Counted from the stretch's first letter, positions 1 to 64,000 are shown. The stretch is DNA of 64,000 nt from Bacteroidia bacterium (GCA_025062295.1 JANXAJ010000002.1:39967-103966); one strand, 5' to 3'. Numbers and translations: made by a program. Notes: generated by a model from the letters alone, not told the origin.

Positions 1-1116
1 AACTGTCCGATAGTCTAAAAAATCTCCTTCTATAGCTACTAAACCACGGTCAGGTATAATAAAGGCAAGGCCTGCGGACACTCGGTATGGGTAGGTAAAT
101 CTGTACTCAAACTGGAAAGGCTCCTCATACGAAGCGATCCCTACCCGTCCATCATCCACTCGAAATTCCATGTCAGCGGTATATTCATCTGTAATGCGGA
201 GGCGTGATCCTGTGAGAAAGCTGAGCCCAAACCGAAAGTATTCTACAGGCTCCACCAAGACACCGACAGAAAGCCCGACACCACTGCCGGAAGAAGAGTA
301 CTTCTCCCGTAATACGACCTCATCAGCAGGTGAAGTTTGATTTTGCCCATTGTACCGATTCTCTTGATCAATTTCTCGGAACCGATAGAGATTGGTATAA
401 CGGAGGCTGCGAATGAGAAGTGATGCACCAAAGAAGATTGTATTCTGATAGCAGAATCCTGCGCCTATTCCCCATGTATGGAGATGGCCACGCTCTTGTC
501 GAGAGATATCTTGAAGCACTCCTCCCTGAAAAAAAGCACCCCGATAGCGCCATGGATTGACCGAGATATAATCTATCACTCCCCAACTTGAGGGTGAGCC
601 GCTCGGATTCTGCACAAAGGTGTTGTAAGCCAACTGAGGGATCCCAAACAGAAGGCTATCTGGGATTCCCTCTGCTTGCTCAGCGATTGCTTGAGTAAGA
701 GAATTCCTGAAGTTGAAGCCCCGAGCTCGTGTATTCTGGGTAAAAAAGCCTTCCTGATTATAACCAAACCCAAAATTCCATTGAGTAATTTTTTTTCCTC
801 CTTTAGCATGAAGTATGAGGGCAAACTGACTCAGGCTGAGGTGAGTGCGGCTTTCTGAGCTTTTATCTATGTAAGTGGTAGAGGCAATAGGGAGGGAAAG
901 CGCTGGTGAGACCCACACTCCTCCTCTTACAAAGATCCCCAGTGCAGCAGGATTTTGGACAAGGTTAGCTGGATCGCCCCCTAAAGCAGTGAAAGCTCCC
1001 CCCATTGCAATTGCTCGGGCAGAACCTTGGGGTAGGCTTTGACTCCATCGCTCCGCATCTAAATCAGTTTGTCCTAAAAGGAAACCAAAGCCTATTATCC
1101 CCCATACCTGTTTCAT
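1..1116 (-). CDS. FadL/OmpP1-like outer-membrane transport protein (3' end truncated by window edge)
   Basis: Not in ORF track. Manual translation from ATG at 1116 gives MKQVWGIIGFGFLLGQTDLDAERWSQSLPQGSARAIAMGGAFTALGGDPANLVQNPAALG; signal peptide plus GxARxxAMGGAxxAxxxD...NPA motif of the family. Full-length frame not checked codon by codon. Confidence 0.75.
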   Translation of the reverse strand, partial: MKQVWGIIGFGFLLGQTDLDAERWSQSLPQGSARAIAMGGAFTALGGDPANLVQNPAALGIFVRGGVWVSPALSLPIASTTYIDKSSESRTHLSLSQFALILHAKGGKKITQWNFGFGYNQEGFFTQNTRARGFNFRNSLTQAIAEQAEGIPDSLLFGIPQLAYNTFVQNPSGSPSSWGVIDYISVNPWRYRGAFFQGGVLQDISRQERGHLHTWGIGAGFCYQNTIFFGASLLIRSLRYTNLYRFREIDQENRYNGQNQTSPADEVVLREKYSSSGSGVGLSVGVLVEPVEYFRFGLSFLTGSRLRITDEYTADMEFRVDDGRVGIASYEEPFQFEYRFTYPYRVSAGLAFIIPDRGLVAIEGDFLDYRTV

Positions 1117-1121
1117 CCCTT

Positions 1122-1129
1122 CAAAGTTA
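1122..1129 (-). promoter_or_regulatory. Bacteroidota -7 promoter box TAACTTTG
   Basis: Exact TAnnTTTG, 5 nt before the ATG at 1116. Confidence 0.65.
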
Positions 1130-1156
1130 CCTGTTTTTGATGTATCTTCCCCGAAA

Positions 1157-2740
1157 ATGAAGCGGTGCGCAGCCCTTTTGATTGGAGTGATGCTACTCCT
1201 TCTGAGTTGGCAGGACCCTCTCTACCGTCTCGGACGCAATATAGAAGTGTATGGGCGAGTTCTTCAGGAACTTGCTCAGAACTATGTAGATGTGCCTGAC
1301 TTAGATCGCCTCACAGCGCGAGCCATAGAATCCATGCTGAATGATCTGGATCCTTATACCAATTTTTACAGTGCGATTGATGTTACTCAGGCGCAATTAG
1401 AGCAGAGCGGTCAATATGCGGGGGTCGGGCTGGTTTTGCAGCCGCTAGAGGGACGAGTGATTTGCCGACGAATCCTTCCAGGCAGTCCGGCAGAAAAAGC
1501 AGGCATCCAACCTGGCGACCTCCTGATAGAAGTGGAAAAGAAACCCGTGAGCGATCTCTCTTTAGAGCAAATCCAGAAGCTTCTGCGAGGAATGCCGAAA
1601 ACTACGGTGCAGGTTAAGATTCTTCACCCCGCTAATGGGCAATTTCAAGAGCTTCAGTTAGTAAGAGCTGACTTAGAAAATGAAGCTGTCCCCTATAGCG
1701 CCCTCCTGCCAGGACAAATTGGGTATATTGCTCTGACCCAGTTTACTCGGGGCTGTTCAGAAGCGGTGCGACAGCACCTGATTCAACTCAAGACCCAAGC
1801 CCCCCTCAAAGGGCTTATTTTAGACCTGAGAGGAAATCCTGGAGGGCTCCTGAATGAAGCACTACAAATCTTAAACTTCTTCCTGCCGAAGGGGGAGCTC
1901 CTTTTAGAGACTCGAGGACGCATGGCGGAAGCCAACCAAAAATATTATGCTCAACTTCATCCCCTTGAGCCCACGCTTCCTCTCGTCGTGCTGATTGATG
2001 AGCACAGTGCTAGTGCTTCTGAGATTGTGGCTGGAACGCTCCAAGATTTGGATCGAGCCGTGATCATCGGGCGACGCTCTTTCGGCAAGGGACTAGTACA
2101 GATTGTACGTCCCTTAGTGGAAAATACTCAGATGAAAATAACTGTTTCCCGTTACTATACGCCTTCTGGTCGCAGCATTCAACTAAGCCCCCAATCCCTT
2201 CAAGGTAATTCTACATTTCGAACCCGTAGCGGTCGTCCTCTTCGCAGTGGTAGTGGTATTTCCCCGGATCTTGAGGTTCAAACTTATCTGCTCTCCCGAG
2301 AACGGGAACGCATAGAGCCCTACTTTTTCTTTTTCCTGGCTCAACACCGCGATAAGATTCCTCGAGACTCAGCCACTCTGACTGTAGAACTTCCCTCATT
2401 GACGCAAGTTCAAGCCCTGTTAGATTCCCTTCGCAAGTATCCAGCCGCCTACAGAGATGAAGCGGAAGAGACATTAGAGGAGCTGCGAGCTAAACTCTCT
2501 GATACTCCTACCCTCCGACAAAGGCTTAAAGAGCTGGAGGAGGCAATAGTGAACGAGCATTTTGAAAGACTTCGGCAAAGGGGGGAAGCTTTACAAGTGC
2601 TGATTGGCTCCTTGCGCGCCTATCATGGACTTGGTTTGAGAGGTGAATATAGCTTCATTGTGGCCCGAGATCCGGCGGTTCGTCAGGCTCGGGAGCTATT
2701 GACTGATCTGCCACGCTACGAGCGTCTTTTGCGACCTTGA
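1157..2740 (+). CDS. Carboxy-terminal processing protease (S41, PDZ domain)
   Basis: LDPYT, PDZ (GSPAEKAGIQPGD), LILDLRGNPGG, SASASEIVAG, SFGKGLVQ, YYTPSGRSIQ motifs. Confidence 0.92.
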   Translation: MKRCAALLIGVMLLLLSWQDPLYRLGRNIEVYGRVLQELAQNYVDVPDLDRLTARAIESMLNDLDPYTNFYSAIDVTQAQLEQSGQYAGVGLVLQPLEGRVICRRILPGSPAEKAGIQPGDLLIEVEKKPVSDLSLEQIQKLLRGMPKTTVQVKILHPANGQFQELQLVRADLENEAVPYSALLPGQIGYIALTQFTRGCSEAVRQHLIQLKTQAPLKGLILDLRGNPGGLLNEALQILNFFLPKGELLLETRGRMAEANQKYYAQLHPLEPTLPLVVLIDEHSASASEIVAGTLQDLDRAVIIGRRSFGKGLVQIVRPLVENTQMKITVSRYYTPSGRSIQLSPQSLQGNSTFRTRSGRPLRSGSGISPDLEVQTYLLSRERERIEPYFFFFLAQHRDKIPRDSATLTVELPSLTQVQALLDSLRKYPAAYRDEAEETLEELRAKLSDTPTLRQRLKELEEAIVNEHFERLRQRGEALQVLIGSLRAYHGLGLRGEYSFIVARDPAVRQARELLTDLPRYERLLRP

Positions 2741-3257
2741 GCTGACGAGCCGCTTCATACAGAAAAATGCCTCCCGCTACCGCTACATTAAGGCTATGCT
2801 TTGTTCCAAATTGGGGTATCTCTATAATCATGTCACACTGCTCTAAGAGCGTCTCTTGAATGCCGGTGAGCTCATTCCCTACGATGAGCAGCCAAGGGGG
2901 GGGCCTCCACTCAACCTCCCATAGGCTTATGCTCTGGTCTGTATGCTCTAAGGCTAAGAGCTTCCAGCCTTCTTCTTTCAATTGTCGGAGGAGAGGGAGA
3001 GGGTGAGCAATCGCTTCCCATACTACACTCTCTTCTGCTCCCAAAGCGCTGCGATAAATCTCGGGGTGGGGGGGTACAGGTGTGTATCCACCCAGATATA
3101 CTTTCTCCACTCGGAAAGCATCAGCACTACGAAGCAAGCTCCCTACATTATACCGACTACGCACATTGTCCAAAAGAAGGCGGATTGGGAATTTCGGCGC
3201 ATTTTTATATGCCTCTACGGAGAGGCGTCCGAGCTCTTCGGGTCTGAGCTTGCGCAT
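2655..3257 (-). CDS. SpoU/TrmH-family RNA methyltransferase
   Basis: LDNVRSxxNVGSxxRSADAF, VGNE, IEIPQFGTKHSLNVAVA; start trimmed to MRKLRPEELGR. Confidence 0.9.
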   Translation of the reverse strand: MRKLRPEELGRLSVEAYKNAPKFPIRLLLDNVRSRYNVGSLLRSADAFRVEKVYLGGYTPVPPHPEIYRSALGAEESVVWEAIAHPLPLLRQLKEEGWKLLALEHTDQSISLWEVEWRPPPWLLIVGNELTGIQETLLEQCDMIIEIPQFGTKHSLNVAVAGGIFLYEAARQLKVAKDARSVADQSIAPEPDEPPDLGPQ

Positions 3258-4726
3258 ACTATACGCCTCAGACAGACAGGCGCCGAACAAGGCTTATCGC
3301 AATACTTCACAAAAGGCCATAAAATTCCTGCTCCTAGACCCAGTTCATACCTTTGATCTACTATTCCGCAATCCACATATAGACAGGGACAATCTCGAAG
3401 AAGCAAAGGAAAATACCCTTCCCAGTCGCCCAAACATAGGTCTATTCGCCTTCCCTTGAGGATGTAGGCAATGCTTCCCCCAATAATGCAACTGCGAGGA
3501 GGGAGACTATCGTAGGCTTGGCGAACCCTCTCTGCATAAGTGTAAGAGAGATGAGGAATCTCCAGACTCCAACGGAAGTGCTGATAAGTATTGCGAAGCT
3601 GCCATACCACCCATATCCCAGCTATGCTCACTAAGAGAGAGGAAGGGAGGGTACGCCAAAGGCGCTCCGCTGCATACAGCAGTATCGGTAGAAGAGTCAG
3701 GACAAAGTGCCGAGTATCCACAATCCCCACCCGCCCCTTAATCATGCTCCATGCATAGAGTCCTCCTTGAGTCAAAAAGAGCAGCCATAAGAGCTTGTCT
3801 CGCTTTTGTTCAGCCAAGGAAAAGGAAGGTCGGCCCCATTTCCAAAGAGCCGCTACAGTCAAAAGCCCTACAAGGAAAGCAAACCGAAGAAAAGGCACCT
3901 CTTGCCATAGGCGCCAGAAAAAATCAGGGGGTACAGGCATACCCCGCATGCTAAGCCCGCTCTCTTGAGCAGGATGACTGAGTGCATTCCATAGAAAATA
4001 TCCTCCTGCCCAGAGACCCTGAAAAGCCGCAATCACAAGCCATCTAAGCCCTTCTCTCCAATTTCTACAAAGCCCCTGCCACAGCCCCCATAGCCCCAGA
4101 GCTATCCCAACAGCTAAACCGCTATATCTAACAAGGAAGAGAAGAGGTAGAAGAAATCCTATCCCTACCATCCACCACCCCTTCTCATCTCTGTAAAAAC
4201 GCTCAAACGACCCTATCGTCAGAAGGAAAAACGGGATGAATAAATTCTCTGAGAGGGGGAAAGCTACATTCCACGTGTAGTTCGGAGGGTAAATGAAAAG
4301 AAAGAGCCAATCTGCTCGACTCTTGAAGAAGAAGAGCATGATTAGATAGCTCAGGATATAGAGTCCTACATTCAACCAGCGGCTAATGTAGAAGGGTTCA
4401 ATGCCTGTAAGCCAAGAAGAGAAAGCTATGAGGGCGGGGTAGCCTAAGGGCCACTCAGACATCCAGCCATAGGGCAAAGGTTCAAAGAGGGATGGCATTC
4501 GCAGACCTTCACCATGTAGAAGACTGCGGGCAGCACCTAAATAAGCGGTACAATCGGCTTGCGCTCGCCGAAGTCCATATGGCTCCATAAGAGCTAATGC
4601 ATCCCATGAGACAATCCCCATTTGAAAGAGGAGACAGCCTCGAACGACCCACCTCACCCAAGGGAGTGGAGGAGCTCCCACTTCCCTCCGCTCAAAAGCC
4701 TTCGCAAAGAAGGATCTCCAACTCAC
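3215..4726 (-). CDS. Polytopic membrane protein, probable GT-C (PMT/ArnT-like) glycosyltransferase
   Basis: Many TM segments; DxxxY..A..L..GxG, WPLGYPALIA, LSENLF, LFLVRYSG motifs; Cys-rich C-terminus; GTG at 4726 chosen because it lies 7 nt after TACTTTTG (4734-4741). Confidence 0.6.
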   Translation of the reverse strand: MSWRSFFAKAFERREVGAPPLPWVRWVVRGCLLFQMGIVSWDALALMEPYGLRRAQADCTAYLGAARSLLHGEGLRMPSLFEPLPYGWMSEWPLGYPALIAFSSWLTGIEPFYISRWLNVGLYILSYLIMLFFFKSRADWLFLFIYPPNYTWNVAFPLSENLFIPFFLLTIGSFERFYRDEKGWWMVGIGFLLPLLFLVRYSGLAVGIALGLWGLWQGLCRNWREGLRWLVIAAFQGLWAGGYFLWNALSHPAQESGLSMRGMPVPPDFFWRLWQEVPFLRFAFLVGLLTVAALWKWGRPSFSLAEQKRDKLLWLLFLTQGGLYAWSMIKGRVGIVDTRHFVLTLLPILLYAAERLWRTLPSSLLVSIAGIWVVWQLRNTYQHFRWSLEIPHLSYTYAERVRQAYDSLPPRSCIIGGSIAYILKGRRIDLCLGDWEGYFPLLLRDCPCLYVDCGIVDQRYELGLGAGILWPFVKYCDKPCSAPVCLRRIVCASSDPKSSDASP

Positions 4727-4824
4727 AGGCAAGCAAAAGTAAAGTAGAACTCGCTCTCCTAAATCTCAACGCCTGCAAAAGATAAATAAAGAAAGAGAGG
4801 ATGACCCTGTATTTGTCTCTCCCT

Positions 4825-5271
4825 CTACTCAAATTCCATCATAAGCGTTACGGGACCATAATTGAGAAGATGAACATTCATCATAGCTCCGAAAAGTCCT
4901 GTGGCCACTGGGAGCGAGGGGGCTTGACGCCGAACTTCCGACACGAATGCCTCGTAAAGGGACCGAGCCACTTCTGCAGGAGCTGCTTCAACGAAAGAAG
5001 GTCTAAACCCTTTCTCCAGGCGCCCGTACAGAGTAAATTGAGAAACCAGTAGCAAGCTTCCTCCCACCTCTTGAACCGAACGGTTCATCTTGCCAGTTTC
5101 ATCAGGAAAAATCCGAAGCTGAATCAGCTTAGAAGCTGCTTTCGGAAGGAGAGCCTCTGTATCTGAGCGATGAAATCCTACAAGGACTAAAAGTCCATGA
5201 CTGATCTGACCCACTATTTTGCCCTCCACCTCCACCGCTGCATGAGCTACTCGCTGAACTAAAAGGCGCAT
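4825..5271 (-). CDS. dtd: D-aminoacyl-tRNA deacylase
   Basis: MRLLVQRV, LRIFPDxxGKMN, SQFTL, GxFGAMMxVxLxNxGPVT; ATG overlaps rsgA stop (TAATG). Confidence 0.95.
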   Translation of the reverse strand: MRLLVQRVAHAAVEVEGKIVGQISHGLLVLVGFHRSDTEALLPKAASKLIQLRIFPDETGKMNRSVQEVGGSLLLVSQFTLYGRLEKGFRPSFVEAAPAEVARSLYEAFVSEVRRQAPSLPVATGLFGAMMNVHLLNYGPVTLMMEFE

Positions 5272-6191
5272 TAGGTCGGTGTTGCTTTGAGTTCCTTCAA
5301 TAAAGCTAAATAGGTATGATAACGAGAAGAGGGTATCTCTCCTCTCTCCACAGCTGGAAGAACCGCACAACCTGGTTCATCTATATGCAGGCAATTATTG
5401 AATTGGCACTGGCGCAGATAAGCTCGCATTTCAGGAAAGTAATGCGAAAGCTCTGAAGGCTGAACATCTCCTATCCGAAATTCACCAAAGCCTGGTGAAT
5501 CTATCACTTCTCCTCCTTCAGGAAGTTCATACAAAGCAGAATAAGTAGTGGTATGGCGTCCCCGTTGAGTGAGCCGAACAAGAGGCTGAGTAGGCAAGTG
5601 GAGGAAGGGAATAAGCCGATTAATCAGCGAGCTCTTTCCTACTCCGCTCAAGCCTGTGATAAAGGTCCGTTTATTTCTTAGATAAACTCGCAGTGATTCT
5701 ATCCCCTCACCTGTTTGGCTTGACACGAGAAAAGTAGGATAGCCAATCTGCTGATAGAGTCTTATAAGGTTTCTTCGCTTCTCTTCTGAAGAGGGCTTGA
5801 GGGGTAGGTCAGCCTTTGTAAAAGCCAAACCTGCAGGAACATCAAAAGCTTCACATAAAACAAGAAACCCATCTACATACCGTAGAGGGGTAAAAGGAGC
5901 CTCCACAGTGACCAAAAGGAGCGCCTGATCTATATTACAAGCGAGAATCTGGCGGCGGTGATAATGATTGGGGTCCACTCGGATGAGCCAATTTCGTCGG
6001 GGGAAAATTTCTTCAATAACAGCTATCCCTTCTTCTGTGCGGACTCGGACTCTATCACCTACGCCCACAGGTGTGGTAAGGTCATGGACTGTAAGTCTGA
6101 ATTTTCCTCTGAGAGTAGCTGGAAGGATCATTCCTTCCTCTGTACGCACATGAACATGGTCACCTGAAGTCCGAATGACCGTAGCCTCCAT
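5271..6191 (-). CDS. rsgA: Ribosome small subunit-dependent GTPase A
   Basis: Circularly permuted GTPase (TKAD, GLSGVGKSS, GRHTTT, DSPG) and C-terminal CxFxxCxHxxEPGC. Confidence 0.95.
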   Translation of the reverse strand: MEATVIRTSGDHVHVRTEEGMILPATLRGKFRLTVHDLTTPVGVGDRVRVRTEEGIAVIEEIFPRRNWLIRVDPNHYHRRQILACNIDQALLLVTVEAPFTPLRYVDGFLVLCEAFDVPAGLAFTKADLPLKPSSEEKRRNLIRLYQQIGYPTFLVSSQTGEGIESLRVYLRNKRTFITGLSGVGKSSLINRLIPFLHLPTQPLVRLTQRGRHTTTYSALYELPEGGEVIDSPGFGEFRIGDVQPSELSHYFPEMRAYLRQCQFNNCLHIDEPGCAVLPAVERGEIPSSRYHTYLALLKELKATPT

Positions 6192-6197
6192 GCATAA

Positions 6198-6205
6198 TAC
6201 CTTTG
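6198..6205 (+). promoter_or_regulatory. -7 promoter box TACCTTTG
   Basis: Exact TAnnTTTG 8 nt before ATG 6214, inside a 22-nt divergent intergenic gap. Confidence 0.6.
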
Positions 6206-6213
6206 AGGCAAAT

Positions 6214-7188
6214 ATGCGTATTCTTCTTACAGGAGCCGCCGGTTTTATTGGAAGTTTTACAGCCCAAAGGCTTCTTCAGGAAGGCTACGAAGTGATTGGA
6301 ATAGATAACCTCAATAGCTACTATCATCCCTCCCTCAAAAAGCATCGCCTCAGCTGGCTCATATCCTCTCCCAATTTCCAGTTCCATGCCCTTGATCTGT
6401 CCGATTGGAATAGCATGGCAAGCCTGTTTGAATTTGCGGCCCCCATAGATGCGGTTATCAACCTTGCGGCACAGCCAGGCGTTCGCTCCAGCCTTGAGCA
6501 ACCTTACCCCTATTATCAGGCTAACTCTACGGGCAACTTTCACCTTTTAGAACTTATGCGACGCCATGGCATAAAGCAGTATGTGTTGGCTTCTACCTCC
6601 TCTCTATATGCAGGTGCATCCCTCCCATTCTCTGAAGATTGCATTGTAGATACGCCTATCTCACCCTATGCTGCTTCTAAGCGGGCAGCAGAGATTCTTG
6701 CCTACACTTATCACTATCAGTATGGGATTGATGTGGCGGTTCTCCGATATTTCACAGTGTATGGACCCGCAGGACGCCCAGATATGGGTATTTTTCGTTT
6801 CATCGAATGGATTTATCGAGAAGAGCCCCTCCATCTTTATGGAGATGGGACACAATCGCGAGATTTCACCTATGTTGAGGATGTCGCTGAAGCTACATTG
6901 GCAGCCTTACAAGTGAAGGGCTATGAAATTTTCAACATTGGAGGGGGAAAGCCTCCTTCTTCCCTCTTAGAGGTGATTCATCACATTCAGAAGCGCTTGA
7001 GAAAGGAGGCAAAAATCATCTACCATCCACCCTCTCGCGCAGATCTTCATCATACGCAAGCAGATATTCGCAAGGCAGAGAGTCTTTTAGGCTGGAGACC
7101 AAAAGTAGAATTTTGGACAGGTTTAGACCGCACTATAGAGTGGCATCTGGAAAATAGGGAGCTTTTAGATGGCTTGCCTCTATCCTAA
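6214..7188 (+). CDS. NAD-dependent epimerase (UDP-glucuronate 4-epimerase-like)
   Basis: TGAAGFIG, NLAAQPGVR, YAASK, RYFTVYGPxGRPDM; start trimmed to MRILLTG. Confidence 0.9.
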   Translation: MRILLTGAAGFIGSFTAQRLLQEGYEVIGIDNLNSYYHPSLKKHRLSWLISSPNFQFHALDLSDWNSMASLFEFAAPIDAVINLAAQPGVRSSLEQPYPYYQANSTGNFHLLELMRRHGIKQYVLASTSSLYAGASLPFSEDCIVDTPISPYAASKRAAEILAYTYHYQYGIDVAVLRYFTVYGPAGRPDMGIFRFIEWIYREEPLHLYGDGTQSRDFTYVEDVAEATLAALQVKGYEIFNIGGGKPPSSLLEVIHHIQKRLRKEAKIIYHPPSRADLHHTQADIRKAESLLGWRPKVEFWTGLDRTIEWHLENRELLDGLPLS

Positions 7189-7753
7189 GTACAGAGGCAA
7201 GGGCATATTTGTTTTGCTCTGTGGGCTGATTATGAGTGCTCAAACCTCCTCCAACTTTTATGCAGACACAGCCTATCGCCGAGCACAGAAACTCTATTTT
7301 CTTGCCGTACAATCCGAAGAATACCTGGAAGAAGCAGAAAAAGCTTTTCAGAGTCTGATTAGCCGCTATGGTCGTCAAGACCCTCTCTTGATGTATTTGC
7401 ACGGCCTAACAGCTTTGAAGGCTCGGTATGCCCTCAATCCCCTCAAGAAGCGGGACTACTTTTACGAAGCTGTCCGTCAAATGGATGCTATCGTACAGAA
7501 AACTCCAAACGATGTGGAAATTCGGTTTCTGCGGGGCTCCTTCTATTACTACCTTCCATTCTTTCTGGGCAAGCGGGCTCAAGCAGAGGAGGACCTTCGG
7601 ACTCTGACCCTTCTCCTTCTCAAGAATGTTGATACATACCGAAAACGGTACTCTTATGAAGCTTTGAAGGCTATAATAGGTTTTTTAGAACAAAGCCGGT
7701 GGATAGAGGACGAAAAAATCAAAAAAATCAAGGAAATATACACTATATTCTAA
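7169..7753 (+). CDS. Hypothetical exported helical (TPR-like) protein
   Basis: Signal-like N-terminus, helical composition, PNDVEIRFLRG motif; sits in co-directional gene run. Confidence 0.6.
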   Translation: MACLYPKYRGKGIFVLLCGLIMSAQTSSNFYADTAYRRAQKLYFLAVQSEEYLEEAEKAFQSLISRYGRQDPLLMYLHGLTALKARYALNPLKKRDYFYEAVRQMDAIVQKTPNDVEIRFLRGSFYYYLPFFLGKRAQAEEDLRTLTLLLLKNVDTYRKRYSYEALKAIIGFLEQSRWIEDEKIKKIKEIYTIF

Positions 7754-7765
7754 TAATCTCAGCCC

Positions 7766-9130
7766 ATGACCATAGACCAATGGATAGAAGAGCGAAAGGA
7801 GGTTCTTCTGAGCGAGCTTATGGAGTTTCTCCGCTTTCCAAGCATTAGCGCTCAGAAGAAACACTGGGATGATCTTCACAGAACGGCTCTCTGGCTGAAA
7901 GACAGGCTTGAACGATTAGGTTTTACCACTACCCTTTTAGGGGAGCCGCCTGTGGTGTGGGGTCACTACAAAGGGGCACAAGAAACTCCCACTGTAGTAT
8001 TCTACGGTCATTACGATGTGCAGCCGCCAGACCCTCTCTCCCTCTGGGAAAGTCCGCCTTTTGAACCCCAAATCCGGGGTGAGGCGATATATGCAAGAGG
8101 TGCTGCAGACGATAAGGGGCAGGTCTTTGCCCACTTAGCCGTATGGCAGTACTTCATGGAATCTCAGGGTAGAATCCCTCTCTCTATCCATGCTCTAATA
8201 GAAGGGGAAGAGGAAACGGGCAGCAAGACTTTCAGCCAAATCTTGAGAGAAAATGAAAAAGCATGGCGAGGGGATGTAGGCATAGTTTCAGATACCGCCT
8301 TTTTTTCAAAAGATGTTCCTACACTGACCATAGGGCTGCGTGGGCTTGTTTATACAGAAATCAGAGTTTGCGGACCTGCGCGTGACCTTCATTCGGGGGG
8401 ATTTGGAGGAGTGGTAGCAAATCCGGCTTTAGCGCTTGCTCATATTCTCAGCGCTCTGAAGGGTCCTGATGAACGCGTGCGTATTCCAGGCTTTTATGAG
8501 AAGGTACGCCCGGCTTCAGCGGCAGAACGGCGATGGAATTGGGAGCTTCCAGCCAATGAAGCCCACTATCAGCGGCTCACAGGGGCTCCTGCTATCGTAG
8601 GGGAAGTAGGCTTCTCCCCCCTGGAGCGGATCGGTATTCGCCCTACTTTAGATGTAAATGGACTTTGGAGTGGCTACACTGGCGAGGGTTCCAAAACAAT
8701 TATCCCCGCAGAGGCAGTGGCGAAGGTCTCCATGCGACTGGTCCCACATCAAGAGCCAAGGGAAGTATGGGAGAGCTTCCGTCAATATGTGGAGAGAATA
8801 GCCCCGTCTGGCGTTACGGTATCCGTGAGTCTCCTTCATGAGCCAGCTCCCCCTTTTGAGACGCCGGTCGACTCTCTTGCTTATCAGCTTGCAGCCGCTG
8901 CAATGGAGCGAGCCTTTGGAAAAGCCCCTCTCCCCCTTCGGGAAGGCGGCTCTATCCCCATTCTAAATCTTCTCCAGCAGGCAACAGGCGGCATTCCTAT
9001 TGTCCTTATGGGTTTCGGACTTCCCTCTGATGCCGTTCATAGTCCAAATGAGCACTTTCAACTGAATCAGCTCTGGAAAGGCATAAAAGCCCTTGCTTAC
9101 TTCTATGAAAGTTTAGCTGCAAAAAAGTAG
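7766..9130 (+). CDS. M20-family dipeptidase
   Basis: YGHYDVQP, ARGAADDKGQ, EGEEE, DLHSG, EGGSIP, HSPNE. Confidence 0.93.
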   Translation: MTIDQWIEERKEVLLSELMEFLRFPSISAQKKHWDDLHRTALWLKDRLERLGFTTTLLGEPPVVWGHYKGAQETPTVVFYGHYDVQPPDPLSLWESPPFEPQIRGEAIYARGAADDKGQVFAHLAVWQYFMESQGRIPLSIHALIEGEEETGSKTFSQILRENEKAWRGDVGIVSDTAFFSKDVPTLTIGLRGLVYTEIRVCGPARDLHSGGFGGVVANPALALAHILSALKGPDERVRIPGFYEKVRPASAAERRWNWELPANEAHYQRLTGAPAIVGEVGFSPLERIGIRPTLDVNGLWSGYTGEGSKTIIPAEAVAKVSMRLVPHQEPREVWESFRQYVERIAPSGVTVSVSLLHEPAPPFETPVDSLAYQLAAAAMERAFGKAPLPLREGGSIPILNLLQQATGGIPIVLMGFGLPSDAVHSPNEHFQLNQLWKGIKALAYFYESLAAKK

Positions 9131-9211
9131 GTAGATGGTTTTATAGAATGCCGCACCTTCTCCAAGCCCAGTAGGGGCTATCTTCCCAAAGCCCTATCCA
9201 GCCCAGATTCC

Positions 9212-9219
9212 TACCTTTG
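9212..9219 (+). promoter_or_regulatory. -7 promoter box TACCTTTG
   Basis: Exact TAnnTTTG 4 nt before acnA ATG. Confidence 0.7.
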
Positions 9220-9223
9220 CCTT

Positions 9224-11929
9224 ATGACGCAGTGGAAAAAGTCCTTTGGAGAGGGCTTAAGTTATATTGACTTGCCAGCTGCTGCTCAAGCATATGGCAT
9301 AGATTTGACTGCGCTCCCTTATAGTCTCCGAATCCTTTTAGAAAATGCTCTCAGACACTTAGACGGCTTCAAGGTTACAGAAGCTCACCTAATGCCTTTC
9401 CGTCAATGGAGTGGGCGACCGAGTCCAGAGGAAGAGATTGCTTTTATTCCTGCTCGGGTGCTAATGCAGGATTTTACAGGGGTACCCGCTGCTGTTGACT
9501 TGGCTTCCTTGCGGGAGGCAGTCTCTGCAAATGGAGGAGACCCTCGCTCTATTAACCCTCTTGTTCCTGTAGACCTCGTGATAGACCACTCGGTTCAGGT
9601 TGACTCTTTTGGGAATGCCTCGGCCCTTCAGCGCAATATTGAGAAGGAATATCAGCAAAATCAAGAACGCTACGTATTTCTCAAGTGGGTTCAGCAAGCA
9701 TTTGACAACTTTCGGATAGTTCCGCCAGGGATGGGGATTGTGCATCAGGTGAATTTGGAGTATTTGGCCCAGGTAATAACGGAGCGAGGTGGGTGGGTAT
9801 TTCCAGACACGCTTGTGGGGACAGACTCTCACACGCCGATGGTGAACGGCATAGGCGTGGTCGGATGGGGGGTGGGAGGCATTGAAGCAGAAGCAGCCAT
9901 GTTAGGGCAGCCGTTTTACTTTCCCTGTCCAGAGGTTATTGGGCTGCGGCTGGAGGGATGCCTCCGACCTGGGGTCACAGCGACAGACCTTGTCCTCACA
10001 ATTACAGAGCTGCTGCGAAAAGTAGGAGTCGTAGATAAATTTGTGGAAATCTTCGGACCCGGTCTTTCCACCTTGACCGTTCCCGACCGAGCTACTATCT
10101 CAAACATGTCTCCTGAATTTGGATGTACAGTAACATACTTTCCGATTGATGAGCAGACTCTGACTTACTTGCGACTCACGGGACGCAAGCAGAGTAAGAT
10201 TGAGGTTATTCGGCGGTATGCTGAGCTGAACCATCTCTGGTGGAAAGCGGAGCAGATCCCGATTTACACGAAGGTCATCTCTCTGGACTTGGGTTCGGTA
10301 GAACCTGTAGTTGCGGGCCCTCGCCGTCCCCAGGATAGAATTCCCCTGAGAGAGGTGAAGCAGATTGTTCAGCAAAACATACAAGGCACCTATCAGAAAA
10401 AGGGACTTTCGGTGAGTGCTCAGCCTCTGACCTTCCTAAAAGAAGCCCCCCCACCAAATGGATATGCCCATTTGTATGCGGGAGATGCGGACTACTTTCT
10501 CTCGGATGGGAGCGTCGTGATCGCTGCTATTACGAGCTGCACTAATACCTCTAATCCATCGGTGATGCTGGCAGCTGGACTCGTGGCGAAGAAGGCTGTA
10601 TCCATGGGACTCACTCCCAAGCCCTGGGTCAAAACGACTCTTGCACCCGGTTCTCGAGTCGTGACACGGTACTTAGAGAAAGCGGGACTCCTTCCTTACT
10701 TAGAAGCGCTTCGGTTTCATGTGGCGGGATATGGCTGTACAACTTGCATCGGCAATAGCGGGACGCTTCCACCCGCTGTCTCCCGAGGAATTCAAGAGAA
10801 AAACCTCGTCGTAGCGGCTGTCCTTTCAGGCAATAGAAACTTTGAGGCCCGCATTCATCCACAGGTCAGAATGAACTTCCTTGCCTCTCCTCCTCTTGTG
10901 GTGGCTTATGCCCTTGCAGGAAGAGTAGATATTGACCTGGAGAAAGAACCGATTGGCTACGACCCCGATGGCCAGCCAGTATATTTGCGAGATATCTGGT
11001 TTTCCCAAGAAGAGGTTGATCAGCTTTTGAAATCCGTGATTGATGAGGAGGACTACAAACTGAATTACGCTCATATTTTTGAAGGAGAGGCTGCATGGCA
11101 ATCCCTTAAGGCCCCCTCTGGACATCTCTACGCTTGGGAGGAGTCATCAACATATATTCGTCGGGCGCCTTTCTTTGATGGGCTGACAGCGACTGTGCCT
11201 CCCCTCAAGGACATACTCAATGCGCGAGTATTGCTCGTTTTAGGTGACTCCGTAACAACCGATCACATTTCCCCAGCTGGCTCCATCCCCTCTCAATCCC
11301 CTGCAGGTCAATATTTGATTGAAAAAGGGGTAGATGTGAAAGATTTCAACTCTTACGGGGCTCGGCGAGGCAATCATGAAGTGATGATGCGAGGGACTTT
11401 TGCAAATGTGCGCTTACGCAACAAACTGGTGGAGCGAGAGGGCGGCTGGACCCTTCATCATCCAACGGGTGAGCTTTTGCCTGTCTATGAGGCAGCCATG
11501 CGTTATCAAGCCGAAGGCACGCCACTCTTAGTGATTGCAGGCAAAGAATATGGAAGCGGTTCCTCCCGAGATTGGGCAGCTAAAGGTCCAGCCCTTCTGG
11601 GTATCAAGGCTGTGATAGCAGAGAGCTACGAGCGCATTCACCGAAGCAACCTCGTAGGAATGGGCATCCTCCCCCTACAATTCCTCCCAGGGGAAAGTGC
11701 TGAAGTTTTAGGTCTTACAGGAAAAGAGATATACACGATCCACGGCATAAAGGAGGGACTCACTCCGCTCAAGCGTCTCTCGGTGAGCACAATAGACCCA
11801 ACCACAGGCTCAAGCAGGCATTTTGAAGTGATAGCCCTTCTGCGCTCAGAGATAGAGGTGGCTTATTACCGACATGGGGGCGTTCTAAACTATGTTCTTC
11901 GGACGCAGTTCCTTGGAGGATCTGCCTGA
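9224..11929 (+). CDS. acnA: Aconitate hydratase A
   Basis: RVLMQDFTGVP, GTDSHT, AITSCTNTSNP, GCTTCIGNSG, TTDHISPAG, GSGSSRDWAAKG. Confidence 0.97.
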   Translation: MTQWKKSFGEGLSYIDLPAAAQAYGIDLTALPYSLRILLENALRHLDGFKVTEAHLMPFRQWSGRPSPEEEIAFIPARVLMQDFTGVPAAVDLASLREAVSANGGDPRSINPLVPVDLVIDHSVQVDSFGNASALQRNIEKEYQQNQERYVFLKWVQQAFDNFRIVPPGMGIVHQVNLEYLAQVITERGGWVFPDTLVGTDSHTPMVNGIGVVGWGVGGIEAEAAMLGQPFYFPCPEVIGLRLEGCLRPGVTATDLVLTITELLRKVGVVDKFVEIFGPGLSTLTVPDRATISNMSPEFGCTVTYFPIDEQTLTYLRLTGRKQSKIEVIRRYAELNHLWWKAEQIPIYTKVISLDLGSVEPVVAGPRRPQDRIPLREVKQIVQQNIQGTYQKKGLSVSAQPLTFLKEAPPPNGYAHLYAGDADYFLSDGSVVIAAITSCTNTSNPSVMLAAGLVAKKAVSMGLTPKPWVKTTLAPGSRVVTRYLEKAGLLPYLEALRFHVAGYGCTTCIGNSGTLPPAVSRGIQEKNLVVAAVLSGNRNFEARIHPQVRMNFLASPPLVVAYALAGRVDIDLEKEPIGYDPDGQPVYLRDIWFSQEEVDQLLKSVIDEEDYKLNYAHIFEGEAAWQSLKAPSGHLYAWEESSTYIRRAPFFDGLTATVPPLKDILNARVLLVLGDSVTTDHISPAGSIPSQSPAGQYLIEKGVDVKDFNSYGARRGNHEVMMRGTFANVRLRNKLVEREGGWTLHHPTGELLPVYEAAMRYQAEGTPLLVIAGKEYGSGSSRDWAAKGPALLGIKAVIAESYERIHRSNLVGMGILPLQFLPGESAEVLGLTGKEIYTIHGIKEGLTPLKRLSVSTIDPTTGSSRHFEVIALLRSEIEVAYYRHGGVLNYVLRTQFLGGSA

Positions 11930-12524
11930 AATTCTGCATCCACACATCACCTCGGATCAGCTTCACCTTCTGAAAAGGTATGCTCTTGAGCTTCAAAGGG
12001 TCAATGTAACTCATAATCTCATCTCTCGGAAAGACATCGCCTTTGTATGGGAACATCATATTATTCCCAGTTTGCTTTTTTTAGGATGGTGGCGATTCCC
12101 AGGGGGAGCGGTCGTCCTGGATATTGGCACGGGAGGGGGCTTACCAGGGATTCCATTGGCAATCGTCCACCCCCAAACCTCGTTCCTTCTCATAGATAGC
12201 ACGCGCAAGAAGGTAGAAGCAGTCCGTTCCATAGTAAAAGAGCTGGGACTTTCTGCCCAAGTGGAGGTTCAGTGGGGAAGGGCTGAGCTTCTCTCAGCTC
12301 GGTTTCCCTTCATTGTGGGAAGAGCTGTAGCTCCCCTGCCCCGATTTCTTAGGTGGGCAGAGAAATGCCTCCTCTCAGAGGGCACAGTGTATTACTATAC
12401 TGGTGAATCTGCCGACCCGCTCCCACCTCAATGGGAAGGGAAGTTTTATTCTTTCAGGAAATTGGTCCCACAGAACGATTACATAAAGGGTAAGGGAATC
12501 TTCCGTCTCAGACTCAGGCACTAG
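11892..12524 (+). CDS. rsmG: 16S rRNA m7G527 methyltransferase
   Basis: NLISRKD, HHIxxSL, LDIGTGGGLPGIPLAI, DSxxKK, RAE, RAVA; start uncertain (TTG 11913 possible). Confidence 0.9.
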   Translation: MFFGRSSLEDLPEILHPHITSDQLHLLKRYALELQRVNVTHNLISRKDIAFVWEHHIIPSLLFLGWWRFPGGAVVLDIGTGGGLPGIPLAIVHPQTSFLLIDSTRKKVEAVRSIVKELGLSAQVEVQWGRAELLSARFPFIVGRAVAPLPRFLRWAEKCLLSEGTVYYYTGESADPLPPQWEGKFYSFRKLVPQNDYIKGKGIFRLRLRH

Positions 12525-13165
12525 CTCTTCGCTCTGCCCAGAGGAAAAATACAACGATTGAGACACTGAATTCCGCAGAGATTATAGCCTATTTACTTAG
12601 GGACGCTAATACCTTAGATAAGCGAAAGCTCCTTCTATGTTAAGAGCGTTTGCCTGTTTCTTGTATAAATGCTTGCAAACGGCATGAGCTGTATGGAAGC
12701 TTCATAATACTTACAAAATTTCTCTCTCAGAAGCGCTCCGAAATTCTATCGGCTTCCCTACCGAGTCGGCTGATTCTGGTATCTTCACCGAGCACGCCCT
12801 CGTCCTAAACTTCCAACTACGCTGCTTCTCGGTAGGAGAGTTACCTCAGCCAGCATCCCATAGAAGGATACTTATGACAGACTACTCTTCCGCCAGACTG
12901 GATAGAAGCTCGGAAACGAGGAGTGTCAGTAGTTGGCTTTGCTAAGCTTGATGCAGCAGCGGATGGAATTTCAGATTCACTCATAGCAGAGAGCGTCATA
13001 ATTATATCAGGAGACGGAATAAGCAAAACTGACCTCTGTTCTAACGCTCATTGACTGTTCCTCGTTGGTCTGTGGGCGGCTGGCAGCCATCCTTCCCAAT
13101 CTAAATTCAGCTTTTACCCCCTCCTAATTACTCTACCTTATATCTCTCCTTCTCTAAGCCAGCCC

Positions 13166-14083
13166 TTATTTTTGAATGGCAATGATTAAGACTGCTCCAT
13201 AAACGGAGCGCTGGTGAATCTCAAATCCACTTTTGCTCAGCTTCTCTTCTATAATGCGACACTTTTTCTCTAATCGGATCATCCATGCCTGAGAGGCTCG
13301 GAGTAGTTCATCAGAAAGGTGAGGAAAGAGAAGCGCTTCACACCCCTCACATGCAACTTTAGTCAAGGAGACCGAAGACCATCCCACCTCAGAAAGGATA
13401 TCCTCTAATCTATACCCCTGCACTAAAAAAGGAGAACGAATAGGAGGTGGGGGCGGATAGAAAAGAATTTGTTCCTTCTGGGGTGCCCATGCTCCAGCTA
13501 TCCATTGCACCTGCCCTTGACAGCCAGCCAATTCAGTATTTCGGAGTCCTATTGTCTCATGAAAAGGGTCTGGCTCAAGCGCCACCACCTCAGCACCCTG
13601 AAGGGCGAAGTAGACCGAAGTATCCCCATTATAAGCCCCAATATCTATCACTCTTTTGAGTTTCAAATCTATCTTGTAGCATTCCTCTGCAAATACCTCG
13701 TAGAAACTAGAAACTTCCCAAGAGAATTCCCCGCGAGTGAGAAAGTATCGCTGGGGAAGCAGTTTCCATACCAGAGCTGTCCTGTCAGGGGTCATCCCAT
13801 GAAACTCAGGATACCCTCTTTTCCACAGGTAGAGAAGCGGAAGAAGGTTACTGGGACTCAGGGGATAGACCTCTTCTTGCATCTGCCCTGGAGGCTTGAG
13901 ACGAAAGGAAGAGGATTGAGCCCATATCTCCCTCATCGTCAGCCAAAGAGAAGGTATATAATCTTGAAAACGCCGTCTATTTTTCAGAAGGGCCAAGGAG
14001 AAAAGAGCTCTGCGCACAAGATTCTCATGCTTGCCCGCCCATCGGCTCAGGAAGAGAAAGTCTTTAGAAAGAGAGTGTAGCAT
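13166..14083 (-). CDS. FkbM-family SAM-dependent methyltransferase
   Basis: VIDIGAYNGDTSVYF, ALEPDP, degenerate KxDCEGxE (KVACEGCE). Confidence 0.75.
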   Translation of the reverse strand: MLHSLSKDFLFLSRWAGKHENLVRRALFSLALLKNRRRFQDYIPSLWLTMREIWAQSSSFRLKPPGQMQEEVYPLSPSNLLPLLYLWKRGYPEFHGMTPDRTALVWKLLPQRYFLTRGEFSWEVSSFYEVFAEECYKIDLKLKRVIDIGAYNGDTSVYFALQGAEVVALEPDPFHETIGLRNTELAGCQGQVQWIAGAWAPQKEQILFYPPPPPIRSPFLVQGYRLEDILSEVGWSSVSLTKVACEGCEALLFPHLSDELLRASQAWMIRLEKKCRIIEEKLSKSGFEIHQRSVYGAVLIIAIQK

Positions 14084-14111
14084 CCTACAGATTTCGCTGT
14101 AAGGTAAAGAA

Positions 14112-14119
14112 TATATTTG
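14112..14119 (+). promoter_or_regulatory. -7 promoter box TATATTTG
   Basis: Exact TAnnTTTG 6 nt before GTG 14126. Confidence 0.65.
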
Positions 14120-14125
14120 CTTTAG

Positions 14126-15085
14126 GTGCGTACCTTCCTGCGGTGGCTAGGGGGTGTGTCATGGGTGCGGCGCTTCTATGAGGGAGAGGCAGTCATTTTG
14201 GCCCTTCATCGGGTGAGTAGAACCCCCTCCCTCATGGGCTCAAGCTTCTGTCTTCACCCCGAAAGGCTTCAACACCTCCTCCTCCATCTCATCAAGAAGG
14301 GATATACTTTCATCTCCTTAGAAGCTCTTCTTTATGCGCTTCAAGCAGATCATCCTCTTCATAAGGCTATCGTCCTCACTATTGACGATGGATACGCTGA
14401 CTTTCTCGAGGAGGCCTACCCTATTCTAAAACAGCTAAAAATACCCTTCACAATGTATGTAGTAAGCAGTTTTGCAAAGAAGGAACTTTTTCCGTGGTGG
14501 GTAGGATTAGACCACCTCATTCAGGAGCGCCATAAGTTTATCTTAGAAGGATACTCTTACGAAGCTAAGGATTGGAAGAAGAAAAAGCGACTTTTCTCCC
14601 ACCTTCAGCGGAGATATTTGAGAGAATCTCCTCATAAAGCATGTGGAGCCATAGAATCTGCCTTTCGAAAGGCAGGCCTTCCTTCCGAAAAGTTGTACGA
14701 AGTGTGTTTAGATACTTATGCCTTGCACTCCCTATCTCAGGACTCTCTCTGTAGGATCGGGGCTCATACTGTATCTCATCCGTGGCTTCCTTCTTTAGAC
14801 TGGGAGAAATGGGAGAGAGAACTCTCTCATAGCAAGGCATTCTTAGAGGCGGTTCTTCAGCGGCTTGTAGTTGATTTTGCTTACCCCTATGGAGGGCCTC
14901 AGGACATTCCGACGGGCTTAGAGCGCCTGCTTAGCGAAATCGGCTACCGTAGTGCGGTAACGCTGCGCTGGAGTCCAGTGTATCGGGCTCATCGGTCTTC
15001 ACCTTATAGGCTTCCTCGTCGAGTAGTGAATGCTAGCTTAGCAGCAGAAGACTTTCATCGCCCTCGCTGGCGGCGGATGGCTTAG
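14126..15085 (+). CDS. Polysaccharide deacetylase (CE4/NodB-like)
   Basis: LHRV, LTIDDGY, GAHTVSHP, FAYPYG, LPR motifs. Confidence 0.88.
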   Translation: MRTFLRWLGGVSWVRRFYEGEAVILALHRVSRTPSLMGSSFCLHPERLQHLLLHLIKKGYTFISLEALLYALQADHPLHKAIVLTIDDGYADFLEEAYPILKQLKIPFTMYVVSSFAKKELFPWWVGLDHLIQERHKFILEGYSYEAKDWKKKKRLFSHLQRRYLRESPHKACGAIESAFRKAGLPSEKLYEVCLDTYALHSLSQDSLCRIGAHTVSHPWLPSLDWEKWERELSHSKAFLEAVLQRLVVDFAYPYGGPQDIPTGLERLLSEIGYRSAVTLRWSPVYRAHRSSPYRLPRRVVNASLAAEDFHRPRWRRMA

Positions 15086-15788
15086 CTTTTTCTTCCTCTT
15101 GATTGAAGACTCGTCTCCAATAAGCCCGCCCTATAGGCGGCAAGCGATAATGAAGGGTTTTCCAGTAGGCTCGGACTCTTTCTGGAGAGAACCCATAACG
15201 CTGTGCCGCTTCCTCTACCCACCTCCACCGTTGCGGAAGGTATCTCCTCCATATCCGAACTAAGAGCCCCCGCACCCTCGCACTCATCCACCATATCGCA
15301 TACACAGTCCCTCGGTTGAGCTGCTTATAGGCAATCTCCCCGACATCCAAAGCGTAGGGATACTTTTCCCTCAGAGAGAGAGCCGTATCACCAATAACAA
15401 GGCGCCCTGTAGAAGTATCAAGAGCCTCATTATTTTCTGAAAGGAGGGTCCAGAGAGGAAGGGCTTTTTTCTCCATGAGATGCCTTACAATTCGGGCGGA
15501 AGAGAGGGAACGGCGATCTATGACGAGGCGTTTCCAACTTGAGGGAGGCATCTCTCCAATCAAAAGCACACTCTTCACTTGCCCTCGGCTAGCGATTCCC
15601 CAGCGAGTAAGACCCGTGTGAAGAGGCTTCACTGCCCCATATGGAAGCAGAGCTGCTTCACATGGAGAAGCCTGACAGACCTCCCAGAGGCACCGAGGGT
15701 CCGAAAAAAGTTCATAAGGCAGTCCTCCAGCTTCTAAAGCCCGCTGATAAGGGTAAGTGTTGAGAAAATCAAAAAGGCGTATCTGCAT
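15033..15788 (-). CDS. mqnA: Chorismate dehydratase (futalosine menaquinone pathway), divergent
   Basis: FLNTYP, GIASRGQVKSVLL, SLSS, LVIGDTAL, DVGE, VYAIW match the MqnA pattern; co-operonic with mqnE. Confidence 0.75.
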   Translation of the reverse strand: MQIRLFDFLNTYPYQRALEAGGLPYELFSDPRCLWEVCQASPCEAALLPYGAVKPLHTGLTRWGIASRGQVKSVLLIGEMPPSSWKRLVIDRRSLSSARIVRHLMEKKALPLWTLLSENNEALDTSTGRLVIGDTALSLREKYPYALDVGEIAYKQLNRGTVYAIWWMSARVRGLLVRIWRRYLPQRWRWVEEAAQRYGFSPERVRAYWKTLHYRLPPIGRAYWRRVFNQEEEKAKPSAASEGDESLLLLS

Positions 15789-16377
15789 CCACCGCCAAAG
15801 CTCTCATGTAGAAATGTCCATCCAGCAGGCGGACACCCCAGCTTAGCTGCCCTCGCCTATGATGAAACCGGTCTTGATCTGCAATAGGATAGCCCATAAG
15901 GGAACTTAGCAGAACTCGCAGAAGCTGCCCGTGGGTAATGATGAGAACGCTCCCCGTGGAGTAGAGACTTGCTACTAAGTGCATCCCTTCTTGAACTCGG
16001 CGGAGTAAGGCGGATAAACTCTCACCTTCAGGAGGGTGCCACTCCAGCTCCCCAGCTATCCAGCGCTGTCTCTGCTCCTGCAGAAGCGGCTTGACTTCCG
16101 CAATCAAACGCCCCTCCCAAAGCCCCCAATCCATCTCATGGAAATGAGGAAGTTGGATAATCATGTCTTTAGAAGGAGCAATAATCTCAGCTGTCTCCAG
16201 GGCTCGCTGAGCAGGACTTGTAATGATGGCTTGAAAAGGAACGCCACTGAGAGCCTTCCGCCACGCATAGGCTTGTTTTCTCCCATTTTCTGATAAGGGG
16301 ACATCCGTCCGCCTACCTAATAAGTAATCTTTTTTCTCAACCTCCCCATGACGAAGAAAAAAGTACTGCTGACACAT
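15769..16377 (-). CDS. Histidine phosphatase family protein (CobC/GpmB-like)
   Basis: LRHG, LSxxGxxQA, SPxxRAxETA, EMDWGLWEG, GES, THG. Confidence 0.88.
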   Translation of the reverse strand: MCQQYFFLRHGEVEKKDYLLGRRTDVPLSENGRKQAYAWRKALSGVPFQAIITSPAQRALETAEIIAPSKDMIIQLPHFHEMDWGLWEGRLIAEVKPLLQEQRQRWIAGELEWHPPEGESLSALLRRVQEGMHLVASLYSTGSVLIITHGQLLRVLLSSLMGYPIADQDRFHHRRGQLSWGVRLLDGHFYMRALAVDADTPF

Positions 16378-17489
16378 CAGGTAGAAACCGATGAAAGCTT
16401 AATTGGGCGATAAAGGGAATCTCTCTCCTGAGGAGTATAGCCTGCAGAGATAATCAAATGCTCCAGCTCTTGGACGCTCATAGCCGGATGCTCCTCACCT
16501 CCAGCCATACTGTAGATCTTAGTGGTATCGTCTATAGTTCCGTCCAAGTCATCTACACCGAAAGACAAGCTCAATTGAGCTGCTACGCGTCCTATCATAG
16601 GCCAGTAAGCTTTCAGGTGAGGAATATTATGAAGATACAGGCGGCAAACAGCGTAGTTCTTCAAATCCTCTATTATAGATGTCTCCTTCAAATGCGAAAG
16701 AGCGTTATTTTCTCTACGAAATTTGAGGGGAATAAAACAGTTGAATCCGCCGCTCTCCTCTTGAAGCTCCCGCAGCAAACTCATGTGATGAATACGATGC
16801 TCATACCTCTCAATATGTCCATACAGCATGGTGGCATTAGAAGGAATCCCCAGCCGATGAGCTGTCCGATGAATCTCAAGCCATTCTTCAGTATTGGCTT
16901 TAGTAGCGCAGATTTGCTTCCGAATTTCTGGATGAAAAATTTCGGCTCCACCCCCTGGTAGAGAGTCTAACCCAGCCTCCTTGAGAGCTAAAAGCCCCTC
17001 TTCATAACTCATGCGAGAACGAGCACACATAACTTTGAGCTCTACAGCTGTGAAAGCTTTGACATGAATGTGAGGCAGAATTCGCTTGATGCGACGGATA
17101 ATATCCGCATAGTACTCAATTCCTCGCTTCGGATGAACTCCCCCGACGATATGCACCTCGGTCACGCCACTTCCCACATATCTGTGAGCTATAGCTTCAA
17201 TCTCTTCAGGAGAATACTCCCATCCTCCCTCTTCTCCGGGCTTTCGGGCAAAAGAGCAGAAAGCACATTCATAAATGCAGATATTGGTGGGTTCAATATG
17301 AAAGTTCCGATTGTAATAGACGATCTGACCGTGAAGCCGAGAACGAACAAGACTAGCTAAGGCACCCAAGAAGGCAAGATTAGAGGAGTGGTAGAGGAAG
17401 AGAGCATCTTCGTCAGAGAGAGGGAATCCTTCTTCTACCTTCTCCCAGAGGGCTGCTTCTGCGGGGGAGAGTCGGGGTGGTCTAAGCAT
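16377..17489 (-). CDS. mqnE: Aminofutalosine synthase (radical SAM)
   Basis: HIEPTNICxYxCxFC, TEVHIVGG, HVKAFTAVE, SLPGGGAEIF, NATMLYGH, HLKAYW, KIYSMAG; start trimmed to ATG 17489. Confidence 0.9.
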   Translation of the reverse strand: MLRPPRLSPAEAALWEKVEEGFPLSDEDALFLYHSSNLAFLGALASLVRSRLHGQIVYYNRNFHIEPTNICIYECAFCSFARKPGEEGGWEYSPEEIEAIAHRYVGSGVTEVHIVGGVHPKRGIEYYADIIRRIKRILPHIHVKAFTAVELKVMCARSRMSYEEGLLALKEAGLDSLPGGGAEIFHPEIRKQICATKANTEEWLEIHRTAHRLGIPSNATMLYGHIERYEHRIHHMSLLRELQEESGGFNCFIPLKFRRENNALSHLKETSIIEDLKNYAVCRLYLHNIPHLKAYWPMIGRVAAQLSLSFGVDDLDGTIDDTTKIYSMAGGEEHPAMSVQELEHLIISAGYTPQERDSLYRPIKLSSVST

Positions 17490-17492
17490 GGT

Positions 17493-17500
17493 CAAAGCTA
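17493..17500 (-). promoter_or_regulatory. -7 promoter box TAGCTTTG
   Basis: Exact TAnnTTTG 3 nt before mqnE ATG. Confidence 0.6.
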
Positions 17501-17553
17501 TAAACAAAAGCGGAGGTATTGGCGCTTTCTTTTTCTATGAGTAGGGGGTTTTT

Positions 17554-17561
17554 TACCTTTG
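17554..17561 (+). promoter_or_regulatory. -7 promoter box TACCTTTG
   Basis: Exact TAnnTTTG 4 nt before ATG 17566. Confidence 0.7.
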
Positions 17562-17565
17562 AGGC

Positions 17566-18885
17566 ATGATAGAGGTCATCCTCCCAAAGCTTGGAGAGAG
17601 TGTAACGGAAGCTCGGATTATTCGCTGGCTCAAGAAGCCGGGAGAACGAGTGGAGGCTGACGAGCCAATCTTAGAAATAGCTACAGACAAGGTAGACTCG
17701 GAGGTCCCAGCCCCTGCTTCGGGCATCTTAGCTGCGGTACAGGTAAAAGAAGGCGAGACGGTACCCGTAGGAACAGTTCTTGCACTGATTGAGACAGAGG
17801 GCGAAAGGAGAGAAGAAGTCGTAGCGGCGTCTCCCTCCACCTCAGTGCCGCTTCCTTCATCCTCTGTAGGGAATGGACCTCCTCCACCCCCAATGGAGCG
17901 AATTCCTGCTCGTCAGGGCGAACGCTTCTACTCTCCCCTCGTACGCACCATCGCCCAGCGTGAAGGTATCACCCTTGCCGAACTGGAACGCATCCCTGGC
18001 ACAGGAGCTGGCGGACGGGTAACAAAAAATGATCTTTTATCTTACCTTGCTCGTCGCTCAGCTCCTTCTTCCCCTCTCCCAGCTCAAGCCCCCTCCCCCC
18101 TTCCCTCTCTCCAAGAAATCCTTTCTTACCTTCAAGAGCACTTCATTCTCATTCCGAAAAAGAAATTCTCTCACGAAAACGCCGAAGTGATAGAAATGGA
18201 CAGAATGCGAAAAATTATTGCTGAAAATATGGTCTATTCCAAGCATGTTGCCCCCCATGTTACAAGTTTTGTGGAAGCAGATGTCTCCTCTCTCGTACTA
18301 TGGCGAGAGCGAGTCAAAGAGAGCTTTGAAAAAAAATACGGAGAAAAGCTCACCTTTACCCACATTTTTGTAGAGGTTTTAGCCAGAGTACTACGAGAGT
18401 TCCCTCAACTCAATGCTTCCGTAGAAGGTGAGAAAATCCTTCTCAAGCGAGAGATTCATATTGGAGTGGCTGTAGCACTTCCTGACAATAATTTGATAGT
18501 TCCAGTGGTTCGGCATGCGGACCGGCTAAATTTGGCAGGGATTGCAGCAGTAGTGAATGATCTTACTCGTCGGGCTCGTTCAGGTCAGCTCAAACCAGAT
18601 GAAATCACTGGCGGGACCTATACTCTCTCCAATGTGGGAACCTTCGGCAGTGTAATGGGCACGCCTATCCTGCTTCAGCCACAGGTGGGCATTTTAGCAA
18701 CAGGCGCTATTCGCAAAAAACCAGCCATCATAGAGACTCCGACGGGCGACACTATCGGGATACGGCATATGATGTTTCTCTCTCACTCTTACGATCACCG
18801 AGTTATAGATGGGGCATTGGGTGGAGCCTTTGTCAGGCGCGTAGCGGACCTCTTGGAGGGATGGGATCCCCATCGGGATATCTAA
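17566..18885 (+). CDS. 2-oxoacid dehydrogenase E2 (dihydrolipoamide acyltransferase)
   Basis: Lipoyl domain (ATDKVDSEVP), E3-binding domain (SPLVR...GTGAGGRVTKND), catalytic SYDHRVIDG. Confidence 0.95.
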   Translation: MIEVILPKLGESVTEARIIRWLKKPGERVEADEPILEIATDKVDSEVPAPASGILAAVQVKEGETVPVGTVLALIETEGERREEVVAASPSTSVPLPSSSVGNGPPPPPMERIPARQGERFYSPLVRTIAQREGITLAELERIPGTGAGGRVTKNDLLSYLARRSAPSSPLPAQAPSPLPSLQEILSYLQEHFILIPKKKFSHENAEVIEMDRMRKIIAENMVYSKHVAPHVTSFVEADVSSLVLWRERVKESFEKKYGEKLTFTHIFVEVLARVLREFPQLNASVEGEKILLKREIHIGVAVALPDNNLIVPVVRHADRLNLAGIAAVVNDLTRRARSGQLKPDEITGGTYTLSNVGTFGSVMGTPILLQPQVGILATGAIRKKPAIIETPTGDTIGIRHMMFLSHSYDHRVIDGALGGAFVRRVADLLEGWDPHRDI

Positions 18886-19475
18886 GGTTTTACTCCTGAA
18901 TTCCTCTTGTGTCCCTGGCGAGACAAGAAAAGAAAGGCTAAAACCTCTCCTAAGCACAAAAATATCTACAGAACGCCTGAAAGCGAGGTTCATAGCTAAT
19001 AAAGCTCAGTCAAGTGGGGCGAAAAGAGAGATAAAGAGAAAATGAGCGCAACTGCAGTACGACACGGGCAGAGTGCAAGCTAGGCGGAAAGCGTCTTGAG
19101 AAAAATCATTGAATATCAAAAGGGCGAGGAGGTACGCTGGCGTTCTGATGCCTATGAGCAGGCTATCGAGATGTGAAATCCTTCTCCTTGCCATAAGCAG
19201 CATGAAAGAATAGGATGCTGAGTCTCAGTGCTCCCCAAGGGATTCCACAGAGCTTGGCTATTGAATCATAAAGCAAAAGCCAACCTAAGGATGAATGAAT
19301 GGGAATAGCCTTCATGGGAGGATTTCGGCTTGACTGAACATTTATCCTGAGTACGGGTCCTGCCAGCCTCTATTCAGCAGAAGCTACACCTTAGATGGAG
19401 AAGGAATAGAAGTATAAGAGAAGAGGGATTTGGTAAAATCAGTAATGCATCTAATAGTCTTAGGCTCTTTTAGTA

Positions 19476-19483
19476 TACATTTG
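19476..19483 (+). promoter_or_regulatory. -7 promoter box TACATTTG
   Basis: Exact TAnnTTTG 5 nt before ATG 19489. Confidence 0.65.
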
Positions 19484-19488
19484 CCTAG

Positions 19489-22400
19489 ATGCAGTCACAT
19501 AAGTTACTCCTGCTACTTTTCACAGGTTGGATGGCTGGTCAAAGCTGGTGTGGGACGCTCATGCCACCCCCTCTTCCCCCGTCGTTTTTTCATTCGCCTA
19601 GAACAGGTGTAGCGCGAACAGGATGGCCGGATACGAGCTGTCGTCCCCATGCGCAGTATGTGGTGCCTGTAGTTTTTCATGTTATCCATTCAGGCGGAGT
19701 TGATAGTATTCCGCTCTCTGCAATAGAGACGCAAATGGAGAGGCTCTTTGAGGACATGCGTCGCATCCCCGAGACACGCGGCTTTACGCCTCACGCTACA
19801 GACATGGAGGTGGAATTTGCCCTGGCCACAAAAGACCCAAATGGGCAACCAACGACAGGCGTCGTTTACTGGCGCTATGATCAGCCGCCGCTAAGCTGGC
19901 CTGAGCCAAAGCTCTGTGTAGTAACGAACGAATTGAACATGAAAAATGCCACAGCATGGCCAAGAGATAAATATCTAAATATCTGGATCGTACCTCAGAT
20001 ATGTGAGTACTATGGGAGTAGCGATTGTGATGACTGTAATGATGCCATAGGCTATGCCTACTTCCCCTCTACAGATCCTGCCTACCTTCCCTATTTTGGC
20101 ACAGTCCAAGAGTATTCCACGATAGGTGACGAGGATGGAATCAATCCTCGGCGCAGCCGGGTATTGGTTCATGAACTTGGACATAACCTCAGCCTTGCTC
20201 ATACCTTTAATGAGGGATGTGACTCTACCTCAGATTGTGAGAATGAGGGGGATTACATTTGCGACACTCCGCCTACCGCTGAGCCTAATTATCAATTTAG
20301 GCAGCAGAATACCTGCTCTACTGATGTGCCCGACCGTCCTGACGAGACAAGGAACTACATGGACTACACCCCCTCTTATCTCATGTGTCTATTTACAGAA
20401 GGTCAAAAAGCGGCGGCGACTTGGTGGCTCTCACACCCCAACTCCTACTATGCACCTTTGACCCAGTCCAGTAATCTCCAAGCCACGGGTACGGGACCTT
20501 ATGGGCGAGTCCGTGTGCGGTTTTGGGCAGAAAGCCATCGAGTTCTCGTAGGAACGCCTGTCCGATTCCACGCAGTAACAGAGGGACAGCCCCACCTCTA
20601 CATTTGGGACTTCAGCGGCGGCATAGCAGATGATCCGTCCTCTCCCTGCCCTACAGTTACCTTTCCAGCTGCAGGAGTGTATAGCGTGCAGCTTATCGCT
20701 GAAAATCTTAGCGGACGCCGAGATACGGCCTTCAAAGCAAATTACATCGTGGTTGAGGATGCTATTCTGAGTCTCCCTTATACAGAAGACTGGGAAGGAG
20801 GCATACCTCCCCACATCACTATAGAGAACTTAGATGCCGGCTATCCTTTGAGTCGGACATGGGAGACTTACCCAGCAGGAGCTTATGGACTCTCCGACAA
20901 CTGTATAAACATTAATTATCTAAATCACCCACTCTATGGAGAGCGAGATTACTTGACCACCCCAGCTTTCCAAATGCCAGAAGCAACCACCCATCGGGCT
21001 TTTCTCATCTTCTCTGTAAGCTATACTTGCTTAGATTGGAGTGATGCGAATTCGTTCCTCCTTCGGTATGGTGATACGCTTCGGGTTTGGGTTTCACCCG
21101 ATGGAGGGGGACATTGGGAGCTTCTGTATGAGAAAGGCGGAATAGACCTCAGCACCTTTCCTAATGGATGCAGGTCTTACTATGGCAATCTAAATGGCGC
21201 AGACCTACCCCCCCTCCATTGGCGAACCGATACAATTCCCCTTACGAACTATTTAGGATTAGCAGGGGTTCGGTTCCGATTTGAGGCTGTAGCCGGCGGA
21301 GGGGGAAGAATATTCATAGATGATATTCGGATAGAGAAAGTGCTACTTGGCGAGCGTATAGAGGACCCTTATGAACTCACACCACTTCTTTTCTCAAATC
21401 CACAGACTCATGGCACCTACCAGCATTGGCATTATAGCCTCGTAGATTCCACCCGAAACCGCTCTAATGATCATGCTCTCAATACAGGTCCTGATCTCGT
21501 ATGGCGACTCATTTTGCCCGAGTGTTTGGATAGCCTTATCCTGCACTTTGCCTACAAAGATGAAGGACAGGATGGTATCATACCGCACAATCATAAGGTA
21601 TTTATCATCAATACCACAAGCAGCGATACAATAGAACTCCTTGAAAATTCATACGACAGTTATATGCATGCTTGGGCGCAGGCTCGGAACTGGGTGGTGG
21701 GCTTTGCGGATCGCGGCCCTGGCACTGCCTACATCTCTGGAAGCGAGCATTCTATGAAGCACCGACAAGGAACTGGACTTGGATCCGAAGCTCCCTTTCT
21801 TGACAGCCTGCGACTCGCCTCAGGTGATACCCTTTACATAATTTACACTCATGACAATAGTGTGGCAGAGGGCGTGGATAGCTTTTATCTAGAGATTCAT
21901 GCTCTTAAGAACCTTGTGCCCACCTCACTTTCTCCATTCGTAGAAGTTACTCCCACCTCTGAGGGAGATGGGTGTATGGGAGACTCTATTCAGGTAAGTT
22001 ATACTCTTTCTATGCATGGAGGTGTAGGTGTTGAGAGATACTTAATAGAAATGAATGAGCTCTATAACAATGTAGTCGTAGGGCAAACAGCATGGGAAAG
22101 TTTTACCCCTACAGGGACATTGAAGCGCAGACCTGTTTCTCGTAGCGGTTCTACTTTGAATCAAGGGTATCTTGCTTATACTCAGCAGTGGAAAGTGCGA
22201 GGTCGCCTTATTCATTCACGGTATTCTACATGCTATGACACCTCAGCTACTACCGAGGTAGAGGTTGGATTGGACCTTCCGGTTCGTCCAATTCCTCGGA
22301 TTCGGCATCAAAATACCAGTTATGGCAATGGAGCGGTCCTTACGCTTTCCCAAGGGCAGAATGTTACTTTTACTGCTATTGAACGTGAGGGAATTGCTCC

Positions 22401-22824
22401 AGCCATTCTTAGCCATACCTGGTATCTCAATGGGTCACTTGTAGGCACAGCTCCGACCCTAACCATAAATGTGCCGCGTGATACTTCTAACCTTGAACTC
22501 ACGATCCTCAATACCTCTCGGAGTGCTCCTCAGTGCGATTCAACTATTCGGATAAGGCTTATTCTTCCCTTCTCTACCTCTTTGCCTGAGAGAGGTATAG
22601 TGCCCCTCGTGCGCACCGAAAATGGTCGCCCTGGGGTATGGATTACCCTTCCTCTTCCTGGAGTTTATCAGATCAAGATTTACGATCGCATAGGTAGACT
22701 GTGCCTTGAGAGCCGCTCACGAGGAGGAGAGGAGACCTTCTATCCTCTTCCAGCGGGACTTTATTTACTTGTGATTGAAGGCGAGCACTCCTTCTATAGA
22801 CGCCCTTTGCTGATAGCATACTAA
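19489..22824 (+). CDS. Secreted M43 (pappalysin/ulilysin-like) zinc metalloprotease with PKD and accessory domains and T9SS-type CTD
   Basis: Signal peptide, CGT cysteine switch, PVVFHVIH, YLNIW, GYAYFP, HELGHNLSLAHTF, DxICDTPP, NYMDY Met-turn, PKD (WDFSGG), C-terminal IYDxxGR...LPAGLYLL. Confidence 0.88.
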   Translation: MQSHKLLLLLFTGWMAGQSWCGTLMPPPLPPSFFHSPRTGVARTGWPDTSCRPHAQYVVPVVFHVIHSGGVDSIPLSAIETQMERLFEDMRRIPETRGFTPHATDMEVEFALATKDPNGQPTTGVVYWRYDQPPLSWPEPKLCVVTNELNMKNATAWPRDKYLNIWIVPQICEYYGSSDCDDCNDAIGYAYFPSTDPAYLPYFGTVQEYSTIGDEDGINPRRSRVLVHELGHNLSLAHTFNEGCDSTSDCENEGDYICDTPPTAEPNYQFRQQNTCSTDVPDRPDETRNYMDYTPSYLMCLFTEGQKAAATWWLSHPNSYYAPLTQSSNLQATGTGPYGRVRVRFWAESHRVLVGTPVRFHAVTEGQPHLYIWDFSGGIADDPSSPCPTVTFPAAGVYSVQLIAENLSGRRDTAFKANYIVVEDAILSLPYTEDWEGGIPPHITIENLDAGYPLSRTWETYPAGAYGLSDNCININYLNHPLYGERDYLTTPAFQMPEATTHRAFLIFSVSYTCLDWSDANSFLLRYGDTLRVWVSPDGGGHWELLYEKGGIDLSTFPNGCRSYYGNLNGADLPPLHWRTDTIPLTNYLGLAGVRFRFEAVAGGGGRIFIDDIRIEKVLLGERIEDPYELTPLLFSNPQTHGTYQHWHYSLVDSTRNRSNDHALNTGPDLVWRLILPECLDSLILHFAYKDEGQDGIIPHNHKVFIINTTSSDTIELLENSYDSYMHAWAQARNWVVGFADRGPGTAYISGSEHSMKHRQGTGLGSEAPFLDSLRLASGDTLYIIYTHDNSVAEGVDSFYLEIHALKNLVPTSLSPFVEVTPTSEGDGCMGDSIQVSYTLSMHGGVGVERYLIEMNELYNNVVVGQTAWESFTPTGTLKRRPVSRSGSTLNQGYLAYTQQWKVRGRLIHSRYSTCYDTSATTEVEVGLDLPVRPIPRIRHQNTSYGNGAVLTLSQGQNVTFTAIEREGIAPAILSHTWYLNGSLVGTAPTLTINVPRDTSNLELTILNTSRSAPQCDSTIRIRLILPFSTSLPERGIVPLVRTENGRPGVWITLPLPGVYQIKIYDRIGRLCLESRSRGGEETFYPLPAGLYLLVIEGEHSFYRRPLLIAY

Positions 22825-22952
22825 GCCAAAGGGTAGAGTTACAGCTTGACTCCCTCAAAGCAAGACCCTGCCTATAGGGACTGCCGCTGCTTCAAGCCGT
22901 ATGACACTACGAGACCACTGCTAGTCAAGTTCAATTTTCCCAAAATGCTATG

Positions 22953-22985
22953 AAAAAGCACCAGTCCTACTTGAGGACCGGTGCT
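22953..22985 (-). terminator. Rho-independent terminator of the TonB receptor/porin unit
   Basis: Minus strand AGCACCGGTCCT-CAAGT-AGGACTGGTGCT followed by a T-run. Confidence 0.7.
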
Positions 22986-23014
22986 GATCAATTGTTCCCT
23001 TCTTTATCTCTTAT

Positions 23015-23785
23015 TTAGAACCAGAAGATAAGCTGAAGCTGAAGGCTGCTCAGACGAGCTTTGAGGTCCTTGTATGGCTGAAGGTCGCGATAGGTAACCC
23101 CATTCACAGTCTCAGTAAACTTGAAGTCTTTATTGAAGAAGTTGATGAGACCGTGATTGTAAAGGAATGTAACATCTATGATTCCAATGCCTTCCAAATC
23201 TATATCCACTCCTGCCCCAGCGCTAGCCTGTGCTAAAAAGGTTGAGAAGTGCTCGGTTACACGGGCTCGGTCTTGATCTATGAAGTTGGCCGAGATGAGA
23301 CGCTTGTCGGAATTCGTGCTGGAGCCTACGCGCAGATCCGCTTGGCCGCCCAACACACCCTTGATGTGGAGAGGAGTAGGACCGATTGCATTGGTACGAA
23401 GCTTGATAAAGAGAGGAACGTTCAGAAGGGTCGCTCTATAGGTTACATTCTGAGCAGAGGTCAAGCCCGTCGCAGAAAGGGTCAGAACACTGTCGCCAGC
23501 GGCCTTGATCCCATAGTCAGGACGATACTCCACCTTTCCGCCTCCCGTTCCTACTCCCACCCCTAAAAGGAGGGAGACATTGTCAGAGAAGCCAAAGCTT
23601 AACATCAATCCCCCTGCAAAGCCAAAAACCCCTGCCCCCTCAAGATTACGGACGGTCCTGCCAGCAGAATCTAATCCAAAAAAGCCTAGGGCAGGTGAGG
23701 CACGAAGCCCAAACTTGACACCTTCTTGAGCATACATTACGCCCCCAAGGGCGACTCCTAAAAAGGTTACTCTTAAGGCTCGCAT
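23015..23785 (-). CDS. Outer-membrane beta-barrel (PorT/porin family) protein
   Basis: Signal peptide, KFGLR, LNVPLFIKLRT, alternating beta strands, terminal F; ATG 23785 lies 8 nt after TACCTTTG (23794-23801). Confidence 0.75.
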   Translation of the reverse strand: MRALRVTFLGVALGGVMYAQEGVKFGLRASPALGFFGLDSAGRTVRNLEGAGVFGFAGGLMLSFGFSDNVSLLLGVGVGTGGGKVEYRPDYGIKAAGDSVLTLSATGLTSAQNVTYRATLLNVPLFIKLRTNAIGPTPLHIKGVLGGQADLRVGSSTNSDKRLISANFIDQDRARVTEHFSTFLAQASAGAGVDIDLEGIGIIDVTFLYNHGLINFFNKDFKFTETVNGVTYRDLQPYKDLKARLSSLQLQLIFWF

Positions 23786-23816
23786 ACTGAAGGCAAAGGT
23801 ATGAAAGTTCATTTGA

Positions 23817-26225
23817 TTAGAGGCGTACAATAGTTTGCACAGCAAAGCTGCGTTGCTCATTCAATGTTCCTGGCAAAGTGGTATAGATACGATTGAAAGC
23901 ATTAAAAATATGAAGCGACCATCGTACCTTCCCCACCTCATACGCTATGATAAAGTCCCACACGGTATAAGGTTTAGAGGCATAATCTCTGTAGAATGCT
24001 TCCAATCCTCCCAAGCGATTGCTGCTAAGAGTGCCCAGAAGAAAGAAGAGCTTATCCACATTTGTGATTCCACTGCTATATCGGAAGTTCGTGGTGAATG
24101 AGACAGGACCGTACCCTACTTCAAGTATGGCGCGGAGAATCTGTTTGTTCCGATACTTAAGCGTATAGGGAATGTCGCGAGCGATATTATAGAGAGAGTC
24201 CCCTGGCTGGGGGAAACTCAATGCTGCCTGAAAGACAGCAAGGGCCCCATTATTATTGTTCATCGTATCAAGGGCTCGGCTTCCGTCTGGATTGATAGGG
24301 TCTATAATCGTGAGACCCCCTGTGAGGTTAGCAAAAAACTTATTCTTTTCGTATCGCAGGCCCCATAAGGGCTCTAGGCCTTGAACGATAGCTCGGGAGA
24401 GATTGATAGCAGAGAAAGGAAGGGCTGTACCCCCTAAGCGGAGAAAGGCTTCCGAGTTTATTTGAAACTCTACCATATCCTTGAACTCCATGCGAAACGC
24501 CGAGATATCTATGAACCCTTTGAAGGTTTCTCCAATTTTGAGATACTGGCGAAGCCCTACTTCAGCACTATAGCCTCGTTCTATTTTGACATCGGGATTG
24601 GGCAGGACAAGGATGCCTCCAGCACCCGTAGCAGTGAAGCGTTCGGCTACCGAAGGACTTCGCAGACCTTGACCAAGCGAGGCTCGTAGAATTGTACCCG
24701 TGAAAGGAGTAAAAGTGATGCCTCCTCGGAAAACTGGCTCTCGAATGGTTACAATCTCTACATATGCGGGATTGGCACCTTTCTTGAAGCCTTCTTGGGC
24801 AAGCTGAAAGGTTGTATCTCCTCGAATGTCTTCATATTGATAGCGTACTCCCACACTAATATGAAATTTCCATACATCTAACTCTGCCTGAGCAAAAGCA
24901 GCGGCTTGGCGTCCCCGAGCGCGTCCGAAAACCTCTTTTGCATAGACCCTGTTTTCGGTATAGTTCCCTCCTATGACTACTTTACCCCACTGGCGAAGGT
25001 TGTGAATATACTGATAGTCGTAGTAGTGTAAGGTGGCTCCACCTGATTGGGGGGTACTAAGATCGTTCACTGTCTGATAATGGCGCCCTCGTAGCCAATG
25101 GCGATGTCCCTTAGGGGTCAAGTAGGAGATAAAAGGATCCACCATATACCGCTGAAGGAGCTGATAGGTGAGAAAGCCATCCCCAGGTAGATTGGCTCGG
25201 TCGGGGAAACTATCCCAAGCGATATAAGTAGCACTAGAATCTATGTTCGCTTGCAGATTGACCCCGTACTGGAGCCCTTCCAAGAAAGGGGCATTATGCT
25301 TGATAGAGACCCAGGTTCTAGCCCTGTTGGAAAACCCCTCTCGTCTGAATCCCGTATCCCGAATGAGATCAAGCAGAGCAGCTACCTCCCAATTTCCGAC
25401 GCGTTGCGCATGAACAACATGAGCAGCTGTTACAGTGGCAGAACTGCGTCCATCCCAGTCGCCAACAGGCGCACGAGGTGCGTCATAAATCTGATGCTGA
25501 AGCCGAACTACAGTCCGAGGCTCAAACTTCACATCCTCCGAAACCACATTAATAATCCCTCCCAAGGCACCTGTCCCATACAGTACAGAAGAAGCCCCTT
25601 TGACAATCTCTATTTGTTTGACATTATCCACAGGAATTAGATCAAACTGCGTGCTCAGGCGGTCTGGACTCATCATGGGCAGTCCATCTAAGAGAAGGAG
25701 AACCCGAGACCCAGCCCCATAGGTATATCCACTGCTTCCTCGGATACTAGGCTGATCTTTATTAGTGGAGACGCCAGGCGTCTGTTCAAGAGCTTTGATA
25801 GGATCAATAGAAGCTAAATTCTCTACCTGACGAGGACGCACAAAATCCATGGATACCGAGACCTGTTCTATCTTCTGCTCATACCGAGCGGCTGAAACCA
25901 CGACCTCCTCTATGAGGGTACTTTTCGGAGGAAGAGGAAAATCCACAACAACCTCATCCCGGTCGGGAGGAATGCGCAGTACAAGGGTCTTATCTTCGTA
26001 TCCCTCATACGAGACTTGAATCTTGACGGTAGCTGAACGGTCAACTTGAGCCTGAAATCGCCCCTCTAAGTCGGTCAAAGCTCCTGCCTGTCCGTCAGCT
26101 ATGATAACCTTAGCCCCAATGAGCGGCTCCCGTGTGGCTTCATCAATAACTCGTCCCCGAATCGTTACCTTCTGAGCAAAGAGTGGGGAAAGCCCCATAG
26201 TCAAGAGAAAAGCGAGATACTTCAT
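23817..26225 (-). CDS. TonB-dependent receptor
   Basis: N-terminal GRVID..TREPLIGA domain, EEVVVSA TonB-box-like, plug (IRGS, LLDG, QIEIVKGASSVLYGTGALGGIINV), barrel with NPD..E and terminal NxFN. Confidence 0.92.
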   Translation of the reverse strand: MKYLAFLLTMGLSPLFAQKVTIRGRVIDEATREPLIGAKVIIADGQAGALTDLEGRFQAQVDRSATVKIQVSYEGYEDKTLVLRIPPDRDEVVVDFPLPPKSTLIEEVVVSAARYEQKIEQVSVSMDFVRPRQVENLASIDPIKALEQTPGVSTNKDQPSIRGSSGYTYGAGSRVLLLLDGLPMMSPDRLSTQFDLIPVDNVKQIEIVKGASSVLYGTGALGGIINVVSEDVKFEPRTVVRLQHQIYDAPRAPVGDWDGRSSATVTAAHVVHAQRVGNWEVAALLDLIRDTGFRREGFSNRARTWVSIKHNAPFLEGLQYGVNLQANIDSSATYIAWDSFPDRANLPGDGFLTYQLLQRYMVDPFISYLTPKGHRHWLRGRHYQTVNDLSTPQSGGATLHYYDYQYIHNLRQWGKVVIGGNYTENRVYAKEVFGRARGRQAAAFAQAELDVWKFHISVGVRYQYEDIRGDTTFQLAQEGFKKGANPAYVEIVTIREPVFRGGITFTPFTGTILRASLGQGLRSPSVAERFTATGAGGILVLPNPDVKIERGYSAEVGLRQYLKIGETFKGFIDISAFRMEFKDMVEFQINSEAFLRLGGTALPFSAINLSRAIVQGLEPLWGLRYEKNKFFANLTGGLTIIDPINPDGSRALDTMNNNNGALAVFQAALSFPQPGDSLYNIARDIPYTLKYRNKQILRAILEVGYGPVSFTTNFRYSSGITNVDKLFFLLGTLSSNRLGGLEAFYRDYASKPYTVWDFIIAYEVGKVRWSLHIFNAFNRIYTTLPGTLNEQRSFAVQTIVRL

Positions 26226-26249
26226 CTCTGCGAATATAAAGAGTAGTAG

Positions 26250-26852
26250 TTATTGCCACTGGCGAAGGTAAGCGACCAGGCTAGCAAGCTGCGACTCTGA
26301 AAGATAGGGATGAGCAGGCATAACCCCTCGCCCTGCTAAAATGACCGCTCGCCAGTAATTAGTGTCGGGATTTTGTATCGGGTGAAGGGTGGCTGACTTT
26401 CGGTAGTGTGCTCGTCCATCAGCCCCATGACATCGCTGACATAAGGTCTGGTAGAGTTTTTCTCCCTCTGCCACCGAGGCTGTCTGAAAGGCTATATGTT
26501 CTACTTGCTTCTGAGGAGAGCGAAGCCGTAAGTCTCGCTGGAGAGATACCCCATACACATATGCCAGCAAGAGAAAGGCGGCAATAGAGAATCGTTTGTC
26601 TTGACGACGACTGCCTATGAGGGCCAATCCGATCGCTACCAGCGTCAGCACATACTTCACAATGTAGGGCGTATCCCAAGCATTAGGAGCCTTGAGAAGA
26701 AGATAAAGTCCCGTCAGAAGAAGCAGAGAATCCAGCACCATATGAACCTTGCGCAGTCGCTGTGCCCACTGCCTAAATACAACTGGCGCTCCCACCAAGA
26801 CAAGCAAGAGCACAGCCAGCAGGTGATGAGTATGAAGAATACCCGTATCCAT
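26250..26852 (-). CDS. SirB2-like 4-TM domain fused to a C-terminal class I cytochrome c
   Basis: HTH in TM1, H..D.LLLLTGxYL, KY in TM3; C-terminal GxxLYxxxCQRCHG...GxMP heme c motif. Confidence 0.8.
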   Translation of the reverse strand: MDTGILHTHHLLAVLLLVLVGAPVVFRQWAQRLRKVHMVLDSLLLLTGLYLLLKAPNAWDTPYIVKYVLTLVAIGLALIGSRRQDKRFSIAAFLLLAYVYGVSLQRDLRLRSPQKQVEHIAFQTASVAEGEKLYQTLCQRCHGADGRAHYRKSATLHPIQNPDTNYWRAVILAGRGVMPAHPYLSESQLASLVAYLRQWQ

Positions 26853-26870
26853 GCCTTCAAAGTAAGACTT

Positions 26871-28766
26871 TCATAGCGATAAAGTCCATATCAAAAAGAG
26901 CAGTCCGCCAAGGATAAGATAAGTCAAATACGCTGGAAGTGAGCCCACCTGAGGTTGAACAAGGGCTTTTCCTAAGCGTTCCAAGCTCTGCGCTAATCCT
27001 TGGGGAAGAAGGCGTCCTACCCATACACCCCACACATCTTTCGCAAGATCTGCAAGCACATAGTATGGCTGAATGAAAGCCCTTTCGTAAAGGGCATCAA
27101 CCCGCAGTTGAGCTTCAAGAAGGTGATGAAGCTGACCAAGAGAGGCAGAGAGCCTCTCCTCTGCTTCTATGCCGCCTCGTCCAAAGAGCCACCAAGCCGC
27201 GCCTAATCCCCCAATCCCTGCCCCTACTGAAAGAAATATGAGAAAAGTTTCGGCTGAGTGGGTCAAAGAAGGGAGGGAGAGTTCCTTTACGCTCTGGGAA
27301 AGCCAGTGCTCTCGCAGCCAAGAAGAGCCAAATAGGGGAGAAAGGCTTACAAACCCTGCTCCAATTGATCCAATTCCTAACAGAAGAAGGGGTAAAGTCA
27401 TAACAGCAGGACTTTCATGAGGAGCAGCTTCTCCTCGGTACTTTCCCTCAAATACTAGCCAGCTTAGCCTGCCCATATAAAAAGCTGTGAGAAAAGCAGT
27501 AATCAGAAGTATCACCCAATACACAAGATAAGCACCTTCGCCTCCAGTGCCCCGCGCATAAAGAGCGTGGAGGATTTCGTCCTTTGAGAAAAATCCCGCA
27601 AGAGGAGGAAGACCTGCAATGGCGAGGGTACCCATCCAAAAAGTCCACCCCGTCAAAGGCATATAGGAACGCAATCCTCCCATTTGCCGAATGTCCTGCG
27701 TCCCTATAGCATGAATCACACTCCCACTTCCCAGAAAGAGAAGGGCTTTGAAGAAAGCATGAGTGAAAACGTGGAAGATGGCAGCTGTGTATGCACCAGC
27801 GCCTGCTGCAGCAAACATGAAACCAAGCTGTGAAACGGTGGAGTAAGCAAGGATCCGCTTGATGTCATATTGTCGAGTGGCGATGAGAGCAGCCAAAAGG
27901 GCTGTCAGAGCTCCTATCCCTGTCATGAGTCCCAGTGCCTCGGGTGCGCTATTGTAAAGAAAATCCATTCGGGCTGTCAAATAAACTCCGGCTGTTACCA
28001 TCGTAGCTGCGTGGATGAGTGCGGAGACAGGAGTGGGGCCCGCCATCGCATCTGGCAGCCAAGTGTAGAGAGGGATTTGAGCCGACTTTCCCGTAGCAGC
28101 CAGAAAGAAGAGAAGTCCAACTCCCACTGCTACATCACCAGAATAAATATATCCTTTCAGCTGATCAATATCAAAGGTGCCAGTTTCTGCATAGAGCCAT
28201 ATCATTCCCGCTAAAAGTCCCAGGTCTCCAATTCGATTCATAATGAAAGCTTTCTGAGCGGCTTGGGCATTAGCTGAGTCTTGAAACCAGTAGCCAATCA
28301 GAAAGTAAGAGCATGCACCAACACCCTCCCAGCCAAGAAAAAGAAGCGGCAACGAATCTGCTAGCACCAGGACTAGCATCGCAAAGATGAAGAGATTAAG
28401 GAAGGCGAAGTAGCGCCATGCTCCTTCCTCCTCTCCCATGTATCCGATAGAGTAAAGATGAATGAGTGCCCCTACTCCTGTAACAATAAGGCACATCCAC
28501 AAGCTGAGGGTGTCTATTTGGAAGCGTAGAGGGACTTGAACGGCCTCGGTCGCTATCCAACTCCATCCCTCCACATAAAAGGGAGTTTGATACTGAAGGA
28601 AAGCGATACCGAAAAGGATGAAAGATGAACCGACTAGTGCGGTAGCAATACTGCCTATAAGGAAGCGCTGAGCCCGGAGAGAAGGAGCCCACAAGGCCCC
28701 TATTCCTAAGATTGCCGCACCTACAGCTGGCAGGGTCAGTGCTAAAGGCAGAAGCTGATTCACCAT
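26871..28766 (-). CDS. nuoL: NADH-quinone oxidoreductase subunit L
   Basis: IHLYSIGYM, GWEGVG, NRIGD, GKSAQIPLYTWLPDAMAGPTPVSALIHAATMV, HAFFKALLFL; start trimmed to MVNQLL. Confidence 0.95.
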   Translation of the reverse strand: MVNQLLPLALTLPAVGAAILGIGALWAPSLRAQRFLIGSIATALVGSSFILFGIAFLQYQTPFYVEGWSWIATEAVQVPLRFQIDTLSLWMCLIVTGVGALIHLYSIGYMGEEEGAWRYFAFLNLFIFAMLVLVLADSLPLLFLGWEGVGACSYFLIGYWFQDSANAQAAQKAFIMNRIGDLGLLAGMIWLYAETGTFDIDQLKGYIYSGDVAVGVGLLFFLAATGKSAQIPLYTWLPDAMAGPTPVSALIHAATMVTAGVYLTARMDFLYNSAPEALGLMTGIGALTALLAALIATRQYDIKRILAYSTVSQLGFMFAAAGAGAYTAAIFHVFTHAFFKALLFLGSGSVIHAIGTQDIRQMGGLRSYMPLTGWTFWMGTLAIAGLPPLAGFFSKDEILHALYARGTGGEGAYLVYWVILLITAFLTAFYMGRLSWLVFEGKYRGEAAPHESPAVMTLPLLLLGIGSIGAGFVSLSPLFGSSWLREHWLSQSVKELSLPSLTHSAETFLIFLSVGAGIGGLGAAWWLFGRGGIEAEERLSASLGQLHHLLEAQLRVDALYERAFIQPYYVLADLAKDVWGVWVGRLLPQGLAQSLERLGKALVQPQVGSLPAYLTYLILGGLLFLIWTLSL

Positions 28767-29068
28767 CGGAGAGCGCTCAGATTTGTATAGCCGAGGTCTT
28801 GATGAGCTCGAAAGGTGCGCACTATAAGACCCAAACCAATCACAGCCTCTACAGCGGCAAGGCAAATCCCAAAAAGCACAAATACAGCCCCTGTCGGCTC
28901 ATTGTGATAACGAGAGAAAGCTAAGAAGTTTAGGTTTGCTGCATTGAGCATCAGCTCCACGCAAAGGAAGGCTAAAAGAAGATTCCTTCTCAAAAGAAGT
29001 CCTAAAAGTCCCAAACTGAAGAGAGCAGCGGCTAAAGTCAGAGAAAAATATAAAATCTCTGGTCTCAT
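28760..29068 (-). CDS. nuoK: NADH-quinone oxidoreductase subunit K
   Basis: RRN, ELMLNAANL, AAxEAxIGL. Confidence 0.93.
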   Translation of the reverse strand: MRPEILYFSLTLAAALFSLGLLGLLLRRNLLLAFLCVELMLNAANLNFLAFSRYHNEPTGAVFVLFGICLAAVEAVIGLGLIVRTFRAHQDLGYTNLSALRW

Positions 29069-29589
29069 GGCTCTGATCGTTTTTGGACGAGCACGGATGC
29101 CCCTATTAGCCCCACAATTAGAGTGATAGAGAGCAGCTCAAAAGGAAAAGCGTAGGCGGTAAAAAGCACTTTACCGATAGAAGGGAGGGTGCCGAAGAGG
29201 TACTGATCAGGAGAAGCACCTCGAGCTTCAGCTGGGTCCGGGAGGTCCAGAATCGCTGTCAGGGCCTGAGTCAGCACAAGCATCCAGGCAGCAGCCAGCG
29301 CTATCGCTCCATACAGATTGAGACCCCGAGGTAAGGGTGGAATATCTGCTGGCATGAGATTCACAAGCATTACCACGAAGAGAAAAGTAACAAGGACAGC
29401 TCCTGCATAGACAATAATCTGAATAGCCCCGATGTATTCTGCTCCTAAGATAAAATAGATCCCTGCTAAGCCTAACATGGCTTTGACTAAAGAAAGGACA
29501 GCATAAATAGGGTCTCGTAACATGACAGCTAAGCTTCCCCCAACTAAAGCTACAAGTGCAAAAATCCCGAGGGCAACAAGAGTGAGCAC
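29065..29589 (-). CDS. nuoJ: NADH-quinone oxidoreductase subunit J
   Basis: PIYAVLSL, LGAEY..AIQIIVYAGAV.V.FLFVVML, PFELLS; GTG 29589 chosen since the longer ORF runs through a tRNA. Confidence 0.92.
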   Translation of the reverse strand: MLTLVALGIFALVALVGGSLAVMLRDPIYAVLSLVKAMLGLAGIYFILGAEYIGAIQIIVYAGAVLVTFLFVVMLVNLMPADIPPLPRGLNLYGAIALAAAWMLVLTQALTAILDLPDPAEARGASPDQYLFGTLPSIGKVLFTAYAFPFELLSITLIVGLIGASVLVQKRSEP

Positions 29590-29593
29590 GAGA

Positions 29594-29623
29594 CAAACAT
29601 ACCTCAAAAAACCCGTACTTTTG
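29594..29623. promoter_or_regulatory. Back-to-back -7 boxes for nuoJ (TATGTTTG, minus, 29594-29601) and tRNA-Lys (TACTTTTG, plus, 29616-29623)
   Basis: Two exact TAnnTTTG on opposite strands 14 nt apart, each 4 nt from its gene. Confidence 0.7.
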
Positions 29624-29627
29624 TTTT

Positions 29628-29702
29628 GTCCCCATAGCTCAGCGGTAGAGCAGCGGATTCTTAATCCGCGGGTCGCAGGTTCGAATCCTGCTGGGGACAC
29701 CA
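29628..29702 (+). tRNA. tRNA-Lys (CTT)
   Basis: GTCCCCA/TGGGGAC acceptor, GCGGA-TT CTT AA-TCCGC anticodon arm, GGTTCGAATCC, encoded CCA. Confidence 0.95.
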
Positions 29703-29722
29703 TATTCTTGTTTTATCTTGTT

Positions 29723-32700
29723 ATGTGGGCTACTGTAGGACTGACCCTCTTATGGGCTCAGTCGCTGGTATGGGACCCTCTTCTTCCCGAGCTACCGCCC
29801 CATGAGCTTCTCTGGTTAGAGGGGCACTTCTCTCTCAAGGAGGTCAGTGCCCCCTCCTTTCGGGATAGCATAGGTGACTTTAGAGTATTGGTAGCTCGTC
29901 TCTCATGGGAATCAGGACAAGAATGGTATCCTTCTGATTGGGCTTTTCTATCTGAGCCTCTCTACGAGCGGGCTCGTCCTGTGCAGCAGCTTTATCTTTA
30001 TCGGTGGCAGCTCCACCGCTCAGGACAGCGTCTGCGGATTCGGAGCGCCCCCCCTCTTTATAGGTTAGAGCGCTTGCCTCTCCTTTCTCAGCGCCAAAGT
30101 GAAGCTCGGTTTGCTACCCAGTCTGTTCTTGCAAGCGGCAGTTGGTATAAAGTCGCCACGGGTGAAGCAGGCATCTATCGCCTCACCTTTCAGACCCTTC
30201 AAGCACTGGGTATAGACCCTGCTACAATAGACCCCCGTCACCTCCGACTATATGGACAAAAGGGAGGACCTCTCCCCCAGTCTAATAGGGAACCAGCCCC
30301 CGACGATCTGGTAGAAATTCCTCTGTATTTTCCTGGTGAAGAGGATGGACGCTGGGACCCGGGCGATAAAGCTTATTTCTGGGCGGAAAGCCCTCATGCA
30401 TGGTATCCTCTTCCCCAGAATCCGCTTCGTCCTTACTTTCATCTTCGCAATCCTTATACTGATAGCTGTGCCTATTTTATCACCTTTGACCGAGGGCGAG
30501 GGGCTCGCATCTCCGAGGCCTCCCCTCCAAGCGGTTCTCCCAATCCCCGTTCCCAAGTCCTGACTCTCTTCTTTCATGAAAGGGAACTGACTTCACTTAC
30601 GAAGTCGGGACGAGTGTGGCTCGGAGAGAATCTGAATACGCTCTCACCAACTCTATCCGTGCCGCTGCCTTTGCCCCCCAGTGATAGTGTGCGGTTACGG
30701 GTTCAGGTAGCTGCCAGCAGTCTCCTTCCGACACAGATGAGCATAAATCTGGGCTCAATAGGGCTTGGCACTATTTCTATTCCTCCTATCCCTGGTCCAT
30801 CAGATAGCTATCAAGCTCAGTGGGGAGAACTTACAATGCTTCTGACGAACACTTCTCCTTCTCCCGTTCTTGGGGTTAGTTTTAGAGGGAGTGGACAAGG
30901 CTATTTAGACTTTATAGAGGCGATAGCGTGGCACCGATTGCGATATACAGGTGGGCAAATCATCTTCTATGTGCCGCCAGGCGGGCTGTGGCAAGTCCAA
31001 GGGGAAGGGGATTTGCCCCCTTTTCTATGGGATGTAAGTGATGGGACAGCTCCTCGCACTCTCGCTCTTCAAGCCGAAGGAGGAGGATTCCGCTTCACGC
31101 TCATGGGCGATACCCTTCGTCGGCTATGTGCTTTTGAGCTGGAGGCAGCTTATGAGGTGCGTCCTATGGGTAGGGTTCCAAATCAGAATCTTCATGGCCT
31201 CCAGGGTCTGCGATTTATTGTCGCCACAACCCCCGCTCTGGGGACAATTGCATCCCGCTTCTGTGAGCTTCATCCTGAAGTCCCCTGCGGCGTCGTAACC
31301 ACTGAAGCGCTCTACAATGAGTTTTCAGGCGGGCGTCCAGACATCTGTGCCCTCCGAAATTTTCTTCGGATGCTCTTCATAAGGGCTTCCACTCCCGAAG
31401 AGCGCCCTCAATACGTCCTTATTGTAGGGGCTGCCAGCTACAACTTCCGAGATCGGTCACCCCTACTTTTCCCCACCTATCAGAGTCGGGAGAGCTTCTA
31501 CCCCCCTACGACTTATGGAAGTGATGACTTTTTTGGGTTTTTAGACGAAGCCGAGGGATTTTGGGGAGAAGGGGGACAGGCGGTATGGTATGATCCAAGA
31601 GACCAGCGCACTGAGACCCATCTTTTAGACCTTGCGATTTCACGAATCCCCGTAATGGAGCTGAAAGATGTAGAGCACTATTTGGCAAAGCTGGCGGATT
31701 ACCTTCATAATGCCACGGCAAGAGGCGACTGGCTTCAGAAGTTTATTCTTTTCTCTGACTATAAAGATGGAGGCGAGCATACTCGTCAAGCAGAAGAAGT
31801 AGGGCGAGTAGTGGCAGAAGGACTTCCTTACTTAGATCAAGTCAAGCTCCACATAGATCGGTACCCGCCGCAGCCGAGAGCCTCTGGGCTGGTTTTTCCG
31901 CAAGCGCAGGAAGCCCTTATGGCTGCTTTGAATAGCGGTGCTTTCATCGCACACTATGTCGGACATGGAAATGAATATACGCTTCAAGGATTTGAATTCT
32001 TTCCTATCACGTCCGTGCGCCAGCTCCAGAATACTTATCGTTACCTTTTCTTTGTAACAGCGACCTGTGATTGGGGGAAGTGGGATGATCCATCTATCCG
32101 AAGTGGAGGGGTAGAAGCCCTTTTTCTCCCCATGAGAGGAGCGATCGGCCTTCTTACTTCTACTCGGAAGGTGTTTTCTAGTCTCAATTTTGCCTTGAGC
32201 CTCAATTTTTATGCAGACCTTATTGAACGCTACCAGCAGTCGGAGTTGATCTCTTTGGGAGATCTTATGAGAGGTACGAAGAATCGGAGTTGGGGCGGGG
32301 CACTGGCTATCAATACGCGGTCTTTTGCTTTTTTGGGAGATCCTCTACTACCTCTTAGGATTCCTTCATACCGAGTCATAATCACTCGCATTGGCGATAA
32401 AGCTCCTGATGACAATCAGCCGGATACCCTGCGAGCGCTACGAGCGATTTGGGTAGAAGGGGAAATCCGACGCAGGGATGGAACGCTTTTGACCGATTTT
32501 GATGGAGAAGCCACCATTCGGCTTTGGGATAAAGCAGTTCAAAGGCAGACGCTTGTGAGTCAAACCCTCTTCCTGAGTCAGGATATTCTCCTTTTCAGTG
32601 GAAAAGCCACGGTTCGGCAAGGACGATTCGCCCTTCGCTTTTACCTCCCCGTAGATATTCTCCCTCAGGCTGGACGCGGACGACTCTCTGTGTGGGTGCA

Positions 32701-33430
32701 AGGCAGAGATGGAAGTTCAGCTGCGGGGGCAGAACATCGGTTCGTCATATGCTGTGTAGATACCTTCCCTCCCTCCCTGCCACCTCCCCTCGTAAAGCTC
32801 TACATCAATGACACAAACTGGGTAGAGGGCGGACAGACCCATCCCAATCCTCTTCTAATCGGCCTCATCTTTGATAGCTTAGGCATTAATCTCTCTGCTT
32901 TAGCTATTGGCCGTGAGCTGCGCGCTACTCTCAATGAACGAGATATTTTTCTGAGTGAATACTACCGCGCTCAGCCGGACCACCCTAATCAGGGAAAAGT
33001 TGAATATCGGTTTTCTAATTTACCATCAGGTTTATATCGCCTCCAACTTCGGGCTTACAATCTCGCTGGTCAAGAGGGACGAGCAGAGACTCGCTTTCAT
33101 GTGGTTGAAACAGGCAAGCTCAAGCTAAGTCGTCTATTTAATTATCCAAATCCATTCACCACTTTCACTCGCTTCTACTTTGAGCATAATCAGCCTGGGC
33201 AGCCCTTGGAAGCGAGGCTTTTCATCTATACCCTTTCAGGACGGCTTGTTCAGACTTTCAGTATGCCGATCCCTCCTGGAAATATGCTTGTTCAGGACCT
33301 TGTGTGGGATGGACTGGATGCGTATGGGGACCGAGTAGGACGGGGCGTCTATCTTTACCGTTTGGAGGTTCGCAATCTCATCACAGGAGAGAGTGCCCAT
33401 GCTGTAGAAAAACTGGTCATCCTTCGCTAA
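29723..33430 (+). CDS. porU: Type IX secretion system sortase PorU (C25 peptidase family)
   Basis: SVLASGSWYK, LYGxxGGxLP, DDLVE, NQNLHG, YNEFSGG, SDDFFG, catalytic YVGHG and TATCDWG, C-terminal NYPNPF...WDGxDxxGD CTD; start trimmed to MWAT after the tRNA. Confidence 0.92.
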   Translation: MWATVGLTLLWAQSLVWDPLLPELPPHELLWLEGHFSLKEVSAPSFRDSIGDFRVLVARLSWESGQEWYPSDWAFLSEPLYERARPVQQLYLYRWQLHRSGQRLRIRSAPPLYRLERLPLLSQRQSEARFATQSVLASGSWYKVATGEAGIYRLTFQTLQALGIDPATIDPRHLRLYGQKGGPLPQSNREPAPDDLVEIPLYFPGEEDGRWDPGDKAYFWAESPHAWYPLPQNPLRPYFHLRNPYTDSCAYFITFDRGRGARISEASPPSGSPNPRSQVLTLFFHERELTSLTKSGRVWLGENLNTLSPTLSVPLPLPPSDSVRLRVQVAASSLLPTQMSINLGSIGLGTISIPPIPGPSDSYQAQWGELTMLLTNTSPSPVLGVSFRGSGQGYLDFIEAIAWHRLRYTGGQIIFYVPPGGLWQVQGEGDLPPFLWDVSDGTAPRTLALQAEGGGFRFTLMGDTLRRLCAFELEAAYEVRPMGRVPNQNLHGLQGLRFIVATTPALGTIASRFCELHPEVPCGVVTTEALYNEFSGGRPDICALRNFLRMLFIRASTPEERPQYVLIVGAASYNFRDRSPLLFPTYQSRESFYPPTTYGSDDFFGFLDEAEGFWGEGGQAVWYDPRDQRTETHLLDLAISRIPVMELKDVEHYLAKLADYLHNATARGDWLQKFILFSDYKDGGEHTRQAEEVGRVVAEGLPYLDQVKLHIDRYPPQPRASGLVFPQAQEALMAALNSGAFIAHYVGHGNEYTLQGFEFFPITSVRQLQNTYRYLFFVTATCDWGKWDDPSIRSGGVEALFLPMRGAIGLLTSTRKVFSSLNFALSLNFYADLIERYQQSELISLGDLMRGTKNRSWGGALAINTRSFAFLGDPLLPLRIPSYRVIITRIGDKAPDDNQPDTLRALRAIWVEGEIRRRDGTLLTDFDGEATIRLWDKAVQRQTLVSQTLFLSQDILLFSGKATVRQGRFALRFYLPVDILPQAGRGRLSVWVQGRDGSSAAGAEHRFVICCVDTFPPSLPPPLVKLYINDTNWVEGGQTHPNPLLIGLIFDSLGINLSALAIGRELRATLNERDIFLSEYYRAQPDHPNQGKVEYRFSNLPSGLYRLQLRAYNLAGQEGRAETRFHVVETGKLKLSRLFNYPNPFTTFTRFYFEHNQPGQPLEARLFIYTLSGRLVQTFSMPIPPGNMLVQDLVWDGLDAYGDRVGRGVYLYRLEVRNLITGESAHAVEKLVILR

Positions 33431-34116
33431 GCCCGGCGCATCCATGCGATCCCTATAACAAGTCCTGTAGGCCAGAGAAATCTATCAACTTGATGAATTG
33501 TCTGTAGGTAAATAAACCAGTCGCTCCGGATACCCTCCCTAAAGCGCAGCTCACCCTGTAACGCAAGATTTAGAATCCAAGCAGGGATCACTTTCTCCAC
33601 ATCAGAGAGGCTTACGCGATTCCATTCTTGTATGGGCTGTCCATCGGGGGTAGAATATTCCAGCATCAGGGTTTGTCCTAAGAGCCGTAAGACTTGGGGA
33701 CCCGCAGCTACAGCGAGAGCCTCTTTTTCATCGAAACTGAGGCGCCATAGCGCCTGAAGAAAGAGAAAATGGGTATAGGTGCGAGATTGAGCAATCCCTG
33801 TAAGAGGGCGCCCACTGAGAGGAGAGATATAAACTGCACTATCCAAGAGAAGGCGGGCATGGCTCATCAAATAGCCGAAACCAGGCATAAAGGCATGATT
33901 GACACGGGCTTTGCCTCCAGTAAAGAGAGCAATCCTTCCGATAGCCCCGATTTCTACTGCAGGGCGAGCGAAAAATTGGGCGTAGTCGGTGCGGTACTGA
34001 TATAGACTTACCCCTCCACGCACTCCAAATGCGCTGGTCTGACCCCATGCCAACCCTACAGCTCCAAAAATGAGGGCTTTCCAGCCCTTTCTTCTCTTGA
34101 GTAGGAGGCAAAGCAT
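33427..34116 (-). CDS. Outer-membrane beta-barrel protein (porin family), function unknown
   Basis: Signal peptide, FGVRGG, alternating strands, AGPQ, terminal aromatic strand; ATG 3 nt after TATCTTTG (34120-34127). Confidence 0.6.
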   Translation of the reverse strand: MLCLLLKRRKGWKALIFGAVGLAWGQTSAFGVRGGVSLYQYRTDYAQFFARPAVEIGAIGRIALFTGGKARVNHAFMPGFGYLMSHARLLLDSAVYISPLSGRPLTGIAQSRTYTHFLFLQALWRLSFDEKEALAVAAGPQVLRLLGQTLMLEYSTPDGQPIQEWNRVSLSDVEKVIPAWILNLALQGELRFREGIRSDWFIYLQTIHQVDRFLWPTGLVIGIAWMRRA

Positions 34117-34137
34117 TTTCAAAGATACTCCAAGGGA

Positions 34138-35217
34138 TTAGGCAATCCATCCTCCGACTACTACATCGTCTCCTTCGTAAGCGACAGCCGCTTGGCCGGG
34201 AGTAATCGCTTTGACTCCCACCTGAAATACGACTCGGAGCTGCCCTCCTGAAGCCGAATACAACCATCCTTCATGTCCTGGATCCATATGGCGAATCTTG
34301 ACAATTACTGGATACCCCTCTGCAGGTAGAGAAGGATATTTATGCCAGACAGGGTCCCGTATATATAGCTCGCGACGATAGAGATACTCTTCGGGTCCAA
34401 TAACGATTGTATTCGTGTCGGGCTGAATCTCCACCACGTAGTGGGGAGTGCCTAAGGGAGGCAATCCTCGCCGTTGCCCAATGGTATAGAAGGGATACCC
34501 GTCATGAGTGCCAACAATATATCCTTCTACATGCCGGATCACCCCCCCTCGCAGCGCTTCCATTCGCTCAGGCCTGCGCTGAGATAGAAACTGACGATAA
34601 TCACCTTCCGGAATAAAGCATATCTCATACGAATCTTTTTTGTAGGCTACTCGACTCAGCCCCCACTGAGCTGCCAGGTGTCTCACTTCTGATTTATACC
34701 TTTCTCCAAGGGGAAAGTGGGTCTGAGCTAAAACAGTCTGCGAGAGTCCCCATAAGACGTAGGACTGGTCCTTTGTTAAGTCTCGTGCTCGTCGGATGAA
34801 ATAGCGCCCATTTTCATATCCAATGCGAGCGTAGTGTCCGGTCGCTATCCCATCGCACCGAAGGGCAGAAGCACGCCGCAGCAGAGCCTCCCATTTGATA
34901 TGAGTGTTACAAAGAATGCAAGGGTTTGGAGTGCGCCCTGCTAAATATTCATTCACAAAGTGCTCTATCACAGCTTCGCCGAATTCTCCCCGCAAATCCA
35001 GTACGTAGTGAGGAAACCCAAAACCAACCCCCACGCTCCGAGCATCATTAATGTCATCCAGATTACAGCAGCCTGTGTTTTTTCGTTGGCTCATTTCAGC
35101 CCGCTCATAGCTCCATGTTTTCATCGTCAGACCTATCACTTCATGCCCCGCCTGTTTGAGTAGCACAGCAGCCACACTGCTATCTACTCCTCCACTCATG
35201 GCGACAAGTATGCGCAT
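34138..35217 (-). CDS. mnmA: tRNA 2-thiouridylase
   Basis: AMSGGVDSSVAA, GRTPNPCILCN, ATGHYA, KDQSY, DSYEICF, YTIGQRRG, ITPGQ. Confidence 0.96.
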   Translation of the reverse strand: MRILVAMSGGVDSSVAAVLLKQAGHEVIGLTMKTWSYERAEMSQRKNTGCCNLDDINDARSVGVGFGFPHYVLDLRGEFGEAVIEHFVNEYLAGRTPNPCILCNTHIKWEALLRRASALRCDGIATGHYARIGYENGRYFIRRARDLTKDQSYVLWGLSQTVLAQTHFPLGERYKSEVRHLAAQWGLSRVAYKKDSYEICFIPEGDYRQFLSQRRPERMEALRGGVIRHVEGYIVGTHDGYPFYTIGQRRGLPPLGTPHYVVEIQPDTNTIVIGPEEYLYRRELYIRDPVWHKYPSLPAEGYPVIVKIRHMDPGHEGWLYSASGGQLRVVFQVGVKAITPGQAAVAYEGDDVVVGGWIA

Positions 35218-35346
35218 CTCATGGCGGAGAACAATTTTGAACGGAGAGAAGATGGAATGATATTCCTCCCACCCTCCTTCTCATTTGGAAAACTCTGCGT
35301 AAGTACAACTTCTCTCCTGAGGATTGCCCTAATACAGATAGCTTCA

Positions 35347-35354
35347 TACCTTTG
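35347..35354 (+). promoter_or_regulatory. -7 promoter box TACCTTTG
   Basis: Exact TAnnTTTG 8 nt before ATG 35363. Confidence 0.65.
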
Positions 35355-35362
35355 CATTGAAT

Positions 35363-38300
35363 ATGCAACGCGCCTTCGTATTCTTTCTCGCCATAGCTCC
35401 TGGGCTATGGGGCGGCTTGCTTGCTCAGCTCAACGGAAGTGCAGACTATTTCGTAAATGGAACTTCTAACCCCTCTGCTCGACAGTTTGCCACCTTAGAT
35501 GAAGCATTTACTGCTTTAGAGAATCAAGGTGTAGATGGCTCCCAAGGACCTATCAATATCCGAGTGGTGGACGGCTATAATCCAGCTAGCGAGCCTTCCA
35601 CCATCCATCTGGAAGGATACGAATGTATCGGGGGTTCATGCCCTCCAGTGAATGTATATGTAGAAGTTTCTTCCCTTGCTACGATTTCAAAAGCGCCGGT
35701 TTTAGCCGCACGCTATGTACTCCGCTTGGGCGGAAGCACAAATCCATCTCGGAATCTTATCAATTTTCGTCTATATGGACGGGGAAAGCTCCGTCTCGTA
35801 GAGACTACCCCCTTGCCAAATGCGACAGCTGTCTTAGGTATCACGCCAGGCCCCTCCCAGATCATTCAAAGCGTAGTTATAGACAGCCTACTCATAGATG
35901 GTAATCTACGCACAGAAACTTTTGCTGGCATTTATGTGGGGGATCATGCTACCCTTCCCTCCCCTGTATCCCCTACAGCCGAAGTGCGCAACCTTGTCAT
36001 TTCCAACTGCCAGATTGTGGCTGCTCGTCATGGAATCTACCTTCAGGGACGACGAGTGATTAGTCCTCAGGTAATAGGGTGCACCGTAGGGATACCAGAG
36101 CCGGTTCCAAATACGTCAAATACTGACCGTTCATTTGGAGGCTTCAGCGGAGCCTCCTCTGCAGGAGGAATTTACTTCGCTGGTACCTCAGGAGGCCTCA
36201 TCGCACAGAATATCATCAGAAATTCCCTTCAAAACACAACTCCCTCAGATCCTGGCTTTGCAGGCATCATCGCCGATACGGTTAGTAACCTTATCATAGA
36301 GCGAAATCGTATCTATAATATTCGCTATACAGGTACTGGTGGCTACGGATGTACAGGCATCCGCGTCAATGCCCTCGGAGCTTCTCCTGCAAATGTTACC
36401 ATAAGAAATAACTTCATCAGCCGAATAGGTGGGGATGGGGATAATACCACCTCTACTTTTCTCCACTGGATGGTTACAGGGATTGCTATACATGCTACCG
36501 CTTCAAATGGGAATGTAGGCGTTCAAATTATTCATAACACGATTCACCTTTTCAATGATAGCGATCCGAGTTATGGTCCAAGTGATGCGGGAACCAGTGA
36601 GCCTCTCGGCTTTACAAATAGCGTGGTTACAGGCATTGTAACCTCCAGTAATGTTACGGGTGGCGTTAACCTCTTTGGGAATATTATCCAGAACACTCAC
36701 CGTCGTCGTGCGACAAATGCAAGGGCTTTCGGGGTTATAATTATCGCTCCGCTTGCTTCATGGAGCGGCTTTTTTGAGCTTAACTACAATGCTTACCTGA
36801 TTGAATCTACTTCAGCTGGGGGCGACTTCATAGGTCGGGTAGGGACGACCACCTATGCCACTTTAGCTGACTGGCAGGGCATTTTAGGCTTTTCACCTGA
36901 TCTAAATAGCATCTCTCTCTTTGCTGAGGTGCCTTTTTTGAGCAACTATGACCTTCATATAAATCCCACCTCAGCCACTCAAGTCATCAATGCAGGCGAT
37001 GCTGCCTACAATGGGGTGCTAAATGATTTTGATGGGCAGTCTCGTCCGCTTCCGAATCCTGGTCCTGGAGCGAATGGCGATTTGGGGACTAGGCCAGATA
37101 TTGGTGCAGATGAAGTGGATGGGACAGCAGTTCAATGCTTTGCGGCGGTTCAAGCGCCAGAGATTCAGATACTTACTCCTCCAAACGCTGGCACGGCCTA
37201 CATTTGGGGCTCAGTCATTCAAGTCGGCTTAGCCCCGGCTTCCCCCACGCCTGTGGGGCTTCTGCGATGGATATATTCGCTGGATGGAGGTACTACTTGG
37301 ATCGTTGGAAGGCGTATCCGAGCTTTTCCTGCCACATTTTCTCTCCCCCCCTTCACTCCACCTACCTATACCGCCACCCTCCTACTGGGAGTTCGGGCAG
37401 AAAATATTCCAAACTGCCTTCCCCTTCTTTCAGATGATTCTGACAATCCCGTGCCAATCAGTTTGACTGACCGTCCTGGCAATCGCCTTGCTACTGCGAT
37501 TCCTATTACCCTCACCTACAATGCTGCTACTCAGCGGTGGCAGGCAACTATCGCTGATAGTCTCAATGGGCCTGCTATGAGCAATGAATACGGTGTCTCG
37601 GGAGCTACAGGTTTTACTCATCCGCCCCGTGGGAGCGGTTCTGTTGAGCTTTTTTATCGCCTTCGCCTTCCTGCGTGTTTAGATTCTCTCATCCTAAATA
37701 CTTGTAATGAGGTGCCAGGATTTTTCACAGGGTTTGATACTTATGTTGGGGTAATTAACTTGACGCTCCCTGATACGACAGCCGATGACGATCAAGGCTC
37801 GACTACTTGCACTAGCACTCAGCTTCCAAGCTACGCTTTCCGAGGATTTACCTCTCAAATCCAACTCATTGGCAGAGCCTCATCGGCACAGATGCGCCCT
37901 TTCACAGAGTCGGGCTCTTCCCCTACTCGGGACACGATGCGACTAGCCCGTGGTGATGAACTAATTGTGATTGTGGAGGCATATTCCTCTTTTACCTCCC
38001 CCGGTCGCTTCTTACTTACCATAGAGGGCTACGGCAATCCTGTCCGAGCGAAACCGAACCTTGGACCTGATGTGGAGGTATGTGAGGATGGAGCTAACTC
38101 TCTATCCTTGAATGCTACGACGACTGGGGCTACTACTTATGAATGGGTAGTCAATGGCTCGGTTGTTTCTGGTGCCACCGGACCCACTTATGCTCTTCCT
38201 CTCACGCCCGGGACTTGGACTGTAATCGCTCGGGCTATTTTTACAAATGCTCGCGGCACCCTCAATGGTTCCATGTGTCTAGCAGATACCACTGCTGACA

Positions 38301-41083
38301 CGATAGTGGTGAATGTAGCAGCTCAGCCCCCTACTCCCCCTACTCCTAACTTGGGTCCGGATCAGGTGGTTTGCATTGCTACAGGAAGCCTGAATTTCTC
38401 CGTGGCTGCCGGTGCTGATCAATATGAATGGCTAGTAGATAACAATCTGGAAGCGAGTGGCCCCAGCAACACTTTCACCTTCAATTTTCCGGGTGTAGGG
38501 ACTTACCTCCTCAAGGTTCGAGCTATCAACCTACCTCCTGCTAACTCTCCATGCAGCCCAGTGGTCCGAGAAGATGAGGTTCAAATTACAGTTACCGACC
38601 TCGCTTCTCCTCCTCCTCCTATGTTTCTGGGGGGGAATAGGACTGTATGCGTTACTACTGGGAGTATTTCCTTCACAGCTCCGGGAGGAGCCCAGTCTTA
38701 TCAATGGTTTGTAGACGGCCAGATTCAAGCGGGGTTCAACACTAATACTTTCACTTTTAACTTTACCACTCCAGGCTCCTACACGGTTCGGGTCCGAGCA
38801 GTGAATAGTCCACCTCCTGGCTCTGTCTGCGGACAAGCTGTGTCAGAAGATCAAATAACCGTCACTGTTACGCCTGCCGCTTCGCCGACCCCGATGGATC
38901 TCGGTCCTGACCAAGTGTTATGCCTATCTGATGGGAGCGTATCTCTCTCAGTGCAAGCGGGTGCGGAAGTTTATGAGTGGTTCTTGAATGGTGCCCTGCA
39001 AGCGGGAGCAACGACTAATACCTTTACTCTCAACTTTTCAAGCCCAGGGACTTACCTTGTGAAGGTTCGGTCTACTAATAATCCTCCAGCGGGTTCAGTC
39101 TGCACGGATCAGGCGATTTCAGAGGACGAAGTGAGGATTGATGTAACAGATGCCTCTGCACCTCCTCCTACTATGAACCTCGGACCTGATCAGAATGTGT
39201 GTGTGCTGGATGGGAGTCTCTTGCTTAGGGTTGCCTCAGGAGCTCAGACTTATGAATGGTTTGTCAATGGGCAGCTTCAGCCCTCTGCAACGACGAATAC
39301 CTATTTACTCACCTTTTCTACTTCTGGTCAGTACATAGTGAGTGTGCGAGCGACGAATGCCCCTCCGCCAGGCTCCGTCTGTCCATCCCTTTCCTCGGAA
39401 GATGAGGTTGTGATTACAGCTTCCGACCCTCCTTCAGCTCCGCCGACGATGAATTTAGGAGGGAACCGTACTGTTTGTACTTCTCAGGGAAGTATCACCT
39501 TTACAGTAGCAGGAGGAGCACAAACATATGAATGGTATGTAGATGGGCTTCTTCAGTCTGGTGCCGGAACAAATACTTTTACTCTACCAGTGACTATCCC
39601 AGGGACTTATACAGTCCGAGTACGAGCAGTCAATAATCCTCCTCCTGGGTCTGCTTGTGGGGATCCCCTCATTTCGGAAGATCAGATTCAGGTATATGTA
39701 ACGGAAGGGGCACCGCTTCCACCTCCTGTGTCGCTCGGACCCGATCGGACTCTTTGCCTGAGTGAAGGAAGCACGACTTTCTCTGTAGCATCAGGGGCAC
39801 AAGCCTACCGCTGGTTCGTTGACGGACAACTTCAAGCTGGAGCTAACACCTCTACTTTCACTTTCAGTTTTGCACTGGTTGGCACCTATACTATTAAGGT
39901 TCAAGCCCTCAACATGCCGCCTGCTGGCTCTCTCTGTGATCCTGCCATTGCAGAGGATGAGGTAGTCGTAGTAGTAGAAGGCGGAGCTACGCCTCCACCT
40001 CCCATGAATTTAGGTTCGGATCGCTCAGTCTGCCTAGATGCTGGAAGTCTCGCCCTTTCCGTTCTCAGCGGAGCTGATTCTTACCAGTGGTTTGTCAATG
40101 GGCAACTGCAACCTGGGGCTCAAACAAACATCTTCACTTTCCCCTTGACAGCCCCTGGTTCTTACACTATAAAAGTTCAAGCGATTAATACGCCTCCTAG
40201 CGGTTCGGCATGTACGGCTCCAGCTATATCCGAGGATGAGGTAATAATTACCGTCCTACCCTCTGCCCCCACACCTCCCCTCATGAACCTTGGGCCAGAC
40301 CAAGAGGTGTGTGTGCTTCAAGGGTCTGTTTCCTTCAGCGTGAGTGGGGGAGCTGATACCTATGAATGGATCGTCAACGGACGCCCCATATCAAACGCTA
40401 CTGGGAATACCTTTACGCTCAACTTTGCTTTAGCAGGCACTTATACGGTTACAGTGCGAGCTATCAACTTCTCTCCGAGCGGTTCTGGGTGTCCAAATAG
40501 GGTATCTGAGGATGAGGTGCAGATCAGTGTTCGTCCCGCTCCTGAGGCTGCGATACGCGTGGGGACTATGGCATACTCTAATGGATCTACCTACTATGCT
40601 TATGCCCCTACTTTGCCAATCAGCGTAACGTTTGAAGCAACAAGTGCCCTTTCAGGAAATACTTATGCTTGGGAACTCTATGAGACAGGAGGTTCTACAC
40701 CCATAGCTATAGGAACGGCCAGCTCATTTAGCCATACCTTCACGCAGTACGGCATATATACTCTGCGTCTCGTCAGCACAAATGGGCCCTGCACGGAAGA
40801 AGATACTCTCTTTGTGAATGTGAATCCCACGACAGTGCTTCGTTCAGAGGAAGGAGATTTTGTAGCCTTCCCTAATCCGAATTCTGGGACATTTACGGTG
40901 AAAGCGCCTACTGTTGGCAGTTACCATCTTCGCCTTCTGGACATAATGGGCAAAGAGGTCTACACTGATAAGCTGGTAGGAGACATAAAGGAGATGCAAC
41001 TGCGGCTGCCAGCGGGGACTTATCAGCTTCTCATTTCAGGAGAGGGACGGGTCGGTCTCTTGCGACTGGTTATCGTAGAGTGA
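35363..41083 (+). CDS. Giant T9SS-secreted surface protein: parallel beta-helix head, jelly-roll domain, 9 Ig/PKD-like repeats, terminal PKD-like domain, CTD
   Basis: Signal peptide; right-handed beta-helix pattern (IxxNxI repeats) ending DFDGQxR...PDIGADE; repeats LGPDxxxC...YEW.VNG...GTYxVxV; C-terminal FPNPxxG...DIMGK...LPAGTY..RLVIVE. Confidence 0.88.
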   Translation: MQRAFVFFLAIAPGLWGGLLAQLNGSADYFVNGTSNPSARQFATLDEAFTALENQGVDGSQGPINIRVVDGYNPASEPSTIHLEGYECIGGSCPPVNVYVEVSSLATISKAPVLAARYVLRLGGSTNPSRNLINFRLYGRGKLRLVETTPLPNATAVLGITPGPSQIIQSVVIDSLLIDGNLRTETFAGIYVGDHATLPSPVSPTAEVRNLVISNCQIVAARHGIYLQGRRVISPQVIGCTVGIPEPVPNTSNTDRSFGGFSGASSAGGIYFAGTSGGLIAQNIIRNSLQNTTPSDPGFAGIIADTVSNLIIERNRIYNIRYTGTGGYGCTGIRVNALGASPANVTIRNNFISRIGGDGDNTTSTFLHWMVTGIAIHATASNGNVGVQIIHNTIHLFNDSDPSYGPSDAGTSEPLGFTNSVVTGIVTSSNVTGGVNLFGNIIQNTHRRRATNARAFGVIIIAPLASWSGFFELNYNAYLIESTSAGGDFIGRVGTTTYATLADWQGILGFSPDLNSISLFAEVPFLSNYDLHINPTSATQVINAGDAAYNGVLNDFDGQSRPLPNPGPGANGDLGTRPDIGADEVDGTAVQCFAAVQAPEIQILTPPNAGTAYIWGSVIQVGLAPASPTPVGLLRWIYSLDGGTTWIVGRRIRAFPATFSLPPFTPPTYTATLLLGVRAENIPNCLPLLSDDSDNPVPISLTDRPGNRLATAIPITLTYNAATQRWQATIADSLNGPAMSNEYGVSGATGFTHPPRGSGSVELFYRLRLPACLDSLILNTCNEVPGFFTGFDTYVGVINLTLPDTTADDDQGSTTCTSTQLPSYAFRGFTSQIQLIGRASSAQMRPFTESGSSPTRDTMRLARGDELIVIVEAYSSFTSPGRFLLTIEGYGNPVRAKPNLGPDVEVCEDGANSLSLNATTTGATTYEWVVNGSVVSGATGPTYALPLTPGTWTVIARAIFTNARGTLNGSMCLADTTADTIVVNVAAQPPTPPTPNLGPDQVVCIATGSLNFSVAAGADQYEWLVDNNLEASGPSNTFTFNFPGVGTYLLKVRAINLPPANSPCSPVVREDEVQITVTDLASPPPPMFLGGNRTVCVTTGSISFTAPGGAQSYQWFVDGQIQAGFNTNTFTFNFTTPGSYTVRVRAVNSPPPGSVCGQAVSEDQITVTVTPAASPTPMDLGPDQVLCLSDGSVSLSVQAGAEVYEWFLNGALQAGATTNTFTLNFSSPGTYLVKVRSTNNPPAGSVCTDQAISEDEVRIDVTDASAPPPTMNLGPDQNVCVLDGSLLLRVASGAQTYEWFVNGQLQPSATTNTYLLTFSTSGQYIVSVRATNAPPPGSVCPSLSSEDEVVITASDPPSAPPTMNLGGNRTVCTSQGSITFTVAGGAQTYEWYVDGLLQSGAGTNTFTLPVTIPGTYTVRVRAVNNPPPGSACGDPLISEDQIQVYVTEGAPLPPPVSLGPDRTLCLSEGSTTFSVASGAQAYRWFVDGQLQAGANTSTFTFSFALVGTYTIKVQALNMPPAGSLCDPAIAEDEVVVVVEGGATPPPPMNLGSDRSVCLDAGSLALSVLSGADSYQWFVNGQLQPGAQTNIFTFPLTAPGSYTIKVQAINTPPSGSACTAPAISEDEVIITVLPSAPTPPLMNLGPDQEVCVLQGSVSFSVSGGADTYEWIVNGRPISNATGNTFTLNFALAGTYTVTVRAINFSPSGSGCPNRVSEDEVQISVRPAPEAAIRVGTMAYSNGSTYYAYAPTLPISVTFEATSALSGNTYAWELYETGGSTPIAIGTASSFSHTFTQYGIYTLRLVSTNGPCTEEDTLFVNVNPTTVLRSEEGDFVAFPNPNSGTFTVKAPTVGSYHLRLLDIMGKEVYTDKLVGDIKEMQLRLPAGTYQLLISGEGRVGLLRLVIVE
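38054..40540 (+). repeat. Intragenic tandem array of nine ~91-97 aa Ig/PKD-like repeats
   Basis: Unit starts near 38054, 38345, 38621, 38894, 39173, 39449, 39728, 40004, 40283 (273-279 nt period after the first); each has LG(P/G/S)(D/N)xxxC and a second Cys near its end. Confidence 0.92.
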
Positions 41084-41104
41084 GGTAGTAAGATAAGCGA
41101 TTTT

Positions 41105-41137
41105 TGGGCGGCAGCCACCTGCGGTGGCTGCCGCCCA
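41105..41137. repeat. REP-like perfect palindrome / bidirectional terminator, copy 1
   Basis: TGGGCGGCAGCCACC-TGC-GGTGGCTGCCGCCCA, 15-bp perfect stem between convergent genes. Confidence 0.8.
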
Positions 41138-41175
41138 GACAAATTTTCCTCTCTGCTTCCTATCAGACCCGTAAT

Positions 41176-42753
41176 CTACTCCCTGTCCCGAAGTTTCCAA
41201 AAGAAGATTATCATCCCTCCTATCCCTGCCAAAAGGAGGTAAGGAATCCCTCCTGCTTTTATCCACTCAATCAGCCCAAAGGTGATAGCGTATCCTGCAG
41301 CTGTACCGAGTAGCCAGAGACCGAGTTGAGCTAAAGAGAAGCGCGGTCGGACTTGCTGGCAAAAAGCAGCCCATCGCTCAGGGGGAGTACCACGGCCCAC
41401 TAAGGTTATAATTAGGACCAGTGCTACCGTCAGACTGACCGTGGCGATGTAACTTTCAGGAAAGGAGTAGCCCATTATCCATCGGAAAAGGACATACCCT
41501 CCCATTGGAGCTAAGAGAGCGGTAATCTCCCCAGCAACGGTGAGTCGGGACCAGAACCAGCGCAGAATCAGAACAAACCCTGTGCCTGCTCCTGACTCCA
41601 ATAGAAAGTTCCAAGCACCAGCTATGCTCTGCATAAAAGGTACAATCCCCATACTCAAGAGAGCTAAAGCGATAGTAGCCCATAATCCTGCTCGGAGAGC
41701 TTTTTCGCCTGACCATCCGAGGTCTCGGGCTACATACGAAGCGCCCCAGTTGAAATGGGTAGAGAGGGTACTCATATAAGCACCTGTGAGCCCGACAAGT
41801 AGGATGACTTGCTCTACTGGGGAGAGGAACCGCTGAGCCATAAGTAGATAGGCAGCCTTAGGGTCGCTGACGGATGGCACTATAAGGAGAGAAGCTAAAG
41901 CGACGGCATACCAAGTGACAGGACGCACCGCATAGTGAAGAATCTGGAAGAGAGCAAGGGCTTTCTGGGCGGCAGCAGGTGAAGGGGTAGAGGCCATCCG
42001 CTGAAGAATGTATCCGCCACCAGCTGGTTCTGCTCCGGGATACCAGCTTGCCCACCACTGAAACCCTAAAAAAGCCAGCAGAGTCAGCGCTCCTCCACTT
42101 GGACAAAGATGCCAAGCCTGCGCTGGCACTTGCGACATATCAACAAGAAGCAAGACTCGGATCATAAGAAGAGTAGTGCTGCCCAGCGCCAGAATAAACT
42201 GAATCACATCTGTCCATACTACACTCCACAGTCCCCCTACAAGCGTATAAAGAAGCGTAATAAAAGTGCTCAAGCCTAAAAGAAAATAAGCTTGAGTAGG
42301 GGAAAGGCCAACAAAAGCTTCTAACACAGTACGCATGGCGCTTTGAACCCACCCTAAGATGACGAGATTGATAAATCCTCCTAACCAGAGGGCTCGGACC
42401 CTTCGAAGGATTTCGGCGGCACGATTCCCATAGCGAAGGGAGAGAATTTCACTATCAGTTAGAGCTCCGCTTCGGCGCCATAGCGGAGCAAAGACCACTA
42501 CGCTAAGCATACCCCCAATAAGCATATTCCACCAACGCCAGTTTGCTGAGAGTCCGCCCTCCCTGACGTATTCAGTGATAGCTAAGGGTGTATCTACGGC
42601 GAAGGTAGTGGCGACCATGCTCAAGGCTGAAAGTCCCCATGGTAGTCGCCGTCCAGCAGCAAAATACCCCTCAATAGTTCCCTGTGCTCTCTGTCGGCCC
42701 CACCAGCCCACTACTAAACTCAGAGCAAAATAGGCTCCAAGCGCCCACAGCAT
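41176..42753 (-). CDS. Sodium:solute symporter family protein
   Basis: YFAAGRxLPW, SMVATTFAxDTP, GGLWSVVWTDVIQF, WYPGAEPxGGGY.xQRM, AYMSTxSTHxNWG. Confidence 0.9.
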   Translation of the reverse strand: MLWALGAYFALSLVVGWWGRQRAQGTIEGYFAAGRRLPWGLSALSMVATTFAVDTPLAITEYVREGGLSANWRWWNMLIGGMLSVVVFAPLWRRSGALTDSEILSLRYGNRAAEILRRVRALWLGGFINLVILGWVQSAMRTVLEAFVGLSPTQAYFLLGLSTFITLLYTLVGGLWSVVWTDVIQFILALGSTTLLMIRVLLLVDMSQVPAQAWHLCPSGGALTLLAFLGFQWWASWYPGAEPAGGGYILQRMASTPSPAAAQKALALFQILHYAVRPVTWYAVALASLLIVPSVSDPKAAYLLMAQRFLSPVEQVILLVGLTGAYMSTLSTHFNWGASYVARDLGWSGEKALRAGLWATIALALLSMGIVPFMQSIAGAWNFLLESGAGTGFVLILRWFWSRLTVAGEITALLAPMGGYVLFRWIMGYSFPESYIATVSLTVALVLIITLVGRGTPPERWAAFCQQVRPRFSLAQLGLWLLGTAAGYAITFGLIEWIKAGGIPYLLLAGIGGMIIFFWKLRDRE

Positions 42754-42754
42754 T

Positions 42755-43348
42755 TTACGGGAGCTTTTGACCTATTTGGAGCTCTTCTCCCTTCCAGAGC
42801 CGCCCCAAGTTCTCCCGATGAGTGTATATCACTCCTACCCACCACACAGTCCCCGTCAAATATCCCCAAGAGGTATCCTCGCCCACTATTCCATGCCAGA
42901 GAAGGAAGCTCCCCACTGCTATGAGGGAGCTAACAGAGACAATCTGAGTCAAAGCTAACACAAGGAGAAAAGTGCCAGTAGCTGCCACTGCGCTAAGAGG
43001 CTCTATTATTACCATAGTTCCTAAGAGGGTATTGATGCCCTTTCCCCCCTTGAAGCGGGCAAAAATAGGATAAATATGTCCCAAGACTGCGGCTGTGGCA
43101 GCTCCATATAGGGCTGGCTCTGAGAGCCGAAGACTCTTGCCGAGAAGTATGGCAAGCATGCCTTTCCCTATATCTATGACCTGCACGAGAAGGCCAGCCC
43201 AGAAGCCCATTACCCGATAGACGTTTGTGCTTCCGATATTCCCGCTGCCCTTTTGACGAATATCTATGCCCTGCCAGCGCGCAAGCCACAGTCCTGGCGT
43301 CAGTGAGCCCAAAAGGTAGGCACTAATAAGGCTCAAAGCTACTTCCAT
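42755..43348 (-). CDS. plsY: Glycerol-3-phosphate acyltransferase
   Basis: YLLGS, DIRxxGSGNIGSTNVxR, DIGKG, GHIYPIFxxFKGGKG, HRENxxRL; start trimmed to MEVAL. Confidence 0.94.
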   Translation of the reverse strand: MEVALSLISAYLLGSLTPGLWLARWQGIDIRQKGSGNIGSTNVYRVMGFWAGLLVQVIDIGKGMLAILLGKSLRLSEPALYGAATAAVLGHIYPIFARFKGGKGINTLLGTMVIIEPLSAVAATGTFLLVLALTQIVSVSSLIAVGSFLLWHGIVGEDTSWGYLTGTVWWVGVIYTHRENLGRLWKGEELQIGQKLP

Positions 43349-44046
43349 GCGTTCCCAATATAGAAGGCCATATACCCCGCCGCCCACAGCGAGCGTCCAG
43401 CTCGCTGGTACAAGGTCTGCAGGGGACGAGCAAACCCTTGTATCCGCATCCCTACCGCAAGACCTCGAATGAGACTCGGATCCTTCCCCACATCCATCAT
43501 AACTCCCGCCTGAACTACGAAGCCAGGAATCATCTGAATGCGGTCAAACCCCAGATAAAAGTCGGCCTCTCCTACAATATCTGTGTAAGAGTGCCGCAAA
43601 GGATCGTATGTATCCACCTCAATCACGGCTTGGGTAGATGAGACTGGCACCGCTATCTCTAGATAATATGGCTTGAGAATCCCTACTGAGAGTCCAAGCC
43701 CTCCTTGCAGACTCACTTGAAGCGGAGAGGTTATGGTTCGTGGAGCGATAATGTATTGGTAACCTCTCACGAGCTGAAGGAGATAAGCATAATACAACTT
43801 GCCAAAGACGTAGTCTTTGCCCCCTTGGTCTCGGTAAGCTGAACGGACTCGTCCTTCGTATTTAGATCGATAAGAGGTCAGATCACCCATCCAGAAAGAG
43901 CCCCATTTTGATCCTCTCCATGCAGAGACGTATAAACCTACACCCCATCCATAAGAGTGCAGGAAAGGGCTAAGCGCCAATCCATGCGAGAGTGGTTCAA
44001 TCGCCTGAGCCCATCCAGCGCTACATAGCAGCCAGAACCTCCACAT
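43339..44046 (-). CDS. Hypothetical outer-membrane beta-barrel protein
   Basis: Signal peptide, GWG, YVFGK, KPYYL, amphipathic strands ending FYIGxxW; overlaps neighbours in an operon. Confidence 0.65.
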   Translation of the reverse strand: MWRFWLLCSAGWAQAIEPLSHGLALSPFLHSYGWGVGLYVSAWRGSKWGSFWMGDLTSYRSKYEGRVRSAYRDQGGKDYVFGKLYYAYLLQLVRGYQYIIAPRTITSPLQVSLQGGLGLSVGILKPYYLEIAVPVSSTQAVIEVDTYDPLRHSYTDIVGEADFYLGFDRIQMIPGFVVQAGVMMDVGKDPSLIRGLAVGMRIQGFARPLQTLYQRAGRSLWAAGYMAFYIGNAWK

Positions 44047-44506
44047 AAAAAATCAGAGTAGAATTCGGCGGGATTGTTCCCATATCCCGATTACCGTACC
44101 CTAACTCGGGAGGGACAATCAGCACTGCTTGGGAACCAACGGGGAGAAGCGCAATGCCTTCATCCCAGCCGCGAATCACCGCCCCCTGTCCCAAGACAAA
44201 GTCAAATGGCTGTCCTCGTTCATACGAGCTATCAAACTTTTGTCCATTCGTCAGAAGTCCATGATAATGGACAATTACTCTCTGCCCTGCTTGAGGGAGA
44301 TTCCCCTCGCCTCGTTTGTGGATGTATATTCGGAGACCAGAAGGAAGGGTTTGAATCTTAGCAGAGTCTATGGGATAGGGGGTAAAGCTCGTAGCCGGTG
44401 GCTGAGCCGGCTCTCCTATCCGTAAAGCTTGAGAACTATCGGAGGAGCTCTTGCAGCTCCAGCTTAGCCAAAAAAGCCCGATAATGCTCCAATAAGCTAT
44501 CCGCAT
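44021..44506 (-). CDS. FKBP-type peptidyl-prolyl isomerase (lipoprotein)
   Basis: Lipobox-like SWSC; VHYxGxLxNGxKFDSS, VIRGWDEG, PPELGYG, IPPNSTLIF. Confidence 0.92.
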   Translation of the reverse strand: MRIAYWSIIGLFWLSWSCKSSSDSSQALRIGEPAQPPATSFTPYPIDSAKIQTLPSGLRIYIHKRGEGNLPQAGQRVIVHYHGLLTNGQKFDSSYERGQPFDFVLGQGAVIRGWDEGIALLPVGSQAVLIVPPELGYGNRDMGTIPPNSTLIFYVEVLAAM

Positions 44507-45488
44507 ATTCAGTTTTGAGAAGGGTTTCAGTGAAAGCGAGAGCCTCATCCAAGGAGGCATATAGCGTCGCTCCGGCAGCGTTCCGATGACCTCCTCCTAC
44601 ATCAAATCTTTGCGCAACTTCATGACAGGGAAAATCCCCCAAGCTACGCAGGCTCAGCCGAATGCCTTCTGGATACTCTTTCAGCACGACGCTAAGGAGA
44701 GTCCCTTCTAGTGCAAGGAGCTGATTGGGCAAAGACTCCACATCCTCCCAAGTAGCTCCATACGTTTCTAATAAGCTGGACGGAATGCTGAGAAGCGACA
44801 CAGGAAGGCCCTCTATCCGTCGCAGCCGATTCTGAAGAAGATAACTCTGAAAGAGGAGCGAGTGCAGCTTTTTTCGCTGAAAAATATGGTAGTGAATAGC
44901 TTCTAAGGGAAAGGGCGGCTCTATAAGCTCAGCAGCAATGCGCAGCGTATGAGGAGTTACACTGCGGAAGCGAAACCCCCCTGTATCCGTAATCATTGCA
45001 GTGTAAAGGGCTATTCGAGCTGGCAGAGGAAGCGGGGCACCACAAAAAGGGCGCAGAATCTCTGTGTAAAGAAGCTCAGCCGTGGCTGCAGCTTCTGCTC
45101 GCCAGAAATTCCAATAGAGACTCAGCGGCTCGCTATCAGCGTGATGGTCAACCCATAAAAGCCGATCAGGTAGAATGAGTGTCCGAAGATCAGAGGGAAG
45201 CCGATCCCATCGCCCGAAATCCACACAGAAGAATATATCCGCCTCCTGAGCGGCAGCTTGAATAAATAAGTAGTCTTCTCCCCATATCTTGATTTCTTTC
45301 CAACCTGGCAAAAATTGAAGATACGAAGGCACTGGGTCAGGAAGCACCAGCGTGACTCGTTTGCCCAGGGCTATGAGCGTATGATAAATCCCAAGGAGAG
45401 AGCCTACAGCATCTCCATCAGGCTTCGGGTGACTCAAACAAAAGACAGAGCGGGCTTCTTGAAGAGCCGATTCCCAGGAGGGGACCAT
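44436..45488 (-). CDS. nrnA: DHH/DHHA1 oligoribonuclease/PAP phosphatase
   Basis: HxxPDGDAVGS, VD, DHH, TDTGxF, SLRS, GGGHxNAAG. Confidence 0.9.
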   Translation of the reverse strand: MVPSWESALQEARSVFCLSHPKPDGDAVGSLLGIYHTLIALGKRVTLVLPDPVPSYLQFLPGWKEIKIWGEDYLFIQAAAQEADIFFCVDFGRWDRLPSDLRTLILPDRLLWVDHHADSEPLSLYWNFWRAEAAATAELLYTEILRPFCGAPLPLPARIALYTAMITDTGGFRFRSVTPHTLRIAAELIEPPFPLEAIHYHIFQRKKLHSLLFQSYLLQNRLRRIEGLPVSLLSIPSSLLETYGATWEDVESLPNQLLALEGTLLSVVLKEYPEGIRLSLRSLGDFPCHEVAQRFDVGGGHRNAAGATLYASLDEALAFTETLLKTEYADSLLEHYRAFLAKLELQELLR

Positions 45489-45513
45489 CAGTAGGCTAAC
45501 AAAATAACCCTCC

Positions 45514-46599
45514 TTAGGCGACTGTGATGCGCTCGTCTAAGTACACGGCTTGAACCGCTCGGATAATCGCAATGCCCTCTTCCATTGGACGCTGGAAGGC
45601 TTTGCGTCCTAAAATTAGTCCCATGCCTCCCGCCCGCTTATTGATAACAGCCGTGCGAACCGCTTCCGCTAGGTCGGATGAGCCAGAAGAAGCTCCACCA
45701 GAATTGATAAGGCCGACCCGCCCCATGTAGCTATTGACTACTTGATACCGACACAGGTCAATCGGATGGTCTGTGGTCAGCTTCTCATATACCTTGCTAC
45801 TGGTCTTTCCAAATTTGAGTGCTGTATATCCCCCATTATTCTCTGGCAGTTTCTGCTTGACAAGGTCAGCTTGTAAGGTAGCTCCAAGGTGATTGGCTTG
45901 CCCTGTCAGGTCTGCTGCTAAGTGGTAGTCCTTGTCAGCATTGAAGGCTTTATTCCGAAGGTAGCACCACAGGATTGTTACCATTCCCAACTCATGGGCA
46001 TATGCAAACGCTTCTGAGATCTCTTGGATCTGACGAGAAGATTCCTCCGAACCAAAATAGATGGTGGCTCCCACTGCTACAGCACCCATATTCCACGCTT
46101 GCTTGATAGTACCAAAAAGAATCTGGTCGTATTTATTTGGATAAGTCAATAGCTCATTGTGATTAATCTTGACAATAAACGGGATTTTATGGGCATATTT
46201 CCGAGCAACGCTCCCCAGCACGCCGAAAGTAGAAGCTACCGCATTGCATCCAGCCTCCAAGGCAAGCTTGACAATATACTCTGGATCAAAGTAAAGCGGA
46301 TTCGGAGCAAATGAGGCTCCTGCTGAGTGTTCTACACCTTGATCCACAGGAAGAATAGACAAATAGCCTGTGCCCCCTAAAGTGCCATGGGAAAGGAGAG
46401 CTTGCATATTTCGCAGAACCTGGGGCGAGCGATCGCTCAATGCCCATACACGGTCTACGAAATCAGGCCCAGGAAGGTGAAGTTGGCTTTTAGGCACTGT
46501 CTGACAGGTATGAGTGAGGAGACTTTCTGCCTCATCTCCCAATACCGTAAGGATGTCATCGTAATTTTTGACCTCTTTAACTGCAGTCAGCGTGCTCAT
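45514..46599 (-). CDS. fbaB: Class I fructose-bisphosphate aldolase (DhnA type)
   Basis: [40 protein letters not shown], ADxVKQKLP, GRKAFQ; start trimmed to MSTL. Confidence 0.95.
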
Positions 46600-46603
46600 A
46601 CCT

Positions 46604-47905
46604 TTATTGACTTGGAATTGTTTCTCTAAGAGAGAAGGCTTCCCGCAGCCGCTCCACCTGATCCAGCCTCTCCCATGGGAAGGTCTCGGCGACTTGTTGA
46701 TGATGAATATAGTGCTCTTGGGGTCCCTCAGGGGTCTGCTCAATGTGGAGGGTAACCTGATCATAAGTAAGCTGCTGCGGCTCTCGCCCTAAGTGTCCAT
46801 AGACGGCTGTCGGACGATAGATAGGAGCCCGCAAGTTGAGGTGTTCTATGATAGCAGCGGGGCGCAGATCAAAAAGCTCCAGCAAGCGCTGCGCAATTTC
46901 ACTATCAGAAAGAGGCACATGAGCAGTACCATAGGTATTGACATAGAGAGCGAGCGGCTTCGCAATTCCAATCGCATACGCTACTTGAATCAGCACTTCA
47001 TCAGCGATCCCAGCTGCTACGAGATTCTTTGCAATGTAGCGGGTCATATAAGCCGCACTTCGGTCAACTTTTGTCGGGTCTTTGCCAGAAAAGGCCCCAC
47101 CGCCATGAGGAGCTCGCCCTCCGTAAGTATCTACAATAATCTTGCGTCCCGTCAGCCCCGTATCGGCGTGAGGACCTCCTAAGACAAATCTACCTGTTGG
47201 ATTGACATACAGGCGAGTTCGCTCATCCAGCATTTCCGCTGGCAAGACGCGAGGAAGGAGAATGGTGCGTACATCCTCTTCTATCTTTTTGTGCATGGTT
47301 CGCCAGTCCTCGGCGAACTCCTCATGCTGAGTGGAGAGTACAATCGTATGAATGCGCAGGGGACGCCCATCATCCAAATACTCAATCGTAACTTGACATT
47401 TAGCATCTGGGCGTAAGTAAGGCATAAGATGCTTTTCATTTTTACGAATATGAGCCAGCTCGCGCAAGATTCGGTGAGCATAGGCAATAGGCATCGGCAT
47501 GTATTCTTCGGTCTCTCTACAAGCGTAGCCAAACATCATCCCTTGATCTCCAGCTCCTAAATCCAAATCAAGCCCTTGCCCGCGATTGACCCCCAACGCA
47601 ATGTCAGGCGACTGACGATGAATTGTAACAATAACACCGCAGCTTTCAGCATCAAAGCGAAGCTCCGATCGGTTATACCCAATTTCTCGGATAGTTTGCC
47701 GAGCAATGCCTTCATAATCCACCCGCGCTGTCGTAGTGATCTCACCTGCTAGCACCACTAGGCCAGTGGTGACGAGAGTTTCACATGCCACTCGTCCAAA
47801 AGGATCCTGCGCTAAAATCGCATCCAGGATAGCATCAGAGATCTGGTCCGCCACCTTGTCAGGGTGTCCTTCGGCTACTGATTCTGAAGTGAAGAGATAC
47901 GACAC
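46604..47905 (-). CDS. metK: S-adenosylmethionine synthetase
   Basis: FTSESVxEGHPDK, GAGDQG, NPTGRFVxGGP, [20 protein letters not shown]; GTG start at 47905. Confidence 0.97.
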
Positions 47906-47942
47906 GAGCGCAAATATGCACAAAAACCAGCACTTTTATAGA

Positions 47943-48584
47943 ATGCGGGTATTGGCTATTGGATCCTCAGCTCGCCTCCAAGCTTTGATGCGAGGTATCG
48001 GGCAGCGATGGCAGCCCGACCTCTGGGAATACCCTTCAAAAACCTCCCCTGGTTGGAAATACTATGATATAATCGTAGATTTAGAGGCTGATGAGCGTCC
48101 TTCTCCCGCCTTTTCTGCTTATTCCTCTGCTCTATGGGTACTTTCTGCCGTGAAGAAACCTCTTCACCAGCTTCTCCTCTCGCCAGCATGGGCTCTACGA
48201 TGCGTAGGAGCAAATCTACTTCCGCTCTTTTGCGAGCGCCCTTTAGTAGAGGCTTGCGCCCTCTCTGATGCAGCATGGGAGCGCTTTCAGCAGTGGGAGC
48301 CTCAAAGCGTGCGAGTCCCAGATAGAGTAGGGCTTGTCAGCGCTCGTATCTTGTGCCTTATTCTAAATGAAGCCCTCCTCCTGAAAGAAGAAGCTCAACT
48401 TTCATTAGAGACTATAGATGTAGCCGTTAAGCTGGGCCTAAACTATCCCTATACCATCTCAGAATGGGGTAGAGCCGTTGGCTGGCGCCATGTGAAAGAG
48501 ATTCTTCTGGCTCTCCAAGCTGAATATGGGGCAGATGTATATCCTATAGCTTCCTCTCTTGAGAATCTGAGCCTACCCTCTTAG
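47943..48584 (+). CDS. 3-hydroxyacyl-CoA dehydrogenase C-terminal-domain family protein (short, degenerate N-terminus)
   Basis: VPDRVGLVSARIL..ILNEA, IDVAVKLGLNYP, LQAEYG..Y; no intact GxGxxG; start trimmed to MRVLAIG. Confidence 0.7.
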   Translation: MRVLAIGSSARLQALMRGIGQRWQPDLWEYPSKTSPGWKYYDIIVDLEADERPSPAFSAYSSALWVLSAVKKPLHQLLLSPAWALRCVGANLLPLFCERPLVEACALSDAAWERFQQWEPQSVRVPDRVGLVSARILCLILNEALLLKEEAQLSLETIDVAVKLGLNYPYTISEWGRAVGWRHVKEILLALQAEYGADVYPIASSLENLSLPS

Positions 48585-48602
48585 ACTCTTAGGTTTTAGC
48601 TT

Positions 48603-49256
48603 ATGCTAAGCAAGATAGAGAAAAGGCGTCGGTATTACGCTCACCCTGTTGCCCTTTATGGGGAAAAAGTGCCTTCGCCAGCTGCGTGGAGAGAAACTCT
48701 GGGCTTTAGTCCTGATGCCCCTTTCTTCTTGGACTTGGGATGCGGCAAAGGAGAATTTGCAGTCTATTTAGCTCAGCGTTATCCTCATGCGCTTGTTGTT
48801 GGTTTGGATCGACGGGCGGATAGATTAGCCACAGGCTGTCGGATAGCTTCCGAGCGAGGAGTTCATAACGTCCGTTTCTGGCATGCAGATGCACTTCTTT
48901 TAGAGACCCATCTTGGGCTGGCTGAAGTCTCCACTCTCTGGCTCAACTACCCAGACCCCTATCCGAAGCGGCGTCACGAAAAACATCGCCTTCTTCATCC
49001 GCGTTTTCTTCGTCTCTATCAGCGGATTCTGATGCGAGGGGGAAGCCTCTTTCTCCGTACAGATGAGCCGAATCTATACTTTTACAGCTTAGAGCAGCTT
49101 AGAGAGGCTGGGTGGGAGATTGTATGGGCCACACCTTGCCTTCTGCCTGGGGAAGTAGAGGAGGAGGCAGCATATTTTGAGACTGAATTTTACCGCAAAC
49201 GAGGGGGTACTATCCACTATATTCATGCTCGCTGGAGAGGCTACTCAAGAGAATGA
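48603..49256 (+). CDS. trmB: tRNA (guanine-N7)-methyltransferase
   Basis: LDLGCGKGEF, NYPDPxPKxRHxKxRL, RTD, TEF. Confidence 0.92.
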   Translation: MLSKIEKRRRYYAHPVALYGEKVPSPAAWRETLGFSPDAPFFLDLGCGKGEFAVYLAQRYPHALVVGLDRRADRLATGCRIASERGVHNVRFWHADALLLETHLGLAEVSTLWLNYPDPYPKRRHEKHRLLHPRFLRLYQRILMRGGSLFLRTDEPNLYFYSLEQLREAGWEIVWATPCLLPGEVEEEAAYFETEFYRKRGGTIHYIHARWRGYSRE

Positions 49257-49273
49257 AGTGAGGCTTTTTTTGA

Positions 49274-49316
49274 TTTTAGCGGCGGCAGCCACCGAAGGTG
49301 GTTGCCGCCGCTAAAA
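49274..49316. repeat. REP-like palindrome / bidirectional terminator, copy 2
   Basis: TTTTAGCGGCGGCAGCCACC-GAA-GGTGGTTGCCGCCGCTAAAA, 20-bp stem with one G-U, between convergent trmB and tRNA operon. Confidence 0.8.
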
Positions 49317-49350
49317 AACCTCCCCATTACGCCTCCCCCTAATAGAGGTG

Positions 49351-49440
49351 CGGAGAGGGGGGGATTCGAACCCCCGACTCCGATTTTGTCGGAGTACACG
49401 ATTTCCAGTCGTGCCCGTTCGACCACTCCGGCACCTCTCC
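49351..49440 (-). tRNA. tRNA-Ser (GGA)
   Basis: GGAGAGG/CCTCTCC acceptor, CACGA-CT GGA AA-TCGTG, long variable arm, G discriminator, no encoded CCA. Confidence 0.95.
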
Positions 49441-49442
49441 AG

Positions 49443-49515
49443 TGGAGAGTAGCGGACTCGAACCGCTGACCTCCAGAGTGCGATTCTGGCGCTCTACCAC
49501 CTGAGCTAACTCCCC
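49443..49515 (-). tRNA. tRNA-Ala (CGC)
   Basis: GGGGAGT/ACTCTCC with G3-U70, CCAGA-AT CGC AC-TCTGG, no encoded CCA. Confidence 0.93.
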
Positions 49516-49518
49516 TCG

Positions 49519-49591
49519 TGGAGGGTAGCGGACTCGAACCGCTGGCCTCCAGCATGCCATGCTGGCGCTCTACCACCTGAGCTAACCCCCC
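49519..49591 (-). tRNA. tRNA-Ala (GGC)
   Basis: GGGGGGT/ACCCTCC with G3-U70, CCAGC-AT GGC AT-GCTGG, no encoded CCA. Confidence 0.95.
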
Positions 49592-49599
49592 AGCAGTAG

Positions 49600-49607
49600 C
49601 AAATATA
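49600..49607 (-). promoter_or_regulatory. -7 promoter box TATATTTG of tRNA operon
   Basis: Exact TAnnTTTG 8 nt before tRNA-Ala(GGC). Confidence 0.7.
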
Positions 49608-49615
49608 CAACGGAT

Positions 49616-50584
49616 TCACCAAACCCTCGGCCCTGGCAGAAGGTATCCTTGCACATAATCCCTCACCCCTTCTTCTAATGAAAAAAATGAATCCCCGTAA
49701 CCTGCTGCCCGCAGCTTACCCATCTCTGCTTGAGTAAAATACTGATAACCTGAACGAATCGCCTCTGGCATCTCTATGAATTCTACGCATAGCTCCCGTC
49801 CCATCGCAGCGAAAAGAGCAGCAGCTAAGTCTAAAAAGCTCCGAGCTGTCCCTGTACCCAGATTATAAATCCCAGAAGGCATTGAACTCCTGAAAAAATG
49901 AAAAAGAACCTTAACCACGTCCTTGACATAAATAAAATCCCTCTTTTGCTCCCCATCTCCATAGTCTGGGCGATAAGACCGAAAGAGTTTTATTCTGCCC
50001 TCGTCAGTTATCTGATTGTACCCATGCCAGACTACACTCGCCATCCTTCCCTTGTGATACTCATTCGGACCATAAACATTGAAGAACTTGAAGCCAGCCC
50101 ATCTGGGAGGCGTCTTATCTTGGCTTATCACCCACAAGTCAAATGTGTGTTTAGAGCGGGCGTAGGGATTGAGGGGCTGAAGGTGAGCAAGAATACGCTC
50201 ATCATCTGAAAATCCATGCCTTCCATCCCCATAAGTCGCTGCGCTGGATGCATAAAAGAAAGGTATCTGTGCTTGAGTAGCGAAATCCCACAAGCGCTGC
50301 GAGTAAGAGAGATTCAACTCCATGAAAACCTCTTCAGATTTGAGGGTGGTGTCGGTACGTGCTCCTAAATGAAAAATTGCCTGAATAGAGCTCTTATAAG
50401 CCTTGAGCCAATCAAAAAGGTGATGTCGCTCCACAAGATAGCGATAGCGCTTGGTTTGCCAATTTTGTTTCTTACTCAGGTGAGAAAAATCATCCACTAA
50501 TACTATGTCCGTCATACCTTGCTCATTTAGATAGGCAGCAAGGGCACTACCGATGAAGCCAGCCGCACCTGTGAGAACTATCAC
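49616..50584 (-). CDS. rfaD: ADP-glyceromanno-heptose 6-epimerase
   Basis: TGAAGFIGS, FHLGARTDT, YASSAATYG, PLNPYxxSK, FFNVYGPNEYHKGRMASV, YQYFTQA; GTG 50584 is 4 nt after TACCTTTG (50589-50596). Confidence 0.93.
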   Translation of the reverse strand: MIVLTGAAGFIGSALAAYLNEQGMTDIVLVDDFSHLSKKQNWQTKRYRYLVERHHLFDWLKAYKSSIQAIFHLGARTDTTLKSEEVFMELNLSYSQRLWDFATQAQIPFFYASSAATYGDGRHGFSDDERILAHLQPLNPYARSKHTFDLWVISQDKTPPRWAGFKFFNVYGPNEYHKGRMASVVWHGYNQITDEGRIKLFRSYRPDYGDGEQKRDFIYVKDVVKVLFHFFRSSMPSGIYNLGTGTARSFLDLAAALFAAMGRELCVEFIEMPEAIRSGYQYFTQAEMGKLRAAGYGDSFFSLEEGVRDYVQGYLLPGPRVW

Positions 50585-50725
50585 ACCGCAAAGGTAGAGG
50601 GCATGCGTTTCCTTCAGAGTGAGCCTTGCTTGCAGTAGGATCATCTACATAGCGGAGGGAGTTTTACATCTTCTTAGAGTTGGGGCAACCTATACTTTAC
50701 TTCATGCCTCCACTTTTGACCCGAT

Positions 50726-52147
50726 ATGAAGACCGCATGGGTTCATAGGGGAATGTTAGCGCTTATAATAAGCGCCAGCTTTATTGCCTGTAAGCGAGAC
50801 CGAGATGATGAGGAGCCAGCACCGACTCCACCCGCAGGGGAGCGCATAGATACCTTGCGCGGGGAGCTTACTACGGAGCTCCGATTAGATTCGACTAAGA
50901 AGTACCTCTTGGTCGGCACCTTTATCGTTCGCGAAGGGGGCATTCTACGAATCCCAGCAGGAACCGTTATCTTCGGCGACAGGCGGACGAAGGGTACGCT
51001 GATTATTGACCGAGGAGGAAAAATCTTCGCCCAGGGAACGCCAGACAAACCTATCATCTTCACCTCTCGCTTCGGACCAGGTGAAAGAGACCGGGGAGAC
51101 TGGGGAGGAGTAATCATTTTAGGAAAAGCTCGGGTCAATCAAGCAAATGTGAATATAGAAGGAGTAAACCCTCTGATGCCATATGGAGGAACCGACGATG
51201 AAGATAACTCGGGGATTTTCCGATATGTACGGATAGAATATAGCGGGGTAGCTCTCTCTCCTAATAATGAAATCAACAGTCTGACCCTCGGAGGCGTCGG
51301 TCGGGGCACCCAGATAGATCATGTCCAAGTTTCCTATGGAGGGGATGATGGGTTTGAGTGGTTTGGAGGTACAGTAGATGCGAAGTATCTGGTATCTTTT
51401 GCCACTTGGGACGATGATTTAGATGTAGATTTTGGCTGGTCAGGACGAGTTCAGTTTGCGCTTGTGATTCGGGATCCATTTGGAGCAGACCAGTCAGGTT
51501 CAAATGCTTTTGAATGTGATAATGATGCAAGCGGCTCTGCTGCCACACCCTTCACCTCAGGTGTCTTTTCCAATGTTACGGTCATAGGTCCGATTTGGGC
51601 CCGAGGGTTTCGTCCCAGCGCGACCTATCAGAACGCGATACACTTGCGGCGAAATGCCGCTGTCTCTATATTCAACTCAGTAATTGGAGGTTTCCCCACG
51701 GGACTCCGAATCGATGGCGGAATAAATAGCACCCTCGGCCACTATCTGGATGGAAGGGCCTTCTTGCGTTACAATGTATTATACATAGACTCCGCTAATG
51801 TTCGAGCTCTCTTCCGTGGCGATTCTTCTGGTACCTCAATAGCGGATAGAGTGCGCGACCTGTGGAACGACTCTCAAAACGGCAATCAACAACAGGGTGC
51901 AGACTCTTTGGCTTTCCTATTCGGCTATTCCTCTACGAATCCTCTCCCATTCTTCAGGTATGTGGAGGGACAAGCCAATCCTTCCCTTACTTTGCCCGGG
52001 GGATCGCCACTGGCAACAGGAGCCGACTTTAGCCATCCTAAGCTTGATAACTTCTTTGAGCGAGTGAGCTTTAGGGGAGCTCTACGAGTGGACGGCGACT
52101 GGACCGATGGCTGGTGTAGCTTCAGACCCCAAGATATCCAATACTGA
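50726..52147 (+). CDS. Surface lipoprotein with beta-helix fold (widespread family, function unclear)
   Basis: Lipobox FIAC plus acidic export-like stretch KRDRDDEE; IxAxGTxxxPIIFTS, GDWGGxxILG, YGGxxxxDNSG, EINSLTLGGVG, DDGFEWFGGTV. Confidence 0.8.
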   Translation: MKTAWVHRGMLALIISASFIACKRDRDDEEPAPTPPAGERIDTLRGELTTELRLDSTKKYLLVGTFIVREGGILRIPAGTVIFGDRRTKGTLIIDRGGKIFAQGTPDKPIIFTSRFGPGERDRGDWGGVIILGKARVNQANVNIEGVNPLMPYGGTDDEDNSGIFRYVRIEYSGVALSPNNEINSLTLGGVGRGTQIDHVQVSYGGDDGFEWFGGTVDAKYLVSFATWDDDLDVDFGWSGRVQFALVIRDPFGADQSGSNAFECDNDASGSAATPFTSGVFSNVTVIGPIWARGFRPSATYQNAIHLRRNAAVSIFNSVIGGFPTGLRIDGGINSTLGHYLDGRAFLRYNVLYIDSANVRALFRGDSSGTSIADRVRDLWNDSQNGNQQQGADSLAFLFGYSSTNPLPFFRYVEGQANPSLTLPGGSPLATGADFSHPKLDNFFERVSFRGALRVDGDWTDGWCSFRPQDIQY

Positions 52148-52709
52148 TCCTTTCCAGCTTAGGGAGAGGGGCAGGAGCTTTCTCCTGCTCCTCTTCCTTT
52201 TGGAAGGGTGCTACTCCGACTCAGGCTCGCCCCATCTGATACCCCCTGAAAAGCAGCCTGCTTTCCTCTTAGACTCTATTCGGCGTCGGCTTTATCCTCT
52301 CGTCGCTGGAGCTCATGCTCCAAGAGATTCTATCAAATCCTATCGTTGGGAACTTTGGCATCCTGTAGGCGAGACTATTTACTTCGGGCTGAGTCGTCCT
52401 GCCCGCAGTCTCTACCGAGATCGGCGCGAGGCGGTATTGGGACGGTTTGTCTTGAAGGATACAGGACTTGCTTATTACGAAGAGATAGGCTGGACGTATC
52501 GCTTCAGAGGGGACACCATTCGGAGGGTCATAGAGGGCGTTTTTCGGGCATGGCAAAATGGAACCCCCATAGAGAGCCTCCAAGAGGCTTACCTGTCCTT
52601 TCCTGACCCCTATAGCTTCTACGACATAAAGCAGCGCTGCTGGAAGCGAGTCATCGGACGAGATACAGTAGAGAGCCTCCAGCAGCTATTAGAACAAAAA
52701 ATACCCTAA
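52107..52709 (+). CDS. Hypothetical lipoprotein
   Basis: RERGRSFLLLLFLLEGC lipobox-type signal; SRPARSL, YEE, FPD..xxYD motifs; start uncertain. Confidence 0.6.
   Translation: MAGVASDPKISNTDPFQLRERGRSFLLLLFLLEGCYSDSGSPHLIPPEKQPAFLLDSIRRRLYPLVAGAHAPRDSIKSYRWELWHPVGETIYFGLSRPARSLYRDRREAVLGRFVLKDTGLAYYEEIGWTYRFRGDTIRRVIEGVFRAWQNGTPIESLQEAYLSFPDPYSFYDIKQRCWKRVIGRDTVESLQQLLEQKIP
52161..52201 (+). terminator. Strong hairpin (terminator or stabiliser) after the 50726 lipoprotein gene
   Basis: AGGGAGAGGGGCAGGAG-CTTT-CTCCTGCTCCTCTTCCT then TTT; 17 bp with two G-U, 13 nt after the stop. Confidence 0.65.
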
Positions 52710-52746
52710 AGAGACACTCTATAAATGTTCTTTTCTCCTTCGGTCT

Positions 52747-53451
52747 TTAGTCAGCTGCTCTTATTTCGGCACCCTCTACTGCTGCCCCAAATACTTCTCC
52801 GAAGTGATAACATATTCTCTCTTTGACGAGAGCTAAAGGGATAGGCTCACGGAGTTCATGGGCCATGGAAGTTACACCTTTATCCCGAATCCCACAGGGG
52901 ACAATGTAGGAGAAACCCGATAAGTCTGTATTCACATTCAAGGCAAAGCCGTGCATGGTTACCCATCGGCTAAGTTTGACGCCCATAGCGGCAATTTTGC
53001 GAGGGGGAGGAGAAAGCCATACGCCTGTGAAGCCTGTCCACCTCTTTCCTTTCAGTCCCCACTCAGCAATCGTTCGGATAAGCACCTCTTCTAAGCTGCG
53101 CATGTACCATCCTACATCTGGTTTATATCGCTCTAACCAGAGGATAGGATACCCGACAATTTGCCCTGGTCCATGGTAAGTTACATCGCCTCCTCTTTCC
53201 ACTGCGTACACTTCAATCCCTTGAGCATGGAGGAGCGTTTGAGGAAGGAGAATATGGTCTGCCCGAGCACCGCGTCCCAGCGTAATCACAGGCGGATGTT
53301 CACAGAGAATAAGCCTGTCTTCCCACTTTTCTAAGTGAGAGAGAGCCTGAGCCACGAGCGATCGCTGCCGTTCCCAAGCCTCTTTGTACGAGATTAGACC
53401 CCAGTCTTCGTATCGGATGACCTTCGGCGCAGGGTGAGAAAAAGAAGCCAT
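52747..53451 (-). CDS. lipB: Lipoyl(octanoyl) transferase
   Basis: EHPPVITLG, RGGDVTYHGPGQIVGYP, KIAAMG, MHGFALNV, IVPCGI; start uncertain. Confidence 0.94.
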   Translation of the reverse strand: MASFSHPAPKVIRYEDWGLISYKEAWERQRSLVAQALSHLEKWEDRLILCEHPPVITLGRGARADHILLPQTLLHAQGIEVYAVERGGDVTYHGPGQIVGYPILWLERYKPDVGWYMRSLEEVLIRTIAEWGLKGKRWTGFTGVWLSPPPRKIAAMGVKLSRWVTMHGFALNVNTDLSGFSYIVPCGIRDKGVTSMAHELREPIPLALVKERICYHFGEVFGAAVEGAEIRAAD

Positions 53452-54011
53452 ATAACGCCTATAGAGATACAGCTATCCGCTATATTGAATACAGGCCAAA
53501 GGGCAATGTATTCACCTCCAATAAAGGGCACCCATTCAGGAAGGATGCCCTGCCAGATATCCACATAAATGAAATCCACCACTTGTCCCTGAAACCATCC
53601 TCCCTCATAAGCATTTCGTTCAGGAAAAAGGACACCATAGAAGATACGATCAATCAGGTTCCCAAATGCTCCCCCAATAATCAGTCCGGCAGGAGGAAGA
53701 AGTCGGACATCTTCCCGAATAGCCCGAAATAGATAAAGGCTCACTAGCACTGCAATACCAAGAGAGAGAAGGGTCAGAATGATACGAGGGGCGACCTCAG
53801 CCGCCTCGCCTTCCATACTCCGAAAAAAGCCAGAGAGAGATAGACCAAAGGCCGCACCAGGATTCTCTACATAGTGAAGCTTCAGCCAATTCCCTATCCA
53901 CCTTATCTCATGTCCAAGAGGATAAGACAGCTTAACCCATACTTTCGTGAGCTGATCCACTAAGATCACCCCTAAAACAATCAGCCCGAGTTGAAGAGAC
54001 TGCTTTTTCAC
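53394..54011 (-). CDS. lspA: Lipoprotein signal peptidase II
   Basis: DQLTK, ENPGAAFG, GAFGNLIDR, VVDF, PVFNIAD. Confidence 0.93.
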   Translation of the reverse strand: MKKQSLQLGLIVLGVILVDQLTKVWVKLSYPLGHEIRWIGNWLKLHYVENPGAAFGLSLSGFFRSMEGEAAEVAPRIILTLLSLGIAVLVSLYLFRAIREDVRLLPPAGLIIGGAFGNLIDRIFYGVLFPERNAYEGGWFQGQVVDFIYVDIWQGILPEWVPFIGGEYIALWPVFNIADSCISIGVIWLLFLTLRRRSSDTKTGV

Positions 54012-54385
54012 TTGGAGCGTTTTTCCTTGACCTCCACGAGGGTCTCTGCCACAGGAACAGCTAAGAGCCGCTCCTTCGGAATAAGCTTGCCTGTGACTTT
54101 ACAAATGCCGTAGGTACCGTTTTCAATCCGAATAAGCGCTCGCCTAAGTGCATCTATGTATTTGAGGTTATGTTGGAGAAGGCGCTCTATTTGAATCTTA
54201 TCCGAATACTCGCTGCCCAGGTACTCTCCGGTTCTATATTGATCCTCTGCAGCTGAGACAAGTTCATTCAGACTTTCCTTGAGTCGCTGATATTCCTTTT
54301 CCGCTTCTTCTAATTTTTTGAGTATGATCTGCTTAAATTCAGACAGTTCTTCAGCAGAATAGCGAGTTTTTTCAGGCGTGCTCAT
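54008..54385 (-). CDS. TraR/DksA-family transcriptional regulator
   Basis: RYSxxELxEFK, coiled coil, ALxRIENGTYGICKVTGKLIPKERL; typical position between ileS and lspA. Confidence 0.88.
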   Translation of the reverse strand: MSTPEKTRYSAEELSEFKQIILKKLEEAEKEYQRLKESLNELVSAAEDQYRTGEYLGSEYSDKIQIERLLQHNLKYIDALRRALIRIENGTYGICKVTGKLIPKERLLAVPVAETLVEVKEKRSK

Positions 54386-57300
54386 ATATGCTCTCGATAT
54401 GAATCTCCATTGGAATGCCATCTAAAAACATAGTAGTCGGAATAGAGGGAGGAATGGTAGCCCAGTTCAGGGTAAGGGCAAGGGTTTCTTGCTGGATCAG
54501 CTCCTGGTAAGGGCGCAGCGCTTCTACATAGGGGGAAGGAAGAGAAATTCGCAGCTGAATTCGGTCTGTTACCTCTAAGCCGGCCCCCTTGCGGGCAACC
54601 TGAATATGATGAATAAGCTCGCGAGCCCATCCTTCTCTTTCTAACTCTGGGGTCAGGCGAGTGTCTAATGCGACGGTAAGTCCGCCTTCGGAGGCATGAA
54701 GCCATCCAGAAAGCGCCCGAGCCCGAATCTCAATCGCTTCTAAGGAGTAAGTCTCCCCTTCCCATGTCAAGCTGCCCTTCTCAATAATATCAAGAATCTC
54801 TCTCTGGGAGAGCCCTCTCAGATACTCAGCAAAAGCAGGCAGGCGAGCACCCAAGGAAGGACCTAAAAGCCGATAGTTGGGACGAAGCTCATATATAACG
54901 GCTTCACTGTGGTCTGCTAAGTAAGTGAGCGTTTTTAGATTAAGCTCTTGGAGAAGAAGGTCTGCCAAGGGCTCTAACCATGGGCGATAGCTGGCGGGAA
55001 CGAGGGCTTGGGGGAGGGGCTGCCGAACGCGTATGCCGCTCTTTTTTCGGAGACTATGAAGGAGAGAAGCTAAAAGCCGAACCTTCTCCATAGTGGCTTC
55101 CAGTTCTGGCGTCCGAAAGTTCTCTTCCGGCTCGGGAAAATCACTCAGATGAACCGACTCCCCTTCACCTAAATGCTGCCACAGAATCTCTGCATAAAAA
55201 GGAGCAATGGGTGCCATCAGTTGAGCTATACGAAGGAGCGTCCGCCGTAAAATCGTAAAAGCCGCCCACTTGTCTGCATCTTGCTCTCCCTTCCAAAATC
55301 GGCGCCGATTGAGTCGAATATACCAGTTAGAGAGCTTCTCTACCACAAACTCTTCTATAAGACGGGCGGCTTGAGTCGGAAAATAGCTTTCGTAAGCTTG
55401 AAGAACCTGCTGGGTCAGCTTCTCCGTCTCGCTAATAATCCACCTATCTATCAAAGAGAGTTGGGTAAAGGGAGGAAGCGGCTGGGGCACATACCCGTCT
55501 ATGCGAGCGTAGAGTGCAAAAAACTCATACGCATTGTGAAGCGTGCCAAAAAAGGTGCGAACCTTCTCTTGAAGGCGACTCTCATCAAACCGAACATTCT
55601 CCCAGGGCGCTGATTGGCTGACCAAGTACCAGCGAGTGGGATCTGCCCCGTATTTTTCCATTAGCTCGGTCGGCTCAATCACATTGCCAAGCCTCTTAGA
55701 CATTTTATTCCCCTCCTTATCCAGTACAAGTCCATTTACAAGGACATGCCGATAAGCCACACTATCAAAAAGGGCTGCAGCAATCACATGAAGGGTATAA
55801 AACCAGCCGCGAGTCTGATCCACCCCTTCAGCAATAAAGTCAGCTGGAAAGAAATGGGCAAACTTCTCCCTTCCTTCAAAAGGATAATGAAGATGGGCAT
55901 AAGGCATTGCCCCCGAGTCAAACCAGACATCAATGACGTCCGGCTCGCGATACATCGGGCTCCCATCTGGCGCCACTAAGACAATCTCATCCACAAAGGG
56001 ACGATGAGGATCAAAGGTCGGCTGATCCAGAGGGTTATGGTCCATCAGCCCCGCAGACCGAGCCTTTTCTATCTCCATCTTCAGCTCTTCCAGAGACCCG
56101 ATACATCGTTCGTAGCGTCCATCCCGCGTACGCCATATCGGAAGAGGAATACCCCAAAACCGACTCCGAGAAAGATTCCAGTCCTCCACATTCTCCAGCC
56201 AGTTCCCAAATCGTCCCTCTCCAATTGTAGGCGGATGCCACTCAATATGGCGATTGAGTTCAACAAGCTTTTCTCTCAGAAGAGAGGTGCGAATGAACCA
56301 CCCTTCCACGGGATAGTAGAGGATGGGCTTATCGGTGCGCCAGCAGTGAGGATAATTATGTTCATAAGTATCTCTACGAAAAAGAAGTCCCCTTTCTCGC
56401 AGATTTTGTATAATGTCCTCATCTACGGGCTTATAGTTAGGGTCATCTGTATAGTTTTTGACATACCTCCCTGCGAAGTCTATGACTTGGGAGATGAAAC
56501 GCCCTTCCTTATCAACGAGAGGGAGAGGCTGTTGGTGCTCATCCCGAGCGACGATGGGAGGGATTTGATGCTTACGAGCGGCTTTGAGGTCATCAGCTCC
56601 GAAGGTGGGAGCAATATGAACAATTCCAGTGCCTTCTTCCAGAGTTACGAAGTCTGCAGGAATGATGCGCCATGGATTGCCCTCCGGCTCTACGTACCGG
56701 AAAAGCGGGACGTAGCGCCGCTGGAGAAGAGCCTCGCCCTTGAAGCGATGAAGAACCCGATAAGGCACCTTCCCCGCTCGTCGGTCAATAGCCTCAGGAG
56801 TAAAAGGCAGCTCTTCTGCGGGAAAGTATCGGGAGAGAGCTCCTTCTGCCAGAATCATCCGAATCCGCTCTGCCGTATAGGGCTGAAAGGTTTCAACCTC
56901 CACGTAGATGAACTCAGGATTGACAGCGAGAGCTGCGTTTGAGGGTAGAGTCCATGGCGTCGTCGTCCAAGCTAAATAGTAAAGGGAGGCTTGCTCTTGA
57001 TCCGGAAACTGCACGGTGATAGAAGGGTCTCGAACCCGACGATATGCTCCTGGCAGATTCAGCTCATGTTGGCTAAGAGCAGTCCCTGCAGCAGGCGAAT
57101 AAGGCTGAATGGTATAGTCCCGATACAGAAGCCCTTTATCATAAAACTGTTTGAGAAGCCACCACACGCTCTCTATGTAAGAGGGCTCAAAAGTGATGTA
57201 GGGATGCTCTAAGTCTATCCAATACCCCATGCGTTCCGTAAGCGCATCCCATGCGTCTTTGTAGCGCATCACCGCTTCCTTACATGCCTTATTGAAGTCA

Positions 57301-57638
57301 GCGATGGAGATGCGAGTGCCAATGTCTGATTTGCGAATCCCAAGCTCTTTTTCTACCGCCAGTTCTACAGGAAGTCCATGGGTGTCCCATCCTGCCCGTC
57401 GAGGCACTTGGTATCCCCGCATAGTTTTGTAGCGGCATACAAGGTCCTTCAAGGTGCGAGCAAAGACGTGGTGGATGCCAGGTTTGCCATTAGCGGAGGG
57501 GGGACCTTCATAGAACACAAAGAGGGGTCTGCCCTGCCGCCGCTGAACAGAGACTTCAAAAGTTTTTTCTTGTCGCCACCGCTTCAGTATCTCTTTCTCC
57601 CACTTCGGCAGCTGGAGCGGACCCAAACTCTTCCACAT
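54372..57638 (-). CDS. ileS: Isoleucine--tRNA ligase (type 2)
   Basis: EGPPSANGxPGIHH, GWDTHGLP, WTTTPWTLP, YPHCWR, WFDSG, EGVDQTRGWFY, KMSKR. Confidence 0.97.
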   Translation of the reverse strand: MWKSLGPLQLPKWEKEILKRWRQEKTFEVSVQRRQGRPLFVFYEGPPSANGKPGIHHVFARTLKDLVCRYKTMRGYQVPRRAGWDTHGLPVELAVEKELGIRKSDIGTRISIADFNKACKEAVMRYKDAWDALTERMGYWIDLEHPYITFEPSYIESVWWLLKQFYDKGLLYRDYTIQPYSPAAGTALSQHELNLPGAYRRVRDPSITVQFPDQEQASLYYLAWTTTPWTLPSNAALAVNPEFIYVEVETFQPYTAERIRMILAEGALSRYFPAEELPFTPEAIDRRAGKVPYRVLHRFKGEALLQRRYVPLFRYVEPEGNPWRIIPADFVTLEEGTGIVHIAPTFGADDLKAARKHQIPPIVARDEHQQPLPLVDKEGRFISQVIDFAGRYVKNYTDDPNYKPVDEDIIQNLRERGLLFRRDTYEHNYPHCWRTDKPILYYPVEGWFIRTSLLREKLVELNRHIEWHPPTIGEGRFGNWLENVEDWNLSRSRFWGIPLPIWRTRDGRYERCIGSLEELKMEIEKARSAGLMDHNPLDQPTFDPHRPFVDEIVLVAPDGSPMYREPDVIDVWFDSGAMPYAHLHYPFEGREKFAHFFPADFIAEGVDQTRGWFYTLHVIAAALFDSVAYRHVLVNGLVLDKEGNKMSKRLGNVIEPTELMEKYGADPTRWYLVSQSAPWENVRFDESRLQEKVRTFFGTLHNAYEFFALYARIDGYVPQPLPPFTQLSLIDRWIISETEKLTQQVLQAYESYFPTQAARLIEEFVVEKLSNWYIRLNRRRFWKGEQDADKWAAFTILRRTLLRIAQLMAPIAPFYAEILWQHLGEGESVHLSDFPEPEENFRTPELEATMEKVRLLASLLHSLRKKSGIRVRQPLPQALVPASYRPWLEPLADLLLQELNLKTLTYLADHSEAVIYELRPNYRLLGPSLGARLPAFAEYLRGLSQREILDIIEKGSLTWEGETYSLEAIEIRARALSGWLHASEGGLTVALDTRLTPELEREGWARELIHHIQVARKGAGLEVTDRIQLRISLPSPYVEALRPYQELIQQETLALTLNWATIPPSIPTTMFLDGIPMEIHIESIYEHA

Positions 57639-57643
57639 CTCTA

Positions 57644-57659
57644 CAAAAGTACAAAACTA
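57644..57659 (-). promoter_or_regulatory. Tandem -7 boxes TAGTTTTG-TACTTTTG before ileS
   Basis: Two abutting exact TAnnTTTG; proximal one is 5 nt before ATG 57638. Confidence 0.65.
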
Positions 57660-57700
57660 CCTTCCCTCTGTGCAGGAAAGGAAATACCTTCACCTCATCT

Positions 57701-58792
57701 ATGAGACGGCTGCGGCTCTACTGGGTAGTGGGTGAGCTTTCAGGAGAAATGCATGCCGCAGCACTTCTAAGAGCCCTTTATCAGCTTTATCCTTCCATAG
57801 AGTCGCGAGGAATGGGTGGAGAGGAGATGCAAGCTCTTGGCATGAGCCTTGCTGCTCACTGGAGGGAGTACAGCGTGGTCGGATTTGTAGAGGTGATAGG
57901 AAAGCTCCGTCGCTTCATTCGGCTCTATACCTTCTTGAAAAAGGATATCCTCTCATTTCATCCAGATAGGCTTATCCTAGTGGATTATCCCGGTTTGAAT
58001 CTGCGGTTAGCTCACTGGGCTGCGACTCAAGGATTGGGCGTAACCTACTTTATTCCGCCCCAGCTCTGGGCTTGGAATCCAGGCCGAGTGCGCTTTCTTC
58101 GGCACCCTCAAATACAGATCCTGTGCATTCTGCCATTTGAGCCTGCATTTTATGCGCAGTACGGAATTCAAGCCGAGTTTGTAGGGCATCCACTTGTAGA
58201 TCGGCTACGGAATGTAAAGCCTTTTCAGTGGTCAAAACCATACATTGCGCTCCTCCCAGGGAGTAGGCTCTCGGAGGTGAAACACATTTTACCCACTATG
58301 GCAGTCCTTCCTTCTTTCCTCCCTCACATGGATTTTATTGTCTCCAAAGTTCGGCATATCCCTTCTTCAATCTACCAGGAACGAGCTCCGAAACTTCCCC
58401 TGATAGAAGGCTCTACGCCTGAACTCTTGTGCGGTGCGGAGGCAGCTGTAGTTGCCTCTGGTACAGCGACTTTAGAAGCAGCCCTCGTAGGAACTCCCAC
58501 TGTAATCGTGTATAAAGGAAACCCTTTCTCCTATTCTATTGCCAAGAGGCTGGTTCGAGTCTCCTTCATCGGACTTCCAAACCTTATCTTAGGAGAAGCG
58601 GTCTTTCCAGAACTGATTCAACCTGAATATACACCTGCTAAAGTAGCAGAGGCTCTTCTAAATCAGCTTAGCCAGAGAGGCTCTATTCAAACGAAGCTTC
58701 AATCTCTACGGCAAAAATTAGAGGGACCTTCTGAAGGAGCTGTGCAAAAAGCGGCACAGGCCCTCATCACTGCCATAAAATATACAGGGTGA
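57701..58792 (+). CDS. lpxB: Lipid-A-disaccharide synthase
   Basis: GExSGxxH, VDYPGLNLR, PPQLWAW, ILPFE, VGHPL, LLPGSR, SGTATLE, LPNLI, ELIQ. Confidence 0.95.
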   Translation: MRRLRLYWVVGELSGEMHAAALLRALYQLYPSIESRGMGGEEMQALGMSLAAHWREYSVVGFVEVIGKLRRFIRLYTFLKKDILSFHPDRLILVDYPGLNLRLAHWAATQGLGVTYFIPPQLWAWNPGRVRFLRHPQIQILCILPFEPAFYAQYGIQAEFVGHPLVDRLRNVKPFQWSKPYIALLPGSRLSEVKHILPTMAVLPSFLPHMDFIVSKVRHIPSSIYQERAPKLPLIEGSTPELLCGAEAAVVASGTATLEAALVGTPTVIVYKGNPFSYSIAKRLVRVSFIGLPNLILGEAVFPELIQPEYTPAKVAEALLNQLSQRGSIQTKLQSLRQKLEGPSEGAVQKAAQALITAIKYTG

Positions 58793-59882
58793 AACGAAGG
58801 GTATTTTGGAGGGGGTGATTTTGCACGAGAGAGGTCAGATAGGCAATATCTATGCCCAATCGACGAAACTGAAAACCTGCACCGAGCGTCAAAAAGCGGC
58901 GATTCCCCTTCATTGGGTCCTCATAGAAGAAGCCGCCTCTCACCTTGAAAAGGCGATTATAGTCATATTCTGCTCCAATACTCCAGTAAATCTCCGAAAG
59001 CTCTTCTCGCCAGCCCCCTGGGGCATCCCCGAAGCTCCTAAACATGCCTTCTAAGAGAGCCACTTGTGCTGCTCCCCCAGCCGAGGGCACTAAGAGCTTG
59101 TTGAAGTCATTCGCTATCGTGAAGCGATTGAAATCATCAATCTGCAAAGTAAAAGAATAGCCCAGTCGCAGATTGGTCGGAATAAAGTCCCGCTGTCCCG
59201 AGGCTGTGTATGCCATTTTCGCTCCTATGTGCGAGATATGAGCACCCCAGCGAAAAGTCAAAGGAAGAGGCTGAGGTTTGACCTTGAGAGTCCAATCTTT
59301 CTGATAGTAGAAGCCGACATCCCCTGCGACAGAGCGTCCAGGCTGAGTGGTCAGGCCACCAACCGTCGTGGCCCCTGTCAAGTTACTCTGAATGTAGCGA
59401 AGGGCTACGCCAGCTGAGAGATTGCTTGCCAGAAGCCGACTATAACCAGCGGAGATAGCAAATTCATTTGCATCATACTCCCCTGTCTTGAGACCAGCAT
59501 TATCTGTAAATTCTATTTGCCCTAAGCTGAAAAAGGTCAGTGTCCCACCAATTGTTCCTGCTTTTTCACCAAGATGGGCATAGGCAGGCAGGTAGAAATG
59601 ATTAATGTCTCCGATGCCAAGGGCTCGAAGCCAAGGGGTGTAAGAGAAAGCTAGGCCCGCCCGACTCTCTGCCAGCGCCAGTGCCCCTACATTCCAGTGC
59701 ATACTATACATATTTGGGGGAAGTGCTACTCCTGTTTCAGCCATGCCGCCACTGCGCGCATCAGGACAAATCAGCAGAAAAGGTACGGCTGTCGTAATAG
59801 CCCGAATTTGACCCGCAGGATTGGACTGTGCCTGCCCAAAGGCTTGGGCTAAAAGCCCACTTATGACGAGTAGTCTTCTCAT
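58767..59882 (-). CDS. porV: Type IX secretion system outer-membrane shuttle PorV
   Basis: ITTAVPFLxIxPDARSGGM, SYTPWLR, FSLGxIxF, PTNLRLG, NKLLVP, KGNR, PLQNTLRF; start trimmed to MRRLL. Confidence 0.92.
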   Translation of the reverse strand: MRRLLVISGLLAQAFGQAQSNPAGQIRAITTAVPFLLICPDARSGGMAETGVALPPNMYSMHWNVGALALAESRAGLAFSYTPWLRALGIGDINHFYLPAYAHLGEKAGTIGGTLTFFSLGQIEFTDNAGLKTGEYDANEFAISAGYSRLLASNLSAGVALRYIQSNLTGATTVGGLTTQPGRSVAGDVGFYYQKDWTLKVKPQPLPLTFRWGAHISHIGAKMAYTASGQRDFIPTNLRLGYSFTLQIDDFNRFTIANDFNKLLVPSAGGAAQVALLEGMFRSFGDAPGGWREELSEIYWSIGAEYDYNRLFKVRGGFFYEDPMKGNRRFLTLGAGFQFRRLGIDIAYLTSLVQNHPLQNTLRFTLYILWQ

Positions 59883-59900
59883 GGAGCGAAAAGCCTCCCA

Positions 59901-59930
59901 CAAATGTAACGAGGTTCCTTCGTACTTTTG
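59901..59930. promoter_or_regulatory. Back-to-back -7 boxes for porV (TACATTTG, minus, 59901-59908) and tRNA-Ser (TACTTTTG, plus, 59923-59930)
   Basis: Two exact TAnnTTTG on opposite strands 14 nt apart. Confidence 0.7.
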
Positions 59931-59934
59931 CTAT

Positions 59935-60023
59935 GGAGGGATGCCGGAGCGGTCGAACGGGCCTGACTTGAAATCAGGTAGCTCACTCAAGTGAGCTCGG
60001 GGGTTCGAATCCCTCTCCCTCCG
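59935..60023 (+). tRNA. tRNA-Ser (TGA)
   Basis: GGAGGGA/TCCCTCC acceptor, CCTGA-CT TGA AA-TCAGG, long variable arm, G discriminator, no encoded CCA. Confidence 0.95.
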
Positions 60024-60024
60024 C

Positions 60025-61026
60025 ATGACGACCTTAGAGCAGTTTATTGCTGATCGTCAGCAAGAGGTGGAAAAAGCCACTGGCGCTTTCTCCAAAATCT
60101 TGCGAGACATTGGATTAGGGGCTAAAATGGTCAGCTTTTACTTGCGCCGGGCTTCACTCGCAGGGTTCCTCGGCGAACTCGGACTGACTAATATCCAAGG
60201 CGAAAGCGTCCAGAAGCTGGATGATATGGCGAATCGTCTTTTTATTCGGCTTTTCTCTCACAATCCCCACATAGCTGGGATCGCCACAGAAGAGGAGGCT
60301 GAAATCCTATCTACTAATCCCGATGGGAAATATGTCATTCTTTTAGACCCCCTGGATGGTTCTTCTAACATAGATGTAGGTGTGCCTGTAGGGACTATTT
60401 TTTCCGTGTATCGGCGTCTGACCCCTATAGGCACACCATGCACAGAAAGGGATTTTCTTCAAGGAGGGCGGCAGCAAGTAGCAGCGGGATACGTCCTGTA
60501 TGGTACGAGTACCCTTCTCTTTTACACAACAGGACGGGGGGTTCATGGCTTCACTTTAGAGCCAGCGGCTGGCGAATTTCTTCTGACTTATCCTCAAGTT
60601 CAAATGCCCTCCCATAGCTCATACTATTCCTTCAATGATAATCAGCTTCATGAGTGGAGCCTGGAACTTCAGCAGTATGTGGCTGACCTTCATTTGCGCA
60701 ATCAGAGAGCAGAGAAGCCACAATCTCTCCGATATGTGGGGTCTTTAGTAGCAGACTTCCATCGGAATTTGCTCAAAGGCGGCTTTTTCATGTATCCTGG
60801 CACTGTCAAGAAGCCGGAGGGAAAACTTCGCCTCCTGTATGAGGGATATCCGATCGCCTGGCTGACGGAAGAAGCTGGCGGCAAGGCGAGCAATGGCTAT
60901 CAGCCCCTCTTAGATGTCCCTCCTCACTCCATCCATCAACGCACTCCTCTTTTCATTGGCCCAGTAGAAGAAATAGAACGGCTCACTTCCTTCCTTCAAC
61001 GCAATGTCGCTGTGGAGACGACTTAA
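60025..61026 (+). CDS. fbp: Fructose-1,6-bisphosphatase class 1
   Basis: NIQGExVQKLD, DPLDGSSNID, RYVGSLVADFHRNLLKGG, GKLRLLYE, HQRTP. Confidence 0.96.
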   Translation: MTTLEQFIADRQQEVEKATGAFSKILRDIGLGAKMVSFYLRRASLAGFLGELGLTNIQGESVQKLDDMANRLFIRLFSHNPHIAGIATEEEAEILSTNPDGKYVILLDPLDGSSNIDVGVPVGTIFSVYRRLTPIGTPCTERDFLQGGRQQVAAGYVLYGTSTLLFYTTGRGVHGFTLEPAAGEFLLTYPQVQMPSHSSYYSFNDNQLHEWSLELQQYVADLHLRNQRAEKPQSLRYVGSLVADFHRNLLKGGFFMYPGTVKKPEGKLRLLYEGYPIAWLTEEAGGKASNGYQPLLDVPPHSIHQRTPLFIGPVEEIERLTSFLQRNVAVETT

Positions 61027-61732
61027 GCGTGCTCTTCGCGCTCTCCTCGGTAAAGCTGTGGAGAGCATAGAAGATCCTCGCCTGATTTTAGAGCAGAATA
61101 TCCGAGAGCTCAACGAGCAAGTCCCTAAAATGAATGAACACATTGCTTCTGTCAAAGCTACTGTTACACTCTTAGAACGAGAGCTGAGCAAGTATAAAAA
61201 AGAGTACAGTGACTTGATTGCTCGGGTGCGAGCAGCCCTTCAGCAGAATCGGGAAGATTTGGCGGAGCAGTATGCGCTCCGAATAGAGAACCTCAAAAGG
61301 AGCATTGCCCAAACCGAAACAGAATTAGAAGCGGCTCGGAAGGCTTATGAAAAGGCGCTCGAAGTAAAGAAGCTTTTCATGCGAGAGCGCGAAAGAAAAA
61401 TCCAAGAAGCACGAGCAGCCCTTCAGCAGTACGAACGAGCCAAATGGCAAGCAAAAATTGCGGATGCCTTTGAGCAGTTTGAAGTGGGTGGGATAGACCA
61501 GACCCACGACGAGATGGTTCGCCGGCTTCAAGAGAAGTCTGCGCAGTATGAGGCTCGCTTAGAACTTGCCTTAGAAAGCATTGATACCTCTCGGCTCAAG
61601 ATAGAAGAAGAGATGGAGCGAATCCAAGCTAAAGAATCTCTGGCGCGTCTCAAAGCTGAGCTTGGCATGGAAGAGTCTCCTCCACCTCAGAGAGAAAGAC
61701 CTGAAGGACCCGAGAAAGAACCCCTTCTGTGA
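61004..61732 (+). CDS. pspA: PspA/IM30 (bacterial ESCRT-III) family protein
   Basis: MSLWRRL amphipathic helix, EDPxxILEQxIR, long coiled coil, ALxxxREDLA. Confidence 0.85.
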   Translation: MSLWRRLKRALRALLGKAVESIEDPRLILEQNIRELNEQVPKMNEHIASVKATVTLLERELSKYKKEYSDLIARVRAALQQNREDLAEQYALRIENLKRSIAQTETELEAARKAYEKALEVKKLFMRERERKIQEARAALQQYERAKWQAKIADAFEQFEVGGIDQTHDEMVRRLQEKSAQYEARLELALESIDTSRLKIEEEMERIQAKESLARLKAELGMEESPPPQRERPEGPEKEPLL

Positions 61733-61959
61733 TGGCATACACACCCGAGGAGTATAATCAGCTGAAAGAGTTCTACAAAAAGGAGCTAAGAGAGCGAAGA
61801 GAGCTGTTGGAACAGTTTCGCTTAAGGCACCTCTCTGAGCGAGCACAGTGGCACTTGCATCAAATTCAAGTATCTTTAGCTCAGTTAGGCGTCAGTTCGG
61901 AGCCCTCTCCCTCATCTGAAGAGCCTTCTCCTCCTGTAGCTAATAAAACCCTCCTCTAA
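61729..61959 (+). CDS. Small hypothetical coiled-coil protein coupled to pspA
   Basis: Start overlaps pspA stop; charged helix (KEFYKKELRERRELL), low-complexity tail ending KTLL. Confidence 0.6.
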   Translation: MMAYTPEEYNQLKEFYKKELRERRELLEQFRLRHLSERAQWHLHQIQVSLAQLGVSSEPSPSSEEPSPPVANKTLL

Positions 61960-62254
61960 AAGGTCTCCCCCTTCATCTCCGGCCTCTTGTTAGTTTCTCC
62001 AAGGGAAGGAAGACAGAGGGGCTCGTGAGTTTAGGGCGGACGTGGGATTACTTGAGTAGGGGGGCTGTATCAGAGGCCTCCGGCATTCTACTGCGGCTGC
62101 TACTCAGAGGGGCTGAGGAGGATATACTTCTTAGACGACACTGGTAGGTGTGACGCCTTTACTATCCCGCTAAGGAATGAGGAGAAGCTAACACCTTCCA
62201 TGCAGTAGAAAGCAGAAATCTCTCTAGCAAGCATAATGTTTAATCGGAAGCCTT

Positions 62255-63679
62255 ATGACGAAAGAAGTTCGTTTTACACTGATTGGTGTCTTTATCGGAC
62301 TCTTTTTAGCGGCTTTAGATCAGACAGTAGTATCTACTGCTCTTCCTCGTATTCTGAAGGAATTGAGAGGTGAAGCGTGGTATGGATGGGTAGGAGCGTT
62401 ATACCTTTTGGGAAGTACGATCTCAGCTCCGATAGCAGGACGCCTTGTTGAGATTCTCTCACGCCGAGCTATTCTCTTAGGCGCTTTGGGACTCTTTGGG
62501 GCTGGCTCTTTTCTCTGTGGAAGCGCGATTCATCTTACCCAACTTCTTGCTTTTCGGTTTATCCAAGGACTCGGTGGTGGGGCTCTCTTCTCTTTAGCAT
62601 TTACGACGTTAGCGTGGTTTTTCCCTCCTCGAGAACGGAGCCGATGGGCTGGGATCGTCGGGGCAGTTTTTGGGATAGCAGGCGCTGTAGGACCCATTTT
62701 AGGGGGGGTGGTGGCTGAGACGATTGGCTGGCGCTGGGCTTTCTGGGGAAACCTGCCCTTCCTTCTTATTGCAGCAATTTTCGTAGCGCTACATCTTCCC
62801 ATTCAGCCAGCCCCTGAGCGGGCGCCAATGGATATTAAGGGGGCACTCCTTCTTGCAGGCTGGACCAGTGCCACACTTCTTGCTTTTTCCTTTTGGAGTC
62901 CAAAGAGGCTGGGCGAGCCAGTGTGGGGGGTGGTTCTATTAGGTGTAGGGATGCTCCTACTGGGAGCATGGATACGCACAGAGAGGTCCCAACTGAGCCC
63001 CCTCTTTGACTTAAGGCTTGCCCGGATTCCAACCTTCCGCTACGCTGCTCTGACAGGGTTCTTTTTTGGAGGGATATTTCTAACAGGTGTTACCTTTCTT
63101 CCCCTATACCTTCAAGAGGTGCTTGGTTATCCACCTCGGCATAGCGGTCTTCTTTTGCTGGCATTTACAGTGGGGGCAATCCTGAGCACAGGCGCAGCTG
63201 GACGATGGGTGAGTCAGCATGGACGATACAAGCCGATTCTCTTTTGGAGTGGGATTCTTCTGCTCCTCCTTTTTGGGTGGGCAGCTTTTGCTCTTCCTGC
63301 TACCTTCTCGGTCGGGGGGCTTACGCTGATAATGCTTCTTACAGCTTTTCCGCTTGGTCCCTACCAAGCTCTCCTTAGCGTGATAGGGCAAAACGACATA
63401 CCTCTCCATCGGATAGGCTCTGCTACGAGTGCGCTTCAGTTTATGCGACAAGTGGGTTCAGCCGTAGGGCTAGCCCTTGTAAATGCACTTTATCTCATAG
63501 GTACAGAGGGAAAAGACATCCCCACTGAAGCCCTCTTAGGTGGATTAAGAGCGACCTGCGGCGGAGCAGCAATACTCAGCATCCTTATGTGCGCTTGCGT
63601 ACTTCTTCTCCCTGATGGTCGCTTGCGCACTACTCACTGGAATCCCCTTTCGGAGAGCACCTCCAAGAGTAGCTCATAG
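62255..63679 (+). CDS. MFS drug-resistance transporter (DHA2/EmrB-QacA type)
   Basis: LAALDQTVVSTALP, RFIQGLGGG, FPPRER, GPILGG..WRWxFxxNLP, PLFDL, RQVG. Confidence 0.92.
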   Translation: MTKEVRFTLIGVFIGLFLAALDQTVVSTALPRILKELRGEAWYGWVGALYLLGSTISAPIAGRLVEILSRRAILLGALGLFGAGSFLCGSAIHLTQLLAFRFIQGLGGGALFSLAFTTLAWFFPPRERSRWAGIVGAVFGIAGAVGPILGGVVAETIGWRWAFWGNLPFLLIAAIFVALHLPIQPAPERAPMDIKGALLLAGWTSATLLAFSFWSPKRLGEPVWGVVLLGVGMLLLGAWIRTERSQLSPLFDLRLARIPTFRYAALTGFFFGGIFLTGVTFLPLYLQEVLGYPPRHSGLLLLAFTVGAILSTGAAGRWVSQHGRYKPILFWSGILLLLLFGWAAFALPATFSVGGLTLIMLLTAFPLGPYQALLSVIGQNDIPLHRIGSATSALQFMRQVGSAVGLALVNALYLIGTEGKDIPTEALLGGLRATCGGAAILSILMCACVLLLPDGRLRTTHWNPLSESTSKSSS

Positions 63680-64000
63680 GCACTATCTGGAATAGCAGGA
63701 AAGTTAGCAATGCGGAAGGTGGTATCCCGATAGGAACCGTACCCCCATCCAAGGTATAACCCTTTTTCTTGAGCCTTAGAGCGCAGGAGACTCCCCTGGG
63801 CTGAGCTCTGCCACTGAAAAGTGAGCACAGTTGGAGACCTCCAACTGGGAGGGAGCAGAGACATGAACCCTCGTTTTTGCATCTCCTCCTCTATCCACCG
63901 AGCCCGCTGCCACAGAAGCTCCTCCGTCGGAGGTTCCCGATCAGCAAAGACTCTGGACAGGAGAAAGATATTCAGCAGAGCAGGAGTATGAGGGGGCTCA
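63634..64000 (-). CDS. Class V aminotransferase (phosphoserine aminotransferase-like), C-terminal part; 5' end outside window
   Basis: Frame open to window edge: EPPHTPALLNIFLL...RSPTV...GxGYGxxRDTTFRIANFPAI. Confidence 0.7.
   Translation of the reverse strand, partial: EPPHTPALLNIFLLSRVFADREPPTEELLWQRARWIEEEMQKRGFMSLLPPSWRSPTVLTFQWQSSAQGSLLRSKAQEKGLYLGWGYGSYRDTTFRIANFPAIPDSAYELLLEVLSERGFQ

Follow-up and report, generated by a model that had tools for sequence, protein, structure and literature searches.

Does a Bacteroidia bacterium begin most of its mRNAs at, or a few nucleotides before, the start codon? The question is raised by a 64,000-nt stretch of its genome (GCA_025062295.1), here called the window, in which the motif TAnnTTTG lies directly upstream of start codons. 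A sequence-only reading had taken this motif for the -7 element of the Bacteroidota primary sigma factor, and it equals the consensus given in the F. johnsoniae work (PMC6847099).

Boxes and start codons in the window

The window contains 48 exact copies of TAnnTTTG, compared to a mean of 27.8 and a maximum of 42 in dinucleotide-shuffled sequences, and none of 100 shuffles reached 48. The 14 CDS for which an exact box had been reported 3-8 nt before the start, as well as the five with a one-mismatch box, were recovered with exactly the spacers given, and the three tRNA units said to have a box 4-8 nt upstream showed spacers of 4, 8 and 4 nt when measured from the ARAGORN 5' ends (Table 1). Four of the 14 exact-box CDS (GT-C, deacetylase, nuoJ and rfaD) start with GTG, which had not been mentioned before. 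In the divergent pair mqnE/E2 both boxes fit in a gap of 76 nt. The one-mismatch box of the TonB-dependent receptor carries a T-to-C exchange, and across the genome no other one-mismatch variant is as strongly enriched as T-to-C at this position (72 sites against a background of 29). No NCBIfam match was obtained for the 503-aa membrane protein, and the CDS of a C25-type peptidase (ATG 29723) starts 20 nt 3' of tRNA-Lys.

Table 1. Boxes, spacers and starts in the window. Names in brackets are those used in the sequence-only reading; boxes are exact unless marked.
Feature	Box	Spacer (nt)	Start codon	Coordinates (strand)
fadL-like gene	TAACTTTG (1122-1129)	5	ATG 1116	1114..1129 (-)
503-aa membrane protein (GT-C)	TACTTTTG	7	GTG 4726	4724..4741 (-)
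NAD-dependent epimerase	TACCTTTG	8	ATG 6214	6198..6216 (+)
acnA	TACCTTTG	4	ATG 9224	9212..9226 (+)
polysaccharide deacetylase	TATATTTG	6	GTG 14126	14112..14128 (+)
mqnE	TAGCTTTG	3	ATG 17489	17487..17500 (-)
E2 acyltransferase	TACCTTTG	4	ATG 17566	17554..17568 (+)
1111-aa metalloprotease lipoprotein (M43)	TACATTTG	5	ATG 19489	19476..19491 (+)
256-aa outer-membrane protein (porin)	TACCTTTG	8	ATG 23785	23783..23801 (-)
TonB-dependent receptor	TATATTCG, one mismatch	5	ATG 26225	26223..26238 (-)
200-aa protein (cytochrome c)	TTACTTTG, one mismatch	5	ATG 26852	26850..26865 (-)
nuoJ	TATGTTTG	4	GTG 29589	29587..29601 (-)
tRNA-Lys(CTT) 29628-29702	TACTTTTG	4		29616..29702 (+)
229-aa protein (OMP)	TATCTTTG	3	ATG 34116	34114..34127 (-)
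1906-aa protein (giant protein)	TACCTTTG	8	ATG 35363	35347..35365 (+)
433-aa protein (metK)	CATATTTG, one mismatch	5	GTG 47905	47903..47918 (-)
217-aa protein (trmB)	TAGGTTTT, one mismatch	5	ATG 48603	48590..48605 (+)
tRNA-Ala/tRNA-Ala/tRNA-Ser unit (49591 down to 49350)	TATATTTG (49600-49607)	8		49350..49607 (-)
rfaD, ADP-heptose 6-epimerase	TACCTTTG	4	GTG 50584	50582..50596 (-)
473-aa protein (lipoprotein)	CACTTTTG, one mismatch	7	ATG 50726	50711..50728 (+)
ileS	TACTTTTG	5	ATG 57638	57636..57651 (-)
tRNA-Ser(TGA) 59935-60024, then class 1 fructose-bisphosphatase	TACTTTTG (59923-59930)	4	ATG 60025	59923..61026 (+)

Genome-wide spacing and operon position

When the histogram of box-to-start distances was extended to the whole genome of 2.05 Mb, as the sequence-only reading had proposed, a sharp mode appeared at 4 nt whereas control 8-mers stayed flat. 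The histograms, for ATG alone and for ATG with GTG, were made without gene calls; a start was counted when the codon followed an exact TAnnTTTG and opened at least 100 codons. The genome has 1472 exact boxes, compared to 490-1076 copies of five composition-matched control 8-mers. Starts with ATG or GTG numbered 26, 200, 95, 49, 46, 43 and 24 at spacers 3 to 9 (background about 11 per spacer), and those with ATG only 21, 138, 75, 38, 41 and 34 at spacers 3 to 8 (tail mostly 3-10 per spacer); the control 8-mers gave 0-8 ATG starts per spacer without any peak. Of 161 TAnnTTTG-N4-ATG sites 138 open at least 100 codons, and the reversed-pattern control gave 10. The arrangement is limited to ATG and GTG: in a separate count spacer 4 was followed by 125 ATG, 55 GTG and no TTG starts, and TTG starts show no spacer peak after the box. 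A pyrimidine directly precedes the start codon in 66 % of the spacer-4 genes, which fits the pyrimidine/purine site that transcription initiation prefers.

Our gene set comprises 1460 calls from a crude model of our own, in which short and low-scoring genes are left out and box-less starts are unreliable. An exact box at 3-9 nt was present in 415 of these genes: in 227 of 488 with a divergent upstream neighbour and in 58 of 132 with a same-strand gap of 16-40 nt, but in only 13 of 333 overlapping operon-internal genes. The boxes thus mark operon heads and not internal genes. Counting exact and one-mismatch boxes by our own gene calls and subtracting control rates, about 57 % of the divergent heads have a box in this register and about 43 % have none. 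Overlaps between same-strand neighbours measure 4 nt in 140 pairs and 1 nt in 26.

With the box about 4 bases before the start of most independently transcribed genes, most mRNAs should be without leader. In F. johnsoniae the distance from box to transcription start is 4-5 nt (PMC6847099), and the spacer peak of 4 nt is what a leaderless arrangement predicts from it. Spacers of 3 or 6-9 nt occur in 150 of the 415 exact-box genes, about one in three boxed genes falling in the 6-9 nt class. Where the spacer is 7-8 nt, purines are over-represented at the canonical transcription start, 5-6 nt downstream of the box, and mRNAs with spacers of 6-9 nt therefore probably carry leaders of 1-5 nt. The claim that most first cistrons have no leader or one of 0-4 nt would hold approximately, given the roughly 57 % of divergent heads with a box in this register.

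From this geometry we infer both the position of transcription start and the mode of translation initiation. Very probably this genome and its family place the -7 element such that transcription starts at the start codon or 1-5 nt before it, making most operon-leading mRNAs leaderless or nearly so. RNA polymerase would begin on the purine that opens the start codon (A or G), or 1-5 nt before, and translation would recognise the 5'-terminal AUG or GUG directly, needing neither Shine-Dalgarno pairing nor an A-rich leader. Translational coupling via overlapping stop and start codons would be the main way to reach downstream cistrons. All predictions of this leaderless arrangement that could be tested on the sequence came out as expected and support it.

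Alternative explanations and placement of the starts

The pattern could be an artefact of composition or gene calling, if the motif were simply common in intergenic DNA and fell near starts by chance. About 28 of the 48 boxes in the window are expected by chance and many window boxes lie inside genes. This explanation was tested and is not supported, as the five control 8-mers lack a peak, the reversed pattern yields 10 sites against 161, and the spacer histograms need no gene calls. In the control register of 33-39 nt the 1460 genes have 37 exact boxes, against 415 at 3-9 nt. We give an artefact hardly any credence. It is improbable too, if not to that extreme, that the motif acts in RNA, recruiting ribosomes or stabilising the message from a site just before the start, with transcription beginning further upstream. 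In Bacteroidota, which do without Shine-Dalgarno pairing, another upstream mRNA signal is conceivable, and no -33 element was seen at fixed spacing: none of the fixed positions between -45 and -1 from the box carries information in 418 aligned sites. This may also count against the leaderless reading. The -33 element is described as weak and barely visible in F. johnsoniae as well (PMC6847099). Against an element acting in RNA stands the motif's identity with the -7 promoter consensus of the literature, and its presence before untranslated genes. An exact box lies 4-14 nt 5' of 30 of the 34 tRNA/tmRNA unit heads (mode 8), the SRP RNA model starts 1 nt after a box, and the rRNA operons of two congeners have two TACCTTTG boxes 5' of the 16S gene; for RNase P RNA the only box, 3 nt before the gene, has two mismatches. 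The presence of the same box before tRNA, tmRNA, SRP RNA and rRNA genes argues that it acts in transcription. Moreover, the motif is nearly missing before operon-internal genes, which also need to recruit ribosomes, and the boxed same-strand gaps of 16-40 nt are too short for a further promoter.

Only marginally more probable, and still quite unlikely, is that the boxes do work as promoters while translation begins at a downstream in-frame codon. In that case the seeming first codons would make up a short leader that is not translated, and the mRNAs would have leaders as is usual in Bacteroidota. Four window starts (GT-C, mqnE, nuoJ and OMP-34116) had in fact been chosen partly by the motif, and the box-adjacent codon lies downstream of the start with the maximum coding score in 80 of 434 genes and upstream in 96. 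Unused ATG or GTG codons would, however, not sit at exactly 4 nt (200 against a background of about 11), nor would TTG be excluded. For five genes the N-terminus expected from the family model falls about 2 residues or less from the box-adjacent codon: E2 (residue 1-2 at profile position 1-2), nuoJ (residue 1 at position 1, NF005167), rfaD and the epimerase (both residue 1-2 at position 1) and ileS (residue 9 at position 7). For acnA the distance is about 9 residues (TIGR01341, residue 13 at position 4); mqnE, with 13 residues before the model start (TIGR03700, residue 15 at position 2), speaks for a downstream start. The in-frame coding score, -0.105 per nt before the box, rises at the box-adjacent codon and reaches +0.039 beyond the start (413 genes). 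That there is no room for a Shine-Dalgarno sequence before boxed starts was borne out by the spacers of 3-9 nt, and SD-like 4-mers precede 17 of 415 boxed and 29 of 303 internal genes, compared to 202 of 1452 in-gene controls.

tRNA junctions, family distribution and known systems

For leaderless mRNAs tRNA processing may provide a second route, as the starts of several genes follow a co-transcribed tRNA at a distance of 0-3 nt. The ATG of fbp (class 1 fructose-bisphosphatase, position 60025) directly adjoins the end of tRNA-Ser, and its start lies 0-2 nt after this tRNA in all 16 family loci examined. Starts after a tRNA are found at 0 nt for FBPase, 1 nt for bL25, 3 nt for Prs and 9 nt for Dxr, with N-termini that match the family models (residue 1 of fructose-bisphosphatase aligns with profile position 3-4), and the gaps before fbp, bL25 and Prs are too small to hold a separate promoter. 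At distances of 0-3 nt, 3' processing of the tRNA would leave an mRNA starting at or next to the start codon. In mitochondria, excision of flanking tRNAs likewise frees leaderless mRNAs (tRNA punctuation); here, in contrast, the genome is that of a free-living bacterium and the junctions are few (6 of 46 tRNA/tmRNA genes). We know of no bacterial counterpart, and none was found in literature titles and abstracts.

The fusion of box and start belongs to the whole uncultured Bacteroidia family. TAnnTTTG-N4-ATG occurs 137-223 times per genome in the 16 other family genomes (reversed-pattern controls 2-23), all of which have the trait, and none of the other Bacteroidota sampled matches this geometry. 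The ileS comparison covered 45 of 80 loci: in four of four close relatives the same ATG follows the box at 5, 5, 8 and 5 nt, whereas in 41 other Bacteroidota loci the nearest box is at 15-37 nt in 24 and at 9 nt in one.

The -7 consensus is shared with the sigma-ABfr promoters of B. fragilis, B. thetaiotaomicron, F. johnsoniae and F. psychrophilum (-33 TTTG, -7 TAnnTTTG), where the box also serves mRNA, tRNA and rRNA genes. In our aligned sites the two variable positions prefer pyrimidines, like the revised F. johnsoniae consensus 'TAHHTTTG' (PMC6847099). The predicted leaderless default contrasts with the Bacteroidota species whose transcript starts are mapped: there a sizeable stretch separates the box from the start codon downstream, while here the mode is 4 nt and the upstream DNA is not AT-rich. 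Leaders average 33 nt in F. johnsoniae, 87 % being longer than 10 nt (PMC6847099); in B. thetaiotaomicron the median 5' UTR is 32 nt and 3.7 % are below 10 nt, in F. psychrophilum the median is 24 nt and 5.5 % are leaderless. In the GeneMarkS-2 survey (PMC6028130), 409 of 455 FCB-group genomes fall into group B. Our genome resembles its group C (Actinobacteria, Deinococcus-Thermus) in having a promoter box close to the operon-first gene and at constant distance from it, no RBS there and a sizeable share of operons affected (25-50 % predicted in group C). It differs in using the Bacteroidota -7 element instead of a Pribnow box, in a box that ends 4 nt and not 6-8 nt before the start, and in internal genes without SD, where group C uses an RBS for leadered and internal genes. 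The use of ATG and GTG at spacer 4 resembles the mapped leaderless mRNAs of P. acnes, with AUG, GUG and hardly any UUG (68/29/3 %, PMC3848588). Archaeal leaderless transcription (GeneMarkS-2 group D) is alike in that most operons are leaderless and the promoter has a fixed distance from the start codon, but it relies on a TATA box about 22-26 nt upstream and on a different polymerase and initiation factors.

Bacteroidota ribosomes hide their anti-SD. Tentatively, and with somewhat less than even confidence, we propose a family of free-living Bacteroidia in which a 5'-terminal start codon would be the default initiation signal and a second route would cut leaderless mRNAs off co-transcribed tRNAs. 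If true, the family would be the first of its kind in this phylum, in whose model species 87-96 % of the mRNAs have leaders. An AUG or GUG at the 5' end would then have to be accepted by its ribosomes and initiation factors whether that end carries a triphosphate or results from processing, and the family would lend itself naturally to asking how an SD-independent, leadered ancestor gives rise to leaderless initiation.

The promoter box and the start codon

The window corresponds to positions 39967-103966 of contig C22 in the source genome G000 (2.05 Mb in 74 contigs, 99 % complete) and contains 48 exact copies of TAnnTTTG, the -7 promoter element of the Bacteroidota primary sigma factor, hereafter the box. 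In 100 dinucleotide shuffles the mean was 27.8 and the maximum 42, and none reached 48. Each box was listed with any ATG, GTG or TTG up to 12 nt away that opens a long frame. This scripted listing reproduced exactly the spacers (nucleotides between box and start codon or RNA 5' end) that the sequence-only reading had given for 14 coding sequences, four of which start with GTG (the GT-C-like gene, the deacetylase, nuoJ and rfaD). The boxes claimed before three tRNA units were recovered as well, the units beginning 4, 8 and 4 nt past the box, and the five proposed one-mismatch boxes were found where they had been placed. About 17 of the 48 boxes adjoin gene starts, and the remainder is near the chance expectation. 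Three arrangements in the window are listed with the other loci in the coordinate table: mqnE and the E2 gene share a minimal back-to-back promoter pair, ileS is preceded by two adjacent boxes of which only the proximal one lies at leaderless distance, and the PorV-like gene carries an exact box at its head with no ATG or GTG within the next 12 nt, the start called by the gene model being a TTG inside this box.

The genome-wide histogram proposed as a check in the sequence-only reading was computed without gene calls, by binning every ATG that begins a frame of 100 codons or more according to the bases between box and ATG. For the 1472 exact boxes in G000 the counts at spacers 0-10 were 4, 1, 5, 21, 138, 75, 38, 41, 34, 18 and 11, with a tail of mostly 3-10, whereas no peak appeared with five control 8-mers, either scrambled or reversed, that occur 490-1076 times each and reached 0-8 per spacer. 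With ATG and GTG taken together, spacers 3-9 held 26, 200, 95, 49, 46, 43 and 24 starts compared with about 11 per spacer beyond, an excess over background of roughly 400 genes. One-mismatch boxes showed a modest excess of about 140 over a codon-periodic background, confined to spacers 4-6, and the most enriched variant was a T-to-C exchange at the seventh position (e.g., TATATTCG; 72 versus 29). Among 1460 genes called by a self-trained periodic Markov model, which leaves out short and low-scoring genes and gives unreliable starts where no box is present, 415 carry an exact box and 252 a one-mismatch box in the true register (3-9 nt), against 37 and 142 in a control register (33-39 nt); many individual one-mismatch calls are therefore due to chance.

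In Flavobacterium johnsoniae the element covers T-12 to G-5, and probable promoters lie 4 or 5 nt from the transcription start site (PMC6847099). At this distance a 4-nt spacer makes +1 coincide with the first nucleotide of the start codon, and 265 of the 415 exact-box genes have a spacer of 4 or 5. At spacer 4 only purine-first codons peak (125 ATG, 55 GTG, no TTG), and a pyrimidine precedes the start codon in 66 % of these genes. The codon bias and the preceding pyrimidine are consistent with transcription starting on the start codon itself. Pooled over spacers 3-9 the starts are 328 ATG, 101 GTG and 5 TTG. The codon proportions, at spacer 4 as in the pool, are close to those of the experimentally mapped leaderless mRNAs of Propionibacterium acnes (68 % AUG, 29 % GUG, 3 % UUG; PMC3848588). 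Genes with spacers of 7-8 show a purine enrichment 5-6 nt past the box, where these mRNAs probably start, with leaders of 2-4 nt. Upstream of the boxes no signal for a -33 element at a fixed position was found, and the upstream DNA is not AT-rich.

The start codons were checked by aligning proteins begun at the box-adjacent codon to NCBIfam models, and the alignments, listed below, locate the N-termini at these codons.

Alignment of proteins begun at the box-adjacent codon to their family models
Gene	Protein residue	Profile position
E2	1	2
nuoJ (GTG)	1	1
rfaD (GTG)	1-2	1
epimerase	1-2	1
ileS	9	7
acnA	13	4
mqnE	15	2

Over 413 genes the in-frame coding score per nucleotide rises from -0.105 in the 60 nt before the box to +0.039 in the first 60 nt from the start. 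Of 434 boxed codons, 230 have no earlier possible start in their frame and 258 coincide with the start of maximum coding score. For a third of the genes the box is a near-exact predictor of the start codon, and gene finders assuming the group B model of Bacteroidota (AT-rich ribosome binding site) may misplace starts in genomes of this family.

Promoter context and stable-RNA genes

An exact box at 3-9 nt is present in 227 of 488 genes with a divergent upstream neighbour and in 58 of 132 genes that follow a same-strand neighbour after a gap of 16-40 nt, compared with 13 of 333 genes overlapping a same-strand neighbour. Once control rates are removed, about 57 % of divergent heads are boxed. 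The proposal that most first cistrons have no leader or one of 0-4 nt is roughly supported at the level of sequence, the remaining heads being without such a box at 3-9 nt. An exact box lies 10-92 nt upstream in only 61 of 328 box-less first cistrons.

The same element stands before stable-RNA genes. It lies 4-14 nt upstream of 30 of the 34 tRNA/tmRNA unit heads (mode 8), while four heads have none; 12 further tRNAs are downstream members of clusters. The model start of the SRP RNA is 1 nt past a box, and the 260 nt upstream of 16S in the rRNA operons of two congeners (loci L082/L083; G009, a closed genome, and G011) contain two tandem TACCTTTG boxes. The dependence on context and the presence before genes that are never translated argue that the box acts as a promoter and not as an RNA signal. 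The mode of 8 nt for tRNAs versus 4 nt for coding sequences fits a short RNase P substrate leader in the former and selection against any leader in mRNAs. G000 encodes an RNase P RNA, which was dropped as a calibrator of the transcription start, as the only box upstream of it, at 3 nt, has two mismatches.

Three tRNAs at a distance of 4 nt from the box (tRNA-Lys, tRNA-Ser and tRNA-Asn in the coordinate table) would be transcribed without a 5' leader. A C25-type peptidase gene begins 20 nt past tRNA-Lys without a box of its own. The TACCTTTG boxes sit in an extended GTCGTACCTTTGCG context, which is also found before ileS in close relatives and may be a mark of strong promoters.

Coordinates of the loci considered (window positions, or contigs of G000 with C-numbers)
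Feature	Location	Strand	Arrangement
mqnE/E2 divergent pair	window 17487-17568		76-nt gap, two outward-facing boxes 53 nt apart
tRNA-Lys	window 29616-29725 (with start of C25-type peptidase gene)		4 nt past box
ileS upstream region	window 57644-57659	-	TAGTTTTG then TACTTTTG, directly adjacent
PorV-like gene	window 58767-59903		
Box of PorV-like gene	window 59901-59908	-	TACATTTG
tRNA-Ser	window 59935		4 nt past box
tRNA-Ser(TGA)/fbp junction	window 59923-61026		fbp ATG at 60025
tRNA-Asn	C9		4 nt past box
tRNA/CDS junction	C14:448-1090		
tRNA/CDS junction	C19:18882-19895		
tRNA/CDS junction	C33:60632-62372		
tRNA/CDS junction	C72:38858-39538		
tRNA/CDS junction	C73:28619-30399		
tRNA/CDS junction	C5:7607-8836		
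rpsU (bS21)	C21:27598-27759 (locus L109, 1480-1500)		TATATTTG, 6-nt spacer, ATG

Genes abutting tRNAs and downstream cistrons

The fbp gene directly abuts tRNA-Ser(TGA), itself 4 nt past a box, with no spacer between them, and residue 1 of the FBPase aligns with model position 3-4. In G000 a frame of 80 codons or more opens with ATG or GTG 0-3 nt past the 3' end of 6 of 46 tRNA/tmRNA genes, where by a rough estimate less than one is expected by chance. These genes are fbp, bL25 (1 nt past tRNA-Arg; residue 1 at profile position 1), prs (GTG, 3 nt past tRNA-Gln; residue 7 at profile position 7) and three others; the Dxr start is 9 nt past tRNA-Val. The order of box, 4-5 nt, tRNA-Ser, 0-2 nt and fbp ATG recurs in 15 of the 16 loci from the family, and in the sixteenth the box is 11 nt from tRNA-Ser with the junction to fbp still kept. 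The codons flanking this junction have diverged to 75-82 % identity. Processing of the tRNA 3' end would release an mRNA beginning at its start codon, and the junctions suggest such processing-derived leaderless mRNAs as their simplest reading. This would be separate evidence that a start codon at the 5' terminus suffices in the family, and the conserved junctions offer a testable case of leaderless mRNAs generated by processing in a bacterium.

SD-like 4-mers are not enriched before internal genes (29/303), boxed genes (17/415) or box-less divergent genes (9/151) relative to an in-gene control (202/1452), and no A-rich tract was seen upstream of internal genes. Overlaps of 4 nt join 140 pairs of adjacent same-strand genes and overlaps of 1 nt another 26, which makes translational coupling the likely route to downstream cistrons.

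Concerning the translation machinery, the 16S rRNA, not assembled in G000, was examined in two congeners. Both keep the anti-SD core CCUCC, so that anti-SD loss does not account for the trait. The genes for bS21, bS1 and IF3 are all present, with no obvious loss among these factors. Judged by the anti-SD, bS1 and bS21, which the sequence-only reading had proposed to inspect, and by IF3, the machinery looks like that of ordinary Bacteroidota. The rpsU gene of G000, encoding bS21, has a box and no SD-like sequence upstream. If rpsU of F. johnsoniae is under SD-mediated control, G000 would lack that circuit.

Distribution across Bacteroidota and known leaderless systems

TAnnTTTG-N4-ATG occurs 161 times in G000 compared with 10 for the reversed control (78 per Mb, 16-fold). 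The family comprises two genera, and each of its 16 other genomes has 137-223 copies (controls 2-23). In the only sampled genome of the sister family the count was 55 versus 41, and in other Bacteroidia families it is mostly 1-2 times the control. None among 400 further genomes of the phylum matched the density and the ratio of G000 together. The densest genome outside the family, G137, reaches 58 per Mb at 3.9-fold, and a family of another class (f60; e.g., G242, G258, G366) exceeds its control 6-8-fold at a density of about 20 per Mb. With these weaker excesses, some use of leaderless mRNAs may extend more widely among Bacteroidota. In small samples no 4-nt peak was seen for G137 (163 kb; 4 matches versus about 16 expected at the density of G000) or for G017 from the sister family, which belongs to the same order (94 kb; 0 versus about 9).

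Orthologues were compared at ileS, for which 45 of 80 retrieved loci were used and incomplete or lower-ranked ones left out. The same ATG is preceded by a box in all four close relatives (73-78 % identity), at 5, 5, 8 and 5 nt. The remaining 41 Bacteroidota loci (47-51 % identity) divide into one with its nearest box at 9 nt, 24 with distances of 15-37 nt, seven with distances of 55-177 nt and nine that have no box within 200 nt. From roughly 15-37 nt elsewhere in Bacteroidota the predicted ileS leader is shortened to 5-8 nt in the family, which, with the missing 4-nt peak in the limited sample of the sister family, marks the trait as phylogenetically sharp. Judged by IleRS, no named relatives are closer than MAGs of Saprospiraceae and Chitinophagales, which share only about 50 % identity.

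Leaderless mRNAs were once suspected behind the lack of SD sequences in Bacteroidota, and this was rejected for F. johnsoniae, Bacteroides thetaiotaomicron and Flavobacterium psychrophilum, with 4-13 % short leaders (PMC6847099, PMC7366714, PMC9723704). The reported median 5' UTR is 32 nt in B. thetaiotaomicron, with 3.7 % below 10 nt (PMC7366714), and 24 nt in F. psychrophilum, with 5.5 % leaderless (PMC9723704), while 87 % of F. johnsoniae leaders exceed 10 nt (PMC6847099). Zheng et al. reported leaderless genes in one of 37 Bacteroidetes/Chlorobi genomes, by a method that detects only Pribnow-like boxes (PMC3160421). GeneMarkS-2 assigned 409 of 455 FCB genomes to group B (non-SD ribosome binding site; PMC6028130). 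In the literature searched we found no leaderless-dominant lineage of Bacteroidota described.

Genomes with a leaderless architecture have been described in Actinobacteria, Deinococcus-Thermus and archaea. The putative architecture of the family of G000 uses the Bacteroidota -7 element, lacks SD sequences as a fallback for internal genes, includes a conserved candidate side route through tRNA processing and, in the genomes sampled, is confined to this single uncultured family of Bacteroidia. At the level of sequence the leaderless reading is supported by the spacer mode, the purine-first codons, the restriction to operon heads, the boxes of stable-RNA genes and the start checks. Mapped Bacteroidota are overwhelmingly leadered and this family would represent the contrasting state, indicating, as far as genome sequences tell, that a leaderless alternative exists within the class Bacteroidia as a majority state.
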